A stretch of 64,000 bases of DNA from Candidatus Poribacteria bacterium (lineage in GTDB: Bacteria > Poribacteria > WGA-4E > JAJDTR01): positions 4,064,001 through 4,128,000 of the forward strand of contig CBDCTK010000002.1 of NCBI GenBank assembly GCA_965222225.1, written 5' to 3'. A program made the position numbers and the translations under genes. Below, piece by piece: positions 1-64,000 of the stretch. Below the pieces are notes generated by a model. It was not told where the DNA came from. It did no database searches and was given only the letters and a program-made list of their open reading frames with translations. The first letter of the stretch is position 1. Every line of letters starts with the position of its first letter.

Positions 1-1926
1 GATACCGGGGTTTTCACGGAATTGCCGACGTACCTCCTGCACCATGGCTCCTGCGGCGCGTCCGACAGCCTTCATGGTCAACGCGCAGAAGAAAAATGCC
101 ATAACCGCCCCGATAAACAAGCCAATCAAGACTTGAGGGTTCATCAACGTCACGTCGTAGTAAGTCATGAACTGAGAAATACTCACCTCTAAAGTATCTA
201 CTGAGCCCACGCCAGGGATGTCGAGGTGCGTTTTACCCGCAAGGTGCACCAAGCCGTACCGAACCTCCTCTAAGTAGGCGGCGAGGAGTGCAAGTGCGGT
301 CAGCGCAGCGGAACCGATGGCAAACCCCTTACCGGTTGCGGCAGTCGTGTTGCCGAGCGAATCCAACTGATCTGTCCGCTGACGGACGGCTGGGTCGAGA
401 TCAGCCATCTCGGCGTTACCCCCCGCATTGTCGGCAATCGGTCCGTAGGCATCGGTCGCAAGCGTAATTCCGAGTGTTGCGAGCATACCGACCGCTGCAA
501 TGCCAACGCCGTACAATCCCATTAAGGTGTCATCGGCGCCGCCCGGCAGATAAAAGCTGACAGCGACGGCCGCAATAATTGTTAGTACGGGAATGGCGGT
601 TGACTGCATACCCACGGCGATTCCCTCAATAATTACTGTCGCTGGGCCAGTTTCTGATTGCTTGGCAATGCCTTGCGTAGGACTGTAGTCGTGGGATGTG
701 TAGACTTCGGTAACTTTACCGATTATCAAGCCCGCGGACAAACCTGCCACAATCGCGCCCCAAATTTGCCATTTGTTCGGCAGGTCCAAATACATCAGCA
801 CCAGGATTGCCAGTATAGCAATCCCAACTGCGCTACCGTTGATACCCAGATTGAGCGCCCCCATCAACTGCTTCATACTCGCGCCTTCTTTGGTGCGCAC
901 CATGTAGATTCCCAACACGGACAGAATCACGCCGATACCCGCCAGTACCATCGGCGCCGATAGGTACTTCAACTGAAGCGCGATGTTATCGTGATCCTTG
1001 GCGGCTACGGCAGCGACGCCGAGTGCGGCGGTAGCCAAGATTGAGCCGGCATAAGATTCGTAGAGATCCGCTCCCATGCCTGCGACATCACCCACGTTGT
1101 CGCCGACGTTGTCCGCGATGACCGCTGGATTGCGCGGATCGTCTTCGGGAATGCCCGCCTCCACCTTGCCTACCAGATCGGCGCCCACATCAGCCGCCTT
1201 GGTGTAGATGCCGCCGCCCACACGAGCGAAGAGTGCTTGCGTTGAAGCCCCCATACCGAAACTCAACATGATTACGGTGATTTGGGGTAGAGGGTTTTCT
1301 CCCAAGAAGCCGGGGAAAATCTTTGGGAACAGATAGTAGAGGATTAGAAACCAGCCCGCGATGTCCAATAGAGCAAAACCGACGACCACCAATCCCATCA
1401 CAGCGCCCGCGCGAAAAGCGACTCGCAGCCCCGCGTTGAGTCCGTCCATTGCGGCGCACGTTGTGCGGGCAGACGCGTTAGTGGCGGTCTTCATTCCCAG
1501 AAATCCGCAAAGCCCCGAGAAAAATCCTCCCGTCAGGAACGCAAACGGGACGACCTTGTTTTGAGCGTGCAGCCCAAAAGCCATGATGAGGAAAATGACG
1601 CACAGCACGATAAAGACGATTGTCACCACTTTATACTGTTGTCGCAGGTAAGCCATCGCCCCGTCGCGCACTGCCTGCGCAATCTCACGCATGACATCCG
1701 TTCCTTCACTCTGCTTCATGACGGATTTGTAAAAAACGAACGCAAACACCAAAGCAACAATCGAACCGATTAGCGTAATCCACCAAGCGTCCGGCACAGG
1801 CGGAAGCTTCCCATCCGTTTGGGCAAGAGCGAAATTGGTTACGACCATGCTCAACAATAAGACAAGAAATATCAGGCATCGCCGGTTTATCCGACGACAC
1901 CACTTTCGTTGAGGATTTTCTGACAT
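1..1926 (-). CDS. hppA: Membrane-integral K+-dependent cation-translocating pyrophosphatase; 3' end runs off the window
   Basis: Manual translation from ATG 1926 (RBS AAGGAG) gives [44 protein letters not shown] and [11 protein letters not shown]. Absent from the ORF track because its stop lies outside the window. Confidence 0.95.
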
Positions 1927-2072
1927 TGCAACTCCTTTTTCTAAAGTGTGGTATAAACAACTCTCAATGGGCGACAGATCGCCCCACCAAAGTAACAGTT
2001 TCTAGATTGCATAAGATTGTGCAATTTGTCGCGATTCGGAGATCGCTCCTACCAGTGTGCTTCCCGTGGGAG

Positions 2073-2120
2073 GAATCAAGGGAACGGATAGTGACCGCGA
2101 TAGAATTCCCATAGAGATCC
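2073..2120 (-). repeat. Modular GGATCTCTAT/TTGATC repeat copy inside a REP arm
   Basis: Reverse strand reads GGATCTCTATGG GAATTCTATCGC GGTCACTATCC GTTCCCTTGATT; flanked by GTGGGAGG and TCTCCGATTCCCGAC. Confidence 0.85.
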
Positions 2121-2230
2121 TCTCCGATTCCCGACATCACGAAGGCATTCCAATTCCCGACGATAGCTCGCGATTCGGAGATCGCTCCTACAAACCATTT
2201 GGTGTTCAACTGCGCAAATCCTAACGTTTA

Positions 2231-3562
2231 TTAAACTAGCCCCAACGCCTGCGCCGCCTCCCCAACAAGTATCATCGACCCCGTTATACAAATCAGGTCA
2301 CTTGGACTCGCGACTGATTTTGCTGTTGCAATCGCATCGCTAACCGATTGACTGATTCGGAGATCAGCTCCAATGTCCGACCACGTGCGGACGATTTCGT
2401 CAGCGCCGACAGCGCGAGGGTTGTCCCACATCTCGGTCGCGATGATTGTGTTCGACATAGGACATAGCAACTGCCCGATTCCTCGCAAGTCTTTGTCCCT
2501 CATGAATCCGACGATGAGGATTAGCTTTTCATAGTGAAAAACTTCTCCGATTGTGCCACATAACATCTCCACCGACGCCGGAGAGTGTGCGCCATCAAGC
2601 AGTATAGCGGGTGCGCCCCCAACCAACTGCAAACGACCGGGTAAACGTGCCTCCTTCAACCCGCCGTATACGCCCGCTGTGGAGATTTCATATCCCGACG
2701 CTTGAATCCTGTCGATACATGCGATAGCTGTCGCCGCGTTGATTGCTTGATGCACCCCCAATAGCGGCAAAAAGAGGTCTGGGTAAGATTCCTTCGGGGT
2801 GCGGACATCGAATGTCTGCCCATGAATATCGTGCACCCCGTGTTCCCATGTTACGTCCCGTCCGACCAGAGAGATAGGCGCGTTCCGATCTGCGGCCACA
2901 ACTTCAAAAACCGATTGCGCCTCCTCGGACTGCGGCGCAAGCACAACCGGGCGGTTCGGCTTGATAATTTCCGCCTTTTCCTTCGCAATGGCTTCGTGCG
3001 TGTTCCCCAAGATTGTCGTGTGCTCCAAGCTGATTGGGGTGATGACACTCACGAGCGGATTAACGATGTTGGTCGCATCCAGGCGCCCCCCGAGTCCGAC
3101 CTCGATAACCGCAAAATCTACCCCTTGGTCGGCAAAATAGGTAAACGCAAGCGCCGTATATATTTCAAAGAAAGAGACATCTCCGATTCCGTCTATCCCC
3201 GAAACCGCCTCTATCTCCGGCGTGAGCCGATTCACGCAATAGGCGAACGCGGCCACCGAGATAAGATTCGAGTCGATGCGACAGCGTTCGCGCGGGGTCA
3301 CCAGATGGGGAGAGGTAAACAAGCCCGTCTTGAAACCGGCATGGCTAAGTATCGACGCGATGAATGTAGCCGTGGATCCTTTGCCTTTGCTGCCGGCGAC
3401 ATGAACCACCTTGAGATTGCGGTGCGGATTCCCAAGTCGATTTAAGAGGCGAGAGATACGATCGAGGTTATAAAGGCGTGCTAGTCTGGAGAAATCGGGA
3501 CTTCTCTCGGCGTTGATAAAGGAATTGATATAGGCAAGTGCCTCTTCATAATTCAACATCAT
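2231..3562 (-). CDS. folC: Bifunctional folylpolyglutamate synthase / dihydrofolate synthase
   Basis: HVAGSKGKGS, FTSPHL, EVGLGGRLDATN and LDGAHS motifs. Confidence 0.95.
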   Translation of the reverse strand: MMLNYEEALAYINSFINAERSPDFSRLARLYNLDRISRLLNRLGNPHRNLKVVHVAGSKGKGSTATFIASILSHAGFKTGLFTSPHLVTPRERCRIDSNLISVAAFAYCVNRLTPEIEAVSGIDGIGDVSFFEIYTALAFTYFADQGVDFAVIEVGLGGRLDATNIVNPLVSVITPISLEHTTILGNTHEAIAKEKAEIIKPNRPVVLAPQSEEAQSVFEVVAADRNAPISLVGRDVTWEHGVHDIHGQTFDVRTPKESYPDLFLPLLGVHQAINAATAIACIDRIQASGYEISTAGVYGGLKEARLPGRLQLVGGAPAILLDGAHSPASVEMLCGTIGEVFHYEKLILIVGFMRDKDLRGIGQLLCPMSNTIIATEMWDNPRAVGADEIVRTWSDIGADLRISQSVSDAIATAKSVASPSDLICITGSMILVGEAAQALGLV

Positions 3563-3600
3563 GTGAAACGCAAAGAATGGCACATCGTGCGGCGTACAGT

Positions 3601-4875
3601 TTACGGCAAGAGACGAAGATCTTCATAGACGGGGAACTGGTGGGAAAGCTCTAAAACCTTAGCCTTGACACGTTTCTTGACTTCCGAGTCGCGCCGGCCT
3701 TCGAGTGTTTCGGTGATTAAATCGGCGATTACCCTCATTTCTGTCTCCTGCATCCCGCGTGTCGTCACCATCGGGGTACCGAGGCGGATACCGCTCGTTG
3801 TCACGGCTGAACGCTTGTCGAAGGGGATTGTATTCTTATTGACGATAATTCCCGATTCCTCAAGATGGTCTGCCGCTTGCCGTCCGCTTAATTTCTCATA
3901 CGATGTGCTCAGGTCGATTAACATCAAGTGATTCTCCGTGCCGCCGGTGATTGAACGAAGTCCGTTCGAATTGAGAGTCTCTGCCATCGCCTGCGCATTC
4001 TTGACCACTTGCGTCTGGTATTCTTTGAAGGCGGGTTCCATCGCTTCCTTGAAGGCAACCGCTTTGGCGGCTATGGAGTGCATGAACGGACCGCCCTGCA
4101 ACCCGGGAAACACAGCCCGATCAATGGCTTCGGCAAATTCTTGCCGGCACATCACCATAGCGCCGCGCGGTCCGCGCAAGGTTTTGTGCGTTGTCGTGGT
4201 TATCACGTCGCAATACGGAGCCGGGTCGGGATGGACATCTGCGGCGATAAGCCCGGCGATGTGGGCGATGTCAGCCAAGAGATACGCATTCACGGAATCG
4301 GCAATCGCTCGCCATTCCGCGAAATCGAACCGGCGCGAATAAGCTGTGGCGCCAACCACAATCAGCTTCGGGCGATGCTGCTCCGCGAGTTCCCCGACGG
4401 CGTTCATGTCGATGCGTTCCGTCTCGGGATCAACGCCATAGTGAACAATATTGTAGTACCTGCCCGAGAAGTTCTGCTTCAGCCCATGGCTCAGATGCCC
4501 GCCGTGATCGAGCTTCAGCGACAGAATGGTGTCGCCCGGTTCCAAAATCGCGTGGTAGGCAGCCATATTCGCCTGAGTGCCGGCGTGCGGTTGAACATTT
4601 ACATGGTCAACGCCGAAGAGTTGCTTGGCGCGATTTATCGCCAAGGATTCGACGCCATCCATGAACTGACAACCGTTATAGTAACGCGCTGCCGGATAAC
4701 CCTCGGCATACTTGTTCGCCAAGATGCTGCCCTGTGCCTGCATCACGGCTATACTGGCGTAATTCTCGGAAGGGATTAAGGTGAGGCAATTCTGCTGGCG
4801 TTCCAGATCCTGGAGCGTTATTTCGACAAGTTCGGGGTCAACTTCGTGGAGCGACCTATCCATCAAATTTTCCAA
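3601..4875 (-). CDS. glyA: Serine hydroxymethyltransferase
   Basis: [34 protein letters not shown] (PLP lysine), SGIRLGTP. Confidence 0.98.
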
Positions 4876-4956
4876 TATTCCACCGTGCTTCCGGATTCAA
4901 TTCTACGGCAAACATCCTATTGTCAACGACAATCTTCAATCGTCAAAATTTAACGA

Positions 4957-5050
4957 TTATTATGCGGTCGATTCATACCATCCCGGAGGGAAAAAATTGT
5001 ATCACAGATATTAGGCAGTTTCAAGTAAAATATCCGGCGCATCGCGCAGT
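4957..5050 (+). repeat. About 90-bp imperfect direct repeat, copy 1 (copy 2 at 8260-8350)
   Basis: Shared core ACAGATAyTAGGCrGTTTCAAGTAAAATATCCGGCGCATCGCrCAG. Confidence 0.75.
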
Positions 5051-5103
5051 CCCAATGCGCCGTTCCGCCGATAAAAATTCGAGACTTGAACCACTGGACG
5101 TGC

Positions 5104-5329
5104 GTAGGTTGGGTTGAACGGGAATCCATGAGAAATCACACGCGGAAGAAAGGTTCTCGAGATTTCATCCCACCAAAGAAATGCTGGAATTCGAGTGAAA
5201 CCCAACACGTTATCGCACACGCAGCAGTTGGGTTTCGCTATATTCGTGAAGACGAGTGGGGCACTGGAAAGCCGAATTCTCCTTTGAAACGCGATAGAAC
5301 TTGGTTATTGATTGCTCAACCCAACCTAC
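5104..5329. repeat. Inverted pair of GTAGGTTGGGTTGA...GAAACCCAAC REPs, each with a 79-nt loop
   Basis: Units at 5104-5206 (+) and 5227-5329 (-). Confidence 0.8.
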
Positions 5330-5346
5330 AGAAGACCCGCAATAAC

Positions 5347-5448
5347 GGGATTTCTATGGGATCGCTATCGCCCTAAGAGCTCTATCGCATTCGCTAATCG
5401 CTCATTTGATCCTATCCGGTCGGTTGATCTATTCGCTCCCTTTATCCC
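5347..5448 (+). repeat. Modular GGATCTCTAT/TTGATC repeat copy (long)
   Basis: GGATTTCTATGG GATCGCTATCGC..GAGCTCTATCGC ATTCGCTAATC GCTCATTTGATCC TATCC GGTCGGTTGATC... Confidence 0.85.
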
Positions 5449-5566
5449 CGCCCACTCGCAAAACCGACGCTACTCAAAGCAGTCGGGTCGGTTGTAAATT
5501 CGAACACTTGTTTTTTTACTTCTGCGAATATCTCCCAACTCACCGATAGGGAGGTTAGCTCCTTTT

Positions 5567-7574
5567 CTATTTCAAGATCAGCATCTTCCGCGTAGCGGAA
5601 AAATCCCCTGTGGTCAAGTGATAGAAATACACGCCACTTGCCACCCCTTCACCGAAGTTGTTGCGACCATCCCAGTACGCCGCCCTCCCCCGATCGGCAT
5701 AATACCCCGCCAACCGATGCCCCAAATCCAGCCGACGAACCATGAAACCACTGGCATCATAAATCGTCAGAGCGACCTCCGCATCTCTTGAGAGTTGGTA
5801 AGGTATCCACGTCTCCGGGTTGAACGGATTCGGATAGTTTGGCAACAATGCCGTCTCCTCTGGTGTCAAGGTGGCCTTGAGTTACTCTAGCAGCAGCACA
5901 CCCATTTGGGTCGTTGCATCCGTCAAGTCTAGCGTTTGCGCTTGAGCCAACCACTGTCCCACTTCTGTAGCCGTCAGCATCGCCAGTGCTCGTGGATCTG
6001 CGGACGGCGCCGCCGCGTTCCCAAACGCACCCGCAACCAACACCAAATCCAGGATGTTAACAACGCCATCCCTATTGACATCCGCCGCCAAGTCTGCCCC
6101 CGCATCGCCGAGATTCGACGCCACCGACACCAAATCCAAGATATTCACCACATCGTCCTCGTTCACATCCTCCGGAATCGGGGGAGGTTCGGCAGTTGCA
6201 TTAACGGACTGCTCCTCCAGTATCCCTGTTACAGATACAGTAACGGTGTTTATTCCCGGATTTGGTCCCAATGTTAGGATACTCTCCGCTCTACCGTTGC
6301 TATCGGTCATGGCGATTGTCGCACTGAGCGTCCCGCCGTCCGCCGTAACGGAGAATATGACCTGCGCACCTGGTAAGGGTTCGCCGGACTGGTCTCGCAC
6401 CTCCACCACAAACGCTTTTGCCAGCGCCGTCCCGGGCGCGCCCTGGTTGGTTGTCGCCCGAGATTATCTCCAATGACGTGGGTACTCGGACGCCTTCGGC
6501 GGTAAACGTCTGTTCACCCTGAACACCAGTTACAGTCACCACAACAGTGTTCGTTCCCGGTTCGGGATCCAACGTGAGCCTACTCTCTGCTCTGCCATTG
6601 GCATCAGTCGTGACGCTTGTCGCACTAAGCGTCCCACCCCCGCTGCTAACCGAGAATGTCACTTGAACCTCTGGTAAGGGTTGGTCGGATTGGTCTCGCA
6701 CCTCCACCACAAACGCTTTTTCAAGCGCCGTGCCCGGCGGTCCCTGTTGCTCGTCGCCCGAGATTATCTCTAGTTTCTTGGATGTCCGGATTCCTTCGGC
6801 GTTGAAGATTTGTTTTTCTTGAATCCCCGCAACAGACGCTTCAACGGTGTTTGTTTCCGCGCCTGGCCCTAACGTAAGAACGCTTTCCGTCCTGCCGTTG
6901 GCATTTGTCGTCGTGTTAGTGCTGCTGAGTGTCCCGCCGCCCGCCGTGACGGAGAATGTAACCGGCACCCCCTCAAACACAACACTATTCCCATCCTGCA
7001 CTTCAACGATAAACGGGCTTGCAAGTACTGCGTCAGGCGACCCCTCTTGGTCATCGCCTGAAACCATGCGAATTGTCCGGGGCATTCGGTTGTCGAAGAT
7101 TGCTTCAACCCCTCTTTCCTGTAAGGCAGGAATGTGTGTGCGGATGGATGCGTAGTTGAGTGAGTTTCCATGCACACCAACTTTGTCTTCACTCCCCAGC
7201 CCTGAGTTTGCTACTAGCGGCGAGAGGTCCGATATCGTGTTGCCCACAAGAGACAACCAAATCAGGTTGGTTAAGCCCGCCACAGGCGATATATCCGATA
7301 TCATGTTGTTCGCAAGGTTCAGGTTTGTCAGGTTGATGGCAAACTTCAACCCTGTTAAATTTCTAATATTGGCGTTTCTGGCTTCAAGGCGATCCAACGT
7401 TTCCATCTCGGCGGCGGTGATTGTGGCACCCGACGCTTTGTTGAGCGCCATCCCAATCGCAGCGCGGAGGTTGGAGTCGGGGATATCCACGACTTGTGCT
7501 GCTGTGGTTAGCGGTAGAGTAAGGAAAATTGACAGGAGAAAAGTGAATCGAAAAAGTTGTGTTTTCATTGACAT
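5567..7574 (-). pseudogene. Exported protein: internalin-like LRR, three Big_1/invasin-like Ig repeats, dockerin-like EF-hand, C-terminal FlgD/T9SS-like domain; interrupted
   Basis: Signal peptide, IPDSNLRAAI LRR cap, three ..TdANGRAES.LTLGP repeats, DVNxDGVVNILDLV, NYPNPFNPETWIPYQL. Split over three ORFs by a frameshift near 6446 and an in-frame TAA at 5882. Confidence 0.8.
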
Positions 7575-7835
7575 AGCTCCTATGAACTCCGTTTGTAGGG
7601 GATGTGGCTAGGCGCAGTAAATTTTCGGGGCATAGTGCGCGCACTCCAACGCCGACACAGGGTAACCAAAGGAGGCCTACGTGCTGAACACGGGATAATG
7701 CAGCAGGACTTACGCAAACAGCGAACAATGATAATTTTGGCAATAAATTCATGTTGCGGGGCTTTTGTAAGGATTTGAGATTATCAAATCGTAGATGGAA
7801 TCCCCTCAACGATCGTTATTCTCTACGGCGGCTCT

Positions 7836-8185
7836 AAGATCCTGTTTGAATAATAGGTGGCAAAGCAATTTCGGTCACTTTGGGCGCGGCTTTTTCATGT
7901 TTTTGTGGTCGCCTGCTATACACCTGTCAGGATTTCTATCGCACTCACTATTCGCTCGCTTGATCCCACGCTGGGGCTTAGATTCTTGGGTTTCGGCGTT
8001 TCTATAAACCTTCCGCCCCTCTGGGGCTTACAAAGGCTGGTGCGCAGTGCGCACCCTACGGGATTGCGCAAGAAAGAAATGGAGTTTTCAAGAAAAAAGG
8101 GATTTCTATCGCATTCGCTATTCGCTCATTTGATCGGTTTCAGAGCAAAAGTTCTACCCGAAATGAATTTTCAAACAGGCTTTAA
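7836..8185. mobile_element. Putative MITE with terminal inverted repeats, carrying REPs and two modular-repeat copies (7930-7967, 8099-8135)
   Basis: TAAGATCCTGTTTGAATAAT ... ATTTTCAAACAGGCTTTAA; a similar end occurs at about 32518. Confidence 0.45.
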
Positions 8186-8259
8186 GCAATCTTCGATCTG
8201 ACGGACGATTGAAAATCTTACTACCAACGTTTGCCTGTTCAACAGCGCAAGTCCCATCT

Positions 8260-8350
8260 TTATTATGCGGGCAATTCATATCGTCCAAGAAAAAAACTGT
8301 AGCACAGATACTAGGCGGTTTCAAGTAAAATATCCGGCGCATCGCACAGC
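8260..8350 (+). repeat. About 90-bp imperfect direct repeat, copy 2
   Basis: Matches 4957-5050. Confidence 0.75.
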
Positions 8351-8524
8351 CCGCAGGATAGGTTTAGCACATCGAAACAGACTACTTGGCACTCCATCGG
8401 CGTCCCGTTGCTGCTCGGTCTGGATTGACAAATCCAGACCGTTTTTCCTTCTCTTAAGAGGCGACATACCTAAACAAACCGGACTATCTCAAGATCTTGT
8501 TATTGCGCCCACTTTTGTAGGATT

Positions 8525-8614
8525 AATCAAGCGAGTGGACAGCGAAGGATCAAAGGAGCGAATAGCGACTGCGATAGTAAATCCTGATAACAAATCCCGT
8601 ACGATAGAGATCCC
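8525..8614 (-). repeat. Modular repeat copy inside a GTAGGA..TCTCCAGATCGCGAC REP
   Basis: Same module grammar; REP halves on both sides. Confidence 0.85.
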
Positions 8615-8923
8615 TCTCCAGATCGCGACTCCTGCAGTCGGGGTAAGATGCCCCTCCTACGGATACGGTTTGTCGGTAAGATTAGGCGAACGAATGGGAA
8701 GACGCGAAATATCGCAAATCTATCTATATGATGTGAATTCTGACAATCGAAGATTCGTTAGAATCACGTGCGAACGCCTCGGTACGGCACGAGATTTTCG
8801 TTGACGCGCGTTTTCGCGAATGCTATACTGCCGCTAGGTCTAGTCGCATCCTTCCCTCTGACGAGCGCCCCTCTTTCGCTGAAACACCGGCGCCGTCTCC
8901 CACACAATCTTTGAGGACTGTCA

Positions 8924-11122
8924 ATGGCTTGGCGTCTAATCCTTATTTTGTCCGTGCCTTTCATTGTGCTGCTCGGGTGCCAATCTCAAGATTCCCGGAA
9001 TACCCAAGATTCCGAGAGCACGAAGTCACCAGTTGAAAACTCACCCAAGTCAACCGGAAAGCTGAGCGCCCCCCAGACCCGCCCCGAAGATTGGGCGATG
9101 TTCATGCACGATGTGCATTTTTCAGGTAAGAGTCCGGATCAGACGCTCAAGCCGCCGCTAAAGCCGCGCTGGAAATTCAAGACCGGCGGTCCTATCCACG
9201 CAAGTCCCATTATTGTCGATGGCACGGTCTACGTCGGCTCGACGGATGGCAAACTGTACGCGCTTGATGCAAAGCAGTGGGGGGTGAAATGGACGTTCCG
9301 GAGCGGCGATGCCATCCGCTATGCCGCGGCGGTGTGGAACAATCACGTCTGCTTTAGTTCGAGAGACAATCATGTGTACGCCCTCGACGCCAAAACCGGC
9401 GAACTCGTTTGGAAATTCAAATCGGAGACTTGGATAGATTCACCGCCAATTATCTCCAACGGGCAGGTCTACATCGGTGCATTCACGCGCACGATTCACG
9501 TCATTAACGCAACAACGGGAGAAGCGGAGGGAAAACGCCGAAATCGCGTGCAGATTGACGGGATTGAATTCGGCTGTGCTCAAGGTAAATTGCGTCCAAT
9601 TATTCCTGAACACGAAGCTGAGTTGTGGCGGAGTTATGTGGATTACACCTACAGCTTTCCTGTCAGAGCCAATGGCGTGGTTTATATTGGCGCGCGAGAC
9701 AATCATATCCACGCCATCGACGCTGCATCGAAAAAGAAGGTCTGGTCATACGAGACGCGGGGGTTTGTTGACGCGGCTCCTGCGGTCTCCGATGGCTTGC
9801 TTTTCGTCACGTCCCATGATGGCTATGTATACGCCTTCGAGAATCGGACAACGGAATCCCCGCAACCGGATGAACGGCAAGTTGGAATCGTGGTGCACGA
9901 TGAGGCGCCTGTCTATCCTGCCAAAGACTCCGATTCGCCCGTGAAACTTCACCTCAACGACGGCGTCAAACTCCCCATTCTGAATGAAGGGGGTGGTTGG
10001 TATCAAGTTGAACTTCCGGACGGCGAATCCGGGTGGATGGACGAATTTGCCATCGGTAGGTTTGAAGAAACCGACGACGTGCAATTCAATACCTCGATTT
10101 GCTCCAACATCCGTACCTTGGAACTGATTGAGGGTGGTGAATATCCGTACTGGTCGCCCGACGGAAAAGCAATCGCGTTTTTCAAACGAACGAATCTCTC
10201 CGGTCAATATTGGAAAGCGAGCGAAATCTGGATTACGGATAGGGAAGCGAAGCGCTTTCGGAAGTTGTGCGAGGGGAGGTTCTACAATCCACACCTGTCA
10301 TGGACATTCAACGGCAATCTGCTCGCGTTTGAGGCACGTAAAGAGGGTGAGAGCGAAGTATGGACATTTGATCTGAAAACCGCGCGTCTAACCAACCTCG
10401 TGAGCGGCGATGCACCGGTATGGTCGCCAGTCGCGAACAAACTCGCGTTCAGGCGGTGGGAAAAAGGGTTCGATGTCGTGTATCGAATCAACAGCGATAC
10501 AACCGGCTTGGCGCCAATTGCTCGTATCCCGATTGAAGGAAGGGTCGGCGCGTTCAGTTTTTTGGATAAGCCGTCTTGGTCGCCGGACGGAGAGCGAATC
10601 GCCATTGGGCTGGATCACCAGCACTACAAGTCGGGGTACGCCCGCATTCGATTGCAGAACGTCAACGGAACAAGGCTCGGAGAGATACGTACCCAGCATC
10701 AGCGCGTCAAGCAGATCAATTGGTCGGCGGACGGAACAGAACTTGCCTATGTGCTGCTCGGAAGTATTCGCCCCGACCGATTGCTGGACAAACGCCTTCA
10801 CGTCACGGATGTCAATGAACGAAGCCGCACAAGGATTCTCAAACACACGTCGCCGTCATGGTCGCCCCAAGGAAAGTACCTCGCCTATATGGAGCGTGAG
10901 GATTGTATGGGCTTGCAATGGAAGGTGTGGATACTTGATATGGAAACGAATCGGAAGCGGGCTGTTGCACGAGCGGCGGGGGTTCTCACCTCCATTACAT
11001 GGTTGCCCGGAGGGAAACAACTCTGTCTATGGCACACCTCCGACTACCTGCGCGGCGGAGAGTATAAACCCGCCACGACCAAGGGATGGGTTGCGGATGT
11101 CGCCGTGGTGCCGGTGCGTTGA
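8924..11122 (+). CDS. Lipoprotein: PQQ/BamB-like beta-propeller, SH3-like domain and TolB/PD40-like propeller
   Basis: LLGC lipobox, YVGSTDGKLYALDA repeats, GWYQVELPDGESGWM, WSPDG repeats. Confidence 0.85.
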   Translation: MAWRLILILSVPFIVLLGCQSQDSRNTQDSESTKSPVENSPKSTGKLSAPQTRPEDWAMFMHDVHFSGKSPDQTLKPPLKPRWKFKTGGPIHASPIIVDGTVYVGSTDGKLYALDAKQWGVKWTFRSGDAIRYAAAVWNNHVCFSSRDNHVYALDAKTGELVWKFKSETWIDSPPIISNGQVYIGAFTRTIHVINATTGEAEGKRRNRVQIDGIEFGCAQGKLRPIIPEHEAELWRSYVDYTYSFPVRANGVVYIGARDNHIHAIDAASKKKVWSYETRGFVDAAPAVSDGLLFVTSHDGYVYAFENRTTESPQPDERQVGIVVHDEAPVYPAKDSDSPVKLHLNDGVKLPILNEGGGWYQVELPDGESGWMDEFAIGRFEETDDVQFNTSICSNIRTLELIEGGEYPYWSPDGKAIAFFKRTNLSGQYWKASEIWITDREAKRFRKLCEGRFYNPHLSWTFNGNLLAFEARKEGESEVWTFDLKTARLTNLVSGDAPVWSPVANKLAFRRWEKGFDVVYRINSDTTGLAPIARIPIEGRVGAFSFLDKPSWSPDGERIAIGLDHQHYKSGYARIRLQNVNGTRLGEIRTQHQRVKQINWSADGTELAYVLLGSIRPDRLLDKRLHVTDVNERSRTRILKHTSPSWSPQGKYLAYMEREDCMGLQWKVWILDMETNRKRAVARAAGVLTSITWLPGGKQLCLWHTSDYLRGGEYKPATTKGWVADVAVVPVR

Positions 11123-11254
11123 GAACAAGGGAATGGATAATGAGTGATCGCACGACCGAATAGAATCAAACGAGTGGATAGATCAAATGAGCGATTAGCA
11201 AGCTGGATTTACTATGGGAGTTCTATCGCACTCATTATTCATTCGCTTGATCCC
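11123..11254. repeat. Two oppositely oriented modular repeat arms between convergent genes
   Basis: 11123-11200 (-) and 11205-11254 (+). Confidence 0.8.
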
Positions 11255-11290
11255 TCCGATACGTGTCTACATTATTTAGGACGGTTCACC

Positions 11291-11333
11291 CATTACGTAT
11301 TACGTATTACGTATTACGCACTTACGCATTACT
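11291..11333 (+). repeat. Heptamer tandem repeat (ATTACGT)n
   Basis: cattacgtattacgtattacgtattacgcacttacgcattac. Confidence 0.8.
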
Positions 11334-11376
11334 CGCCTAACCCATCCCCTTTCCGACACAAAAGATACGTTCCCCT

Positions 11377-11865
11377 TCACCGCGAACCACCAGACTTAAT
11401 CCGCCCCCACTGCGTCAGACGATTTCCTTTGGGCGCAACCGCCAACGTCCTCCCAAGTGCGTAGCCTGCTCCATCCCATGCCGCTATTCCACCTTCCAAC
11501 ACTTTCAACCGCTCATGCGCATATCCGAATTCATCCATTAGCAATCGTGCCGCACGGGCACTTGTCGCTTCCGCAGGTCAGCTTCAGTAGAACACCATCA
11601 ACCCCTCTTTGGGAAGCTCCGCATGTCGCATTTCAAGCTGCGCAAGCGGAATAGAGACCGCGTCCGGAATATGCGCTTCTCTGTATGCCCGTTCGCTGCG
11701 AACATCCACCACTACTACCTTCGCTCCACTGTCAAGTAGGCGTTTGAGTTCTAGTGGCGCGATCCGCTCCGGCTCTTCCGCAAACCCGAGTATCCGAGTC
11801 AACGGGAGCAGACATAGGAACGCGATGCCAATGACGACGCTAAGATTCCTGTTCAATCGCTTCAT
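11377..11865 (-). CDS. Secreted rhodanese-domain protein, probable selenoprotein with UxU motif (U94, U96), 162 aa
   Basis: RBS AAGGAGG, signal peptide, VDVR..Y.EAHIPDA, then FY-TGA-S-TGA-PAEATSARAA...LEGGIAAWDGAGY and C-terminal AVAPKGNRLTQWGRIK, all in one frame. Confidence 0.85.
11540..11569 (-). promoter_or_regulatory. Candidate bacterial SECIS hairpin
   Basis: AGCGA-CAA-GTGCC-(CGTGC)-GGCAC-GA-TTGCT, starting 8 nt after the second UGA. Confidence 0.6.
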
Positions 11866-11930
11866 AACTAACCTCCTTTTGCAATGAGAGTTGACCGCAA
11901 ATCGCGACCATCTCCGAATGGCGACATCCT

Positions 11931-12029
11931 GTAGGTTGGGTTGAACAATCAAGCGAGTGGATAACAAGTAATCAAGGGAATGGATAATGACCGCGATAGA
12001 GTTCCCATAGAGATCCGGTGAAACCCAAC
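11931..12029. repeat. REP whose loop is a modular-repeat copy (11947-12016, minus strand)
   Basis: GTAGGTTGGGTTGAAC [modules] GGTGAAACCCAAC. Confidence 0.85.
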
Positions 12030-12283
12030 TATTCAGCTCCTTTCTAGTATACCATTGTATACAATTTCTGTCACCTGACAAACCACCTGTATCACCGAAG
12101 CCTTCAAGCTAGACAGCGGATTGTATACAGGCATTTTCACGTGTGCTATAATAGGCAACTTCCAATAACAAATCTCACATCTTGACCATAGCCTACGGCG
12201 CGCCGTCCCCGCTCTTGCCGGATTCCCAGTAGTAGGCATACTCCGCCGTGCCGTAACCCTTGTGCAGATTACGGCACGGCGGA

Positions 12284-12428
12284 GAATCAAGCGACTGAAT
12301 AAGGATCAGGGGAGTGGAAAGCGAGTGCGATAGAGATCTTAAGGCGATAGTAAATCCCGTGCGATAGAATTCCCATAGAGATCCCCGCGATAGAGATTTT
12401 TCTTGCACCGCCCGCGATAGAACTCCCC
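12284..12428 (-). repeat. Longest modular repeat copy (about 10 modules)
   Basis: Repeated GCGATAG.... units on the + strand. Confidence 0.85.
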
Positions 12429-12551
12429 CTGCCCCGCATTGGAGAGACTTGATTAACGCTAAAAACGCACTGCAAATATAGGGAAATGGTCTAAGATGAA
12501 AACAATGTTCGGAAGTTTTCTGTCATCTGTGCACCTTGCCTCTCGAAGTTT

Positions 12552-13634
12552 TCAGTGACCTCCGTGTGAGTCGGAGGGCAATACCAAAACCTTCACCGAG
12601 CCGTGTTCATCACGTCCGGCAGCGACGGCAAACGCCTGTTGAATCTCATCTAGTGGGAAACGGTGAGTGATTAACGGCATTGGGTCGAGTTTGCCGGCCG
12701 CCATCAGGTCGAGCGCAATCTGAAACTCCCGCTTTCCATCTCGCCGACCGTAGCAGAATGACCACGTGAGGGTCAATTCACGACCCCTTGCGAACCGCGT
12801 GTCCAACTCAAGCGCGCCGGTGTGTCCACCGACCATACAAATTTTCCCCCGTATCGCGGCAATCTGCGTCGCTTGCTGAAGCGTTTGTGCCCTTCCGCCG
12901 ACCGCCTCGAAGACGACATTCGCGCCGCGACCGTTCGTCCACGCTTGGACTGCCTCGACCGCGTCGGCTGCGTCTACGTTAATCGGGAAGATGCCGATCG
13001 ACTCTTTGGCAATTTGTAACGGCGCGTCCGGTTTGCCCAAGACAGCGACGGACACCGCACCAGCCAGTTGCGCCATCTGCGCGAGCGCCAAACCGACCGG
13101 ACCGCTGCCGATGACCGCCACGCTATCGCCCGGATGGACTGGCGCCATCGACAAGGCGTGGACGGCTACGGCGTAAACTTCAGCCATTGCTCCCGCCTCG
13201 AACGAAACCCGATTAGGTAATTCGTAGACGTTATCTTCCGGCGCAACCATATACTCGGCAAATCCCCCGCTGAAAACATTGCCCAGACGTTTTCCTCTGG
13301 AACCGCCGATATGAATGAGCTTTGAACACAGATTGTAATTGCCGTTTAGACACTCAGGGCAATTGTTGCATGGGACTGTCGGCTCGACGACGACCTGATC
13401 GCCGATCTGATATTGATGAACCGCCACCCCAACCCCGGCGACCCGTCCCGTGAGTTCGTGTCCGCCTGTTGCAGGTGGACGTGGTTTTTCCGGCTGATGG
13501 TGATAACCGTGCAGGTCACTGCCGCAGATGCCGGTTGCTCGGACTTCAACGAGTACCTCGCGCTCCTCCGGCACCGGCTTTGGCACAGTTTCGACTCGAA
13601 TATCTTTACCTCCATAAAAACGTGCAGCTCTCAT
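12552..13634 (-). CDS. Zn-dependent medium-chain dehydrogenase (threonine/sorbitol dehydrogenase-like)
   Basis: GICGSDLH, GHE, CxxCxxCx7C, GSGPVG. Confidence 0.92.
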   Translation of the reverse strand: MRAARFYGGKDIRVETVPKPVPEEREVLVEVRATGICGSDLHGYHHQPEKPRPPATGGHELTGRVAGVGVAVHQYQIGDQVVVEPTVPCNNCPECLNGNYNLCSKLIHIGGSRGKRLGNVFSGGFAEYMVAPEDNVYELPNRVSFEAGAMAEVYAVAVHALSMAPVHPGDSVAVIGSGPVGLALAQMAQLAGAVSVAVLGKPDAPLQIAKESIGIFPINVDAADAVEAVQAWTNGRGANVVFEAVGGRAQTLQQATQIAAIRGKICMVGGHTGALELDTRFARGRELTLTWSFCYGRRDGKREFQIALDLMAAGKLDPMPLITHRFPLDEIQQAFAVAAGRDEHGSVKVLVLPSDSHGGH

Positions 13635-14057
13635 CTGTTCCTCCGGGGTTAATTTAACGTGAGTTCGACGTAAGAAGCTACGTGACGAGTGATGAGTGAT
13701 AGGTGAATTTTCACCTCTCACTCCTCCCAGATTTTGTCGGCATATTTGAATGAATGCGATGGTATCGACACCAGCGGCACTGTGTCGGGGACGACCACTG
13801 AAGGTGACGATGCCGCTGGACGAAGCAGAGCGTCACGAATGGCAGGCCATGTCGAGTTATGACTCGTTTGCGTGGCTTGCCAGCCAACTGCGCCAAGCAT
13901 TAGAGCCATGGCAGCGTGGCTCTGGATGGCAATTGAGCTGTCCCAAGGCATCTCGCCAAACCATCGAAGCAGTTGTGGTGTACGAAAGTTCCTTTCCCCG
14001 TCTAATATTGGCGATTCTGACGCCGACGTTTTTCAGCCCCTTGGTTTCGGGCGATAC

Positions 14058-14619
14058 TTACTTCTGACGCTTGGCTCTGTTCTTCTCTGATTGCTGTGTT
14101 TGATTGGCTTGGTGTATCAATAAGAGGTCGATGCCCTCAAAAACTTGAAAAATGCGTCGTAGCGTTGGGCGTTGCGTGGGCTTGCCGACTTGGTTGGGAA
14201 TGGTTCGTCCCTGCCGGGTCAGTTCAGAGCGAATCCAACGCTCTGCTAGCGCATAAACCAGTAGCGACAGCCCCATCACCATTAAAAGCGCCATAATGCG
14301 TTGCGGTTTTTCTAAGAATAGACTGGAGGCAAAAAATAACGGGTCCTTGAGAAATCGGAATCCACGCTCTACCGAAACGTTCTGACCTTTGTACGCTGAA
14401 AGTATCGTGGCATCATCAAGAGATATGGCATCCAATTCATTCGTCGCCAACACAAACTTACCTTTGCTGTTCTTGGCTTGTTCAATTGCCTGTGGCTGTT
14501 CAACAACCTGACCAACGACTTGAAAACCGATTCGTGTCGGAAGTTGTTCTTTGGTTGGACGCCCCGGGTTTGGGTAATGAGGAATGTCAATCAGTTCAAT
14601 TTGAGGTTCATGATAACGC
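14058..14619 (-). pseudogene. IS1634-family transposase C-terminal fragment, truncated at the IS3 left end
   Basis: FVLATN, VERGFRFLKDP, IPNQVGKPTQRPTLR. Confidence 0.8.
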
Positions 14620-15930
14620 TGTACTGCCATCGGAAATTTAGGCCATAATCTTAACCAAGATTGTGATACAATTTCCAATCAGATTGAAAGGAGATTCCGA
14701 TGGCTAAACGAAGGAGATTCACATCCCAATTTAAGGCTGAAGTCGTTATTGAGGTACTTACCGGTCAAAGTTCACAAGCGGAACTTTGTCGGCGGCATAA
14801 CCTCAGCCAAGAGCAATTATCAAAGTGGAAACACCAACTTCTTGACAACGCAGCGACTCTCTTTGAATCCACTGACAAGCAATCCACTGATTATAGAGAA
14901 CGGATTGCTCAACTGGAGCAGCTTGTTGGGATCAAACGAACGATCAACTGAGTGGATAACGAAGGCGATAGCAAATCCCATAGTGAGTGCGATAGGGATC
15001 CCTAGTGAGTTTGGCGTTAGACATCCAAAAAAAAGCCTTGACTTTGCTCAATTGAATCGGTCTCAAAAGCGACAGATGGTTGAAGCTTTGCACACCGATT
15101 ACCCGGTTCGGCACATTTGTGATGTACTCGGCTTCAATCGGAGTAGTCTCTATTATCAACCGAAGCATGACCCCATTGAACAGGTGCTACGCGATGAGAT
15201 TGAGCAACTGGCAGCCCGTTATCCGAAGTATGGCTATAGACGCATCACTCATCTGCTGTTGCGCATGGGCTACTCGGTCGGTTACACACGCGTCGCCCGA
15301 CTGATGAGAGAAGAGAATCTGTTAGTTGCTGTCAAACGTGCCTGTCAAACCACTCAATCGTTGCGCGGTCATAGTCAATGGGACAATCAGCTTGAGAACC
15401 TTAACATCTGTCGCCGAAATCAGGTTTGGGTCGGTGACATTACTTATGTCCGACTCAAGGGACAATTCATCTATGTTTCGGTGTTAATGGATGTTTTCAG
15501 TCGAGTGGTAAGAGGTTGGCAACTGAGTCAACACTTGACAGAACCGCTCACATTGCAACCGTTGCAAAAGGCATTAAGTCAAGGCAATCCAGAAATTCAT
15601 CATAGTGACCAGGGCGTTCAGTATCCTTCAACAGCCTATATTTCAACTCTGATTGAACATGGAATTGACATTTCCTTAGCCCATAGAGGGCGTCCGTGGG
15701 AGAACGGCTATGCTGAAAGACTTATCCGAACCCTCAAGGAAGAAGAAGTGTATCTCAATGAGTACGATGATATAATGGATGCCAGAGAGCGAATCGGTCA
15801 TTTTATTGTACAAGTTTATAACCGGAAACGACCTCACTCGGCGTTAGGTTATTTGACACCGGTTGAATTTGAGCAACAATACTTGTCTTAACTTTGCTTA
15901 GTTGTGGTCTAAATTCTCGTTGGCACTTCA
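14620..15930 (+). mobile_element. IS3-family insertion sequence; orfA disrupted by a modular-repeat insert
   Basis: Inverted repeats TGTACTGCCATCGGAAATTTAGGCCA and TGAAGTGCCAACGAGAATTTAGACCA (20/26). orfA HTH from 14700; A8G slippery site at about 15027; orfB DDE motifs WVGDITY, HHSDQGVQY, ENGYAER, HSALGYLTP. Confidence 0.92.
14928..15010 (-). repeat. Modular repeat copy inserted in IS3 orfA
   Basis: Interrupts LEQLVG / SLALDIQKKA. Confidence 0.9.
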
Positions 15931-16065
15931 AGTTCTTTTGGGTTGACCATTGAAAAAGTCTCCAGCGGTTCCTGATACTATGCAACTTGTCCGGATTGCT
16001 TCCCCTGTGGTAGGCGCTGTTTCTAACTGCGCGTCGCGGGGGGTTGTGTCATCGGTGCGGTTAGA

Positions 16066-16297
16066 GGGATCTCTATCGCGTGGGATCTACTATCGCACTC
16101 CCTATTCGGTCGTTTGATCCTATTCGGTCACTTGATCGCACCTACCGTTAGTACCTATTTAGGTTTGTGACATCGGCGGAGGTGAAGAGATTTCTATCGC
16201 AGTCACTTTGGGATTTACTATCGGGATTAGCTATCGCAGTCATTGTCCATTCCCTTGATCCTTCGCTATCCACTCAGTTGATCGTTCGTTTGATCCC
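16066..16297 (+). repeat. Two modular repeat copies (16066-16137, 16187-16297), each splitting a REP hairpin
   Basis: GTGCGGTTAGA[..]GCACCTAC and CGGCGGAGGTGAA[..]CCCCGCCTAC. Confidence 0.85.
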
Positions 16298-16734
16298 CGC
16301 CTACGGGTTTGGTGCTTCACGGCTTTCCGTTCAACCCAACGTTGTACGTTTGTACAAAGTCGAGCTAAGTATATCATTGTATACGATTTCCGCCGCACGA
16401 CAATCCACGCGAATCACTGAAACCTTGAAATCGGAGACGACTGCCCTACGAATTGGCGATCGTTCTATTGACGTGACCAACAGTATATCATACAATCACA
16501 TGAAGACGTGAACGTTCCCTCATTCAGATGCGATTCAAGGGGGTGTTTGTTCCGTTTTTGGGTTTTTCTGCACCTGAAAGCAAATCGTGATAATGAAAAG
16601 GTTATTTGCATCTTTTTCGCTGCGTGGTAACGTGTTTGTGCGACTAGCGAAAAGCATTACGATTTTTAGCGGAGCAGTAAAGTGTAGAGCGAGGATCAAA
16701 ATAGAAGCGTACGCGTACGCTGGAGGTTTTCGCC

Positions 16735-17439
16735 ATGAAGAAATTCGCATTTACAATGTCAGCAGTTTTCGTGCTATTGAGTGGTATTGTGATAATGATA
16801 AATCCATCGGCGCAAGAGACCGAACTAGCGCAGATCGTCTTCCACTCCAATCGGGACGGGAATAAAGAAATCTACGTCATGGACGCCGATGGGAACAATC
16901 TACGCAGGTTAACAACAAATCTATGGGCTGATTCCGATCCGGCATGGTCCCCTGATGGCCAAAAGATTGTCTACCATTCCACGTGGCGTGGGCGCCCTAC
17001 AGTCTTCGTCATGGATGCCGATGGTAACAATCAACAAAAGTTAACAAACAATAAAATTAGAGCGTTTGATTCAAGTCCGGCGTGGCCCCCTAGCGGTCAA
17101 AAGATTGCCTTAGTCTCCACCCGTGATGGCAACAAAGAAATCTACGTCATGGATCCCGACGGCGAGCATCAACTCAGACTAACAAACAATAAAAGGGATG
17201 ACAACTATCCAGCCTGGTCACCTGACGGTCAACAGATTGTTTTCGTGTCTAGGCGGGACGGGAACTTTGAAATCTACGTCATGAATTCCGATGGGAGGAA
17301 TCAAACTAGGCTGACAAACAATCCCGCTACGGACAGCGAACCGGCTTGGTTCGATCCCCGTTTTGCACGGGCGGTGGAGCCTCCAGGTAAGTTGAAGTCT
17401 ACCTGGGGAAAGATCAAGGGATATCAAAGGAAGGAATGA
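16735..17439 (+). CDS. Secreted TolB-like PD40-repeat protein with C-terminal AVEPxGKLxxTWGxIK motif
   Basis: Repeats of RDGNxEIYVM..G.N..RLT and PAWSPDG; signal peptide. Confidence 0.9.
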   Translation: MKKFAFTMSAVFVLLSGIVIMINPSAQETELAQIVFHSNRDGNKEIYVMDADGNNLRRLTTNLWADSDPAWSPDGQKIVYHSTWRGRPTVFVMDADGNNQQKLTNNKIRAFDSSPAWPPSGQKIALVSTRDGNKEIYVMDPDGEHQLRLTNNKRDDNYPAWSPDGQQIVFVSRRDGNFEIYVMNSDGRNQTRLTNNPATDSEPAWFDPRFARAVEPPGKLKSTWGKIKGYQRKE

Positions 17440-17498
17440 ATCAAGCGACCGATCAAGTGACCGAATAGGGAACGCGATAGAGTTCCCATAGAGATCCC
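17412..17498 (-). repeat. Modular repeat copy overlapping the 3' end of the TolB-like gene
   Basis: GATCAAG of the K-I-K codons runs directly into modules ending ...CCATAGAGATCCC. Confidence 0.75.
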
Positions 17499-17678
17499 GA
17501 AGGTGTGTAGAAGGGCGGCACCCCAAAGACCACAAGCCCCGGAGGGTTACAGGTATACGTCTTATTAGGAGCGATTTCCAAATCGCGACGAATCTTCCTC
17601 CTACCCGCGTCCGTTTGTAGGGGACGGCCCCTGTGCCGTCCCACGACAACTTGTAGCCGCCACGTTTTAAGAACAAAA

Positions 17679-18045
17679 ATGTACATCAGATATCTCAGAT
17701 ATCAAGGAACCAAAAACAGCGGCAAAACCGGCAAGCCTAGCGGTATTTTTGCCGTCGCTTGGCACATGAAACAGAAAGGACGCCTCACCCAGAGAGAAAT
17801 AGAAGAGATCCAACAAATCGAGAACTGGTTCGAGGACAATTTGCCCAATCCTCCGTTCTACCAGAAATCCAACCCCCGGAAAGCCATTACCTGGTTTAAA
17901 CGAAACAACGGCAGAGATGATTGAGAAAATAGAGCAGGTAAAAACTATCATCGAACGAAACGGCTGGAAAATTGAGGTCGAATATCACGAAAACGCTCCG
18001 GGCAAAATCATCTACGAAGACGAATATCAAATTGCCACCATCTGA
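17679..18045 (+). pseudogene. Hypothetical protein, apparently frameshifted near 17910
   Basis: WFEDNLPNPPFY...AITWFK continues in another frame as MIEKI...PGKIIYEDEYQIATI. Confidence 0.55.
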
Positions 18046-18150
18046 AGGCACCTGACGATTAGGTTATTTTCCCCGAAACCGATCTGCCGACTGAATGTAA
18101 TAGGTACACTCCGTATGCCGTAACCCGCACAAAATCCGAGGACCAACCCA

Positions 18151-20142
18151 TTGACCAACGACAACACAACCGATTCTTCTTATGCCCTAGACTCAAATCC
18201 ACTGGCATACACCCCGCCCGACCGGCTAATCCACGATTTCGCCAGCTGGGGGCTGGTCGTGCTGCCGCTGGAAAGTCTCGGGATTCCGCTTGATACCCAC
18301 GACCGCATCTATGAGCTGCAGAAGCGAGCGGTCAAGCCCCCGACACGCGCCACACTTTTCCAAGTTCCCGAAGTACTGGAGATAATCAATGCGCCCGGCG
18401 TCGTCGCGGCCTGCAATCAACTCGTCGGCGAGCGCTGGGTAATTGTTCCGTTTACCGCCGTGCCCATTTCCAGCGGCGCCAGCGATCAACTCTGGCACAA
18501 GGACGACAACAGCCCCGCGAACGGCAGAAAACAGCGTCACCATCACGCTGTGCAAATTGAGTTACTGTATTACCCGCAGGCGGTTCCTGAAGACATGGGC
18601 CCAACGGCGATCGCGCCCTATTCACACTACTGGACGCTTAATCACGAAGACAATCAGGACAATTTTGCCGGGTCGGACCATCTTGATTTTAACTACATGC
18701 TGGAAGCGATGGGAAAGCAACATGTCAGCGGACCCAACTCCGTATACGACGAAGACGACATCATTCACCGTCGCACGGCGCACGACATTCGGATGAGAGA
18801 TGCAGTTACCAACTTGAAGTGGCACCTTGTCCAGCAGTTTGAAGTGGCTCCGCTTCGCGCCGGCACCGTCATTCTGTGCTCTCACAACATCTTCCATCGA
18901 GGCAACCACAGGCGCGACGATTGGCGCACCTGGAACAATCACCCGCGCTTCATGTGGCGATTCTGGCTGTACCGCACCACCGATCCCGACCCTAGTCGTG
19001 AAAACGGCGCGCCGCCCGAGCTTGATTGGAACGGGCTGAGCATAGACCTCCTGACCCGCACCGATCTGACCCAAGCCAGCAACGACCTGACTGTCGTCTG
19101 GCGGCATCACTATCACTGGCTGCACACCGGTCAACCGCCTCCACCGCGAGTGGATGCTGCTGCCTTGGCGGCTGAAAAACGGGAAAAAGAGGCCGCACGA
19201 TTATCCGAGCGGCTTTACGCAAAACACGACCAAGCGGAGCCCGCACGAATCGGCGCGGCGTATAGACTTGCGTCCATTGGTGACAATGAGTTGGCGTTAA
19301 GGCTGCTTGCCGAAGCCTTGTATGACGAGCGGGAGAGCGTGCGGCGAGCCGCTACCTATGGGCCGGTTGCCGTTGGACCGGACGCTACCGGCGTCTTTCT
19401 TGAGGCGGCAACGTCGCCGCTCAAATGGGTTCGGAAGGCGGGAGTGTTTGGTCTGGGCGATGCCAGCCCGCTCAACCATGAGGTTTTGAAAGCCGTTGTA
19501 ACGTGTCTGGAGGACGACCCGTCGGTCTATGTCCGTTCCGTTGCCACTGGGAGTCTGGGGTGTTTGGGGCGTCGCGCCATCGCTACAGGCGTCGGCAAAT
19601 CACTGATTCCCGCCTGCCTTGAGGCGCTAGCGGCGAGCTTGGAGCGTGAGGAGAATCGGCTGTGTATGAGCCTGGCGCAAAATCGGGGCGTCAAATTTGC
19701 ACGCCCGACGGATGAATGCGATGTGTGTGAGGGCAGTCTTATTATACAAGCCGATCGTGAAGGTTTTGAGCCGGTACGCTCGGCAGTCCGTGAAAACGCG
19801 CTATGGTCCGTCGTCATGCTATGCTCACACGGCGCGGCAATTATGGATGATGCACTCGAGCCGACGATACGTGCGCTAAAAACCTTGGTGCAAAACGATC
19901 GGAACGCCATCTGCGTCGGATTCGCTTCCGATGCGTTGACCCGCCTTGCCAATCTGCAGCCGCACGACGAGACAGTCCCGCCGCTTATCCAAGACCTGCG
20001 GGCGCACCTCTTGACGATACTCAAAGCGCCGCCGGTTCAAAGCTGGGACACCCTTGTCCGCGGCGGCCTCAGCCCAAGTGCCTTATCTGAGTTGACGCAG
20101 CGGATTGATATAAAAATAGGACTTACGCAGTTCGGTCTGTAG
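18151..20142 (+). CDS. Phytanoyl-CoA dioxygenase-like (PhyH) domain fused to HEAT repeats
   Basis: WHKD, MGPT, AGTV..HN.FHRG; L.DE.ESVRRAA.YG and EDDPSVYVRSVA repeats. Confidence 0.8.
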   Translation: MTNDNTTDSSYALDSNPLAYTPPDRLIHDFASWGLVVLPLESLGIPLDTHDRIYELQKRAVKPPTRATLFQVPEVLEIINAPGVVAACNQLVGERWVIVPFTAVPISSGASDQLWHKDDNSPANGRKQRHHHAVQIELLYYPQAVPEDMGPTAIAPYSHYWTLNHEDNQDNFAGSDHLDFNYMLEAMGKQHVSGPNSVYDEDDIIHRRTAHDIRMRDAVTNLKWHLVQQFEVAPLRAGTVILCSHNIFHRGNHRRDDWRTWNNHPRFMWRFWLYRTTDPDPSRENGAPPELDWNGLSIDLLTRTDLTQASNDLTVVWRHHYHWLHTGQPPPPRVDAAALAAEKREKEAARLSERLYAKHDQAEPARIGAAYRLASIGDNELALRLLAEALYDERESVRRAATYGPVAVGPDATGVFLEAATSPLKWVRKAGVFGLGDASPLNHEVLKAVVTCLEDDPSVYVRSVATGSLGCLGRRAIATGVGKSLIPACLEALAASLEREENRLCMSLAQNRGVKFARPTDECDVCEGSLIIQADREGFEPVRSAVRENALWSVVMLCSHGAAIMDDALEPTIRALKTLVQNDRNAICVGFASDALTRLANLQPHDETVPPLIQDLRAHLLTILKAPPVQSWDTLVRGGLSPSALSELTQRIDIKIGLTQFGL

Positions 20143-20271
20143 GAGCGATCTCCCGGTCGCGACCACAGTTACTACCCATTTTCGGTAGGTCGGGCTTCCA
20201 GCCCGACCCGCGCGCGCGATAATAAACAAAGTAGCCTGTAGTGTGCGATAGAACTCCCCTAGAGATCCCGC

Positions 20272-20752
20272 TATAGTCGTCTAGATTCATATTTACACAT
20301 ATTAGGATTGTATGTTACTATATGAACTATTATGAGCTATAGCGTAGATTTAAGAAAGCGAGTCGTGAGTTACGTTGAGTCGGGTGGCAGTAAGGCAGAA
20401 GCCGCTCGTCGGTTTGAAGTCAGTCGTAAGACAGTATACAACTGGTTAGCGTTAGATGACCTGTCGCCCAAACCACACCCAAAGCATACTCTCAAAGTCG
20501 ACAAACACGCATTGAAACGCCATGTGCAAGAGTATCCTGATTCGACTCTATAGTCATTGCAACTAAGAATTTTACATATAGGACCTACATTGTTCGGTTT
20601 GTAGTAGCGCAATTCATTGCGCGTCTTCTGTAGGAGCGATCTCTTGGTCGTGACCACTTATGCTGGCAGGGCAAGATGCCCGCCCAACGGTAGCGACCTC
20701 TCCCGTTGCCGCGTAAGTCTTATACGTGTAAACACGAATGTAAATGACTATA
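20272..20752 (+). mobile_element. IS630-derived remnant: transposase N-terminus (20332-20553) plus a nested REP-bearing TATAGTCATT...AATGACTATA unit (20549-20752)
   Basis: MSYSVDLRKRVV..GGSKAEAARRFEVS HTH; TA-flanked TAGTC inverted ends; a related end occurs at about 49967-49997. Confidence 0.7.
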
Positions 20753-20800
20753 GACTATCGGTATAGAATCAATCTCTCGTAACCTTACAGGAAACGCAAA

Positions 20801-22003
20801 GTGGCTAACGTAACCATCAAAGACGTTCAAACAATCTTGACCCAACCCGAAGGCTCACGATTAATCATCGTGAAAATCATCACCTCGCAACCCGGGCTGT
20901 ACGGGCTAGGCTGCGCCACCTTCACGCAACGCTTCCACGCCGTTCACACCGCGATCGAAAAGCACCTCAAACCGTTCCTCATCGGACGAGACGTTTCCCG
21001 CATTGAGGAAATTTGGCAGATGGGGATGGTCAACGGCTATTGGCGCAATGGTCCCGTGCTAAACAACGCCATCTCCGGCGCCGACCAAGCCCTCTGGGAT
21101 ATCAAAGGCAAACAAGCCGACATGCCGCTCTATCAACTCTTGGGCGGGAAATGCCGCGAGGCGGCTGCGGTCTACGGTCACGCTGATGGCAGGGACGAAC
21201 ATGAAGTCGAGGACAGCGTCCGAAAGTACATGGCACAAGGCTACCGCTACATACGAATCCAGATGGGCGGCTACGGCGGTCAAGCCGAAAAACTCGCCAA
21301 ACCCGAAGGCGCGCCGCCGGGGGCTTACTTCGATCCCAGAGCCTACACCCGCGACATGCTGCGCATGATGGAACACGTGCGATCCAAAGTCGGCGACGAG
21401 ATTGAACTCCTGCACGACATTCACGAGCGGTTGAATCCCATTGACGCCGTCCAATTTGCCAAAGATGTCGGACGATTCAAACTGTTCTTCTTGGAAGATC
21501 CGTTAGCGCCGGAAGATTTGGAATGGTTCCGCCATATCCGTCAACAGTGCAGCACCCCAATCGCCATGGGCGAACTCTTCAATAGTCCGCGCGAGTGGCA
21601 GCCCTTGATTGCCGACAAGCTGATTGACTTTCTCCGCATGCACGTCAGCCAGATGGGAGGGATAACCCCCGCCCGCAACGTCGCCGCATTTGCCAATATG
21701 TACGGCATCCGAACCGCGTGGCACGGTCCCGGCGACACCTCGCCCGTGGGACACGCCGCCAACCTGCACCTCGATCTGTGGGCGCCGAATTTCGGCATCC
21801 AAGAGTGGTGCCGTTTCTCCGAGGCTGTATATGAGATTTTCCCCGGCACCCCCGAAGTTCGCGGCGGGTACATGTATCCCAACGACAAACCCGGCTTGGG
21901 GATTGATGTCAACGAGGAATTAGCCGCGAAATATCCCTGTACCGACGAAGTGATAGGCTGGACACAAACCCGACTGCCCGACGGCAGCCCAACAAGACCA
22001 TGA
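20801..22003 (+). CDS. rspA: Enolase-superfamily dehydratase, RspA/ManD subgroup
   Basis: YWRNGPV, ALWDIKGK, LLHDIHER, FFLED, AMGEL, HGPGDTSPVG. Confidence 0.85.
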   Translation: MANVTIKDVQTILTQPEGSRLIIVKIITSQPGLYGLGCATFTQRFHAVHTAIEKHLKPFLIGRDVSRIEEIWQMGMVNGYWRNGPVLNNAISGADQALWDIKGKQADMPLYQLLGGKCREAAAVYGHADGRDEHEVEDSVRKYMAQGYRYIRIQMGGYGGQAEKLAKPEGAPPGAYFDPRAYTRDMLRMMEHVRSKVGDEIELLHDIHERLNPIDAVQFAKDVGRFKLFFLEDPLAPEDLEWFRHIRQQCSTPIAMGELFNSPREWQPLIADKLIDFLRMHVSQMGGITPARNVAAFANMYGIRTAWHGPGDTSPVGHAANLHLDLWAPNFGIQEWCRFSEAVYEIFPGTPEVRGGYMYPNDKPGLGIDVNEELAAKYPCTDEVIGWTQTRLPDGSPTRP

Positions 22004-22130
22004 CACATTCCCATCTTTTCTACTCGGGCGTATTTCCTAACTGCTCGGTCTGGATTGCCAAATCCAGACCGCACACTGCGATTTGCTAAAACATGTAGGT
22101 TGGGTTGAGCCCCTGTAGGGTGCGCAATGC

Positions 22131-22183
22131 GATCAACCGACCGAATACGGAGTGCGATAGGAAATCCCGCGCGATAGCCATCC
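22131..22183 (-). repeat. Modular repeat copy truncating a GTAGGGTGCGCAATGC REP
   Basis: Same module grammar. Confidence 0.8.
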
Positions 22184-22515
22184 TGTTGCCCCAACTCACG
22201 TCCATTGCCCGTAGGGGCGAGGTTCCCTCGCCCGATAATGGTAGGCGGAGCATCTTGCTCGGCCTACTGCTATCCCCGTAGGTTGGGTTGAGCACAGCGA
22301 AACCCAACAATTCAGCTCTCATTCTTGATAATTGCTTACCACTATTGTAACCGTTTAGTCCATTTATTCCTAGGGCGAATGCAGAGCCATCACCTTCGAT
22401 TCTATGGAGGCTGAGAACAGCATGCATTCGCCTTATCATTATACGCGTACCCCAAGTGGCATTGGTCACTGATTTCAGGTTCGTCGTAGCGCAATTCATT
22501 GCACGTCCTGTACTG

Positions 22516-24210
22516 ATGCACAAAACCACAACCCTCCTCAGAACGACGGCTCTTAATCTTCTCTGCCTCTCCACGGCAATCCACGTTGCAATAGGAAATC
22601 CTCAACCCACGACCACCGATGCGATCAAACCGCTCTTCACCGAAATCACTTCAGAGTTGCTCTTGAACGACGCGCCCAATCTGCTGCCCGACGGGACGTA
22701 TTCCCTGCCGGAGATTATGGGCGGTGGCGTTTCCCTGTTCGATTACGACGGCGACAGCGATCTCGACCTCCTCCAGATACGCTTCCCTCCGCCCGGTCAG
22801 CCTCACCTACCGGCGCCCAATCGGCTTTTCCAACAGCAGCCTGACGGGACGTTTCTGGATGTGACATCCACTGCTGGCTTGGACGACACGGGTTATGGAC
22901 AGGGCGCCGCGGTTGGAGACACTGACAACGATGGCGACTTGGATATCTACGTGACCAACTTCGGACGTGACGCTTTCTACCTGAACAACGGAGATGGCAC
23001 CTTCGTCGACGCCACGGTGTCCGCCGGATTTTCCGGCGAGCATTGGAGTTCGTCGGGTGCATTCCTCGACTACGATCGCGACGGAGATCTTGACCTCTAC
23101 ATCGTACACTATCTTCTATTCGACTCCGGCATCGTATGTCGTAGCAGAACTGACAGACCGGTTTATTGCGGCCCCCAAAGCTTCGACGGGGTGCTTGACG
23201 CGCTCTATCGTAATAACGGGGACGGTAGCTTTTCCGACGTAACTGCAGAGGCTGGCATCACCTTACCGGGCAAGGGTTTGGGTGTAGTCTGCGCGGATCT
23301 GACAGGCGACGGTTGGGCCGACATCTATGTCGCCAACGATCAGGAGGCAAACCTCCTTTGGGTCAACGGAGGGGATGGTGCTTTTACTGACGAAGCCGTT
23401 ATACGCGGCGTTGCATTCAACGCCTACGGAGAGGCGGAAGCTAGCATGGGTGTGACCACCGGTGATGTAAACGGCGACGGGCGCTTCGACCTGTTCATGA
23501 CACACCTGAGGGATGAAACCAACACGCTCTATATTGCCACAGAGTATGGGATTTTCATTGACGCATCGGAAACTTCGGGCTTAGCGGCAATCGATCGAGG
23601 TTACACCGGTTTCGGCTGCGGATTCTTCGACTATGATAACGACGGAGACCTTGACCTCGCTCTCGTCAATGGCAGCGTCAGGCGCGGATCAAAGTTTCCG
23701 GGCGGGAATCTCGGCGAATTCTGGAACTTGTACGCGGAACCCAACCTGCTGTTCCAAAACGATGGCAGCGGCAATTTCACCGATATCAGTTCGCTCGCGG
23801 GCGCTTTCGCCGACCAAGTTGAAGTCAGTCGCGGACTTGCCTTCGGTGACACCGATCTGGATGGCGACATCGATTTGGTCGTTGGAAACCTCGGTGGGAT
23901 GCGGGTGTTCCGCAATGATGCCCCTGCACCGAGCAATCGCTGGCTGCGCGTGCGAGCAATAGATGGAAACCGAGATGCAATCGGCGCCGAAGTGATGGTC
24001 GTCACGGCGGAGGCTAACTATGTCAGACTTATACTCCCCGGCTACAGCTATCTCAGTAGCAGCGAATTACGCGCTCATTTTGGACTCGGGACAACGGAGC
24101 TAATTGAGTCGATTGAGGTAAAGTGGCAAGATGGCAACCGGGAACGTTTCACGGTACCCGGAGTTGACCGAGAACTGACTGTCCGTAAAGGAAGCGGGGA
24201 CGCATTATGA
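22516..24210 (+). CDS. CRTAC1/ASPIC-UnbV family FG-GAP repeat protein
   Basis: Multiple DxDxDGDLDL repeats; C-terminal NRDAIGA...GYSYLSS...AHFGLG. Confidence 0.9.
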   Translation: MHKTTTLLRTTALNLLCLSTAIHVAIGNPQPTTTDAIKPLFTEITSELLLNDAPNLLPDGTYSLPEIMGGGVSLFDYDGDSDLDLLQIRFPPPGQPHLPAPNRLFQQQPDGTFLDVTSTAGLDDTGYGQGAAVGDTDNDGDLDIYVTNFGRDAFYLNNGDGTFVDATVSAGFSGEHWSSSGAFLDYDRDGDLDLYIVHYLLFDSGIVCRSRTDRPVYCGPQSFDGVLDALYRNNGDGSFSDVTAEAGITLPGKGLGVVCADLTGDGWADIYVANDQEANLLWVNGGDGAFTDEAVIRGVAFNAYGEAEASMGVTTGDVNGDGRFDLFMTHLRDETNTLYIATEYGIFIDASETSGLAAIDRGYTGFGCGFFDYDNDGDLDLALVNGSVRRGSKFPGGNLGEFWNLYAEPNLLFQNDGSGNFTDISSLAGAFADQVEVSRGLAFGDTDLDGDIDLVVGNLGGMRVFRNDAPAPSNRWLRVRAIDGNRDAIGAEVMVVTAEANYVRLILPGYSYLSSSELRAHFGLGTTELIESIEVKWQDGNRERFTVPGVDRELTVRKGSGDAL

Positions 24211-25643
24211 AGGAGCTCTTCTTCGTGATACTCGCCGTTTGTGTTGGTGTTACCGGCATTGAAGCGGCAATCCCCCAGCCGAACACACCGGACGGGATAC
24301 CTCAGCCTCAAGATCTCGCACAAGTCTCCAATGACCGGCTCCTGCAGGCAGTGGAATCCGCCCAAAACGCTCTCGCTAAAAATCCCGGATCCACCGCCGC
24401 TTGGGGACGGCTGGGCCATGTCTATCTGGCTCACGAGTGGCGCGCCGATGCCGCCCGCTGTTACCGAAACGCGGCAAAGATTGACCCCGATGCGTTTCGC
24501 TGGCTGTACTACCTCGGTAGAGCCATACAAAATGCCCCTGTCGAGGCGGCTGATGTGCTGGCGCGAGCAATCGATTTAGACTCGAAATACGCACCCGCTC
24601 ATATTCACTACGCCAATGCCCTCAGAAATATAGGCAAGTTCGAGATTGCACAACGGCATTTCGAGCGCGCCTTGGAACTGGCGCCGCAAAACCCGTATGC
24701 CGAATTGAGATTGGGCCAACTTGCGCTCTCTGCCAAGCAGTTCGAGACGGCGCGTGACCACCTGCAACGTGCCTTGACGCTGAATCCAAAACAGAGTGAG
24801 GTGCACACCGCACTTGCGCAAATCTACTTGGCGCTAGGCGACAAGAATGCCGCCAATCGGCACGCTCAAGCGGCGCACATGCCCACAAAATACAATGAGA
24901 TGCCCGATCCGCTATATCGGGAGGTCGAAAAAGCCGGTGTTAGCAAGTACTGGTTTACGCGGCGTGGACGGCAATACTTCATGGCAAAGGATTTTGAGCG
25001 TGCGGTCGAAGAATTGGCTGAGGTCGTCTCGGAGGAGGAGAAAAACCCGTTAATCTGGTATCTCTACGGCGTCTCTTTGCTTGGAACCGAACGTTACAAG
25101 GAGGCAGCCGCAACCTTGGAGCGTGCACTGTCCGCTAGCCGCGACAACGACCATCAGAACGAAAAAGACCTGCTGAAGATTTATAACAGTTTGGCAATCG
25201 CTCATGGGCGAGCAGGTAATCCGGAGTTGGTTGAACTGTCTCTGCAAAAGGCTTTGGCGCTCAATCCAACGTCGATTAGAGCAATGAACAACTTGGCATT
25301 TTACTATGCCGAAAACGACAGGAATTTGGACGAAGCGCTGAACCTTGCCCGAAAAGCTGCGGAAGTTGGACCCGAGGATGGGGGACATCCCATGTCTCTC
25401 GATACGCTGGGCTGGGTTTATTTTAAGCGAGGCAATTACACTGCCGCGTTGAAAACTCTCACGCTCGCCCTCCAATTTATCCCCGATTCACCGACGGTTT
25501 ACTACCATCTCGGGATGGCATATTTTGGAAATCGGGACACTCGGAATGCGCTGAAGGCGTTCAAGATAGCTTTGGAGCTTTCGCCGAACTTCCCGGAAGC
25601 CGATAAGACAAAAGCCATGATCCGTCAAATCGAAGTACGGTAA
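24207..25643 (+). CDS. Secreted tetratricopeptide repeat protein
   Basis: TPR periodicity; NNLAFYYA..LDEA, LDTLGWVYFKRG. Confidence 0.9.
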   Translation: MKELFFVILAVCVGVTGIEAAIPQPNTPDGIPQPQDLAQVSNDRLLQAVESAQNALAKNPGSTAAWGRLGHVYLAHEWRADAARCYRNAAKIDPDAFRWLYYLGRAIQNAPVEAADVLARAIDLDSKYAPAHIHYANALRNIGKFEIAQRHFERALELAPQNPYAELRLGQLALSAKQFETARDHLQRALTLNPKQSEVHTALAQIYLALGDKNAANRHAQAAHMPTKYNEMPDPLYREVEKAGVSKYWFTRRGRQYFMAKDFERAVEELAEVVSEEEKNPLIWYLYGVSLLGTERYKEAAATLERALSASRDNDHQNEKDLLKIYNSLAIAHGRAGNPELVELSLQKALALNPTSIRAMNNLAFYYAENDRNLDEALNLARKAAEVGPEDGGHPMSLDTLGWVYFKRGNYTAALKTLTLALQFIPDSPTVYYHLGMAYFGNRDTRNALKAFKIALELSPNFPEADKTKAMIRQIEVR

Positions 25644-25697
25644 CGTGATGTTGAAGCTACCATCGAACGCCATGCTAAGCTCGACTTTGTACAGCCC

Positions 25698-25879
25698 GTA
25701 GGTTGGGTTGAGCGCAGCGAAACCCAACACGTCATCTGTAGGAGCGATCTCCGAATCGCGACCTCTCCCGCTCCAGCGGAGATCAAACGACTGGACAGAA
25801 TCAAGTAACCGAATAGGGAACGCGATAGAAAATCCTGTGCGATAGAGATCCCCGCGTTAGAAATCTCATAGAGTTCCCC
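25698..25879. repeat. REP cluster followed by a modular repeat copy (25781-25879, minus strand)
   Basis: GTAGGTTGGGTTGAGCGCAGCGAAACCCAAC and GTAGGAGCGATCTCCGAATCGCGAC, then modules. Confidence 0.8.
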
Positions 25880-26274
25880 TTGCCTCGCCGTGAAACACCA
25901 AAATTCAAGCGAAACCCAACACGCCATCTGCATGTTATCAGAAACCGCTGACGACGTTTTCAATGGTCAACCAAGAAGCTAGACGACCAAAATATCTGGC
26001 GTTTTTCTCCAACACTTGATTGGCACCATCCACTAGTCAAACAGAACCTTAATGTTTTTGCTTGACTTCGTAAACATCAACCCCTATAATGCCTGATATC
26101 CATTCGTTCGCATAAGCTACTTTAGATAATGTGGACGGTAAGCCATGTGTGTCAGAATGTCAGGAACTGAGGGAAGAATCGCTCTACCCCTCGAATCGTC
26201 TGAGTTTGAAGTACCCCAAATAGCTGGTAAATTAAGTAACTTAACATTGTAGCTTTTGACAGGAGGAAACTAAA

Positions 26275-27096
26275 ATGCTGAGATTGAAACACCTCGCAAT
26301 CCGCTTTTTTGTCGTCGCATTTGTCTGCGTATTGCCTGTCGTGGGAGATAGCGCCGAAGTCCCCGAAGTAGCATTCCACTTCACCATGGATGAAATAAGT
26401 GGTGACGAAACCATGGATGTCAATGGCATGGTGGGAATTCTTGAAAATGGTCCCGTCGTGGTTGCCGGTAGACATGGAAACGCGATTCAGTTTACACGTT
26501 CTGATGAACAAGCCATTGAAATTTTCCCGGATCCCGCCACAAACTTTGGCACTGGCGATCTTAGCTTGGAAGCCTGGGTTAAGACTCCTTTTGACCAGGA
26601 ACAGTCCTACATCTTTAATAAGTGGGGCCCCTGGGAGGCGCCGGAGACTCCGTGCTGTAGGGGATACCGGCTTACTATTGAGCCGGGCGGCCAGCTTGAT
26701 ACCATATTTAATGATGGGGTCCCGGACGATGAACGCCTCGCCAACGAAGGCTTCGTTAGGGGTAGTGACACCTCGGTTGCCGATGGCGAATGGCATCATG
26801 TGGTCGTGACTCGGAAGGATACATCAATCATCCAGTTCTGGATAGATGGTGTACTCGACCACGAGATTGAAGAAGCCGCAGCTGCTGGTTCGATTGATAA
26901 CACCACCAATCTGTATCTTGGCAGAAGCCACAAGAATAGGGGCTGGTTTGACGGTCTGATCGACGAGGTTCGCGCGTGGAGGGGAGCTCTGAACGAAACA
27001 CAAATTGCTCAAGCAATGAGCGGAGCCGCCGTCACTGCCGTTGAACCCGTGGGGAAACTTCCGCTAATCTGGGGTCAGATAAAAGCTGACCATTAG
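26275..27096 (+). CDS. Secreted LamG/concanavalin-like domain protein with C-terminal AVEPxGKL..WGxIK motif
   Basis: SLEAWVK, DGEWHHVVVT, FDGLIDEVR. Confidence 0.9.
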   Translation: MLRLKHLAIRFFVVAFVCVLPVVGDSAEVPEVAFHFTMDEISGDETMDVNGMVGILENGPVVVAGRHGNAIQFTRSDEQAIEIFPDPATNFGTGDLSLEAWVKTPFDQEQSYIFNKWGPWEAPETPCCRGYRLTIEPGGQLDTIFNDGVPDDERLANEGFVRGSDTSVADGEWHHVVVTRKDTSIIQFWIDGVLDHEIEEAAAAGSIDNTTNLYLGRSHKNRGWFDGLIDEVRAWRGALNETQIAQAMSGAAVTAVEPVGKLPLIWGQIKADH

Positions 27097-27164
27097 GCCT
27101 GCTTGCAGCCCATCGGTAGTTCGGGTGCAAATGATATCGGATTTTCGTGTTGATTCAAACATCG

Positions 27165-27223
27165 ACGGTGGGGTGCGCACGTCAACCCAACACCCAATTG
27201 GTTTGTCGTGTGCACCCCACCGT
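27165..27223. terminator. Long inverted repeat downstream of the LamG gene
   Basis: ACGGTGGGGTGCGCACG ... CGTGTGCACCCCACCGT. Confidence 0.45.
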
Positions 27224-27448
27224 TGTCACTCCGATAAATGTTAATAATCCCGTTTCACGGGATTTTACACAACCTGCGTGCCTCAATCCCTTCTAGCCGT
27301 CCCTTCTCAAGAAGCGGATAATTCTCCCACTTCTATTGCCGAATGAACCGTACTGTATTCAGCAAACAGAAGTTTTGAGCAACCACCATCCGCTCGCTTG
27401 ATTGGTTTCTTTCTTTCAAAATTCTGTAGCGTTCCCCGCTCCAGAGGA

Positions 27449-27521
27449 GATCGAACGAGTGAATGACGATCAACCGAGTGGACAGCGAGGGCGATAGCAA
27501 ATCCCGTGCGATAGAGATCCC
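27449..27521 (-). repeat. Modular repeat copy (partial copies also at 27387-27403 and 27690-27730)
   Basis: Same module grammar. Confidence 0.8.
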
Positions 27522-27781
27522 TTTCCAACCGCACCCAGCCCCGCCCCTACGGATATCGAGCGCCATGAAATCATCTTCTGTGGCGGCCCCATCAATGAAT
27601 GGGTTGGTATTCCCTCGCCCAAGTCTACGTGGAGATTAACAGTTTGAGACATTGAATCCGCATGACTTACACCCTAAAACGCTTAACTTGATCCCTATGG
27701 GGAGTGCGATAGAGTTCCCATAGCATTCCCCATGTTGATAGCACGCTATCGGCGTTGAATCCCTGCGATTTTGAGTTCACC

Positions 27782-28873
27782 ATGAAAAACAAAGTTCGTT
27801 GCGCAGTCATTGGTGCCGGTTGGTGGGGCACCGCCGCTCATATACCCGCGTTACTACGGCACCCCAAAGCAGAACTGTTGTGCGTACATCATCGCGACCA
27901 AGACATTGGCCGAAGAATTGCCCGCGATTTTGGAATTCCTCTCGGTGTGTCCTGCGTGGACGAAGTGCTTGCGATTGAAGTCCTTGACGCGGTGGTTATC
28001 AGTTCCACGGTAAATATGCACTATCCGCAAGCCAAAGCGGCGTTGGAACACGGGCTTCACGTGCTAATCGAAAAGCCGATGACACTCACCGCAACCCAAG
28101 CCAAGACGCTGGTCGATCTCGCGGATGAGCAGGGAGTGCAGTTTCTAATCAGCGGCCCCTGGCATTACACCGAGCATGCTGTTGAGGCGCGCCGTTTGAT
28201 CCAATCAGGTGCGATTGGCGACATCAAGATGATTAGTGTGCTGATGACGAATTTCTGTTTGGGGGTTTTTCGCGGGCTGCCCTGGGAGGAGATTTTCGCG
28301 GATACCGACACCTTTGAGACCGCGCAACCACCGTACCTGAAACCGGAACCGGCGGCGAGCAGCGACCCGGCCGTGTGCGGTGGCGGTCAGATTTACAACC
28401 AAGTCTCACACGTCGGCGGACACTTGGCATTTCTCACCGGTCAAGAACCCATTGAGGTGTTCGCACGGTTTGACAATCATGGTACACGTGTTGATGTGTA
28501 TAACACACTGAACGTCAAACTGAATAGTGGAACGCTTGTGTCGATTGCCAGCACCGGAGCCACTATGCCAACCGATCGGAACTATGAATTGCGCGTTTTC
28601 GGGAGCGAAGGCATGATATTCATGGAACTATGGAAGGGAGTAATGCAGTACCACTCTCGCACGGGCTGTGTGCACGACTATCCGAATCTTCCCGACGATG
28701 CCGTTTACCCAATATATGCGCCAACGAATAATTTGGTAGATGTCGCGCTAGGCGCTGCGCCCAACCAGTCGCCTGCCAAGCTGGGATTCAGTGCCATGAA
28801 ATTGATTGAAGCGGCGTGCGAGTCGGCGCGTACCGGTGGCAACGTGATCATAGAGGAGAGTTCGGCGCCATGA
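27782..28873 (+). CDS. Gfo/Idh/MocA family oxidoreductase
   Basis: IGAGWWG, HVLIEKP. Confidence 0.92.
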   Translation: MKNKVRCAVIGAGWWGTAAHIPALLRHPKAELLCVHHRDQDIGRRIARDFGIPLGVSCVDEVLAIEVLDAVVISSTVNMHYPQAKAALEHGLHVLIEKPMTLTATQAKTLVDLADEQGVQFLISGPWHYTEHAVEARRLIQSGAIGDIKMISVLMTNFCLGVFRGLPWEEIFADTDTFETAQPPYLKPEPAASSDPAVCGGGQIYNQVSHVGGHLAFLTGQEPIEVFARFDNHGTRVDVYNTLNVKLNSGTLVSIASTGATMPTDRNYELRVFGSEGMIFMELWKGVMQYHSRTGCVHDYPNLPDDAVYPIYAPTNNLVDVALGAAPNQSPAKLGFSAMKLIEAACESARTGGNVIIEESSAP

Positions 28874-29724
28874 AACTTAAATTCGCCTGCGCTGACTATA
28901 CATTTCCATTATTACCGCACGATGACGTTCTGACACTGATTGCTATGCTTGGCATTCGCGACGTGGATATCGGCTTGTTCGAGCATCGGTCGCATCTGCA
29001 GCCGTCCGACCAATTCGAGAACGTCACCCGTTCGGCAAAAGCCTTGAAAAAGACATTGAATTCCAAGGGCTTGAATCTCGCGGATGTGTTCCTTCAAGTT
29101 GACGACGATGGCATGTCTTACGCCATCAATCACCCGGATGCCTCGCGCCGTCGCAAGGCTCGCGACTGGTTTGAGCGCACACTGGATTACGCGGCTGCAT
29201 GCGGCGCTAAGCATGTGACGATTAGTCCCGGCGTCTTTTTCAGCGATCAAACCCGAGCAGATTCGCGGGCGCGTGGTTGTGACGAACTTTCGTGGCGGAT
29301 AGAACGTGCCGGCGCCTACCACATTATCATGGGCGTAGAGCCGCACATCCGCTCGATTGCCTCCCGTCCCAAATCGGCGCTGCGGCTGATATCCAAAGTG
29401 CCGGGGTTGACCTTCTCTCTTGACTACGGACATTTCACCTGCGTTGGCGTTCCCGATGCCGAGGTTGAACCCCTCATTCCCCATGCGAGTCATTTTCACG
29501 TCCGCGGCGCCCGGCGAGGAAGGCTCCAAGCAACATTCCAAGACAACACAATCGATTTCGCGCGGGTCGTGAAAGTGATGAAGTCAGTCGGGTATCACGG
29601 GTACCTCGCCTTGGAGTATGTATGGGTCGACTGGGAGGGCTGCAATCGAGCAGACAATCTGAGTGAAACAATCCGCTTCCGCGATTTTCTGCGTCCGCTT
29701 CTCGACGACACGTCCTGCGGTTGA
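28870..29724 (+). CDS. Sugar phosphate isomerase/epimerase (xylose isomerase-like TIM barrel)
   Basis: VEPH, LDYGHF, HFHVRG, GYHGYLALEY. Confidence 0.85.
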   Translation: MKLKFACADYTFPLLPHDDVLTLIAMLGIRDVDIGLFEHRSHLQPSDQFENVTRSAKALKKTLNSKGLNLADVFLQVDDDGMSYAINHPDASRRRKARDWFERTLDYAAACGAKHVTISPGVFFSDQTRADSRARGCDELSWRIERAGAYHIIMGVEPHIRSIASRPKSALRLISKVPGLTFSLDYGHFTCVGVPDAEVEPLIPHASHFHVRGARRGRLQATFQDNTIDFARVVKVMKSVGYHGYLALEYVWVDWEGCNRADNLSETIRFRDFLRPLLDDTSCG

Positions 29725-30576
29725 ATCTGAATAATTCGATACTTTAAGCCTTGAGAAGAAACGAGGTGCCAACGCGCTCAAACTGCCCCACCGAAAGGCC
29801 CGCCCTCTCTTGAAGCTCACTATATTAGCCATGCGTCCCCGTAGGCAGGCATCATCTCGGTTATGGCTAGGAGTCATCGTTAATGTCATCTAGCTTTTAT
29901 TGGCGTTCGGCTGTCTTCTGAACCGGCGGTAGCATCCGATCGCACACGCTTCCCTTCATCAAATGCCTCCTTCAACTGCTCAAACCACTTTGCTTCATCA
30001 CCGCGATTATATGGCGTCATTTTATCCTTGTTCTCGCCCGGCTATGTCCTTTCAGACATAATGGCAATCTCTAAGTTTCACTTTGTACAAGAGTGCAGTA
30101 ATGAATACAATTTGTGGCAGACCAATCGCACCTAATTCTAAATGTGTAGGAACCTGTGATTATCAAATCAAGATGGAATCCATGATCATGTTGTAGGGTG
30201 CGCACTGCGCACCAGCCTTTGAAAGCTCCAGCGGGGCGACAGGTTTCGGACATTGGGTTTCAAGCCCACATTAAATGACCAAGGACGGCTTGCCCCTATT
30301 ATTCAATCAATCACTAAGCAACTTTCAGCAACTTTCAAGAATAAACTTAAATTTCGGTCTACCTCCAAACCGCTCCTGCTGGATTAACAAATCCAGCCGC
30401 TATTTATGTATCCATTTCGCTTTGAGCCTTTCGCTCCGGAGGATTAAGGGTAGCGTGGAAGCGAACCTTCCACTCCTCCATCCTTCCAATCCCATTCTTC
30501 CTAGTCGTTTCAGAAGATAAATTTCAATACTGAAACGTGCTTGTTTGCGTCAATCGCAACAAATGGAGTTTCTGCT

Positions 30577-32520
30577 ATGCCGCTTGAACGAAACCAGTTC
30601 CGGGCATCCTCGGAGAAACGTAGTGCCTCCACGCTCACGCCTTGGCGTACTATTGCGGTCGGATTGGTGCTTATACCGCTGAATTGCTACTGGGTTATCA
30701 TGTCGGAGGATATATGGAATGCAGGACATCCGACGCTTACAACGCTATTTTTCAACACGGTTTTCAGTCTATTCGTCCTCCTGCTGATCAATCGGTTACT
30801 GCAAGAGATTGTCCCCCTAAGGGCAATGAAGCGCGATGAGTTATTGACAGTCTACGCCATGCTCTGCGTTGCAACTTCGATTGCCGGACATCACTTCCTC
30901 CCCTTGCTTGTCCCGATTATTCCTTATGCCTTTTGGTTTGCAACCCCCGAAAACGAATGGGCACAACTCATTCACCCTTATGTGCCGTCCTGGCTTTCAA
31001 TCAGCGACAAACGTGTTATGCAGGGATATTTCGAGGGCCAGTCCACCCTTTACACCCACGCTCACCTTTTCACCTGGATGCTCCCCGTCCTCTGGTGGTC
31101 GCTATTCATCCTTGCGCTCCTCACAGGGATGCTATGCCTTTGTGTGATCGTCCGAAAGCAGTGGGTCGAGAGTGAAAAACTCGCCTATCCTGTCATCCAA
31201 GTGCCGCTAGTAATGACACATCGGGAGTCTGGAGTGTTCAAGGCGAAGTTGCTGTGGGGAGGGTTTGCCATTGCCGCGGGAATCGATACCCTCAATGGAC
31301 TGCACTTCCTTTTCCCGGTTATGCCCTATTTGCACGTCAAAATGCGCAGTATCGGCCCCCTGTTCATGGACCCACCCTGGAACGCTATCGGCTGGACGCC
31401 TATTTCGTTCAATCCCTTTATCATCGGCATGAGTTTTTTCTTGCCGCTGGATCTATCCTTTTCTCTCTGGTTTTTCTATCTTTTTAGAAAGATACTGCAG
31501 GTACCGGTAGCGGTTGTCGGTGGCCATAGTTACCCGCGAGGTAGCGGCCGTTTTTTCGATCAACAAGCCCAAGGCGCATGGTTGGGTATCGCGGTTCTGG
31601 CGTTGTGGCTCACACGCCGACATTTTATGTCGGTCTTCCGAGGAATGCTCCGACCTCGCACTGCCTCGGATTGGGAGGAAGGTCGGTATCAGCGGTGGGC
31701 AATTGTAGGATTGGTGGCAAGCATGTTGTTTATCATTGCATTCTCATACTATGCCGGGATGTCCCTTTGGGTCGTTCTGGTGTTTTTTGGCATCGACTAC
31801 GCGATTTTCCTCGCATTGTCAAGAGCGCGTGCGGAGAGTGCCCCCGCTCACCAGAACTTGTGGGCTGTCAACGCGGGGGAAATCATGTTCAACATCTTTG
31901 GCTCTCGCCGATTGGGAGCGTCTAATCTGAGTGTGATTGCACTTTTTCGGTTCTTCAACCGGAATTATCCCAGTCATCCAATGCCGGAATATTTGGAAAA
32001 TCTCAAAATCGGCGAGCAAGCGAATATAGGCCTGCGATATCTTGTGATTGCCATGATGCTGGCAGCAGTTGTGGCAATTCCAGTTTCCTTTTGGATTCTG
32101 TTGCATTATTCTTACGAAGGCGGGGCGCCTTTTGCGTTCAGCGGCAGGGAAGGCTTCACAGCGATGTATAAAGGGTTGTCTCACCCATCAGGAACAAACT
32201 ATCGTGCGGTTCTGACAATGGGGCTAGGGTTTGGTTTTACCTTGGCGCTGATGGCGATGCGCCACCGATTCCTCTGGTGGCCATTTCACCCGGCGGGCTA
32301 TGCCTTCTCCATCAACTTTGGCACAGACTATATCTGGTTCTGCTTGGTGATCAGTTCCGCGGCAAAATGGGCAATCCTCAAATGTGGCGGGCTGAGAGCC
32401 CATCGGAAAGCCATTCCATTCTTCCTGGGGCTAGTCCTCGGCGAATTTGTGGTGGGTAGTTTTTGGAGTGCGCTCGGCATCATTCTCCGCATCCCGCCCT
32501 ATACCTTTTCAATTCACTAA
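30577..32520 (+). CDS. Polytopic membrane protein, DUF6785/DUF6784-like putative transporter
   Basis: Many TM segments; FATPENEW, RKQW..EKL.YP, WWPFHPAGY, PFFLGLVLGEF; paralog at 54590. Confidence 0.75.
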   Translation: MPLERNQFRASSEKRSASTLTPWRTIAVGLVLIPLNCYWVIMSEDIWNAGHPTLTTLFFNTVFSLFVLLLINRLLQEIVPLRAMKRDELLTVYAMLCVATSIAGHHFLPLLVPIIPYAFWFATPENEWAQLIHPYVPSWLSISDKRVMQGYFEGQSTLYTHAHLFTWMLPVLWWSLFILALLTGMLCLCVIVRKQWVESEKLAYPVIQVPLVMTHRESGVFKAKLLWGGFAIAAGIDTLNGLHFLFPVMPYLHVKMRSIGPLFMDPPWNAIGWTPISFNPFIIGMSFFLPLDLSFSLWFFYLFRKILQVPVAVVGGHSYPRGSGRFFDQQAQGAWLGIAVLALWLTRRHFMSVFRGMLRPRTASDWEEGRYQRWAIVGLVASMLFIIAFSYYAGMSLWVVLVFFGIDYAIFLALSRARAESAPAHQNLWAVNAGEIMFNIFGSRRLGASNLSVIALFRFFNRNYPSHPMPEYLENLKIGEQANIGLRYLVIAMMLAAVVAIPVSFWILLHYSYEGGAPFAFSGREGFTAMYKGLSHPSGTNYRAVLTMGLGFGFTLALMAMRHRFLWWPFHPAGYAFSINFGTDYIWFCLVISSAAKWAILKCGGLRAHRKAIPFFLGLVLGEFVVGSFWSALGIILRIPPYTFSIH

Positions 32521-32763
32521 GAACCTGTTTGAAAATTCATTTCGGATACAGTCATTTGCCCTGAAACCAATCTTGATTATCAAATCAAGATGGGATCTTC
32601 GTTTTCTCTCGAAAACTCAGTTTTTCGCTTGCACAATCCTGTAGGGTGGGCATTGCCCACCAGCCTTTGCAAGCCCCGGAGGGGCGGAAGCTGTATAGAA
32701 ACGCCGACACCTCAAGTCTTTAAAAGCCCCAGCGCGGGATCAAACGAGTGAATAACGAATGCC

Positions 32764-32863
32764 GTAGGTTGGGTTGAGTGATTAAATGCGAATCGCTATC
32801 AAGCACAATGAGGTCCTGTTCTTCAATGAGGCAGACTTGAACCGAAATAGAACGAAACCCAAC
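32764..32863 (+). repeat. REP with a 76-nt loop, preceded by a partial modular repeat (32736-32762)
   Basis: GTAGGTTGGGTTGA...GAAACCCAAC. Confidence 0.75.
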
Positions 32864-33185
32864 ACCTCAATCCAACCCACGTGTTGATTATCAAGTTCGG
32901 ATTCACTACACGTGGGAGTTTCCAGTTGTATTGAACCTCGAACGCCGTGTGAGTAATTTTTATGGCGTTGACGCCCTTCAACCTAACCTACATGGGACTG
33001 ATATAGCTACAAATTGTGGCAGACCCGCCCGAACGGTTACCCCTTATTCCTTCACAACCTACCGACATCTTGACATTGTCCCAAAGATTGAGTAGAATCC
33101 CCAATGTTGGGAGTGTCCGCTGCAAAAAGCGCTGCCTCGCGACAAACTAACTTTCAATATTAGTCTACATTTATTATTAACTTTC

Positions 33186-34432
33186 GGAATTAGTAGCTTG
33201 TAGCTTTTAGACTGACGACAAACATAAAACTTGGTACCCTGTCGTAAATCTTTTCGTCACACGTAGATGTCCATAGTGACTATTCTTCTCGTAGGAGTTT
33301 GCTATGGACATTTTGAATCTTATGAAAGAGTTTCCAAATCAAGAATCTTGTCTCAGATTTATAGAGGAAAAACGTTGGAAGGACGGTGTTTGCTGTATCC
33401 ACTGTGGCAGTGAAAAAGTTGGACGCAAGAACAAAAACGACATTACTACTGGTTGGAATTGCTACGATTGTGAATCTAGCTTTTCGGCTACAGCAGGAAC
33501 CATCTTCCATGGTACCAAGATACCTCTCCAGAAATGGTTTTTGGCTATCTCAATTCTTTCCAATGCCAAGAAAAGCATATCGAGTTGTCAGCTTGCTCGT
33601 GACTTGGACATGAATCAAAAGTCCGCTTGGTATATGGCAATGCGCCTCCGTGAGAAAATGAGTGATAGTGATGAATTGCTGAAAGGGATAGTTGAAGCGG
33701 ACGAAACCTATGTCGGCGGCAAACCCAGAGCAAAATCTAAGAGAGGTAGAGGCACAAATAAATCTCCCGTCATCGGCGTAGTCGAGAGAGGCGGTCGGGT
33801 GGTTGCTAAATTCATGAAGGTTCTATCTGGTGAAAATATCAGAGAATTCATCCTTAGCAATGTCTCACCCGATGAGTCTATTCTTATGACTGATGAATTT
33901 CGCTCTTACAATAGTCTGGACGAAGATATCGAAAGACATGTTATCCATCACCAAGAGAGATATGTTTCTGAGGACGGCGTAACTCACACCAACACCATCG
34001 AGTCGTTTTGGGCTTGTGTCAAGAGGTCATTCTACGGAACGCATCATCACTACAGCAAGAAGTGGCTGCCACTGTATATCATGGAGTCTTGCTGGAAATA
34101 TAATCGCAGAAAAGATGATGAGATTTTCATAAGATTTTTTGATGAATGCTTCACCTGAGCCACATGAATTGTTTGGCTATCGGTATATTCTGTCAACGAC
34201 AACATCATGGTGTGCTGAAAATCCCATAGTGTTGGAAATTAAAATCCCGCAGATAACCCGCAATGCTCCCGCGAGCATGTACAAACGCTTGGTCAACATG
34301 ATATGCCTCCATTTCTCTCTTATAGAGATGTATTTTAGTGTGAATCAAGATTCCGAACACTGTCTAAAATGATTGTACATTAAGAAGAGAAAAGCAAGCA
34401 AATCGACCAAAAAGCAGTTAACTACTAAGTCC
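33186..34432 (+). mobile_element. IS1595-family insertion sequence
   Basis: Imperfect inverted repeats GGAATTAGTAGCTTGTAGCTTTT and GGACTTAGTAGTTAACTGCTTTT (17/23); AT-rich. Confidence 0.75.
33304..34158 (+). CDS. IS1595-family (ISXO2-like) transposase
   Basis: Zn ribbon CIHCGS..CYDC, VEADETYVGGK, TDE, HTNTIESFW. Confidence 0.93.
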   Translation: MDILNLMKEFPNQESCLRFIEEKRWKDGVCCIHCGSEKVGRKNKNDITTGWNCYDCESSFSATAGTIFHGTKIPLQKWFLAISILSNAKKSISSCQLARDLDMNQKSAWYMAMRLREKMSDSDELLKGIVEADETYVGGKPRAKSKRGRGTNKSPVIGVVERGGRVVAKFMKVLSGENIREFILSNVSPDESILMTDEFRSYNSLDEDIERHVIHHQERYVSEDGVTHTNTIESFWACVKRSFYGTHHHYSKKWLPLYIMESCWKYNRRKDDEIFIRFFDECFT

Positions 34433-34655
34433 CTATAAATTTGGAATTCCGCCGTGGATTGTAAGAGTATTTTGGGTGTTAATGATGTTTCCGTTGTCAG
34501 GAACCCCGATTATCGCATATGTTACTTTGTGAGCATTGATGCCTAAAGAGTATGAATTCCCAGAAAATTTCGATAGTCGAACCGACAGTCATTGACGCTA
34601 TCAATAGTTGTTGGAAACCGTGCCGTTTTTTTCCGTCAGTTAGACCTCGTGCTTG

Positions 34656-34820
34656 TTAGAGCATCCAATTCTTTAGATCTTTCCACAGCAGTGAACTCGG
34701 TCTGAGATATTCTCCTCCCAACTTTTCGTAAAATCGCCGATACGGATTTCTCGAATACATATTCACACCCATGCTATAGATCCCGTCTGTCCGAACCCAA
34801 TTCACCACCAGCTCAAACAC
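34656..34820 (-). pseudogene. GNAT acetyltransferase C-terminal remnant
   Basis: NPYRRFYEKLGG motif with no N-terminal half. Confidence 0.45.
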
Positions 34821-36003
34821 ATGATTGGTCGCAACTTTCTGCATGATACCCTCCCGTGTTGAAGAGCACAACTCGTTCCGATTTATCTACCTGTCCGGCT
34901 TCTACTAACTTCATCAGCCCTGCCACAGTCGCCGCGCCTTCGGGGCAGGCGAGGATACCCTCATTCGTCCCTAAGAGTTGCGCCGCATTCAGAATTTCTT
35001 CATCGGTGACGGAAACCGCCGAGCCGCCACTCTGCCGAATTGCGTCCAAGATTAGAAAGTCACCAACTGCCTGCGGCACACGCAATCCCGCCGCAATAGT
35101 ATGAGCGCCGATCCACGGATCCGCTTCCGCGTTACCCGCTTCCCACGCTTTGACAATTGGGGCACAGCCCCCAGCTTGCACCGAAATCATACGTGGACGT
35201 TTGTCATCAATCCAGCCAATCGCTTCCAATTCTTGGAATCCCTTCCACATCCCCACAATCCCGGTTCCTCCACCCGTCGGATAGATGACGGCGTCCGGGA
35301 GCTGCCAATCAAATTGCTCCGCAAGCTCAAGTCCCATGGTCTTTTTTCCTTCGACGCGGTACGGTTCTTTGAGCGTGGAGACATCAAACCAGTTTTCTTC
35401 TGCCTTCCGCTCCGCGACAATCTTGCCGGCATCTGTAATCAACCCGTCGACAAGCGTGACCGATGCCCCAGCCATACGGCAGGTATTTCGGTTGAACGCC
35501 GGGGTGTCTTGCGGCATGAAGATATTCGCTTCCATCCCGGCTCTTGCCGCGTAGATTGCCAAAGCCGTTGCCGCATTGCCGGCGGACGGAATAGCTAACT
35601 TCGTTAATCCAAGTTCCTTTGCTTTGGAAACAGCCATTGCCAGACCACGCGCCTTGAAACTACCGCCGGGAAGAGGCGATTCATCCTTGACCCAAAGTGC
35701 TTCTAACCCCAACAACTTGCCTAGACGCTGCGTCCTGATAAGCGGTGTCATTATTTCGCCAAGTGAAACCGTGTGAGCGGGGTCAATTAACGGGAGCAGT
35801 TCCGTGTACCGCCAAAACGAGGCAACACGCTCCAAGAGTGCAGACTTGCCCCATGCTTGGGCAATTTTATCTAAGTCGTAGCGTGCAAACAGCGGTTTTC
35901 CACAGGATGTGCACTGATTCTGTGGTTGTTCATGGTTGTAGGTTTGAGCACACTTACTGCATTCGAGGTGAGTCAAGTAATTCACGGGATTTTTCATTCG
36001 CAT
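34813..36003 (-). CDS. thrC: Threonine synthase
   Basis: GSFKARG (PLP lysine), PSAGNA, YRVEGKKTMG, PTGGGTG, CPEGA. Confidence 0.92.
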   Translation of the reverse strand: MRMKNPVNYLTHLECSKCAQTYNHEQPQNQCTSCGKPLFARYDLDKIAQAWGKSALLERVASFWRYTELLPLIDPAHTVSLGEIMTPLIRTQRLGKLLGLEALWVKDESPLPGGSFKARGLAMAVSKAKELGLTKLAIPSAGNAATALAIYAARAGMEANIFMPQDTPAFNRNTCRMAGASVTLVDGLITDAGKIVAERKAEENWFDVSTLKEPYRVEGKKTMGLELAEQFDWQLPDAVIYPTGGGTGIVGMWKGFQELEAIGWIDDKRPRMISVQAGGCAPIVKAWEAGNAEADPWIGAHTIAAGLRVPQAVGDFLILDAIRQSGGSAVSVTDEEILNAAQLLGTNEGILACPEGAATVAGLMKLVEAGQVDKSERVVLFNTGGYHAESCDQSCV

Positions 36004-36585
36004 ATCTCACAGTGCTGCTATACTCGTGGTACCGTCGTCACTATACCCATGCCGCGCCATTGACACTGGAGGGAACAAGCTTAAAAGTTCTGTTTTTCTC
36101 AAGGCTCACACATGCCGATTATAACATACCAAGATCCAATTATCAATTTACCTAAAATCGAACCGACGAGCTGACACATCTTCAGTTTCTCAATCGCGTA
36201 GCGCTGGTCTTTCACCGTCACCGAGGATGCCGCGGACGAAGGCGGAGTTGCTCATATTCACAATGCTTTGAGGTCGTCGTGAATGTGAACACAATCCGTT
36301 GGCAATACGGTATCTCTGTAGGTATAATATAAATACGACTTACTCAGTAACAGGGGGCCGGATCTCTATCGTGCACCTTATTCACTCGCATAATCGCTCC
36401 TGCAAGGATTATAGCGCAGCAGCGGACAATAAACTGCCGTGCGGTGAACCTTTTATGTGTTCAACTGCGTAAGTCCTAATAAACAATCACGTCACTTGCC
36501 AGCCTTCGATTGATAACGCGGGTGATTTTGAAAGTTACTATAGGCTTGATGGCTGAACGCCGAAGATTATAAGGAGGGACGAGTT

Positions 36586-37719
36586 TTGAAGAGTATCTTC
36601 CTCAAGGACATGGCATACCGTCGGACACGAGTCGTGTTGACGGCAATCGGAATTACCGTCCTGATACTGCTGATTCTGTTCCTCGGTGGAATCATGAACG
36701 GGATGCGCATTCAAGCCACACAGTACGTCGAATCAACCGGCGCCGATATTTGGATTTCCGCTGAAGGTTCCGGAGGCGCATTTATCGGGTTTTCGATGCT
36801 GATTGAGGAGTACATGGCTTCGCTTAGCGTGGCTCCTGGTTTGGAACCACACTCGGCCTCCCCACTTGTTTTTGCGCAGGCGCGTCCTATCATTCGAGGT
36901 AAACCGAGCAAAGCGATTGTCGTTGGTTATCAGCCCGGGAAACTTGGGGGGCCGGCTCAGGTGCTCGAAGGAATAATGTTTTCCAAGAGCAAGTTCACCA
37001 ATTACAGCCCGGAGGCTACGCCAGATCTACACGTGGTTGTCGATGAGAAAATGGGGCTTGAAATCGGTGAGCGAATTGTTATTGGCGGTAAAGAACTCAA
37101 AGTCGTTGGTAAAGTCAAGAGCCTTATGTTTGTGCTGGATACCCCCCTACTATTCATGAACGTACGAACCGCCCAAAACGTGCTGCTTGGGAACTATCCT
37201 CGGGTGAATATGATGATTGCAAAGAGCGGAAAGGGGTTTACCCCGGAGCAAGTTGTTAAACAGTTTGAGTATTCCCCGTTGAAAATCGAAGTACGTACGC
37301 TTCAGCAGACAATCGGTGACATTATCGACTACTACGTTGTTAGCCCAATGAGAGCGGTTACATTTCTTCGCGTGATGCTCTGGTTGGCAGCGGGAATTCT
37401 CGTCGGGATGATTACGTATGTAACAACCCTCGAAAAAACACAGGAGATTGGTGTACTGAAAGCGATCGGAGCATCCAATATGTACGTGATGCAATTAATC
37501 CTCAAGCAGGTAGTTTTAATATCCATCGTCGGCGTTTTGTGCGGACTAATCTTGGCATTCATCTTCGCCGCGGCTGCTCCAATTTTTGTTTCAATCCATT
37601 TGCTTGAATCCATCATCGTAGCAGGGATCAGTTTTATAGTGTGTTGCTTTAGCGGGTATCTTGCGGCGCGAAAGGCGGTCACGGTTGACCCGATGCTCGC
37701 ATTCAGAGGCGAGATTTGA
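36586..37719 (+). CDS. ABC transporter permease, FtsX/MacB family
   Basis: EIGVLKAIGAS, four-TM topology, C-terminal VDPM. Confidence 0.9.
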   Translation: MKSIFLKDMAYRRTRVVLTAIGITVLILLILFLGGIMNGMRIQATQYVESTGADIWISAEGSGGAFIGFSMLIEEYMASLSVAPGLEPHSASPLVFAQARPIIRGKPSKAIVVGYQPGKLGGPAQVLEGIMFSKSKFTNYSPEATPDLHVVVDEKMGLEIGERIVIGGKELKVVGKVKSLMFVLDTPLLFMNVRTAQNVLLGNYPRVNMMIAKSGKGFTPEQVVKQFEYSPLKIEVRTLQQTIGDIIDYYVVSPMRAVTFLRVMLWLAAGILVGMITYVTTLEKTQEIGVLKAIGASNMYVMQLILKQVVLISIVGVLCGLILAFIFAAAAPIFVSIHLLESIIVAGISFIVCCFSGYLAARKAVTVDPMLAFRGEI

Positions 37720-37732
37720 GGGGAGAATTCAG

Positions 37733-38407
37733 ATGGGAATTGTGGTCGAAGGAAAAGGTTTAACCAAACGCTTTGGCGAAGGCGAGGCGGGCGTGGTCGC
37801 TGTTGACAGTGTTGACATCACCATTCAAGAAAGCGAGTTGGTGATGTTGATGGGAGACAGTGGTTGCGGTAAAACGACCCTAATCAGCCTGCTAGGTTGC
37901 ATCCTCACCCCCAGCGAAGGCGAATTGTGGATTGATGGCAAACAGATTAACCATCCCGATCAGGACCTTTCCGTCATCCGACGAGAGAAAATTGGTTTCG
38001 TCTTTCAGCTCTTTCATCTCCTTCCATATTTGACCGCACTTGAGAACGTTATAGTCGCCATGGATCTTGCGGGCAAAAAGAGCGATCAAGCCGAGAATCG
38101 CGCCAAGGAGTTGCTGGCGCAGGTAGGATTGGGAGATCGTTTAGGGCACCGTCCCTCACAGCTTTCCGGAGGGGAAAAACAGCGTGTCTCTTTCGCGCGC
38201 GCACTCGCCAACAACCCGAAGATAGTTTTCGCCGATGAACCCACCGCTAATTTGGATAGCCGCCAAAGCGAAAACCTTATGGGCCTCGTCCGAGAGCTGA
38301 GACAAGAGCACCGTACAACAATTGCAATCGTCACACACCACGAAGGATTGAAAAAAGATGCCGACCGAATCGTCCAGATGAAAGACGGCCGGATTGTGTC
38401 GGAATAA
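37733..38407 (+). CDS. ABC transporter ATP-binding protein (LolD-like)
   Basis: GDSGCGKTT, LSGGEKQRV, ADEPTANLD. Confidence 0.95.
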   Translation: MGIVVEGKGLTKRFGEGEAGVVAVDSVDITIQESELVMLMGDSGCGKTTLISLLGCILTPSEGELWIDGKQINHPDQDLSVIRREKIGFVFQLFHLLPYLTALENVIVAMDLAGKKSDQAENRAKELLAQVGLGDRLGHRPSQLSGGEKQRVSFARALANNPKIVFADEPTANLDSRQSENLMGLVRELRQEHRTTIAIVTHHEGLKKDADRIVQMKDGRIVSE

Positions 38408-38413
38408 AAGGAA

Positions 38414-39901
38414 TTGGAAACGAGTATCGGGGTCGCAGGAAACGCATACCTTAGACATGGACAAATATTGAAATGGAGAAACAGTGAATCGAGGCATCGT
38501 CACACGGCTTGGATGAGTATTTTGTTAATCCTTTTCACCTTACTCGTCCATGGACGAGCATTTGCTGAATTATACGAAGGTCCCCCGGATCTTGAGGAAT
38601 TGGCAATGGGGCAGGGAGGGCTAACCGGAGGTGGTTTGTCATTCATTGACGGCGATCCGTTCGTTCGTTTCCAAGTTCAGCCGGATATCGGAATCGGTAA
38701 GGTCGGATTTGGGCTGGGTTTCGTGCTGCTCTATAATCCGGATGCGCAGGAGGGAGAGGATCAGATACTTGCTGAAGATGCGGAAATGTGGGATAATCCC
38801 GGCACGATGCTGCGCGCCATTCGTTACATACGTTATGCGCAGCCACGCGACCCGTTCTATGCACGTCTCGGTGAATTGGGTTTCGTGACGATCGGGCATG
38901 GGTTAATCATGTCCGGGTATTCTAACTACGTCCGCCGCGGCATTAGAGCCAATCTCAGAACCGAATCACGTAGAATTGGAGCCGAATCGGTAATCAATGA
39001 CCTCGTAAATCCGAGGATATTTGGAGGTCGTTTATTCATCCGACCGCTACAGGGAATTAATACGGCATCAATGCTCGGCGGATTGGAACTCGGTGCGACT
39101 TACCTGACCGACATCACGCCGGATATCATTCCCGATGACGAGACACCCGGCAAAGAGAATACAATCGATGAAGTTCCATTGATAGCATTGAGCGTCGATG
39201 TTGGATTCCCTCTTATTGAGAACGAGCTGTTCCGGTTGGATTTATACGATGAGTTCGCGTTCCTCAACACGCAATCAAGCATCAAGGATTTAGCAGAATC
39301 TGAACCTCCGTCCGGGAACGCGATAGGGATCGGGTTGACATTCCCTAGTTCGCTCTTCAAAGTCGAGTACCGTACCTTTACCGCGGGTTTTATCCCGACG
39401 GTATTTGATTATTCCTACCAAGCTTCCGCCGTTGATTCCGTTCCCGTGTTCCTCGGACTAGGGCCAGACGTAGATAAAGGAAAGGCGAGGTACGGGTATT
39501 TCTCCATGTTTGCTTGGCAACCGATCCCGATGCTCCATATACTGGGGGCATTTGAGGACTACAATATCAGCTATCCGAAGTTGTACGCTGGTATTACTGA
39601 ATCCGGTATAGTTCAAAAAATATCGTTCCGGGCGTTCTATACCAAGCGAGACCTTGGTGAACCCGATATCGGATACCCCGACACCGAAGGCAGCGAGGAC
39701 CCAAGCCTCCTCAAAGATTTGTTCCACCTTGATGAAAAATCCGCACTAATTGTTCGCGTCGAATACGAGCTATATAAGCCCGTCGTAGTAGCAGTCGTCC
39801 GTGAGTTTCGTTTTCGTCAGAGGGAAGACGCGGATGGTTTGACCGATTTTGAAACCATCCAAAAAACCACAGTCGAAGTCGGTCTTAATCTTCAGTTTTG
39901 A
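38414..39901 (+). CDS. Hypothetical exported, probably outer-membrane beta-barrel protein
   Basis: Signal-like segment, amphipathic strands, terminal Phe; the start may lie further downstream. Confidence 0.65.
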   Translation: METSIGVAGNAYLRHGQILKWRNSESRHRHTAWMSILLILFTLLVHGRAFAELYEGPPDLEELAMGQGGLTGGGLSFIDGDPFVRFQVQPDIGIGKVGFGLGFVLLYNPDAQEGEDQILAEDAEMWDNPGTMLRAIRYIRYAQPRDPFYARLGELGFVTIGHGLIMSGYSNYVRRGIRANLRTESRRIGAESVINDLVNPRIFGGRLFIRPLQGINTASMLGGLELGATYLTDITPDIIPDDETPGKENTIDEVPLIALSVDVGFPLIENELFRLDLYDEFAFLNTQSSIKDLAESEPPSGNAIGIGLTFPSSLFKVEYRTFTAGFIPTVFDYSYQASAVDSVPVFLGLGPDVDKGKARYGYFSMFAWQPIPMLHILGAFEDYNISYPKLYAGITESGIVQKISFRAFYTKRDLGEPDIGYPDTEGSEDPSLLKDLFHLDEKSALIVRVEYELYKPVVVAVVREFRFRQREDADGLTDFETIQKTTVEVGLNLQF

Positions 39902-40060
39902 AAAATTACGAGAAGTTCCAACCGTCTTAATGGTACAAGATAGTTAGGAGATTACTTGGGCATGAGACGGTGTGCACCTGTTCTGAATCCTCGGCCTCCG
40001 GGACTTTACCATCCACCTCGCAATCACTATCGTATCCGAGTCATGATATAAGGACCAACC

Positions 40061-41080
40061 TTGCTCACCTACATCTTTAAGCGCTTACTTTCGATGTTCC
40101 TTTCTCTTTTTGGTGTGTCGCTACTCGTGTTCTTCATGATTCACCTCATCCCCGGGGATGCAGCGCTTGCGATTTTGGGCGAGCGAGCAACGGAAGAGGC
40201 GTTGACGGAACTTCGGCAAGAGATGGGCCTTGATAAACCCCTTTACCACCAATATGGTGCATTCCTGTGGAATCTTGCCCATCTTGACCTAGGCAGATCG
40301 TTTAAGACGAGGCAGCCGGTCGTTGATGAAATTAAACGTTATTTTCCCGCTACGGTCGAATTGACAATGGCAGCCATGGCGTTTGCGATTCTGTTCGGAA
40401 TGGCTGCCGGAATCATTGCTGCCGCTAATCGCGGCAAATTCTGGGATTACGCCACGATGTTCGGCTCACTTGCCGGTGTCTCAATGCCGATTTTCTGGCT
40501 TGGATTGATGCTAATTCTCCTGTTCGCGTATACCTTTCCGATTCTCCCAAGCTCGCAACGACTGGACGCGGTTTTAGATCTTGGTGTTCAGCACCGGACC
40601 CACTTCTACTTGATTGATACACTCCTCTCCGGAAATTTAACCGCGTTTCGCAGCGCGCTTTCGCACCTTATACTACCCGCCATCACACTTGGCACCGTAC
40701 CACTTGCGATTATCGCACGCATGACGCGGTCGAGCCTGCTTGAGGTGCTAAACCAACCGTATATCATGACTGCCCGTGCAAAGGGACTTCCCGAGCGGGT
40801 CGTTGTTCTCAAACATGCATTAAAAAATAGTATGATTTCTGTGTTGACAATTATCGGTCTACAGTTTGGATATCTGATGAGCGGCGCCATTCTAACAGAA
40901 CATATCTTTTCATGGCCCGGTCTAGGATCATGGTTGCGAGCTTCTGTGGAAGCCCGCGATATTCGTCCCATTCAGGGAGGCGTACTCTTTGTGGCTGCCG
41001 TGTTTATGACCGTGAACTTGGTAGTAGACCTGCTCTACGTCTACTTTGACCCGCGAATCAGGGTGGGAGAAAACGCGTGA
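40061..41080 (+). CDS. dppB: Dipeptide/oligopeptide ABC permease
   Basis: PATVEL, P.FWLGLML, TARAKGL..HAL.N. Confidence 0.9.
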   Translation: MLTYIFKRLLSMFLSLFGVSLLVFFMIHLIPGDAALAILGERATEEALTELRQEMGLDKPLYHQYGAFLWNLAHLDLGRSFKTRQPVVDEIKRYFPATVELTMAAMAFAILFGMAAGIIAAANRGKFWDYATMFGSLAGVSMPIFWLGLMLILLFAYTFPILPSSQRLDAVLDLGVQHRTHFYLIDTLLSGNLTAFRSALSHLILPAITLGTVPLAIIARMTRSSLLEVLNQPYIMTARAKGLPERVVVLKHALKNSMISVLTIIGLQFGYLMSGAILTEHIFSWPGLGSWLRASVEARDIRPIQGGVLFVAAVFMTVNLVVDLLYVYFDPRIRVGENA

Positions 41081-41919
41081 GCAATCGTGGTCGACGGATG
41101 ATAATAAGGTTGGTGAACCACAAATCGGCGGTGGCAGGAGCTTCCATACTACTCTTTTTCGTGATAATAGCAATTTTTGCTCCACTAATTGCCACACACG
41201 ATCCTCGCGAAGCCGATGTAACGACACGCCTTGCAGGCTGGTCTACGGATCACTACTTCGGAACAGATGGCGTTGGGAGAGATATATTTAGCCGCATAAT
41301 TTATGGATCCCAAATTTCGTTGAAAATCGGTTTGGTTGCCATGACGCTGTCTATCTCCGTCGGCGCGATGTTGGGAATTCTTGCGGGCTATTACGGTGGT
41401 TGGCTCGACAACGCCATCATGCGTGTGATGGATATGATGCTTCCACTGCCGAGCATCCTGCTGGCGATGGTAATCGTAGCAATTCTGGGCACAAGTCTCA
41501 CCAATGCGATAATCGCTGTTTCGATTGTGTATATTCCCCAGTACGCACGCATTTTACGCGCCTCCGTCCTCAAAATTCGCGAACAGGATTATGTAACTGC
41601 GGCACGGGTGGTCGGCGCGAGTGACTTTCGAATCCTATGGAACGCAATCCTACCCAACTGCGTAGCACCACTGATTGTCCAATCAACGCTCGGAATGGGT
41701 GAGGCAATTCTTGTCGCGGCTGGACTCAGCTTTTTGGGTCTCGGCGCTGAAGTCGGTGAACCCGAATGGGGGGCAATGTTGAATGAAAATCGCCAACTCA
41801 TCCGCCGTGCCCCTTGGACGGTGATGACACCGGGTATTGCCATATTCCTCACTGTTTTGGGGTTTAATTTACTCGGTGATGCCTTACGCGATGTTCTCGA
41901 CCCCCAGCTTAAGACATAA
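41077..41919 (+). CDS. dppC: Dipeptide/oligopeptide ABC permease
   Basis: HYFGTDGVGRDIFSR, LSFLGLG, FNLLGDALRD.LDP. Confidence 0.9.
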   Translation: MSNRGRRMIIRLVNHKSAVAGASILLFFVIIAIFAPLIATHDPREADVTTRLAGWSTDHYFGTDGVGRDIFSRIIYGSQISLKIGLVAMTLSISVGAMLGILAGYYGGWLDNAIMRVMDMMLPLPSILLAMVIVAILGTSLTNAIIAVSIVYIPQYARILRASVLKIREQDYVTAARVVGASDFRILWNAILPNCVAPLIVQSTLGMGEAILVAAGLSFLGLGAEVGEPEWGAMLNENRQLIRRAPWTVMTPGIAIFLTVLGFNLLGDALRDVLDPQLKT

Positions 41920-42040
41920 GGCGAAACAAAGTGGTTTTTATCCGAATGATTGATGAATCGCGCCACTATGAACAGACGCGCGTAATTCCCAATTGAAACT
42001 GGATGAAACGAGAGGGTTAAGAAATGGATAATTTGTACGG

Positions 42041-42934
42041 ATGAAAAACCCTGAAATTCCCAACGAGCAGCCGAATGCCAAGATGATTGCCTTCGCTTTG
42101 ATGCTTGCGGTGCTTTGGGGTGGAAATTCGGTATCGATTAAAATTGGGCTGCAAGGTGTACCACCGTTGGCACTCGCCGGGTTTCGGTTCCTGCTCGCGC
42201 TCGTGGCGGTCACAGCGTGGTCTATCAGCCAACGTGTAACCATCCGTCTGAGCCGCGGAGAACTGGTTCCACTTATCCTATTGGGGATAGCATTCGTCCT
42301 GCAAATTATCACCCTAAATGTCGGCACACGTTTCACGTCGGCAGCGCGCTCCACAATCATGATTAACTTTTTTCCGTTCTTCACAGCACTGTTTGCGCAT
42401 TATTGGGTGCCGGGCGACCGATTATCGTTTATAAAAATCATGGGAATCGGACTGGCATTTTGTGGTATTTTCATCACTTTCGCCCCAGCCCTCCAACTTG
42501 GCGCTCACTCTTATCCCGTCGGCGATTTGATTGTTTTGATAAGCGCAAGCCTTCTCGGATTTCGAACAGTTGTCACTAAGCGTCTGATACAGTCCATTCA
42601 CCCTTATCGCTTACTCATCTGGTTGATGATTTTTAGCTTACCCTGTTTCTTCGGATTAAGTCTGCTTCTAGAAGATCAGTCCAACTACGCATTCTCGCCC
42701 GCGGTGATCGCCGCCATCCTGTATCAAGGACTCATCGTCGCGGGCTTCTGTTTTGTTTGCTGGACCTCTATTCTGAAAAAGCATAGCCCAAGCAAATTGG
42801 TGGTTCTCTCTTTTGCGACACCGATCTCGGGAATAATTTTCAGCCACCTACTATTGGCTGACGAACTCGGTTTCAGTCTGATTGCCGGTGCCACACTTGT
42901 TGCCTTCGGCATCTATCTGGTCAACAGACGATGA
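42041..42934 (+). CDS. EamA/DMT family transporter
   Basis: Ten TM segments; LWG...PP..LA..RF. Confidence 0.88.
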   Translation: MKNPEIPNEQPNAKMIAFALMLAVLWGGNSVSIKIGLQGVPPLALAGFRFLLALVAVTAWSISQRVTIRLSRGELVPLILLGIAFVLQIITLNVGTRFTSAARSTIMINFFPFFTALFAHYWVPGDRLSFIKIMGIGLAFCGIFITFAPALQLGAHSYPVGDLIVLISASLLGFRTVVTKRLIQSIHPYRLLIWLMIFSLPCFFGLSLLLEDQSNYAFSPAVIAAILYQGLIVAGFCFVCWTSILKKHSPSKLVVLSFATPISGIIFSHLLLADELGFSLIAGATLVAFGIYLVNRR

Positions 42935-43050
42935 TAGTTGAAGTGCGGGCGTGTGGTGAAGAAAACGCTATTTGCTTGATTGGCTGCTTCCTCTCGCATA
43001 GGCGGGTTGTAAGATGAATTCTTGACGACGTCAACATCAATGAACACGGA

Positions 43051-43260
43051 GTGCGAATCGTGGAGGCGCTAAATTTTCATTGCAGAATTTGGAATACCGA
43101 ACGAGAAGCCTACGGTAAACCGTTCAATGTTTGCGATCGGCACTTACAACAGATTCGAGAATCGCTTTCGGAAAACTTTGCCCCTTGCTGGATTGAACAG
43201 CTTAAGCGGACCGATGAGGCGTGTGAGGATTGCATGGCGGAGGAAGAGGAAGGATATTAA
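43051..43260 (+). CDS. Small hypothetical protein, possibly Zn-binding
   Basis: CxxH and CxxC motifs, acidic tail. Confidence 0.4.
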   Translation: MRIVEALNFHCRIWNTEREAYGKPFNVCDRHLQQIRESLSENFAPCWIEQLKRTDEACEDCMAEEEEGY

Positions 43261-43400
43261 AGGCTATTTTCGGCGGCGCTAAGAGGCAATAATTTATTGA
43301 CCGGACGCACAGAATGGAGAGGCCTATAGATTAGTAATACCATTTCTCTATATTTACAGTGCATTGGTAGCGTCAATCAAATCTTTCTAATGCGGGGCAA

Positions 43401-43440
43401 GGGGATTTCTATCGCACTCGCTATCCGCTCGCTTGATCCC
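43401..43440 (+). repeat. Minimal modular repeat copy in a REP loop
   Basis: TGCGGGGCAA[GGGGATTTCTATCGCACTCGCTATCCGCTCGCTTGAT]CCCCGCCTAC. Confidence 0.85.
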
Positions 43441-43705
43441 CGCCTACCGGGCCTGGCGTGGAAGATAACGGTTGGTATCGGTTTTTTTATAGTTGTATAA
43501 TTGAAAGACATTATACGCAATATCATTCAAGCGAAGTGGTATAAGCGTCCAGAGTCGTCGGCGCGAAAAGTGGGATGGACAATTCACTCGGTTTTTGATA
43601 GAATGGAAATAGCAATCTGAGTCCGCGTCCGGGACCTCATCGTGTGATGTGTTAAACATAGTACAATGGGTGAGGCGAATCCCCGAATGGAGAGGTTGTG
43701 ATATT

Positions 43706-44556
43706 ATGACGCCAGTGCAACGATACCTGTTTTATACGACCAGTTCATCCACCTGAGATACGTTTTAAGCCCGGAGGAATTAGAAAGGGCACAAGAAGCT
43801 GCGGACCGTTACATCAATTCGCCGCCCGAAGAAATGCCGATTGGATTCGGCGAGTGCGATGTGCACGGCAATCATTGATGGTTTGCTCGCGGTTTTGCCT
43901 TTGGTAGGGCGCTGGAACACCTAACGATGCACCCGGCGGTCTGGCCCATTGTCAAAGAGATGACTGGAAACAAACCTTGCTTCTGTCGCGGCAACTTGAT
44001 GGTGGATACAGGCGAGCATACCCCTTTTCCGCTTCACGGTGGTGGAGTCGGACACACCATGGTTTTGGGAAACAATGCCGATGGAATAAACAGTCTGCGC
44101 GGCATCGGAAATCCAGGCAACCTTTACTGTGAACTATTTGACGCTTTCTGGTATTTGACCGACGTTAATCCCGGCGATGGCGGTTTCATAGTGGTGGTCG
44201 GATTACACAAAGCTGAATTCGAGTTGCCTTATGAGCAGAAGACGTATGCGTCTGCCGAAGATCTTTCAGACGGAGTGGTGAACATTACGCGCAACGCTGG
44301 AGATTGAATCATTTCTCCCGAATCGGTCTTTCACGGCTCCCTGCAATGGGAACCCAAGGATGGAGATCATTGGTTTATTGTTAGGCGATACGCGTCTCAG
44401 TATCAACAAGCATTTCACCTTGAGGAGGATTGGCCCGAAAATCTGGCGCCGAAGTTTCTTGAGTGACTGCCTCCCGAAACACGAGACTTGCTAAAGGTCG
44501 CGTGGCGTCCGCACGACTATCATATTACCAAACGCGATGAAATCCGTTTGAAATAG
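43706..44556 (+). pseudogene. Degraded phytanoyl-CoA dioxygenase family gene
   Basis: MTPVQRYLF.., LHGG, LTDVNPGDGGF..HKAEF, AGD*IISPES..HGS; several stops and frameshifts. Confidence 0.75.
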
Positions 44557-44639
44557 ATGTGATTTCTGTACAAGGGGCCTCGGTAAGGGGGCGCGAGGCA
44601 CTTCTCGCTCGAATTGGATTTCAAATCCCGATTTCCTAA

Positions 44640-45815
44640 ATGAAGATAAAACAGCTACGCACCGTATCCGTCAAGATTCCCACACCCTCTCCCAAATCGA
44701 CGGCGCGGCGTCCCAGTTGGAACGAACGCGCCCCTCGCGCATTCCCGATTAACAAATACCCGGAGTTTTCCGGATTTCACACAACTACGCCCGGCTCCAA
44801 ACTCAACACCCCTGTTTGGGTTCAGGTGACTGCGGACGATGGAACGTGGGGGTTAGGACGATGCGGTTTTGGAGAACCTGTTGCCGCGTTGATTGACTCG
44901 CACTTTGCACCGTTGATCGAAGGTCGAGACCCAATGGCGTTGGAATACTTGAACGACCTTATGTGGCGTTCCACGCAACTCTTCGGGGCAAGCGGAATTT
45001 CGGCTGTGGCTCAGTCCGGCATCGACTTGGCTTTGTGGGATTTGAAAGGGAAGATACTCAATCAGCCGGTGTATAAGCTACTCGGCGGTCCTTCGCGAGA
45101 AAAAGTGGCGCTCTACTGCACATCGGATGACCTTGATTGGTCGAAAGAGTTGGGATTCAGGGCGTTCAAAATCAGCAATCCCGTGAATTATGAGATGGGA
45201 GTTGAAGGCTTGGATCTCTTGGAGGAAAAAATCGCGAAAGCACGGGAGGAGGTTGGACCAAGCGCCGAGTTAATGTTTAATCCGGTGATGTCCTTCAATG
45301 TCGAATTTACGCTTCGGTTGGCTGAGCGGTTGAGACCATACGGGTTGCGCTGGCTGGAGGAGCCTTTAATTCCGAGCGATCTGGAAGGTCATATCGAGTT
45401 AAAACGTGCAATTACGTGGATACCTCTCGCCACAGGAGAGCACCATCACAGGCGTCAAACGTTCCGACAGTTGGTTGAGAACCGAGCGGTAGACATCGTC
45501 CAGCCCGATATTGCCTGGTGTGGAGGGTTGTCCGAAGCTATCAAGATTTACACCATCGCGGAAGCCGCGGGTATTAGTACAATCCCGCATACGGGAGCCG
45601 GCACGCCTTGGGGACAGCACTTCGGAATTGCCATGCCCGAATCGCCGATGGCAGAGTTCTGGATGGGTTCGGATCCTGGTGTTCCGCTCGACGAAGTGTG
45701 CCCGATTCCGGGGGTGCCGATGCCCGTGAATGGCGATGTGATTCCGTCGGATGCCCCGGGCTTTGGCATGGAAATCGCCGCGGATTGGATTGAGCCTTAT
45801 CGAGCCAATTCTTAA
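44640..45815 (+). CDS. Mandelate racemase/muconate lactonizing family enzyme, L-rhamnonate dehydratase-like
   Basis: IDLALWDLKGK, WLEEPL, ATGEH, QPDI.WCGG. Confidence 0.88.
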   Translation: MKIKQLRTVSVKIPTPSPKSTARRPSWNERAPRAFPINKYPEFSGFHTTTPGSKLNTPVWVQVTADDGTWGLGRCGFGEPVAALIDSHFAPLIEGRDPMALEYLNDLMWRSTQLFGASGISAVAQSGIDLALWDLKGKILNQPVYKLLGGPSREKVALYCTSDDLDWSKELGFRAFKISNPVNYEMGVEGLDLLEEKIAKAREEVGPSAELMFNPVMSFNVEFTLRLAERLRPYGLRWLEEPLIPSDLEGHIELKRAITWIPLATGEHHHRRQTFRQLVENRAVDIVQPDIAWCGGLSEAIKIYTIAEAAGISTIPHTGAGTPWGQHFGIAMPESPMAEFWMGSDPGVPLDEVCPIPGVPMPVNGDVIPSDAPGFGMEIAADWIEPYRANS

Positions 45816-45950
45816 AACCGAATCCATAGGATTGACGGTACCTCTAACGTTGGAATGCCTCATAGGCTTGGTGTATAGCGGAATCGAACCGGAGACATCT
45901 TTCGTGTTTCACGCCCCAAATCTCAATCTTTAACACAAAGGAAGTAATCA

Positions 45951-47501
45951 ATGCAATTTGACTACATCATCCAAGGCGGGAACGTTGTAGACGGTACCGG
46001 CAAACGTGACCCGTTCCCAGCGGATGTCGGAGTCGTTCAGAACGAAATTGCCGCTATCGGGAAACTTGATGCCGCACAGGCGAGACGTATAATTTATGCA
46101 CAGGGCAAAGTTGTCAGTCCGGGGTTTATCGACGTTCACATTCATTCCGAGATTGCTCTATTGGGTGGAAGGGACCAAATGGGGAGTGTCCGTCAGGGGG
46201 TAACGACGCAACTTAGCGCACCCGACGGTTTTGGATGGGCACCTCTTCCCCCAAAACAGATAAGAGAGCTATGGCATTACACCCAGTTTGCTTACGGGGA
46301 TGCAGAACTTTCGTTCGATTGGAAGTGTGCCAAGGATTACCTGGGTATTTTTCCGGGGAACATTCCCGCGAACCTCTATCCACAAGTGCCGCATTGTGCC
46401 GTACGCTTGGAAGCGATGGGGTGGGATCCGCGACCTGCGACCGACGCAGATTTAACGCGCATGGAGGAAACTACCCGCGAATGGTTGGAGGCGGGGGCAG
46501 GTTGTCTCTGTCTGGGGCTTGACTATCAGCCTAGCGCGAACGCGGACCTTAGGGAACTTGTGACGCTGTCAAAACTTGCCGCCTCCTATGGCGCGATATA
46601 TGCCGCGCATATCCGTTACCAGCAGATTGGTCGAAAGAGAGCCTGGGAAGAGACTATCGAGTTGGCTAAGCAATCCGGGATTCCCGTTCATATTTCGCAT
46701 GAGCGCGTGGATGCAGAGTCTGCGGAGTTGTTGGATCGCGTGGATAGCGAAGACATCGACCTGACCTTTGAATCCTACCTTTATCCGGCGGGAATGACGC
46801 ACCTCTCGATGATGTTGCCGCTGAGATTTCAGGTGGGAAACATGGAAGCACGGATGGAAGTTTTGAAGCAGCCGGAGACGCGACAAGAATCCCTCCCCCA
46901 CCTCCAAGAAAGCCTAGGAGAGCGTGGCGATCAGATTATCGGTTATACGGCTTCCGGTCGTTATATCGGCATGACGCTCGCCGAAGCAGCGGAGAGCGAG
47001 AATAAGCCGTGGGTAGAGTTTGCTTACGATCTTACGATTGAAGAAAACGGAGTAGAGACATTAATCTTCCCGTGGCAGACACCACGTGAAGAATTTCAGT
47101 CAACCCTGGATCAGACGGCGGTACATCCTCGAATGATGATTGCGAGTGATGGGGTTTATAACATACCTCACCCTCATCCCCGTGGTTACGGTTGTTTTGT
47201 GCAATATCTCGGGCGCTATGTACGTGAACGGAAGCTAGTCTCGTTGGAGGAAGCCGTATACAAAATGAGCGGATTTCCGGCAGAACGTTTCGGAATAAAG
47301 GACCGTGGGAGGATTGCCAAGGGGTTGGCGGCGGATGTGGTTGTCTTCGATCCGGAAACCGTTTCAGACCGTTCGACTTGGAAGAACCCGATAGAACCAC
47401 CCGTCGGCGTTGACTGGGTGTTGGTCAACGGCGTGCCGGTTGTGGAGGAGGGCAGTCTGACAGGAGCCTTGCCGGGACGTGTCCTGAGACACGAGTTTTG
47501 A
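45951..47501 (+). CDS. N-acyl-D-amino-acid deacylase (amidohydrolase)
   Basis: PGFIDVHIHS, HPRGYG.F, LEEAV.KM, ADVVVFDP. Confidence 0.9.
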   Translation: MQFDYIIQGGNVVDGTGKRDPFPADVGVVQNEIAAIGKLDAAQARRIIYAQGKVVSPGFIDVHIHSEIALLGGRDQMGSVRQGVTTQLSAPDGFGWAPLPPKQIRELWHYTQFAYGDAELSFDWKCAKDYLGIFPGNIPANLYPQVPHCAVRLEAMGWDPRPATDADLTRMEETTREWLEAGAGCLCLGLDYQPSANADLRELVTLSKLAASYGAIYAAHIRYQQIGRKRAWEETIELAKQSGIPVHISHERVDAESAELLDRVDSEDIDLTFESYLYPAGMTHLSMMLPLRFQVGNMEARMEVLKQPETRQESLPHLQESLGERGDQIIGYTASGRYIGMTLAEAAESENKPWVEFAYDLTIEENGVETLIFPWQTPREEFQSTLDQTAVHPRMMIASDGVYNIPHPHPRGYGCFVQYLGRYVRERKLVSLEEAVYKMSGFPAERFGIKDRGRIAKGLAADVVVFDPETVSDRSTWKNPIEPPVGVDWVLVNGVPVVEEGSLTGALPGRVLRHEF

Positions 47502-47510
47502 ACTGCGCAA

Positions 47511-48317
47511 ATGGTTATTGAAGAGATGTTGGGGTGTCTGCGAATTGACGGATGGTGTGTGGTACCGGATGTCATTCCTCAAGTTCAAATCGCCCCCATA
47601 CGCAAAAACGTTGAGGAAACGACATACGCGCACGGCATCAAGACTAGGGCAGATGGAGTGGCAGCCTGCAAGGGACTGTTGGCTTTTGACCAGTCGTTTG
47701 CTCCCTGTCTTGCCGACGAGCGTATCTTGGGGATAGCAGCGGCATTGTTCGGGCCACACGTACGAATCTCCTTTACGACTACCCACATCAACCTTCCCGG
47801 TAATGCGCGCGGCGGTTGGCACGCAGATTGGCCGTTCAATCAAAATAATGCGGGCCATATCCCTGCGCCCTATCCCGACGTCGTCATGCACCTGACTGAC
47901 GATATGGATGCTCTCGCCATTCACTACCGAGACGGGAGCTAACTTAATCGTGCCCGGCAGCCACCGAGCAAACAACAATCCCACCGGAAACAACGGAGTC
48001 GATCCCCTCGAACAGTATCCGGCGGAGACGCAGGCTATCGGAAATGCTGGGAGTGTGTGATGTTCGAGGGCCGGATGTGGCACGCCGCAGCAGTGAATCA
48101 CAGTGACAAACCGAGGGTCGGACTAGTCGTGCGATACGCGCCATGGTGGCTGAACTTGGACGTCTTGGACGTATTGAGGCCCGGTTCGGTGGAGCGAAGA
48201 CGCATGGTGGACGAAACAGGGCGACAAGATAATGAAGTCCTGCCGGTTCCCCTTCGTGTCTACGAGGCGCTCCCGGCAAACGTCCAGCCACTCTTCCGGC
48301 ACTGGGTGGAACATTAG
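47511..48317 (+). pseudogene. Phytanoyl-CoA dioxygenase family protein, frameshifted near 47900
   Basis: WHADWPFN followed, in another frame, by GANLIVPGSH...GRMWHAAAVN. Confidence 0.75.
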
Positions 48318-48385
48318 TTAAGTTTTTCGGCGCTTTCGCCACCTGTTACGATACAAAGATTGACAATTCGGGAAGGACAGAACCG

Positions 48386-49819
48386 ATGGCACAACCCAAT
48401 GTACTGCTTATCTGCACCGATCATTGGCCAGGACCGTTGTTGGGGACTATGGGACACGATCGGATTCTGACGCCAACGCTCAACGAACTTGCGAACAATG
48501 GCGTATGCTTTACGCGAGCCTATACCGCGACGCCAACGTGTATCCCGGCCCGGCGCGCCTTGATGACGGGCACTACCGCCCAAACACACGGAGATCGGGT
48601 TTTCAATGAATACCTCCCAATGGACCCCAAGCTGCCAACGATGCCGCAGACCTTCCGAAACGCGGGTTATCAAGCGTACGCAGTGGGTAAACTCCACGTA
48701 TACCCGCAACGCAATCGCATCGGTTTTGACGAAGTAATTCTCTGCGAGGAGGGGAGGCATCAATTCGGCGGGGTGGTAGACGATTTCGAGCGTTTTCTTG
48801 AACGGGAGGGCTACGCAGGATACGAATTTACCCACGCGATGGGCAGCAACGAATACTGTACGCGTCCGTGGCACTTGCCGGAGCATTGCCACCCAACCAA
48901 TTGGACCACGCGAGAAATGTGTTACACCATCCATCGCCGCGATCCCACCCGCTCAGCTTTCTGGTACTGCTCCTACACGGCACCGCATCCGCCGATAACT
49001 CCGCCGCGCGACTATTTCGACATGTATCAACGCCCCGGTGTAGACGAACCTGTTGTCGGCGATTGGGCAAAAAATTTCGATAAGCTGCCCTATGCGCTCA
49101 AGATGCATATTGAGAGAATCTCTGCCCCGAATCCTACCGAGACGATTCTGGCTCGGATGGGATTCTATGCGCAGTGCACCTATATTGACCACCAGATTCG
49201 ACTCTTGATTGGAACACTGCGCGAAGAGGGGGTATTGGACAACACAATCGTTATGTTGGTTTCGGATCATGGCGACATGCTTGGCAACCACAATCTGTGG
49301 GCGAAACCACCAATGTTTGAGTGGTCTGCGAGAATCCCAATGGTTCTTATGCCAACAGCCGATTGTGATCGTATCGGACACCACCGGAGAGATGATCGTC
49401 TAGCGGAGTTACGAGATGTGATGCCCACGCTGTTGGATCTGTGTGACATCCCGATACCGGGGACGGTGGAGGGGTATTCGTTGGCGTCGAACGAGCAGCG
49501 CGATCATCTTTACTGCGAACACTATGAAGACGAGAGAGCCATGCGAATGATTCGATCCGAGCAGTACAAACTCATCTGGTATCCAACCGGCAATCGAGTT
49601 CAACTCTTCGACCTCGAAAAGGATCCGCAGGAGATGTACAACCTCTCCGATTTCCCCAAATATGCGGATGTACGCGAGCGCTTAACAGATCTGCTAATTC
49701 AGAACCTCTATGGCCGCGATCTAGAGTGGGTAAAAGATGGACGGCTGGTGGGAGAGCCGGACAAACTGTTCGTGTCTTCACCAAATCGTGATTTGGCTGG
49801 GCAGCGCGGCTGGCGGTGA
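48386..49819 (+). CDS. Formylglycine-dependent sulfatase
   Basis: CIPARRALMTG (CxPxR), GKLH, SDHGDMLG. Confidence 0.93.
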   Translation: MAQPNVLLICTDHWPGPLLGTMGHDRILTPTLNELANNGVCFTRAYTATPTCIPARRALMTGTTAQTHGDRVFNEYLPMDPKLPTMPQTFRNAGYQAYAVGKLHVYPQRNRIGFDEVILCEEGRHQFGGVVDDFERFLEREGYAGYEFTHAMGSNEYCTRPWHLPEHCHPTNWTTREMCYTIHRRDPTRSAFWYCSYTAPHPPITPPRDYFDMYQRPGVDEPVVGDWAKNFDKLPYALKMHIERISAPNPTETILARMGFYAQCTYIDHQIRLLIGTLREEGVLDNTIVMLVSDHGDMLGNHNLWAKPPMFEWSARIPMVLMPTADCDRIGHHRRDDRLAELRDVMPTLLDLCDIPIPGTVEGYSLASNEQRDHLYCEHYEDERAMRMIRSEQYKLIWYPTGNRVQLFDLEKDPQEMYNLSDFPKYADVRERLTDLLIQNLYGRDLEWVKDGRLVGEPDKLFVSSPNRDLAGQRGWR

Positions 49820-50059
49820 ATCAGGTTTTGTAGTGAAATCAATAACTGTTAATACACTGTGGTAGGTTCGGTTTCCTAACCGAACCGGTATTTATCCAGT
49901 CTCGTAGAGCGGTTGGAAAGAGATCTCTGTCGCCCTTGCTGTTCACTCGGTTGATTGCCTACCGAAATATGTGTAAATATGAATGGAATTGACTATAATC
50001 GGGAACGTGAATTGAAGGTGTGTCGTTTTGAAATGGTAAAGGTAGGGCTTACTTGATGC

Positions 50060-51071
50060 TTACTGCGCTGATTTGATGTCGTAGTCAACCAATTCTGCGA
50101 TCCCGTTAGGAGTTTCGATTTTGACAGGGCCGACACTTGGGGCGAGCCACATCGTTTGCAAATTCAGGTTTTGCATTAGACTCGGAAGGAGTTTTGTTAG
50201 TTCGCTGTTAAGCTCATCTTCCAAATGCTCAAGGAGCGCCTTGTTTTGGTCTTTAGTATAATCGCGGGCATTCCACGCGCCTATTTCATACACCAGCGTT
50301 TCGACAGGCGTTGCCTCTGCGCTATATTCAAGTTTCAGACAGTTCTCGAATCTGCCTGTGGACGTCGTTACCGCGGGCTCAAAAGACGTAGTTCCCCATA
50401 TACGTATGTCAACTTCAAAATCGTGGATGTAATTTCTAGGGATAAAGTTGTAGTACCCAGTTATCGTCATATGAATTACTTTTCTTTTTTGGGGGTAATC
50501 GGGTGGGAAATGCAGCAAAGTAAAATCACTGTGCTCAATGACCTTTATTTTGGAGTAAAACAGGAAGACTAAGACGCTGTCGTGTGCTTTTGGTGTGGTC
50601 CACACTCCGTTAATGTATACATGATGGCGTCTTCCAAAGCCCGAGGAATCGTCTTCGCTCTGCAGGACAGTTTGCCAAATAGCGTCGTTTATGTCGTTTT
50701 TCTTGTTTAGGAGGAAAATGCCGTCTGAGGCAACCACATTAGGTAGGTGATTTGATAAAATCGGGATGCTTGTCTGCGAGAGGCGGATTATAGGTGAAAG
50801 AATAGTAGGAATCGTGCTCAATAATTTCCGACTGGGCGACCTCGCGCGACCATTCGGAGCCGTCGGGATTTCGGTAAACCCAGCGGTTACCGAGAGACAT
50901 GGGAAAATAAATGGTGGACGCGTCGGCACTACTTTCCCCGCCCAAGGTTGTACCTCTGATGTTGTCGATTGGTTCGTCACCACAGCCAAAAGACAATAGG
51001 ATAACGGCAAAGGCAACAACTAGCGTAAAACAGCGAGGAACTGTAGGTGTAAACGGGGTGCGATGGAGCAT
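50060..51071 (-). pseudogene. Hypothetical lipoprotein, paralog of 51078-52073, with a one-base insertion near 50739
   Basis: SFGC lipobox, YFPMS.GNRWVY, WLAP.VGPVKI; one extra base relative to the paralog. Confidence 0.75.
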
Positions 51072-51077
51072 CTCACT

Positions 51078-52073
51078 CTAGGGTGCTATCTGGTAGTCAA
51101 TCAATTCGGCGATGCCGTTAGGAGTTTCGATTTTTACGGGACCGACGTCCGGGGCGAGCCACATGGTTTGCAAATTGAGGTTTTGCATTAGACTCGTAAG
51201 AAGCTTTGTTAGTTCGCTGTTAAGCTCATCTTCTAAATGCTCAAGAAGCGACTTGTGTTTGCCTTCATCCCAGCGGGCATTCCGCCCGCCTATTTCATAC
51301 AGCAGCGTTTCGACAGGCGTTGCCTCCACGCTGTATTCAAGTTTCAGACAGTTCTCGAATCTGCCTATGGACGTCGTTACCACGGGCTCAAAAGATGTGG
51401 TATTCCATATACGCACTTTAGCTTCAAAACCGTGGACGTAACTCCTAGGGTCGTGGTCGTCGTCGTTGTTCCCACTTATCGTCATACGGATTACTTTACT
51501 CGTTTGGGTGTAATGGGTGTAATCGGACGGGAAATGCAGCAAAGCAAAATCACTGTGCTCAGTAACCTTTATTCTGGAGTAACCCAGGAAGACTAACATG
51601 TCTTCGTGCTCTCGTCGTGTGGTCCACACTCCTTTACTGTATTTCTGCGAAAATCCCCAGCCCGTGCCCAGGCTCTGCAGGACAGTTTGCCAAACAGCGT
51701 CGTTTATGTCGTTTTTCTTGTTTAGGAGGAAAATGCCGTCTGGTGCAACGACATAGGTAGGCGATTTGATAAAATCGGGATGCTTGTCTGCGAGTGGCGG
51801 ATTGTAGGTGAAAGAATGGTAGGAATTGTGCTCAATAATTTCCGACTGGACCTGGACGATCTCGCGCGACCATTCGGAGCCGTCGGGGGTTCGGTAAACC
51901 CAGCGGTTACCGGTAGACATGGGGAAGTAAATCGTGGAGGGTGGGTCGTCACTACTTTCCTCGTCCGAGGTTCTGGTGTTGTCGATTGGTTCGTCGCTGC
52001 ATCCAAAAGACAGTAGGATAACAGCAAAGGCAACAACTAGCGTAAAATAGCGAGGGGTTGTAGGTGTAAACAT
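51078..52073 (-). CDS. Hypothetical lipoprotein
   Basis: SFGC lipobox; YFP..GN.W.Y, G.FENCLK and WLAP.VG.VK pattern. Confidence 0.8.
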   Translation of the reverse strand: MFTPTTPRYFTLVVAFAVILLSFGCSDEPIDNTRTSDEESSDDPPSTIYFPMSTGNRWVYRTPDGSEWSREIVQVQSEIIEHNSYHSFTYNPPLADKHPDFIKSPTYVVAPDGIFLLNKKNDINDAVWQTVLQSLGTGWGFSQKYSKGVWTTRREHEDMLVFLGYSRIKVTEHSDFALLHFPSDYTHYTQTSKVIRMTISGNNDDDHDPRSYVHGFEAKVRIWNTTSFEPVVTTSIGRFENCLKLEYSVEATPVETLLYEIGGRNARWDEGKHKSLLEHLEDELNSELTKLLTSLMQNLNLQTMWLAPDVGPVKIETPNGIAELIDYQIAP

Positions 52074-52090
52074 TATTGCCTCCAAGGCCA

Positions 52091-52128
52091 TCTAGTAAAC
52101 GCCTCGGTACGCCAAGGCGTTTACTAGA
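52091..52128. terminator. Strong intergenic hairpin
   Basis: TCTAGTAAACGCCT-n10-AGGCGTTTACTAGA, perfect 14-bp stem. Confidence 0.55.
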
Positions 52129-52148
52129 CACCAAGTTATGCCCCATCT

Positions 52149-52543
52149 TTAGGGAAAATGATTCTCACACGCATTGGCCTCCTCCTCTATTTCTTCTCTT
52201 GTACCGTCGGGGTGTTGAATGGTGCGCCATCCATCGACGTGAGATGACGCATGAGCGTCGGTGTTTACGTGCTTCTTATGTTTATGGGCAGTAATGGTGC
52301 CGCCGCCATTAGCATAGTTCCAACCCTCCTTGTCCTTGTCCTTGTCGGTACCAACTCTTGCATACACCTCCCAAAATCCATTGTTAAGCCCATAATTAGA
52401 CGCATAAGCGTCTGCATAAGTCCTAGGCGCACTACCGCTGTTTGTGATCCTGCACCTTGGTAAATACTCCATGAATATGCGATTTTGACGATTGTGAAGG
52501 CCAGGAATAAGGCTGGAATAGCGAACATAATGAGTTTCTTCAT
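52149..52543 (-). pseudogene. Small secreted protein, apparently frameshifted near 52450
   Basis: Signal peptide MKKLIMFAIPALFLAF in one frame; protein-like C-terminal part in ORF 52149-52472. Confidence 0.5.
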
Positions 52544-52569
52544 AGTATTTTTCCTTCTGTTAAAAGATG

Positions 52570-53343
52570 TTAATCTTCCTCAGCGAGAAAGGTGTCGGGG
52601 TAATACCCGGCATCTGCATAATCAACAAATTTCACACCCGGGTATTTGTTCTTCCACTCTCCCGTGATGAAATCGTCAGTGTCGAATGGCCTAGCCTGCG
52701 ATCCTAATGAAGATACAATCATCCTGAATGTGACGACATTTCCATCTCCATTATCAATAATCTCGTCTGCCCATTGGACATACAGTACATCAGGGTAGAT
52801 AGGATAGACTTTGCCATCGTTGTGTCCGAAAGCGCCATCTATAAAACCGCGTTCTCCCTGATTCCAGAGTTTTATCAAGACACGGCATATCAACTCGTGT
52901 TCGGGCATGTCTCCCTTTTTGTAGCCGGGCATGCCTAACCAGACGGGTATGAGGTGTGAGGGAAAACCTTCGGGAACGGGTGGGAAATCGCTGTTTTCCT
53001 CGGCGGCTTCCTCATCAAGCGCCAGCAACACGGCTTCAAAATCTGTATCATCAAAGTCGTTGTCTTGGCTTAACGACTCTGTGCTGGCGAATTCGAGACT
53101 GGCGGTGGTTGTACTATCCGTTGTAGATTCATCACCGGACGCCTTCGGTGCATAGGCGCGCTTTGGTGGCTGCAAAGCACGCTTGAGGATCTCGGCACGC
53201 TCCGGATTAGGCTTAGGCAAGGCATAAACCGTCTTGGGTTCGACAGGTTGGCTCGCACGCCATACCAAGAATGTACCTAGCGCGACACAAAGCAACACAA
53301 CTAGAACGCCGGCATATAGGCAGTACTTCTTAACGAAAACCAT
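52570..53343 (-). CDS. Hypothetical membrane-anchored protein
   Basis: N-terminal TM, acidic linker, FPPVPEGFP, ELICRVLIKLWNQG. Confidence 0.75.
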   Translation of the reverse strand: MVFVKKYCLYAGVLVVLLCVALGTFLVWRASQPVEPKTVYALPKPNPERAEILKRALQPPKRAYAPKASGDESTTDSTTTASLEFASTESLSQDNDFDDTDFEAVLLALDEEAAEENSDFPPVPEGFPSHLIPVWLGMPGYKKGDMPEHELICRVLIKLWNQGERGFIDGAFGHNDGKVYPIYPDVLYVQWADEIIDNGDGNVVTFRMIVSSLGSQARPFDTDDFITGEWKNKYPGVKFVDYADAGYYPDTFLAEED

Positions 53344-53379
53344 ATTAGCTATCGCCCTCCCTATTCGGTCGGTTGATCC
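53344..53379 (+). repeat. Modular repeat copy between the RBS and ATG of the 53343 gene
   Basis: ATTAGCTATCGC CCTCCCTATTC GGTCGGTTGATCC. Confidence 0.8.
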
Positions 53380-53517
53380 TTTCTCACTGAGTGGAATTGA
53401 AGCACCGAGATCCATTAATGACAAATCAACGATTCTCCGCAAAGCAAAGAATCCGGTTTGAGATAACCATCCGTTCATGCGGAACGGCTATCGACTCACG
53501 TTTCGTTAATGTATTAC

Positions 53518-53533
53518 CGCAAACCCTATGCCA
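53518..53533 (-). promoter_or_regulatory. Sigma-54 (-24/-12) promoter
   Basis: TGGCATAGGGTTTGCG, correct GG-N10-GC spacing, next to a bEBP remnant. Confidence 0.75.
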
Positions 53534-53844
53534 AAACCGAAAACAGACACGAATTTGACGCCGGTGAAGCCGTTGCGTCTAGGCATGGTGCGGGTTCAGG
53601 AACTTTTCAGGCGAGGGAGACGGAATCCTACGGCAAGGCAGAAAGGGGTGGGATGTTTTGTCGAGTCAGTTCGGGAAAATGGGCTTAAGAGGTGTTTCAA
53701 CTCTTGCCAGCAAAGGATTTCAAGCAAAATCAGACAAAATGTCCCCAAAAGCCACATTGTCACACCCTTTTGAGACGAGTGGTCGCGCGGCAGGAATGAA
53801 TGCGTATAGAACAGCAAGTGAAGTTGGGAAAAGCAAACACCTCC

Positions 53845-54385
53845 TCAGGCTTTGCCTTCAGACTTTCGCATGCGGTTTACGCGCTTGGTTAACGCCTCTC
53901 TTGAAATACTCAAGAGTCGAGCCGCAATGGTCTGCTTTCCATCGGCGCGCTTAAGCGCCTCCTCAATCACGAGTGGTTCTACTTCTTTCAACGAGGGCAG
54001 GTTTCGCGCGCGAGCTAATGTCTCGGTAAACCCGACCTCCCTCGCTCCGGTCACGGTGTCCTTGTGCAAAGCAGAAGTTTGTTCGTCAATCGCTTCCCGA
54101 AAAGGTTCTGTGGACAGTACGCCGCCTTTGTGCTGACTCACGGCGTCGTGCACCATCGCCTCAAGCTCTCTGATGTTTCCGGGGAAGTGGTAGGTCCCAA
54201 GCAGCGTAAAGAGCTCCGGTGGAGGCGTAGGCGTTTTTTGCCAAGCGCATTGCCGGATTGTTTGAGGAAATGGGATACGAGCAAAGGAATGTTCCCCTTG
54301 CGCTCACGCAGCGGAGGCAAAAGTACAGGTCTTCGCGGAAAGTTCCGCCCGCTGTCAGAAATTCAATCGTCCGATCCGTCGTCAC
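53845..54385 (-). pseudogene. Sigma-54-dependent (NtrC/Fis) activator C-terminal remnant
   Basis: G.FREDLYF, PPLRERK.NIPLL, FPGNIREL, ALKRADGKQTIAARLL, spread over several frames. Confidence 0.8.
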
Positions 54386-54589
54386 AACCGTTGGCGGCGC
54401 TCAATAATTAGCCGATTGATGCAGCCGCTTCTGGTCAAAAAATCGCCGTAGTCTCTCAATTGACGAGAAGCTAGGTTCAACCAAGTCATAATCGTTAAGA
54501 TTAACCTCCTCATGCTTGACACTACTCCAAATCTATCCAGCCGAGGTACCACTGTCTGCTTTTCGGCGTAAGGCCTGGTTCTCTCCCCG

Positions 54590-56518
54590 TTACCACCACG
54601 CGGTGAAGTTGTAGGTCTGGGTTTTAAACACAATTCCAAAAAGCGCCCAGAAACCCCCCACCGCAAATTCGCCCAAAATCATGCCGAAGAATAGGGGCAG
54701 CACTTGTCGATGCAACTTCAATCCGCCGTGTCTTAAAACCAGCCACTTAATCAGCCACGCCAGGAAGAACATCGACCAAAGATCCCGCATTCCGTATGTA
54801 CTGGATACTGCGTACCCCGCCGGGTGAAAGGGCCACCAGAGGAATTGCCACCGCATAACCATCAGGAAGATTCCGAACAACAGACCGTATGCAAAGAATC
54901 CCATGCCCATAAAATCTGTTGATGTCGGATAGGTCAACCATCCCTGTAAACGCTTGAACGGTTCTAGCCCGGCCCAAGTCATGGTAACGCCACTGTGTTG
55001 ATACGCCGAATCCAATACCGCCCAAAAGGCGACCACCGTGCCAAGCACCGTGGCAATCAGCATAGCGAGAAGGACACGACGGTTGTTCATCCGCGATTGA
55101 TCGGCAAGCTTGAATCCCTCAAGTTGATGCGGCATGACATCGCTGTAGTGGGCACGGGTGAGGAACCAGAAGAAAGATAGAACAGACAGGTTACCCGGGC
55201 CTAATTTTCGTGTGCCCATTGCACCTACCATGAGGTATTCCGGTCCTGCGAAGTGTAGGTCGTGGATAGGGGAGCCTACCTCGGCACGGATCCGGGTAAT
55301 GCCGATTTCCGTCATCAAGTACAGTGCGAAAAAGATTCCCGCTGCCCACATGGACATGCCCGCCTTCCAGCAGAACACCACTAGAAAAGCAAAGCCAAAT
55401 ATCAACCCAAGCACGGCGGTTCGATAACGAAGCGGCTCCGCAGCCCCAGCATCTCTGTGTTCTCGCGCACCAAGATGCAGTATCGATCTGAATAGTCGTG
55501 CCAAATGCCCTCGACCGATCCACAAGGCGATGACGAAAAGCGCGATGTACGCTCCCGTGCTCTGCTCCGGAAATTCCGGACGCTGGCGAAAGCCCATCGC
55601 GCTGCCCAAGACTAACTGTGCTTTCCAAAAGAAGAAAAAGAACCAGCAGGAGAAAGCTATGTCGAGCGGAATGAGAAAGATGAGCCCCAACATAAACGGA
55701 CGGAAGGTCAGCGCCATATGACCTATGGCATCCCACGGCTTTGTTGTAAATAGAGTGCCTAGATTAATCGGTTTGAACCGAAGGTATGGAATCGAGGGAA
55801 AGAAGAAGTGAAACCCGTTAATCATTCCGATTAGGCTTACCACGCAGAAACTAATCAAAAACAGCCTATTCGTGAACAGTTTGGATGCGGGGTTCGTCAT
55901 CTGGAAGGGGAGTTGAACAATCGGGAATGACAATCGCTCCCGATCCGACCACTGCTTGCGAATGATTATATTGACACAGATCATCACAAACATCAATACA
56001 CATATAAAGGCAGACCATATGAGTACCGGCGCTAGCCACGCTTCGATGTGTCGTGCGGTATAAAGGGACGATTCCGTTTTTACCCCTGTGATGTACCCAT
56101 CCAGAGTCCACTGGTCGGTGATGGCAAGCCATTTGGGAATGTAGCGGCCGAAGAGTTCGCTCCATTCGTTCTCCGGGGTGGCCAAGCCAAACGGGGCAGC
56201 CATAGTCGGCGGCAGGATTTGAATCATGCTGTGACCGACCAGCGCTGCCGACTGGCTCAGCATAATGTAGAGCGTGACCAGTTCGCCCTGGCGAAAAACC
56301 AGTTTGGGAGAGATTTTTCGCAGCGGGATGTTAAGAACGATTAGGATGAGTAGGTTGAAGACGACGTTGAAAAAGAGCGCAACGAGTGTCGAGTGGGCGG
56401 AATAGTAGATCGCTTCCATCTGCATGATCCAGTATGAGTTTAGCGGGATCAGCAGAATGGCGATCAGTATTGCGCGCCACGTCACAGCAGTGTCCTGATT
56501 TGGTTTGTCAAGGGTCAT
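54590..56518 (-). CDS. Polytopic membrane protein, DUF6785/DUF6784-like putative transporter
   Basis: ATPENEW, RKQWSD.ERL.FP, RIRAEVG.P.H, WWPFHPAGY; RBS GGAGG. Confidence 0.75.
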   Translation of the reverse strand: MTLDKPNQDTAVTWRAILIAILLIPLNSYWIMQMEAIYYSAHSTLVALFFNVVFNLLILIVLNIPLRKISPKLVFRQGELVTLYIMLSQSAALVGHSMIQILPPTMAAPFGLATPENEWSELFGRYIPKWLAITDQWTLDGYITGVKTESSLYTARHIEAWLAPVLIWSAFICVLMFVMICVNIIIRKQWSDRERLSFPIVQLPFQMTNPASKLFTNRLFLISFCVVSLIGMINGFHFFFPSIPYLRFKPINLGTLFTTKPWDAIGHMALTFRPFMLGLIFLIPLDIAFSCWFFFFFWKAQLVLGSAMGFRQRPEFPEQSTGAYIALFVIALWIGRGHLARLFRSILHLGAREHRDAGAAEPLRYRTAVLGLIFGFAFLVVFCWKAGMSMWAAGIFFALYLMTEIGITRIRAEVGSPIHDLHFAGPEYLMVGAMGTRKLGPGNLSVLSFFWFLTRAHYSDVMPHQLEGFKLADQSRMNNRRVLLAMLIATVLGTVVAFWAVLDSAYQHSGVTMTWAGLEPFKRLQGWLTYPTSTDFMGMGFFAYGLLFGIFLMVMRWQFLWWPFHPAGYAVSSTYGMRDLWSMFFLAWLIKWLVLRHGGLKLHRQVLPLFFGMILGEFAVGGFWALFGIVFKTQTYNFTAWW

Positions 56519-56564
56519 GTTCTGCGATTTTCCTCCGGCGTTCCGATAATCATCCATTCTGAAA

Positions 56565-56600
56565 GGATCTCTATCGCCTTCGCTATCCGATCAGTTGATT
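56565..56600 (+). repeat. Modular repeat copy supplying the stop codon of the upstream dehydrogenase gene
   Basis: GGATCTCTATCGC CTTCGCTATCC GATCAGTTGATT. Confidence 0.8.
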
Positions 56601-57553
56601 TGATTTACCGGACTGCGGGGTTTCTGACCTTGCAGAACACGCACTACCTCTTCCGCTCCTCTCGTTCGCATATCTTCCATCGATTCTTCCGAATACCAGG
56701 CGCTGTGCGGCGTAATCCACACCCGTTCTTCGTGCAGAAGTGGATGGTCAACCGGTGGAGGTTCAGCCGACAGCACGTCAAGCGCTGCTCCTGCAATCTG
56801 TCCGGACCTTACGGCTTCAAGCAACGCATCCTCGTCAATCAATGCACCGCGAGCGGTGTTGATTAGGAAGGCTGTGGGTTTCATCAATGAAAGCGATTTG
56901 GAATTGATGATGTGCCGCGTTCCCTCTGTTAGCGGCACGTGTAGAGAGATATAATCCGATGTGCGCAGCAGCGTCTCCCAATCAACCAACTGAGCGTCGG
57001 AGGATTCAGGGGGCAACGAATCCAGGTAGGGATCGTGAACAACCACTTCTAGACCGAGACCGCGAGCCTTACTGCCTACTGCTCGACCAATACGCCCGAA
57101 ACCCAACAAACCGAGCGTTTGTCCTTGAAGTCGGCGAATGGGCGCAACGACCTTGTTTCCCCATTCACCTCTACGAGTCGATTCGAGCAGACGTGGGAAA
57201 CCGCGTGCGTGAGCCAATAGGGACGCGATGGCGTGAGTCGAAACCTCATCAACTGCGTAGTCGGGGACGTAGGTCACCCAAATACCGTGTTTGGTGGCTG
57301 CATCGATATCAATGGCATCAAGTCCGGTTCCCACCCTGCTGATAATCCGGCAACGCTCCATGGTGGCTATTAGCTCGGCAGGAACGGGTTGAAGGGTGAC
57401 CATCAGTGCGTCAGCCTGTGCTACGACTTCACGTGAGGCAGGTGTGTCGAGACTACCTAGATGTGACACATTTGCGTCAATCGTACTTAACATTTCCTCC
57501 TCTATCCGGATGTCGCCGAATCCGGGATATGCAATTACAACAGTTGGTGCCAT
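56591..57553 (-). CDS. D-isomer-specific 2-hydroxyacid dehydrogenase (CtBP/SerA-like)
   Basis: GFGRIG, LINTARG, ALDV..EP, TPHSAWYS. Confidence 0.93.
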   Translation of the reverse strand: MAPTVVIAYPGFGDIRIEEEMLSTIDANVSHLGSLDTPASREVVAQADALMVTLQPVPAELIATMERCRIISRVGTGLDAIDIDAATKHGIWVTYVPDYAVDEVSTHAIASLLAHARGFPRLLESTRRGEWGNKVVAPIRRLQGQTLGLLGFGRIGRAVGSKARGLGLEVVVHDPYLDSLPPESSDAQLVDWETLLRTSDYISLHVPLTEGTRHIINSKSLSLMKPTAFLINTARGALIDEDALLEAVRSGQIAGAALDVLSAEPPPVDHPLLHEERVWITPHSAWYSEESMEDMRTRGAEEVVRVLQGQKPRSPVNQIN

Positions 57554-57666
57554 TTGCTATATGCTCCTTCTTTATGGATTGTTTGGTAGTAACTCCCTGC
57601 GGTAGTTATTCGATTCTCCGCGTAATGGGGGCGATTGTCCGAAATTACTCCTGTCGTTCTCTACAA

Positions 57667-59646
57667 TTAAATTTGCGCATAAGTAATCAACAGCGAGCCT
57701 GGCGCTTTGTTGATTGTCACCTCAATCCCGTCGCTGAGAGCACTGCCTGTGACCGTTTCCACATCGCGCGAATCTTCGGATTTGAGTTCGTACCGTGCTT
57801 TTGGATCAAGCCCCCTTAAACTCAGTCGAGCTGAAAGGTAAGGGCTCTGCGGACGGCGAAATGCCAAGACCATGCCCTGTTTCAAGTCTTCACGGTGGAA
57901 CTGGAACGCCATCCAAACGTCATCATTGGTCGAGTACGATGTCAGTGGATAGTAGTCTCCGTAAAAGAAGGGACGGATTCGTTTATATTCGGCTGCCGTC
58001 TTTTGAGCAATCTCGACCGGGAAGTTCGGGGAATGGACATCCCAGCCAAGAACGAATCCACTGTTCATCGCGCTACGTGATTCATAGGAATTTGGGTTGT
58101 TGCTACCGGTGCCGCTGCATGGCAGATAGTAGTGCAATCCATACGTGTGGCACTGGTATCCGTTCGGTTCATAGTAGTCGTAATCAGTGCGCCAGAGCGG
58201 CACGCTTCTGGAGGTGGTTTCAAGATCAATGCGCCGTCCGCCGCTGGCACAATTGTCGATGATTAACCCAGGATGTCGATTCAGCAGTTCATCCCAGAAC
58301 GCATATAAACCTTCAATATGTCGGATTTCCGTCATTCCCTGGCGGTCCGGAGCGTCTGCCGTGCGCCAATGACGAAGCGGATCCATATTGAAATCCTGAC
58401 GGTAGACGCTAATTCCCTGTCCTGTAATCATCCCGGAGATGTGCTCTATGAGCCAACGCCTCGCCTCAAGGTTCCCTAGATTTAACAATCCGTTTGGGTT
58501 GTCAGGAATCCTAAGAACCCAGTCGGGGTGTTCCCGGTCGAGCCACGATTCTTGATATACGCGCTCCGGTTCAAACCAGAGAAGGAATTTCATCTCAGCG
58601 TTCTTGGCGGCATCCGAAAGCGGCTTAAGCCGGTTGGGAAAATGATCTTCTCTAATGGTCCAATTCCCAACGCCGCTAGGCCAGCCGCCATCAAACCACC
58701 CCGCGTCGAGCCACCAATTCTCGACATTCAATCCCAGCTCATGGTAACGTTGGGTAAATGCAATCTGATTGGACTCGGTCGATTCGTTTAGGGGAGAGCC
58801 ACTGGCTGAAAAAGGCGTCGTCACGGGCTTACCGTCCTTTTGAGGGGTGTGGTGAGCCAAGATGAAACGCCTCAGCAGGTTGTGGCCTCGCATTCGATCT
58901 TCACCCTCCCAGAACAGCAAAAGTATCCGGGGTGTGCGAATTTCTTCGCCGGGATAAAGCTTCAGATGGGTCAATTCCATCCCGGATAGAATCCTCAGAC
59001 TCTCCGCGTCGTCTCTGAGAAAGCTAATCGACCACTGCCCCGACCAGCCAATCCCCAGCATCACGCCTCCGCCGGGCGTTTCAGTGTTGAAAAACGGAAG
59101 TGCTCGCGTATTGGAGGATCGTCCGCCTACCGGCGCAAGTTCAATCTTCGTGTTGGCGTGCAATACGTCTGTAATGGGGGCGAAATCGTTTCGGGAGGCC
59201 GAACTGCCCAAGGCACGATGGAGAACAAATTCGCCTTCCCCGTTGCGAGTGAAGACGGTATCTAGTGCCTGCACGTCCTCAAGGATGGGTGTGTGCGTAG
59301 CGCCCTCGTTCCTGAACTTAACAACCCACTCCACCGCCGGGAAGTCCGAGAAGATTTCCCATTCGCACTGGATAACAAGACCGGATTTGCTGTCTCTATA
59401 AGTCAGCAAGCCCGCTGTTTTCACGTCGTCATGGTGCGTCGTTTCCTTGCTGGATTCCCAGGTCTTGAGCAGGTTAGCGGAGGGTGTGCCACCATAAGTG
59501 AATGAAAATGGTGGAAGGGTCTCTGTCGACAGGTGAGAATTTATCCACGATTGGACTTTGTTTTTTTCTTCTGTAGATTGCAGAAGCGACAAACTGCCCT
59601 CCTTGAGAATTCCTTCTGTGATGTCCTTCACTGGCGTGCGCGCCAT
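57667..59646 (-). CDS. Alpha-galactosidase-like glycoside hydrolase, GH36
   Basis: WLDAGWF, LWFEPE, RQDFN, IDNCASGGRRID, WRTD. Confidence 0.88.
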   Translation of the reverse strand: MARTPVKDITEGILKEGSLSLLQSTEEKNKVQSWINSHLSTETLPPFSFTYGGTPSANLLKTWESSKETTHHDDVKTAGLLTYRDSKSGLVIQCEWEIFSDFPAVEWVVKFRNEGATHTPILEDVQALDTVFTRNGEGEFVLHRALGSSASRNDFAPITDVLHANTKIELAPVGGRSSNTRALPFFNTETPGGGVMLGIGWSGQWSISFLRDDAESLRILSGMELTHLKLYPGEEIRTPRILLLFWEGEDRMRGHNLLRRFILAHHTPQKDGKPVTTPFSASGSPLNESTESNQIAFTQRYHELGLNVENWWLDAGWFDGGWPSGVGNWTIREDHFPNRLKPLSDAAKNAEMKFLLWFEPERVYQESWLDREHPDWVLRIPDNPNGLLNLGNLEARRWLIEHISGMITGQGISVYRQDFNMDPLRHWRTADAPDRQGMTEIRHIEGLYAFWDELLNRHPGLIIDNCASGGRRIDLETTSRSVPLWRTDYDYYEPNGYQCHTYGLHYYLPCSGTGSNNPNSYESRSAMNSGFVLGWDVHSPNFPVEIAQKTAAEYKRIRPFFYGDYYPLTSYSTNDDVWMAFQFHREDLKQGMVLAFRRPQSPYLSARLSLRGLDPKARYELKSEDSRDVETVTGSALSDGIEVTINKAPGSLLITYAQI

Positions 59647-59710
59647 CTATACGCTTTGGGAAGAGTCTTATTACACGCCAAGAACTCAGTCGGGAAATAC
59701 AATCGACGTG

Positions 59711-61636
59711 TCATTGACGTCCTCGATATGTCACGAGAAGACTTGCTCGCGGTACGGGTTTGTCGATCGACAACCCTTCGGTCATTTCCGCCCCACTGAT
59801 TTGCCGATTGGTCCGGTTTCGAGATTCATCGCTCAAGGTGAGAAAATAATTTCCATCTGGGTTGAGTCTTCGCGGCAACACCTGAAGCGTGGAGGCGGAG
59901 CACTGTTCCCGTCGGAAGGCTAGGATGATTCCCTCGTCCAGATCCTGCCGATGCAACTGAAACGCGAGCCAGTCCTCGGGAGCAGATGAAGGTTTCGTTA
60001 GCGGGTAGAAATCGCGCAACCAGTAGGGGCGATTGACTCTCAATTCAGCCGTCGCTTCTCGCGCCAATTCAAATGGGAAATCGGCGTCCAACAACTGCCA
60101 CTGTGAAACGCCTCCGATGGTTGCGGAACTGCGGCAGTGATAAGTCTCGTGGCTATGCGTGCAGGCGAGATGCAACACAATGTAGGAACTCAATCCTATC
60201 GTCTGCACTTGGCGCCAGTCTGAATGATCGGAACCGCAACTCGTATCGCTCCGCCACATAGGAATGGCGCGCATACAGGTCTCAAGATCGATTCGTCTAC
60301 CGCCGCTCGCGCAATTGTCAATTATTAAGTTCGGGCGCGCACCGAGAAGGTCGTCCCAAAACTGATAGAAACCCGCAACCCACATCATCTCGGTCATCCC
60401 CTGCCGGTCCGCTGTATCCTTAGAACGCCAATAACCCAGCGGGTCAATGTTGAAATCTTCGCGGTAGATGTCTATTCCAAATTCGTCAATCAACCCTCCG
60501 ATTCGTTCTGTCATCCATTGCCGGGCTTCGGGAATCCCAAAATTAAAAACACCGTGAGATTGATCCCACAACCTAAGCACTCATTGCGGGTGCTCCCCCC
60601 AAACCTCGGTTCCCTCATGGACACGCCCCGGCTCAAACCGCACGAGGAATCGCATCCCGTTCTCATGAACGGCATCTGCAATCGGTTTTAGCCCATGTGG
60701 AAATTCCCGAGGTTTGGCGAACCAATTACCGACGCCGTGCGGAAAATCTCCTTCGAACCAAGCCGCGTCCAGCCAATAGGTATCTATTCCACACTGCGCA
60801 ACCTTATCGATGAAATCAAGTTGGCCAGCCTCCGTGGGCCAGGTCGGGTGGCTGTGATAAACATCGAAGTTGTTCTCCGCAATCGGGACATCGGGCAACT
60901 CACCGCCTACCCTCGGGACATAATGCGCAAACATCAGTCGGCGAAATTGATTATGTGCTGCCGCCAATCCATCAGACCAAGGCATTAGAAGAATCCTAGG
61001 CGTTCTGATCTTCTCTCCGGGATGAAGCCGCAAGTGGGTGTGTGCCATCCCGGCTTGCAGATTCAGGCTTCCCGGTTGCGTTCGCGATAGCGAAACTTTC
61101 CATTGACCCGTCCAGCCGATTGCGACGATTAGTCCCTCACCCCGATGTTCCGTAGTGAAATACGGAAATACGTTGTTAGACGATCGTCCACCCGTAGGTT
61201 GAAACGCGACTTTCTGACCGGCGTCCAATCGTGTTTCAAACGGGAGAAAACTCTGCTCGTTGCACGCATCACCATGAATTTGATGGAGCTTCACCGGTTC
61301 ATCGGATTCTGTTGACAGGGCAATATCCAGTGGCAGAATCGTTTCTAGAATGGGCGTATCTTCTTCGCCTACGTTTTCGAAGTAAACAACCAACTCTACG
61401 GCAGTGAAGCCGCGATGTACCTTAACTTGCAACGTCACCACAAGATCGGTATCGGGTTCTTTGAGGGATTTCACAATCTGAAATTGGTCGCCGTCCGCTG
61501 CTTCTTCTTTGGTGCCTTCGGACGTGTGCGGCAACGCCTTGAAACGGGCATCCCCGTACCTGAATGAGAGCGGAATACTAGAGCACATTTCCGTCACATC
61601 TCCCTCAAGCATGGTTCTGAATTCGCCCATCCACAT
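59711..61636 (-). pseudogene. GH36 alpha-galactosidase-like gene with one in-frame TGA at a conserved Trp (60581-60583)
   Basis: EHPQ*VLRL versus paralog EHPDWVLRI; both ORFs are contiguous in the same frame. Confidence 0.82.
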
Positions 61637-61652
61637 ATTGCCTTTTTCCCTT

Positions 61653-63689
61653 CTATTCGACCCGTTTATAGGTGATTATCGCAGCGTGCGGTTTCTCGGC
61701 GATCCGGGTAACCAAGCCCTCTTCCATCAGTTCACGCCCAGTCATCTCGCGTGAGGTATCGGCGTCCATGTCCTCTAAGAGGTAACGCGCGTCTGCAACC
61801 AATTCGTGTAAGTGCAGCCGGGCGGATTCGTAGATGCTCTCTTCGCGTCGAAACGCTTGTACCATTCCTTCGCCATCCTCGGGCAGGTTGAATTGCCACG
61901 CCATCCAAACACCTTTATCTTGGCTGTACGATGTCAAAGGATAATAATCGCCGTAATAAAACTTGCGAATGTCGAGGTACTGCTCTAGCAGACATCTCGC
62001 CTCCTCGCCCTGATCGCCGTCGGCCTCCTCCCACAATTGAGTCATCAATCCTGCGGTCATGACGCTACGAAATTCGTATTCATTTCCCTTTTTCAAAACG
62101 GCGCCACGTGCAGCCATGTGCAGCGGCACCCACTGAAAGAGGCCGTAGCTGTGGCATTGGGCGTGGATGCTGTCATGAGCCCAGTCTGTTCGATGCAGTG
62201 CGGTGCTGCGACCAATTGATTCGAGGTCGATGCGCCTCCCCCCGCTCGCGCAGTTATCTATCATCAGATGGGGGTGTCGTTGTATCAGGTTGTCCCAGAA
62301 GGCATAAAGCCCTTCAATATAGCGAATCTCCGTTATGCCCTGTCGGTCGGGCGCGTCGGCATGTCGCCAATATTCCAACGGCGCAATATTGGCATCTTCA
62401 CGATACCAATCAAGTCCAAATTCAACGATTCGGTCAGAGATAAAATCGGTCAAGAACGCTTGCGCATTGGGGTTGCCCATGTTGAACATCAGTTCGTCGG
62501 CGCTCATCTGGCTGCGCCGGCTCTCATAGACTATCCACCTGGGGTCGTCGTGGGGGATGGGCCAGCCGTTTGTTTTCCACTGTTTGTAGTTGTCCTCTCC
62601 GTTTCCAAGTTCCAGCAGCCAGTTAGGGCGCGCCTTGAACGAAGACCAAGGGGTATCTTTGCAAACGCGGTGCGGTTCAAACCAGAGCAGAAATTGACCA
62701 CCGGATTGATGCAACATATCGGAGATTGGTCGGAAACCTTGGGGATAGAGGTCACTTTTCACCTCCCAATTTCCGGGCATGCTCCACCATGAACCTTTGC
62801 CGAACCATTCCGCATCAATCCAATAGCACGTAATGGGTAGTTCGTGCTTGACGACTCGTTGGAGGTTCGTCAGATGTTCGGCGGCTGGCGTTCCTCCCCA
62901 GCTACCGAGGATGACGGGCAAGGTGAGAGGTTCGCCGTTAGGTTGGGGTCGGTGGTGGGCAAGAATAAACCGACGGAGCAAGTTGTTTCCCCTGATGCGT
63001 GCGCCGTGCCAGAATAACATCAGAATGCTCGGTGTTCGGATAGTTTCTTCCGGATGCAACTTCAGATGCGTTAAAGCCATGCCCGCACCAAGCCGCAGCG
63101 CGTTTTCTCCTTCCCGGCAGAAAGTAGCTTCCCACTCACCCGTCCAGCCGATTCCCGTAACAAATCCATTCGATCCTGACTCAACGTTAAAAAACGGCAG
63201 TATTTCGCTGGACGATCTGCCTCCGCCGGGTTGGAGGTGTACCTGTTCTCCCGGTTCAAGCGGTTTTTCTACCGGCGCGAAATCATCAATGCAGCAAAGG
63301 GCGCCTTTGGAATAGTGCAAGACGGCTGACTCTTCGGCAAGCGGCAGGTTCGCATCAAGCGGAAGGATTTGCTCCAAGATTGGAGTATCGGTTGCGCCTC
63401 CATTCTTGAAATTCAGAACCCATTCGATGGCGGGAAAATGACGATAACTGATTGCCTCTACGTTTACTTCGAGGCGTGTATCGGGATCTGTGAAGGTGAG
63501 GGTGTGTGCGGTACGTTCCTCATCAAGCGTTTCTCTGCTATATACGGTCTCCCAACTCTTGATGAAATCTTCGGAGGAATGCCCGTCGTAGACAAAAGAG
63601 AATGCTCGTCGCGTTGCCTCGGGACAGAAACATTCCGCAATCCATGAATCTACCGCCGTCATTTCTTCCGATGCTGGCTCTACGGACAT
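61653..63689 (-). CDS. Alpha-galactosidase-like glycoside hydrolase, GH36
   Basis: WIDAEWF, LWFEP, REDAN, IDNCASGGRRID. Confidence 0.88.
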   Translation of the reverse strand: MSVEPASEEMTAVDSWIAECFCPEATRRAFSFVYDGHSSEDFIKSWETVYSRETLDEERTAHTLTFTDPDTRLEVNVEAISYRHFPAIEWVLNFKNGGATDTPILEQILPLDANLPLAEESAVLHYSKGALCCIDDFAPVEKPLEPGEQVHLQPGGGRSSSEILPFFNVESGSNGFVTGIGWTGEWEATFCREGENALRLGAGMALTHLKLHPEETIRTPSILMLFWHGARIRGNNLLRRFILAHHRPQPNGEPLTLPVILGSWGGTPAAEHLTNLQRVVKHELPITCYWIDAEWFGKGSWWSMPGNWEVKSDLYPQGFRPISDMLHQSGGQFLLWFEPHRVCKDTPWSSFKARPNWLLELGNGEDNYKQWKTNGWPIPHDDPRWIVYESRRSQMSADELMFNMGNPNAQAFLTDFISDRIVEFGLDWYREDANIAPLEYWRHADAPDRQGITEIRYIEGLYAFWDNLIQRHPHLMIDNCASGGRRIDLESIGRSTALHRTDWAHDSIHAQCHSYGLFQWVPLHMAARGAVLKKGNEYEFRSVMTAGLMTQLWEEADGDQGEEARCLLEQYLDIRKFYYGDYYPLTSYSQDKGVWMAWQFNLPEDGEGMVQAFRREESIYESARLHLHELVADARYLLEDMDADTSREMTGRELMEEGLVTRIAEKPHAAIITYKRVE

Positions 63690-64000
63690 GATATTTCCCT
63701 TCTGGATAACTCAGCAAAATCCATTTTATGTGTTCAGTGACTAGTGGTTAGTGCAAACCCGACAGACACTGATGGGCAACGCATGAGGATTCAATCTACG
63801 ATCTGATGATTGAAGATTTCAACTACGAATCAATCGGCGGCGGAATCGGAATGGAGGTTTAAATTTGATGCGCGGTAGAGGCAACGCGTTTTGAGATGGT
63901 GGGCAATGTCCACCCTACAATAACTGGGTTCTACGAACATGATATTTCCTTCTGGAGAACTCGAATCTAGAACTGTGGACGGATCGAGTTAGTCAACCCT

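Follow-up and report, generated by a model that had tools for sequence, protein, structure and literature searches.

A hairpin-bearing ~35-nt repeat of Candidatus Poribacteria, probably a miniature mobile element

BOX elements of Streptococcus pneumoniae are built as boxA-boxBn-boxC, from modules of 45–59 nt that are repeated as like copies. The SDR4, SDR5 and SDR6 repeats of Nostocaceae cyanobacteria, described by Elhai et al. in 2008, are said to have units of 21–27 nt. No enzyme is known to mobilise them.

The window, the whole 64,000-nt stretch of Candidatus Poribacteria DNA analysed here, carries dispersed arrays of a non-coding element of ~35 nt. Like BOX elements, the arrays have ordered modules in variable internal number, lie dispersed between genes and are foldable. 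On the other hand, the modules are only 11–14 nt long, adjacent hairpins always differ, and multiplicity arises by nesting. SDRs, too, are tiny non-coding repeats with the behaviour of insertions, lodged in other repeats. By their descriptions they are set apart, in lineage (Nostocaceae against Poribacteria) and in unit size (21–27 nt against ~35 nt), and the Poribacteria element has in addition nested multi-module arrays and a covarying mini-hairpin with TC in the centre of the arms. Excerpts of PMC5861425 describe SDR5 lodged in HIP1, a GATC-containing palindrome, and no SDR-like repeat outside the Nostocaceae among HIP1-rich cyanobacteria. For the Poribacteria element, the GATC palindrome that serves as host is GAGATCGC of a REP.

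REP, BIME and REPIN sequences, as portrayed in excerpts of PMC3116915 and PMC6006769, resemble the element in being short, extragenic, hairpin-forming, of high copy number, mosaic, lineage-specific and presumably handled as single-stranded DNA. Set against the same excerpts, the element lacks the GTAG/CGTC tag, and its stem has just 2+2 pairs of freely variable sequence. No cognate element-flanked RAYT (TnpA-REP, HUH Y1) was found for it, and, unlike REP doublets, neighbouring elements were mostly in the same orientation (271, against 63 inverted doublets). IS200/IS605 elements and their small derivatives, the PATEs, treated in PMC6006769, share with it the lack of target duplication, an orientation fixed by a short target motif, hairpin dependence and a replication-related strand bias. 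The Poribacteria unit differs in having one hairpin rather than two subterminal ones, a several-fold smaller size, sometimes imprecise junctions, no linked TnpA, and a structured strand mostly opposite the G-rich strand. IS1397 and other IS elements target REPs, whose hairpins are specific insertion targets in both cases (works cited in PMC3116915), but they are full insertion sequences with their own transposase, whereas the element is a 35-nt non-coding unit.

Arrays in the window and in related genomes

The initial annotation had placed micro-arrays at 25 sites of the window, and reading the sequence found the described motifs at all 25. A covariance model, R1, whose training set comprised 130 distinct 40-nt copies (13 of the window and 117 of other Poribacteria loci), was run across the window with filters off. 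At E ≤ 4e-5 it matched 20 of the 25 sites, of which 13 had served in training; the seven outside the training set were matched at 5375, 12301, 16224, 25796, 27465, 32742 and 49920. Four sites (11123, 20243, 27690 and 36360) were weak, with E values of 0.07–0.47, and one gave no match. An additional weak match at 802–825 (E 0.44) was probably due to chance. The sites are given below with their modules and R1 E values.

2073–2120, minus strand: array reading c-b-A-a' on the plus strand, its a-to-c polarity lying on the minus strand; in a GTAG-tagged REP hairpin; E 3e-17
5347–5447, plus: long array of a', A, A, b-c and two partial b-c; E 7e-14 at 5375–5414 and 0.0075 at 5347–5366
7930–7966, plus: one ABC unit within a REP of the CACCTGT/GGGGC type that belongs to a larger MITE-like repeat, with paralogous empty copies; E 8e-18
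8099–8135, plus: single ABC unit; E 1e-18; a joint 8096>8134 in independent-run contigs may stem from paralogues
8525–8614, minus: two hairpin units and repeated A-type tails; E 7e-18
11123–11204, minus: degenerate multi-hairpin array directly 3' of the stop codon of the 8924–11122 gene; weak, E 0.13
11205–11253, plus: a'-A-B-C array, head to head with the 11123 array; E 9e-19
11947–12016, minus: two hairpin units with A and a' tails; E 2e-16
12284–12429, minus: the longest of the arrays, with six A-type tails after two hairpin units, adjoining a GTAGTAGGCA-type REP; E 4e-8 at 12301–12340
14928–15010, minus: nested pair, the younger unit inside the TAT^TC loop of the older, in an IS3-family transposase locus; E 3e-17
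16066–16139, plus: A-A-B-C-(loop+arm)-C array; E 8e-17
16187–16298, plus: several A units followed by two b-c and one c; E 8e-13 at 16224–16263
17412–17498, minus: several c-type units, one full hairpin, A and a' tails; E 1e-17
20243–20269, minus: hairpin-free tail fragment (A, a'); weak, E 0.47
22131–22183, minus: one hairpin unit and two A tails, adjoining a GTAGGGTGCGCA-type REP; E 7e-14
25781–25879, minus: two hairpin units and four A-type tails; E 3e-13 at 25796–25835
27387–27405, plus: 19-nt b-c remnant, the weakest site; no R1 match
27449–27521, minus: two hairpin units with degenerate loops and two A tails; E 7e-14 at 27465–27504
27690–27731, no single strand: short mixed fragment with tail modules in both orientations; weak, E 0.47
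32736–32762, minus: tail-less hairpin unit adjoining a GTAGGTTGGGTTGAG-type repeat; E 4e-5
36360–36397, plus: degenerate single ABC unit; weak, E 0.07
43401–43441, plus: canonical single unit and best R1 match, in a GCGGGGC-AAGAT-GCCCCGC-CTAC REP, at the loop/3' arm; E 1e-19
49920–49959, plus: degenerate ABC unit; E 1e-6
53344–53379, plus: single ABC unit in which the usual GGGAT start is missing; E 2e-15
56565–56600, plus: single ABC unit in a 33-nt gap between two genes; E 3e-14

The genome-wide count that had been proposed gave 522 copies of a strict 29-nt pattern in the chromosome contig C2; the window has 13. The same pattern written backwards did not occur in any of the 41 genomes searched. 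Chaining of strict module tokens yielded 980 arrays in C2 and 9 when the sequence was reversed as a control, and the commonest 10-mers of the whole genome belonged to the family (ATCTCTATCG, 445 copies). The a-A-B-C polarity held (ABC 359 arrays, AB 104, BC 95, aA 64), also in longer orders (aABC 31, ABCBC 30, ABCC 26); there were 40 CC-type partial arrays as well, and tail-only ones. That no two copies are identical was true of the 13 strict window copies and failed genome-wide, where the 522 strict 29-mers comprised only 166 distinct sequences and one 40-mer was present 18 times. Likewise, the lack of a constant length applied to arrays and not to the basic inserted unit, which was nearly constant: filled/empty pairs worked by hand gave a net gain of 33–36 nt per insertion. 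No Rfam family matched at gathering score.

Counting across related genomes, another of the proposed checks, found the element in 15 of the 41. All ten genomes of the genus carried 330–824 strict copies each, a 2.5-fold variation. A second genus, of another family, had it in 4/4 genomes (122–139 copies), and a third had 2 copies; in seven further genera of the order, with 26 genomes in all, there were none. An assembly or library artefact from adapters or barcodes, in whose favour nothing was found, is thus wholly implausible: the 15 genomes are different assemblies that include single-contig chromosomes, the element occurs in named MAG records from several projects, and independent-run contigs span arrays, for example X3 record 20 (8899–11225) and X10 record 7 (16845–18116).

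A covarying mini-hairpin

In the polarity of the annotation, the basic unit of ~35 nt reads (A)GGGATyTCTATCGC, nnTCnn-TATyC-nnTCnn and TTGA(TC). Modules b and c together make up one mini-hairpin, whose arms form an internal inverted repeat that the annotation had overlooked. The four variable pairs, Watson-Crick or wobble, covaried strongly, free in sequence and kept complementary. The constant parts were the TC in the centre of both arms (GA on the complement), the loops and GATCAA/GCGATAG. On the complementary strand (GATCAA...GCGATAG...ATCCC), b and c could fold in the order two pairs, GA opposite GA, two pairs and a GRATA loop.

Pairing was tested on 949 instances from the genome itself, chosen by loop and TTGAT alone. 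Watson-Crick pairing at the four outer positions was seen in 594, 744, 799 and 767 instances, compared with 276, 334, 322 and 444 after shuffling, with 3–4 pair types each. In the 130 distinct copies from many genomes, 97.6% of cells were paired. Both sides had changed in 237 cells (37.8 ± 5.5 in shuffles, none of 500 shuffles reaching 237), and the covariation score reached 0.588, with slid partners giving no more than 0.118. In the strand test on these copies, G.U occurred 61 times on the GATCAA strand, with 22 non-standard cells altogether. The arm pairs a/A, A/B, C/next-B and C/next-C showed no pairing excess over shuffles.

Folded on its structured strand, the 40-nt element had a mean MFE of -5.8 kcal/mol with RNA parameters (shuffles -5.2) and -1.8 with DNA parameters (shuffles -2.2). 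By these values the hairpin is thermodynamically feeble, so that folding would need a protein or special G.A stacking. The two GA dinucleotides may form sheared G.A pairs, and a trans-acting protein plausibly recognises the constant positions and the structure on single-stranded DNA.

Insertion sites and nesting

The annotation had described the arrays as written into existing DNA. This was borne out by empty and filled paralogues, empty orthologues and copies within copies. Whole units were inserted, and the stated absence of target-site duplication held in paralogous and orthologous pairs alike. Targets included REP hairpins with the GTAG tag, from five or more families, entered in a single polarity throughout. 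One REP, GCGAnnnGGAG-ATCG-CTCCTAC, was present in 101 empty and 27 filled paralogous copies; all the units shared one position and orientation, with different stem variants. CTAC occurred within 18 nt downstream of 258 of the 980 arrays (46 expected), and GTAG of 25 (46.5 expected).

Paralogous empty sites were found for 7930, for 8099 (three, with the sequence ...AAAATAC^TCGG...) and for 43401 (an empty REP at C2:3008317). The suggested comparison of orthologous loci revealed empty sites in sister species, at 2073 in G009 and G002 and at 56565 in G002 and G003. The fillings of 56565 in G001 and G009 differed from the unit of the window. The 49920 unit lies within a ~100-nt block that G005 lacks; in G009 the unit is missing and other sequence is in its place.

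Copies within copies were seen at two sites. The 14928 array equals the single unit of its paralogue (C2:2516975, outer unit only) plus a 36-nt unit between TAT and TC of the loop, and at 56565 genome G005 has a second unit lodged in the loop of the unit present in G000. Repeated self-insertion followed by decay would give arrays that look modular and restarted. The a' module (CTAT|GG) would be the left junction of a loop-inserted unit, and an extra c module the displaced right half of the outer one. Self-nesting thus accounts for the a' module and the restarts. The partial units (BC 95, CC 40 and tail-only) are not explained by whole-unit insertion alone.

The annotation had read the ordered modules, with their skips, repeats and restarts, as the product of an RT- or telomerase-like enzyme that stutters along a single short template, RNA or DNA, at nicks or breaks. 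The TTGA|TC end is indeed more regular than the opposite end. Stuttering would give like neighbours, whereas among 84 adjacent hairpin pairs none differed at ≤1 of the 8 variable positions (3.4 expected for random pairs). Nor could one template supply the complementary stem variants, of which there are at least 89. With the restarts attributable to nesting, this explanation was not supported and is very improbable.

A structural motif kept by host selection rather than selfish spread, for instance as the binding site of a replication, nucleoid or RNA-binding protein, would agree with the strong conservation of structure and constant bases and with the persistence of the family in two Poribacteria families. 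It would also suit the location of the arrays: 858 of 980 lay wholly outside crude ORF calls, which make up 78% of C2, and divergent intergenic regions held 182 arrays against 109 in convergent ones, both kinds of region being equally common. We consider it improbable, as sister species differ in the presence of units at orthologous sites, copies lie within selfish repeats, within each other and within the IS3 transposase locus, orientation relative to flanking genes is unbiased (325 vs 282), copy number varies 2.5-fold within the genus, and Rfam has no match at gathering score.

In the reading we prefer, that of a mobile element, the ...TTGA end is joined just before a (T)C of the target. Insertion favours the arm or loop next to GTAG in REP hairpins, where the structured strand is always on the GTAG strand, and also the TAT^TC loop of earlier copies. 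The right junction fell within 1–4 nt of microhomology to the (G)ATC end. In REP types 4 and 5 and several nested cases 1–4 target bases were missing, an irregularity unusual for HUH transposition. The arrays agreed with local GC skew in 648 of 980 cases. Empty REPs had the same strand bias (58/95 and 44/66), so that the element may just take it over from its targets.

Patching linked to replication, which would need no dedicated enzyme, is less probable, though by no means negligible. At a REP or element hairpin, a stalled nascent strand would switch by (G)ATC microhomology to another copy, copy ~35 nt or sometimes part of a unit, and switch back. This corresponds to the second idea of the annotation, template switching between dispersed copies, and resembles MMBIR/FoSTeS. 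It would fit the microhomology always found at the right junction, the loss of 0–4 target bases, part-units and mosaics that retain polarity, neighbouring hairpins from different variants, hairpins as targets, the correlation with GC skew, and the finding that no enzyme gene tracks the element. However, positions useless for microhomology (TC in both arms, the TATyC and TATCGC loops) are conserved across two Poribacteria families and the stem is kept by compensatory change, which points to recognition of the unit itself. The 27 REP copies were moreover filled in exactly one register. There are also element-free genera with REPs, RAYTs and Dam-type methylases, although these could reflect a missing seed copy.

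Candidate enzymes and the nature of the element

As annotated, the window has no RT; a Y1 transposase is missing too, and the only transposase found there is the IS3-type gene, itself an insertion target. Surveys for RVT_1, Y1_Tnp and RAYT genes disclosed no dedicated transposase or responsible enzyme. The genome has a single RVT_1 gene, which is Abi-like and away from any array. Its relatives were found in 8/41 genomes (5/9 other genomes of the genus, 1/4 of the second element-bearing genus, 1/7 of an element-free genus), and several have stop codons. This patchy distribution is a further point against stuttering.

Y1_Tnp genes were present in all 14 genomes with more than 100 copies, and also in element-free genera (g6, 7/7; g3, 8/10). 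The genome holds several RAYT genes in addition to its GTAG-tagged REP families. Every full-length RAYT examined had its own GTAG REPs as flanks rather than this element. One RAYT remnant (C2:3560268-3560543) was tightly flanked by units; its seven orthologues in the genus were not, and five of them had uninterrupted frames of 195–225 aa. The best candidates for a mobiliser would be the HUH Y1 nucleases (RAYT/IS200-type) of the parasitised REP systems. The agreement with GC skew, the lack of gene-orientation bias and the presence of Y1_Tnp genes in the element-rich genomes speak for an element handled as single-stranded DNA rather than RNA.

No publication on the element was found in the literature searched. 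We conclude that a miniature mobile element of Candidatus Poribacteria, itself non-coding, probably gave rise to the arrays, both as simple and as nested copies. The element is of the REP/BIME/SDR kind of miniature mobile repeat, and since it uses REPs as targets it behaves as a REP parasite: a hairpin-bearing selfish DNA of ~35 bases in sponge-symbiont Poribacteria.

Abundance and distribution of the repeat

Twenty-five places in the window had been listed in the initial annotation as arrays of short ordered modules, and reading of the sequence confirmed the module motifs at all of them. In the polarity used there, the commonest form was GGGATyTCTATCGC, followed by nnTCnn, TATyC, nnTCnn and TTGATC. 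A strict 29-nt pattern (CTATCGC..TC..TATyC..TC..TTGAT) had 13 occurrences in the window and 522 in its contig, C2 (5.64 Mb), and the same pattern read backwards gave no copies in a comparison set of 41 genomes from the order to which the window's genome belongs. The top 10-mers of the genome were members of this family. Chaining of strict module tokens gave 980 arrays in C2 versus 9 in the reversed sequence, and the module order was kept as claimed (ABC 359, AB 104, BC 95, aA 64, aABC 31, ABCBC 30, ABCC 26). A covariance model made from 130 distinct copies matched 20 of the 25 sites at E ≤ 4e-5 and four weakly, and one site had no match. On these pattern counts, reversed controls, kept order and model matches, the observation is real and far past chance.

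In a one-genome-per-species scan, the element matched at least 80 loci, all of them in Candidatus Poribacteria MAGs among the matches listed. In the suggested count of copies in related genomes, the element was found in 15 of the 41 genomes and not in the other 26. Strict copies numbered 330–824 per genome in the window's genus (10 of 10 genomes) and 122–139 each in one genus of another family, g4 (4 of 4 genomes). A third genus had two, and the 26 genomes of seven other genera of the order had none. The hairpin and the GATCAA/GCGATAG sequences were the same in g4 as in the window's genus, and the tail was AAGA-CTATCGC rather than GGGATCT-CTATCGC. Viral contigs had no exact match to a 30-nt pattern, and a search of the window against Rfam 15 gave no match that reached the gathering score. 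Among the matches listed, a literature search found no publication on such repeats in the phylum Poribacteria.

The arrays were largely non-coding, 858 of the 980 lying outside crude ORF calls. Their orientation was indifferent to that of co-directional flanking genes (325 versus 282).

The hairpin inside the unit

The arrays had been described as hypervariable. Their dinucleotides do vary, but not freely, as the arms around TATyC stay complementary. Among 949 instances in the window's genome, chosen solely by the loop and TTGAT, arm positions 1, 2, 5 and 6 were complementary in 594, 744, 799 and 767, respectively (276, 334, 322 and 444 when shuffled). Three or four pair types were used at every variable pair, and the constant centre of both arms was TC. 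In the 130-copy alignment, which covers at least 10 genomes, paired cells made up 97.6%. Double-sided changes were found in 237 cells versus 37.8 ± 5.5 in shuffled alignments, a number that none of 500 shuffles reached, and the covariation score was 0.588 versus at most 0.118 with slid partners. This covariation is proof that the hairpin is under constraint. The 761 stringent hairpins included at least 89 distinct pairs of complementary arms.

Other arm pairs (a/A, A/B, C/next B and C/next C) served as internal controls, and their pairing was not above that of shuffles. There is therefore one true hairpin per unit.

The GATCAA...GCGATAG strand showed 61 G.U wobbles versus 22 non-standard cells of all kinds. 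It is this strand that is structurally constrained. There, the constant centre is GA opposite GA, and the stem consists of 2 + 2 pairs around it. Arithmetic on the base counts gave mostly a pyrimidine before and a purine after GA, surroundings in which tandem sheared G.A pairs are favoured.

The minimum free energy of the element could not be told apart from that of shuffled sequence, either as RNA or as DNA. Stability alone thus gives no support, and a folded hairpin would need something to hold it. The combination of fixed bases with a free complementary stem suggested recognition of the folded single strand by a protein.

Insertion into REPs and into the unit itself

The genome contains at least five families of hairpin repeats tagged with GTAG/CTAC (REPs). 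These and other features beside the arrays are as follows.

REP families and other features of the window and of contig C2
Window 2034–2056 and 2170–2192, and many places genome-wide: GTAG/CTAC-tagged REPs of the families GTAGGAGCGATCTCCGAATCGCGAC; GTAGGGTGCGCACTGCGCACC; GTAGGAGGGAATTCCGATTCCC; GTAGGCGGGGCATCTTGCCCCGC; GTAGTAGGCA...
C2:3080372–3080716: IS200-like RAYT (REP-associated Y1 transposase), flanked by the CACCTGTCGCCCC...GGGGC REP
Window 5104–8651 (about 3.5 kb): stretch absent there in genomes G005, G004, G001 and G009; contains a Big_1/LRR surface-protein gene of a large paralogous family (6300–7574) and array-rich flanks
Window 11292–11332: heptamer tandem repeat, ATTACGT × 5.7, just behind the 11205 array
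Window 12540–13654: zinc alcohol-dehydrogenase gene, with a second copy of 98% identity upstream, some 12 kb away from the window (C2:4051808–4052922)
Window 14700–15891: IS3-family transposase locus (rve, HTH_21), a target, with a nested array at 14928–15010 in its upstream part
C2:2516727–2518037: paralogue of this IS3 locus, 84% identity, with one unit only at the place of the nested array
Window 32760–32880: separate MITE-like repeat, bounded by GTAGGTTGGGTTGA...AACCCAACA, which often adjoins arrays and has relatives

The proposal that the arrays were written into existing DNA was borne out by paralogous and orthologous empty sites, which differed from the filled ones without target duplication. 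The REP GCGAnnnGGAG ATCG CTCCTAC was present in 101 copies with the 4-nt centre only. In 27 further copies the centre was filled with at least one unit at exactly that place and in a single orientation, the inserted units being of many stem variants, and the most frequent gain was 34–35 nt. Empty and filled paralogues were also found for window sites 8099, 7930 and 43401.

Comparison of orthologous sites gave similar pairs. Between the first and second genes of the window lies a REP that was empty in genomes G009 and G002 and filled in G003, G007, G005 and the window's own genome, with module strings that were related, not identical. At 56565, a 33-nt gap was empty in G002 and G003 and held one unit in the window's genome; G001 and G009 had other fillings there. 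The 49920 block was missing in G005, and in G009 other sequence without a unit was in its place. Downstream (3') of the stop codon at 11122, every species had a different module set. Synteny with the nearest relative, G005, was compared over window positions 1–11107 of the fetched region only.

The stated lack of target-site duplications held in the 27 filled REP copies and in six other empty/filled pairs. Terminal inverted repeats were likewise absent, the ends sharing only a 5–6 nt GGGATC/GATCCC resemblance in some copies. In several pairs 1–4 target bases were missing. TTGA was followed by T in 97% and then by C in 92%, irrespective of the target; these two bases may be of the target or of the element. 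A restriction-fragment-like insertion, with GATC as the duplicated target, was rejected, as GATC is not regained at the left junctions.

About a quarter of the arrays were inside GTAG-tagged REPs, with one polarity. CTAC was found within 18 nt downstream of 258 of the 980 arrays (46 expected), and GTAG in 25 (46.5 expected). In the REP types read, the structured strand of the unit was always on the GTAG strand, 4–8 nt behind the tag. Since the unit lands in the substrates of the REP HUH nucleases, in fixed register and on a fixed strand, these enzymes are the obvious candidates. We interpreted the element as a mobile unit of about 35 nt, probably recognised by a protein in its folded single-stranded form, with the REP HUH nucleases as candidates.

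The orientation of 648 of the 980 arrays matched the local GC skew. Empty REPs were biased similarly (58 of 95 and 44 of 66), so the bias of the arrays may be inherited from their targets, and it is weakened as independent support for single-strand transposition.

Contigs from four public sequencing runs reached the region and ended at repeats. Two contig joints, 8096>8134 (skipping 37) and 14931>15012 (skipping 80 and carrying 9 other letters), agree with empty forms. Paralogues or other strains may be their source, and they are given no weight here.

The unit also inserted into itself. The 14928 array consisted of the single unit of its paralogue, the loop of which was split between TAT and TC by a further unit of 36 nt. 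The same type of event was seen at 56565 in G005, which had the unit of the window's genome and a second unit within its loop. With a unit inserted in the loop, a' (CTAT|GG...) is the left junction of the inserted unit, and the outer unit's right half, pushed aside, gives the extra c module. The array grammar AaABCC is a nested pair of this kind. Units in opposite orientation were found within the GCGATAG of other units, with TCGATA after TTGA in 23 of 536 copies. The skipped, repeated and restarted modules reported in the annotation were indeed seen, and nesting yields a' and the extra c; BC, CC and tail-only pieces, which are common, fall outside this account.

Adjacent hairpins were alike (a difference at ≤1 of 8 variable positions) in none of 84 pairs, versus 3.4 expected from random pairs. 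This indicated that the arrays did not grow by slippage or stuttering, and reiterative stuttering synthesis by a reverse transcriptase, the main idea of the initial annotation, is disfavoured. The main rival is a switch of template from one copy to another through (G)ATC microhomology. It would account for partial units and imperfect junctions, but not for the conserved internal bases, and we consider it unlikely. What is firm is that the unit is structured, non-coding and lineage-specific, measures about 35 nt, enters hairpin repeats and its own copies as a whole, and shows turnover between sister species.

Known systems and candidate enzymes

BOX elements and the SDRs of Nostocaceae are among the closest known systems. 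The SDRs, attributed to Elhai in 2008, reportedly have a unit of 21–27 nt, shorter than the approximately 35 nt here, and sequence families SDR1–8. They resemble the element as tiny repeats inserted within other repeats or palindromes. SDR5 has HIP1 as its insertion site, and among HIP1-rich cyanobacteria SDR-like repeats were not seen outside Nostocaceae (PMC5861425). REP, BIME and REPIN repeats with their RAYTs (PMC3116915, PMC6006769) and single-strand transposition of the IS200/IS605 type are also among the closest systems.

The element fails the defining tests of REPs, MITEs and IS200/IS605 derivatives; in kind, it belongs to the miniature non-autonomous mobile repeats. The unit has no GTAG (or CGTC) tag, judged from the 522-copy consensus and the 130-copy alignment, and the GTAG/CTAC nearby belongs to the host REP. 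It also has no cognate RAYT flanked by copies of the repeat, in agreement with the annotation that it is not a REP. REPINs are inverted doublets, whereas neighbouring arrays within 300 nt were mostly in the same orientation (271 versus 63 inverted, 52 with A modules and 11 with C modules facing). In genus g4 (L048), units did form close inverted doublets with facing tails, a REPIN-like layout that is rare in the window's genome. MITEs have terminal inverted repeats and target duplication, and the element has neither. IS200/IS605 elements insert without duplication and in one orientation, beside a short conserved target motif. Here duplication was absent and the polarity in REPs was fixed; the TC that follows TTGA may be such a target motif or part of the element. 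IS200/IS605 elements also have a subterminal hairpin at each end and a TnpA linked to them, while here only the b and c arms covary and no linked Y1 gene was found. A CRISPR array was correctly dismissed, as the modules abut without spacers and there are 980 arrays per genome.

No enzyme moving the element was found among the Y1 and reverse transcriptase genes searched, and the window encodes neither, as noted earlier for reverse transcriptase. Y1_Tnp genes were present in all 14 element-rich genomes. By family profile, an HUH transposase was non-discriminating, with Y1_Tnp in 34 of the 41 genomes, including those of element-free genera. The six Y1_Tnp matches in the window's genome were RAYT/IS200-type genes or remnants. 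RAYT/IS200 genes of this genome lie at C2:3080372–3080716, 2564343–2564672 and 3727739–3727966, and those at 3088937 and 3560268 have intact orthologues. Full-length Y1 genes were flanked by their own GTAG REPs, and the units beside two Y1 genes were within these REPs or flanked a truncated gene.

One C-terminal RAYT remnant (C2:3560268–3560543; 92-aa frame, HUH part missing) was bracketed directly by two inverted units, and its truncating deletion may be linked to the element. This gene was rejected as a dedicated HUH transposase, as its seven orthologues in the genus, two with an internal stop, were not flanked by units but carried GTAG REPs of their own. A Dam-type methylase (PF02086), tried as a link to the GATC ends, was also non-discriminating (34 of 41 genomes).

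The sole RVT_1 match of the genome was weak, a 670-aa Abi-like reverse transcriptase with a YVDD motif (C2:4499560–4501572). Its relatives were patchy: they were found in 8 of the 41 genomes, including five of the nine others in the genus and one of the four of g4, and several had stop codons. A reverse transcriptase was thus not present wherever its supposed product was.

A more specific reading, which we hold tentatively and consider less probable than the interpretation given above, is that the element is a hyperparasite of the REP/RAYT system and among the smallest mobile DNAs. It would be a 35-nt single-stranded module, recognised by way of its unusual mini-hairpin (two pairs, tandem sheared G.A, two pairs and a GRATA loop). 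An HUH nuclease at the GTAG-REP, or a wholly undescribed enzyme, would integrate it into the REP arm, and self-targeting of its own loop would produce the nested "Russian-doll" arrays.

The element is the commonest repeat of these sponge symbionts, and many intergenic regions have been reshaped by it faster than the flanking genes diverged. The arrays break short-read assemblies at repeats, are confusable with regulatory motifs or CRISPR-like arrays, and are usable as strain markers. How DNA of about 35 nt moves has been a standing question since the cyanobacterial SDRs. The element supplies material to test it: a minimal unit, a structured strand, targets (the GTAG-REP arms and its own loop) and natural empty/filled pairs. 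If it is indeed a hyperparasite, both its recognition code, made up of the structure and about 20 fixed bases while the stem is free to vary, and its insertion chemistry would be new.

Follow-up and report, generated by a model that had tools for sequence, protein, structure and literature searches.

A predicted exported rhodanese-like selenoprotein with two in-frame UGA codons and a single SECIS-like hairpin in Candidatus Poribacteria

The gene at 11865..11377 on the minus strand of the window (the whole stretch of 64,000 nucleotides of Candidatus Poribacteria DNA that was analysed) has 162 codons and a terminal TGA, and direct reading shows two internal in-frame TGAs, at codons 94 and 96. 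It is very probably an intact gene encoding an exported single-domain rhodanese-like selenoprotein, in which both UGAs would be translated as selenocysteine (Sec) by means of SelB, Sec-tRNA(Sec) and one hairpin. The table-11 list of open reading frames ends the gene at ...MVFY. The earlier note had described the frame as continuing past two TGAs, and the sequence is exactly so: ...MVFY TGA AGC TGA CCT GCG GAA GCG ACA AGT GCC CGT GCG GCA CGA..., that is Y-U-S-U-PAEATS. Past both TGAs the frame runs via ...LEGGIAAWDGAGY...LAVAPKGNRLTQWGRIKSGGSR up to the TGA at 11379..11377. The features of the region are the following:

12046..12081, minus strand: two overlapping sigma-70-like promoter matches (TTGTCA-16-TACAAT, and GTGACA-17-TATACT with TG), from a consensus scan, some 180 nt upstream of the ATG
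11872..11878, minus strand: Shine-Dalgarno sequence AAGGAGG, 6 nt ahead of the ATG (11865), by direct reading
11377..11865, minus strand: whole coding sequence with TGA codons 94 and 96 taken as selenocysteine, from full-length orthologs with the same TGAs
11779..11865, minus strand: residues 1-29 (MKRLNRNLSVVIGIAFLCLLPLTRILGFA before EEPERI), a Sec-type signal peptide predicted from sequence features
11473..11754, minus strand: rhodanese homology domain, residues 38-131, from Pfam PF00581, AF2 and Foldseek
11584..11586, minus strand: UGA 1, codon 94, predicted Sec in this gene and Cys (TGT/TGC) in nine of the 34 orthologs read
11578..11580, minus strand: UGA 2, codon 96, which is TGA in every one of the 34 Sec-type orthologs read and Cys in three CxC homologs
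11547..11561, minus strand: candidate SECIS core hairpin GUGCC-CGUGC-GGCAC, paired in 34 of 34 sequences
11540..11569, minus strand: optional lower stem AGCGA/UUGCU flanking the core hairpin, formed in the MFE structure of the present gene and in part of the family only
11380..11445, minus strand: C-terminal tag, residues 141-162 (LAVAPKGNRLTQWGRIKSGGSR), the recurrent tail of the lineage
11377..11379, minus strand: terminal TGA, taken as the stop, with no conserved hairpin after it

The promoter scan gave five matches where 1.4 were expected in the region, which is no evidence of function.

The two TGAs are conserved. Among 176 genomes of the phylum, 48 orthologs, all matching with at least 120.9 bits, were found in 47 genomes and every one of them has at least one in-frame TGA (the next best match, of 75.4 bits, was without TGA). 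The same is true for a closer set, in which all 29 orthologs, from 28 of 41 related genomes, carry an in-frame TGA. When these 29 were read codon by codon, 22 were of the UxU type and seven of the CxU type, and five more distant orthologs were divided into three UxU and two CxU. Codon 94 is consequently TGA in 25 and Cys in nine of the 34 orthologs read, and codon 96 is TGA in all 34; the motif is YC[S/G/T]U in these nine members of the clade and YUSU in the window protein. All 22 UxU orthologs of the closer set end at a TGA.

Cysteine can replace the putative selenocysteine at both positions: at codon 94 within the phylum, and at both codons in three CxC homologs of other lineages (YCSCPAEE, 41-43% identity), belonging to a Spirochaetota MAG, a Candidatus Eisenbacteria MAG and one record named 'uncultured bacterium'. 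This is the Cys/TGA interchange that had been proposed as a check. The pattern YCxCPxExxSA, which the earlier note gave as the rule for the subfamily, is supported by these three genomes but does not describe the phylum, since no Cys-only ortholog exists among its 176 genomes. A profile search of 1.84 billion representatives placed multi-domain rhodanese repeats in the top ranks, and only P0002, P0067 and P0102 were informative. The last of these, a relative from metagenomic data, has Arg at the second site (Y-C-S-R-PAE) and counts against the Sec reading. In a tree of 37 sequences the CxU label takes three changes on the best tree and well-supported branches force only one, so that the number and direction of the Cys/Sec switches are not settled by the tree.

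A pseudogene, in which a one-time Cys-x-Cys rhodanese acquired two nonsense mutations, would explain why gene callers stop at the first TGA and why 20 of the 21 best database matches are ORFs of 92-93 aa. The probability of this explanation is negligible. It is refuted by the 48 orthologs in 47 genomes that keep the TGAs (the earlier note had already held two independent nonsense mutations to be unlikely), by compensatory changes in the hairpin and by the selection acting on the region downstream. The dN/dS ratio after the TGAs was 0.27, 0.27 and 0.14 in three genera, and before them 0.11, 0.18 and 0.20, so the purifying selection 3' of the TGAs that was to be looked for is present. For the domain part downstream of the TGAs dS was 0.32-0.52, below the 0.57-0.95 obtained upstream of them. 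Moreover, the closer orthologs read by codon contain no frameshifts and no other stops. RNA-seq libraries of three studies contain contigs that run across both TGAs and the hairpin, and no differences are listed for them; these contigs document presence only, not strand, level or translation, and may include DNA carry-over.

The genome has the complete machinery for selenocysteine insertion, all four components that the earlier note asked for having been found: SelA (523.9 bits), the SelB wing domain (69.9 bits), SelD (363.9 bits) and, directly after selB, a tRNA-Sec (76.1 bits, gathering score 47), which ARAGORN also reports as tRNA-SeC with anticodon tca. The selD gene itself has one in-frame TGA, in the context ECAG-U-ASK. 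SelA is present in 171 of the 176 genomes of the phylum, so its presence does not discriminate the carriers of the ortholog, and the largest family (f2, 112 genomes) has SelA but is without an ortholog.

It might also be thought that TGA has been reassigned to Trp or Gly throughout the genome and that both codons are ordinary sense codons, as the public protein records P0002 and P0067 translate relatives with W at the TGA positions. We give this practically no credence. TGA closes 1096 of 3075 long ORFs of this genome, as well as 28 of the 93 ORFs that carry the C-terminal tag, right after the conserved tail, and TGA also terminates the rhodanese gene itself in each of the 22 UxU orthologs read. 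The dedicated tRNA-Sec and the SelB of the genome likewise argue against reassignment and for selenocysteine as the probable reading of codons 94 and 96.

The candidate SECIS element is the hairpin GUGCC-CGUGC-GGCAC, which has five base pairs and a loop of 5 nt whose second and fourth positions are G. The earlier note placed the loop 27 and 21 nt after the first and the second UGA, and these distances are confirmed from the sequence; the stem begins 22 and 16 nt after them. In E. coli fdhF the spacing is 11 nt, shorter than the distances found here, and the bSECISearch model allows 16-37 nt between UGA and loop, a range that includes both UGAs. The core stem is paired in 34 of 34 sequences (100% of cells in 31 distinct sequences) and the loop follows [C/G/A]G[U/G][G/U]C across the orthologs. 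Two pairs of the stem show compensatory changes (U-A/C-G and C-G/U-G/U-A), one of them being synonymous (AGU>AGC with GCA>GCG). The observed covariation score was reached by 0 of 500 shuffles, slid controls pair in 20-67%, and RNAalifold returned precisely those five pairs and no others. In addition, the synonymous third positions within the hairpin are invariant in the 29 closer orthologs, and the hairpin is absent from the equivalent place in the three CxC forms. The single-sequence fold of this gene is at chance level (z = -0.71, with 43 of 200 shuffles folding equally well), so it is the comparison between genomes, and not the fold of one sequence, that makes the hairpin more than a chance structure.

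Two stems had been proposed in the earlier note. The GTGCC/GGCAC core holds, being paired everywhere and covarying, but the lower stem AGCGA/UUGCU, although part of the MFE fold here, is paired in only 69% of cells in 26 distinct orthologous sequences and was rejected as a conserved part of the element. A scan of 11300-11950 on both strands against Rfam gave no SECIS family, only a chance match to a miRNA (E 6.8). The exact core occurs nowhere in the genome outside the rhodanese gene; it is therefore not a sequence motif common to the SECIS elements of this organism. In the selD SECIS of the same genome the apical loop, 17 nt after the selD UGA, is likewise rich in G (GGG).

A single conserved and covarying hairpin 3' of both UGAs agrees with the proposal of the earlier note that one SECIS serves the two, and we know of no experiment showing such double use of a bacterial SECIS. 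An alternative is that only UGA 96 is efficiently translated as Sec, UGA 94 mostly terminating or being decoded by a near-cognate tRNA (Cys/Trp), which would make the site a selenium-dependent attenuator without a true diselenide. The constancy of TGA at codon 96, together with Cys at codon 94 in nine of 34, indicates that the protein works with Cys at 94, and as the distance between the hairpin and UGA 2 is equal in CxU and UxU forms the hairpin may be tuned to UGA 2. On the other hand, 25 of the 34 orthologs, from at least five families with 40-80% protein identity, retain TGA at codon 94, which would be unlikely for a site that mostly aborts translation, and both UGAs lie inside the bSECISearch range. 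We consider the attenuator improbable, though less so than a pseudogene or a reassigned code, and prefer the reading of both UGAs as Sec.

The 162-aa read-through product contains a single Pfam rhodanese domain (PF00581, residues 38-131, E 3.2e-15, with a score of 56.8 bits where the cut-off is 22.2) which extends across both TGAs. Its AF2 model has the rhodanese fold, with a mean pLDDT of 81.9 and a core above 90, and both U positions are found in the 94-99 loop, the active-site loop that leads from the central beta-strand (89-93) to the next helix (100-113). The best Foldseek match was 3nhv, BH2092 (E 2.3e-9, target-normalised TM 0.71, 32% identity, rmsd 2.0), and the matches listed are rhodanese-fold domains, Cdc25-type members among them. 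Which of the two residues occupies the canonical catalytic position is ambiguous from the alignments: residue 96 falls on the catalytic Cys of the C-X5-S/R rhodaneses 1yt8 domain 2 and 6mxv domain 2 in ungapped phmmer alignments, and residue 94 falls on it instead in 3nhv (YCWGPAC), the closest structure, and in 6mxv domain 1. In thiosulfate sulfurtransferases the catalytic Cys is followed by a six-residue loop with basic or hydrogen-bonding residues. The loop U-P-A-E-A-T has an invariant Glu99 and neither Arg nor Lys, and assignment to the thiosulfate sulfurtransferase type (GlpE/PspE/RhdA) was rejected on account of the missing basic residue and of scores of 20.9 (GlpE) and 22.2 bits (PspE) against cut-offs of 102.

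Direct reading of the N-terminus shows a basic stretch, a hydrophobic core and the motif G-F-A; this signal-peptide architecture is kept in 29 aligned orthologs while the sequence varies, and AF2 gives a lone helix at residues 2-26 (pLDDT 54-70). Its features suggest export and cleavage of the signal peptide. At the other end, residues 143-162 are disordered in the AF2 model (pLDDT below 50) and W153 is invariant in the tail of the rhodanese orthologs. The recurrent C-terminal motif reported in the earlier note proved to be real: two further ORFs of the window, with ends at 17439 and 27096, carry the tail, and the strict pattern ...AV-x-P-x-G-K-x-x-T-x-W-G-x-I-K plus 1-10 residues at the C-terminus is found in 93 ORFs genome-wide against 0-2 in shuffled tails. 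A signal-peptide-like N-terminus is present in 76 of these 93 and in 32% of all long ORFs. The rhodanese tail, AVAPKGNRLTQWGRIKSGGSR, is missed by the strict pattern because GN stands where the consensus has GK, and it matches the loose pattern only (138 ORFs against 17-29 in shuffles).

No conserved gene neighbourhood was found between families, and the neighbours give no functional lead. In one genus (g1) a Zn-dependent alcohol dehydrogenase is located upstream and a convergent PQQ/PD40 propeller downstream. In genus g6, and in this genus only, a class-I pyridine-nucleotide disulfide oxidoreductase without signal peptide begins 15 nt downstream. The neighbours in family f4 are sugar-isomerase-like and GFO/IDH genes.

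These observations can be accommodated in the following way. At UGA 94 and UGA 96, SelB and Sec-tRNA(Sec) would insert selenocysteine, a single SECIS hairpin inside the coding sequence directing both events two codons apart, and the third TGA, 66 codons on and with no such hairpin, would terminate translation. The product would leave the cytoplasm through its Sec-type signal peptide, and the disordered C-terminal tag would place it among the approximately 90 tagged secreted proteins of the genome. Residue 96 is taken as the nucleophile because it is always Sec, and residue 94, being Sec or Cys, as a vicinal resolving partner that may form a Se-Se or S-Se bridge with it. The outcome would be an extracytoplasmic site resembling C-x-C, for redox chemistry or for sulfur/selenium transfer. 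In its fullest form, which we favour with a good deal less assurance than the selenoprotein gene as such, a minimal 5-bp SECIS would be used twice in succession, at 27 and 21 nt, to make a vicinal, diselenide-capable Sec-x-Sec site in an exported extracytoplasmic selenoenzyme of sponge symbionts with a lineage-specific sorting tag, the first site having undergone more than one change between Cys and Sec in the phylum.

Almost all of the closest public database records found hold just a fragment of 93 aa, the gene having been cut short by gene callers. Two UGAs six nucleotides apart with one hairpin, and with natural CxU and CxC relatives, offer a clean test of the spacing tolerance and re-use of a SECIS; if the reading is true, the natural series CxC, CxU and UxU probes the UGA-SECIS distance and re-use within two elongation cycles. 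With this gene the tagged secretome of the Poribacteria-like sponge symbionts also gains a predicted selenoprotein that would be exported and is probably redox-active.

In the literature searched, a single paper came up on Poribacteria and selenoproteins together, with one mention of Poribacteria, and the main text of the BSepDB paper (PMC13326102) mentions neither rhodanese nor Poribacteria. The best NCBIfam match for all 26 aligned family members is NF041203, rhodanese_LYCAU (form 3, CxU), with a best E-value of 3e-23. The window protein scores 72.9 bits against it, under the curated cut-off of 115, so the clade is a sister of NF041203 and not a member, and the gene is likely to stay uncorrected wherever this model is relied on. 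The Y-C-x-U architecture of NF041203, in which the second position is Sec, is that of the CxU members of the clade, whereas the window protein has predicted Sec at both positions; the profile has 126 positions and the protein 162 residues, signal peptide and C-terminal tag included. The closest solved structure, BH2092 of Bacillus halodurans (PDB 3nhv/3o3w, phmmer E 2.6e-9), is a single-domain structural-genomics rhodanese whose extended loop, YCWGPAC, contains a second Cys. It differs in having Cys and not Sec, with the second Cys at +5 and not at +2, and has no assigned function. TsoB, a selenoprotein that resembles a fusion of rhodanese and DsbD ('form 5', UxxxxU; NF045694; review PMC13188914), also combines a rhodanese domain with two Sec residues, but it is a 572-position fusion with another Sec spacing and matches only weakly (20.9 bits, cut-off 805).

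The nearest precedent is the UxU motif of a rhodanese-related sulfurtransferase selenoprotein from delta-proteobacterial symbionts of Olavius algarvensis (Zhang and Gladyshev 2007, NAR 35:4952, PMC1976440). The earlier note thought a UxU form with a signal peptide and this C-terminal tag unusual; according to the part of that paper available, the UxU motif was already in print in 2007. Both forms have a rhodanese domain with two Sec codons one codon apart, both are from host-associated bacteria, and both are computational predictions, the Olavius form being described there as derived from a one-Sec form. The phylum is different, Candidatus Poribacteria here, and the two are likened by their motif. 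A two-Sec rhodanese is therefore not new in kind, having been predicted in 2007 (PMC1976440), and the present form has a predicted signal peptide and a C-terminal tag, neither of which the available part of that paper mentions for the Olavius protein.

The gene under study is a real double-selenocysteine rhodanese gene, as had been called, and the comparative support is unusually clean. Translation table 11 closes the ORF after ...KEGLMVFY, and the same frame runs on through two TGA codons, reading Y-U-S-U-P-A-E-A-T-S-A-R-A-A across both and ...LKVLEGGIAAWDGAGYALGRTLAVAPKGNRLTQWGRIKSGGSR further downstream, until a third TGA is reached. The features that the earlier note had described in this frame were all found in place. 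Those read from the window are:

11865, minus strand: ATG start codon, preceded by AAGGAGG
11586..11584, minus strand: first in-frame TGA (UGA1, codon 94), after ...KEGLMVFY, where table 11 ends the ORF
11580..11578, minus strand: second in-frame TGA (UGA2, codon 96)
11561..11547, minus strand: SECIS hairpin, G11561-UGCC (stem), CGUGC (loop), GGCA-C11547 (stem)
11445..11380, minus strand: C-terminal tail (pattern match)
11379..11377, minus strand: third, terminal TGA, end of the read-through frame

The read-through product has 162 residues and one Pfam domain, PF00581 (residues 38-131; 56.8 bits, cut-off 22.2), whose match covers both TGA positions.

Close orthologs (E below 1e-30) were collected from this genome (G000) and 40 relatives, giving 29 matches in 28 genomes, all with an in-frame TGA (29/29). 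In the remaining 13 genomes, of which 12 belong to family f2 and one is an incomplete f4 genome, only paralogs without TGA were present, at 30-44% identity. At codon level 22 of the 29 read Y-U-[S]-U and seven read Y-C-[S/G]-U, the latter all from family f4, where the first site is TGT or TGC; these forms are referred to as UxU and CxU. A profile built from 26 orthologs was run against each of the phylum's 176 genomes. It gave 48 matches, spread over 47 genomes, that score 120.9 bits or more and contain one or two TGAs apiece; the next scores, from 75.4 bits downward, belong to ordinary rhodanese paralogs that lack TGA, and no Cys-only ortholog was therefore found among these 176 genomes. Two chance nonsense mutations, already judged improbable in the earlier note, are an unlikely origin for TGAs kept on this scale. 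Codon reading of five more distant orthologs, which belong to other families and to another class, gave UxU for three and CxU for two. Moreover, a back-translated query with real Cys codons, searched against one genome per species, found three CxC homologs (F-Y-C-S-C-P-A-E-E, 41-43% identity) in two MAGs, one of Spirochaetota and one of Candidatus Eisenbacteria, and in a record whose only title is 'uncultured bacterium'. The sequence YCxCPxExxSA, which had been put forward as the subfamily form, is thus only partly borne out, by these three genomes of other lineages and by no ortholog within the phylum. Since both CxU orthologs and CxC homologs exist, the proposed Cys/Sec interchange is seen at residues 94 and 96 alike. 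In a maximum-likelihood tree of 37 sequences the CxU forms fall in three places, and the well-supported branches force only one change.

No frameshift or further stop was present in any of the 34 sequences read. Purifying selection downstream of the TGAs, for which a search had been suggested, was evident within three genera: dN/dS (Nei-Gojobori) 3' of the second TGA was 0.27 in g1, 0.27 in g6 and 0.14 in g4, and 5' of the first TGA 0.11, 0.18 and 0.20, respectively. Values of dS were lower in the part of the domain that follows the TGAs (0.32-0.52) than upstream of them (0.57-0.95), which fits an extra RNA-level constraint on that part. Genome-wide reassignment of TGA was ruled out, as TGA is the stop in 1096 of this genome's 3075 ORFs with 250 or more codons and directly follows the conserved C-terminal tail in 28 of 93 tailed ORFs. 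The sole full-length close public records, P0002 and P0067, give the TGAs as Trp (Y-W-S-W and Y-W-G-W) and were therefore called under the wrong genetic code.

The assembly carrying the window (5.70 Mb, 2 contigs, 94.9% complete; window at G000:C2:4064001-4128000) contains all four of the selenocysteine genes that were looked for. These are selA (523.9 bits), selB directly 3' of it (wing-3 domain, 69.9 bits), a tRNA-Sec adjoining selB downstream (76.1 bits against an Rfam gathering score of 47; tRNA-SeC with anticodon tca according to ARAGORN) and selD (363.9 bits). The last is itself a selenoprotein gene (G000:C2:2933348-2934274, minus strand, outside the window), whose single in-frame TGA has the usual N-terminal context ...ECAG-U-ASK.

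The GTGCC/GGCAC stem was present as described, with its loop starting 27 nt past UGA1 and 21 nt past UGA2; the UGA-SECIS spacing is 11 nt in E. coli fdhF and the bSECISearch range is 16-37 nt. An Rfam scan gave no match for the hairpin. Since the single-sequence fold is unremarkable (z = -0.71; 43 of 200 shuffles fold equally well), it is the comparison between genomes that carries the case. In a 66-nt codon alignment of the 29 orthologs, third codon positions in the stem (columns 33, 36, 42 and 45) are invariant, and those outside it show up to four bases. The five stem pairs have standard pairing in 155/155 cells (34 sequences, 31 distinct). Among the distinct sequences pair 35-43 is C-G (19), U-G (10) or U-A (2), and pair 33-45 is U-A (29) or C-G (2), the C-G arising by two synonymous changes, AGU to AGC (Ser) and GCA to GCG (Ala). 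The observed covariation score and paired fraction were reached by none of 500 shuffles, a slid-partner control gave 20-67% pairing, and RNAalifold without structure input returned the same five pairs and no others. The lower stem AGCGA/TTGCT, which had been counted as part of the element, is 69% paired across orthologs and not conserved. The three CxC homologs lack an equivalent hairpin at the matching place. The distance from hairpin to UGA2 is equal in CxU and UxU forms and no extra conserved structure appears in the latter; from these alignments we infer that a single hairpin may serve both UGAs. In selD the hairpin has a stem of 8 bp and a GGG loop, 17 nt past the UGA, so G-rich apical loops are common to both genes. 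In metagenome run X5 contig depth over the UGA-SECIS stretch (11542..11585) is 559-707 against 54 elsewhere in the gene (about 10x), likely because contigs of related organisms map there and nowhere else in the gene, the stretch being extremely conserved.

An AlphaFold2 model built with a 26-sequence alignment (mean pLDDT 81.9) comprises:

Residues 2-26: lone helix, pLDDT 54-70
Residues 31-140: rhodanese core, confident, pLDDT above 90
Residues 143-162: disordered tail, pLDDT below 50

Both predicted selenocysteines lie in the 94-99 loop, flanked by strand 89-93 and helix 100-113. The top Foldseek match was BH2092 (3nhv; E 2.3e-9, 32% identity), and further single-domain rhodaneses ranked behind it. 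Ungapped phmmer alignments place the catalytic Cys of 1yt8 domain 2 (N-C-AGRTR-S) and 6mxv domain 2 on residue 96, and that of 3nhv (Y-C-WGPAC) and 6mxv domain 1 on residue 94; the canonical position is thus ambiguous between the two. As every member has Sec at residue 96, this one is taken as the putative nucleophile, with residue 94, either Sec or Cys, as its presumed vicinal partner. The metagenomic relative P0102 reads Y-C-S-R-PAE, with Arg where all other members have Sec; this Arg could have arisen by a TGA to CGA change, could mark an inactive copy, or could hint at residue 94 as the catalytic one. Y93, A98, E99 and S102 are, among others, invariant in orthologs. The rhodanese scores far below the cut-offs of the GlpE and PspE models, and its active-site loop, in which a Glu is invariant and basic residues are absent, differs from that of thiosulfate sulfurtransferases. 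By likeness to C-x-C motifs and to periplasmic rhodaneses, a redox or sulfur/selenium-transfer role through a Se-Se or S-Se bridge may be proposed.

The N-terminus, MKRLNRNLSVVIGIAFLCLLPLTRILGFA followed by EEPERI, is organised like a Sec signal peptide, with a basic part, a hydrophobic part and small residues, and this layout is kept despite sequence drift across the 29 aligned orthologs, so that export is predicted. The C-terminal tail AV-x-P-K-G-[K/N]-R-L-T-Q-W-G-R-I-K is also conserved among orthologs, with W153 invariant. Its recurrence, reported earlier for the window, extends to the whole genome in the form ...AV-x-P-x-G-K-L-x-T-T-W-G-x-I-K plus 1-10 residues: a strict pattern found 93 ORFs (0-2 with shuffled tails) and a loose one 138 (17-29 with shuffled tails). 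Besides the rhodanese, two tailed ORFs lie in the window, on the plus strand, ending at 17439 and 27096. Of the 93 strict matches, 76 have a signal-like N-terminus under a crude criterion that also picks out 32% of the long ORFs as a whole. The tail resembles a C-terminal tag for sorting or anchoring that is shared across the lineage.

The RNA-seq libraries of three studies yielded contigs over the gene, and single contigs bridge both TGAs and the hairpin:

11436-11812: X18, record 6
11306-11595: X17, record 1
11563-11803: X4, record 11

They list no differences at 11547-11586 and strain differences elsewhere. Such contigs indicate presence in RNA libraries; they say nothing about strand, level or translation, and may stem from carried-over DNA.

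The gene is flanked on both sides, in inverted orientation, by copies of a dispersed element some 46 nt long (core ...CTATGGGAACTCTATCGCGGTCATTATCCATTCCCTTGAT...), considered a REP- or MITE-like intergenic repeat because it has 114 blastn matches across the genome:

11950..12030, minus strand: copy next to the rhodanese gene
Near 11215-11260: inverted copy
Near 2074-2120, 12361-12384, 16231-16259 and 17473-17497: other copies

Around 11290-11325 there is a short tandem repeat, (GTAATAC)n. Genus g6 encodes a 494-aa class-I pyridine-nucleotide disulfide oxidoreductase (Pyr_redox_2 and Pyr_redox_dim; locus L030:1-1482, minus strand), with no signal peptide, in the frame of the UxU rhodanese and starting 15 nt downstream of it. 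A long read-through frame matching this layout occurs in at least five g6 loci (L032 and L038 were missed by the regex), and the arrangement was not seen in other families.

In a collection of 5.8 billion proteins, 20 of the 21 best matches are ORFs of 92-93 aa ending at the first TGA, one of them named 'MAG: rhodanese-like domain-containing protein [Candidatus Poribacteria bacterium]'. One paper combines Poribacteria with selenoproteins, and 'Poribacteria' occurs in it once; 'rhodanese' is absent from the main text of the BSepDB paper (PMC13326102). The supplements of the papers cited here may list the clade. The UxU form, which the earlier note regarded as unusual in combination with a signal peptide and this C-terminal tag, is not a new kind: it has been in print since 2007, predicted for a rhodanese-related sulfurtransferase selenoprotein of delta-proteobacterial symbionts of Olavius algarvensis (Zhang and Gladyshev, PMC1976440). 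A 2026 review tabulates five rhodanese selenoprotein forms, among them form 3, NF041203 (CxU, 1 Sec), and form 5, TsoB (UxxxxU, 2 Sec) (PMC13188914). NF041203 ('rhodanese_LYCAU') is the top NCBIfam match for 26/26 aligned orthologs; the window rhodanese scores 72.9 bits against its curated cut-off of 115, which places the clade, by sequence score, as a sister of NF041203 and not a member. The rhodanese thus represents a new clade within a known kind; the clade occurs phylum-wide among Poribacteria-like sponge symbionts, and its proteins are predicted to be exported and tagged.
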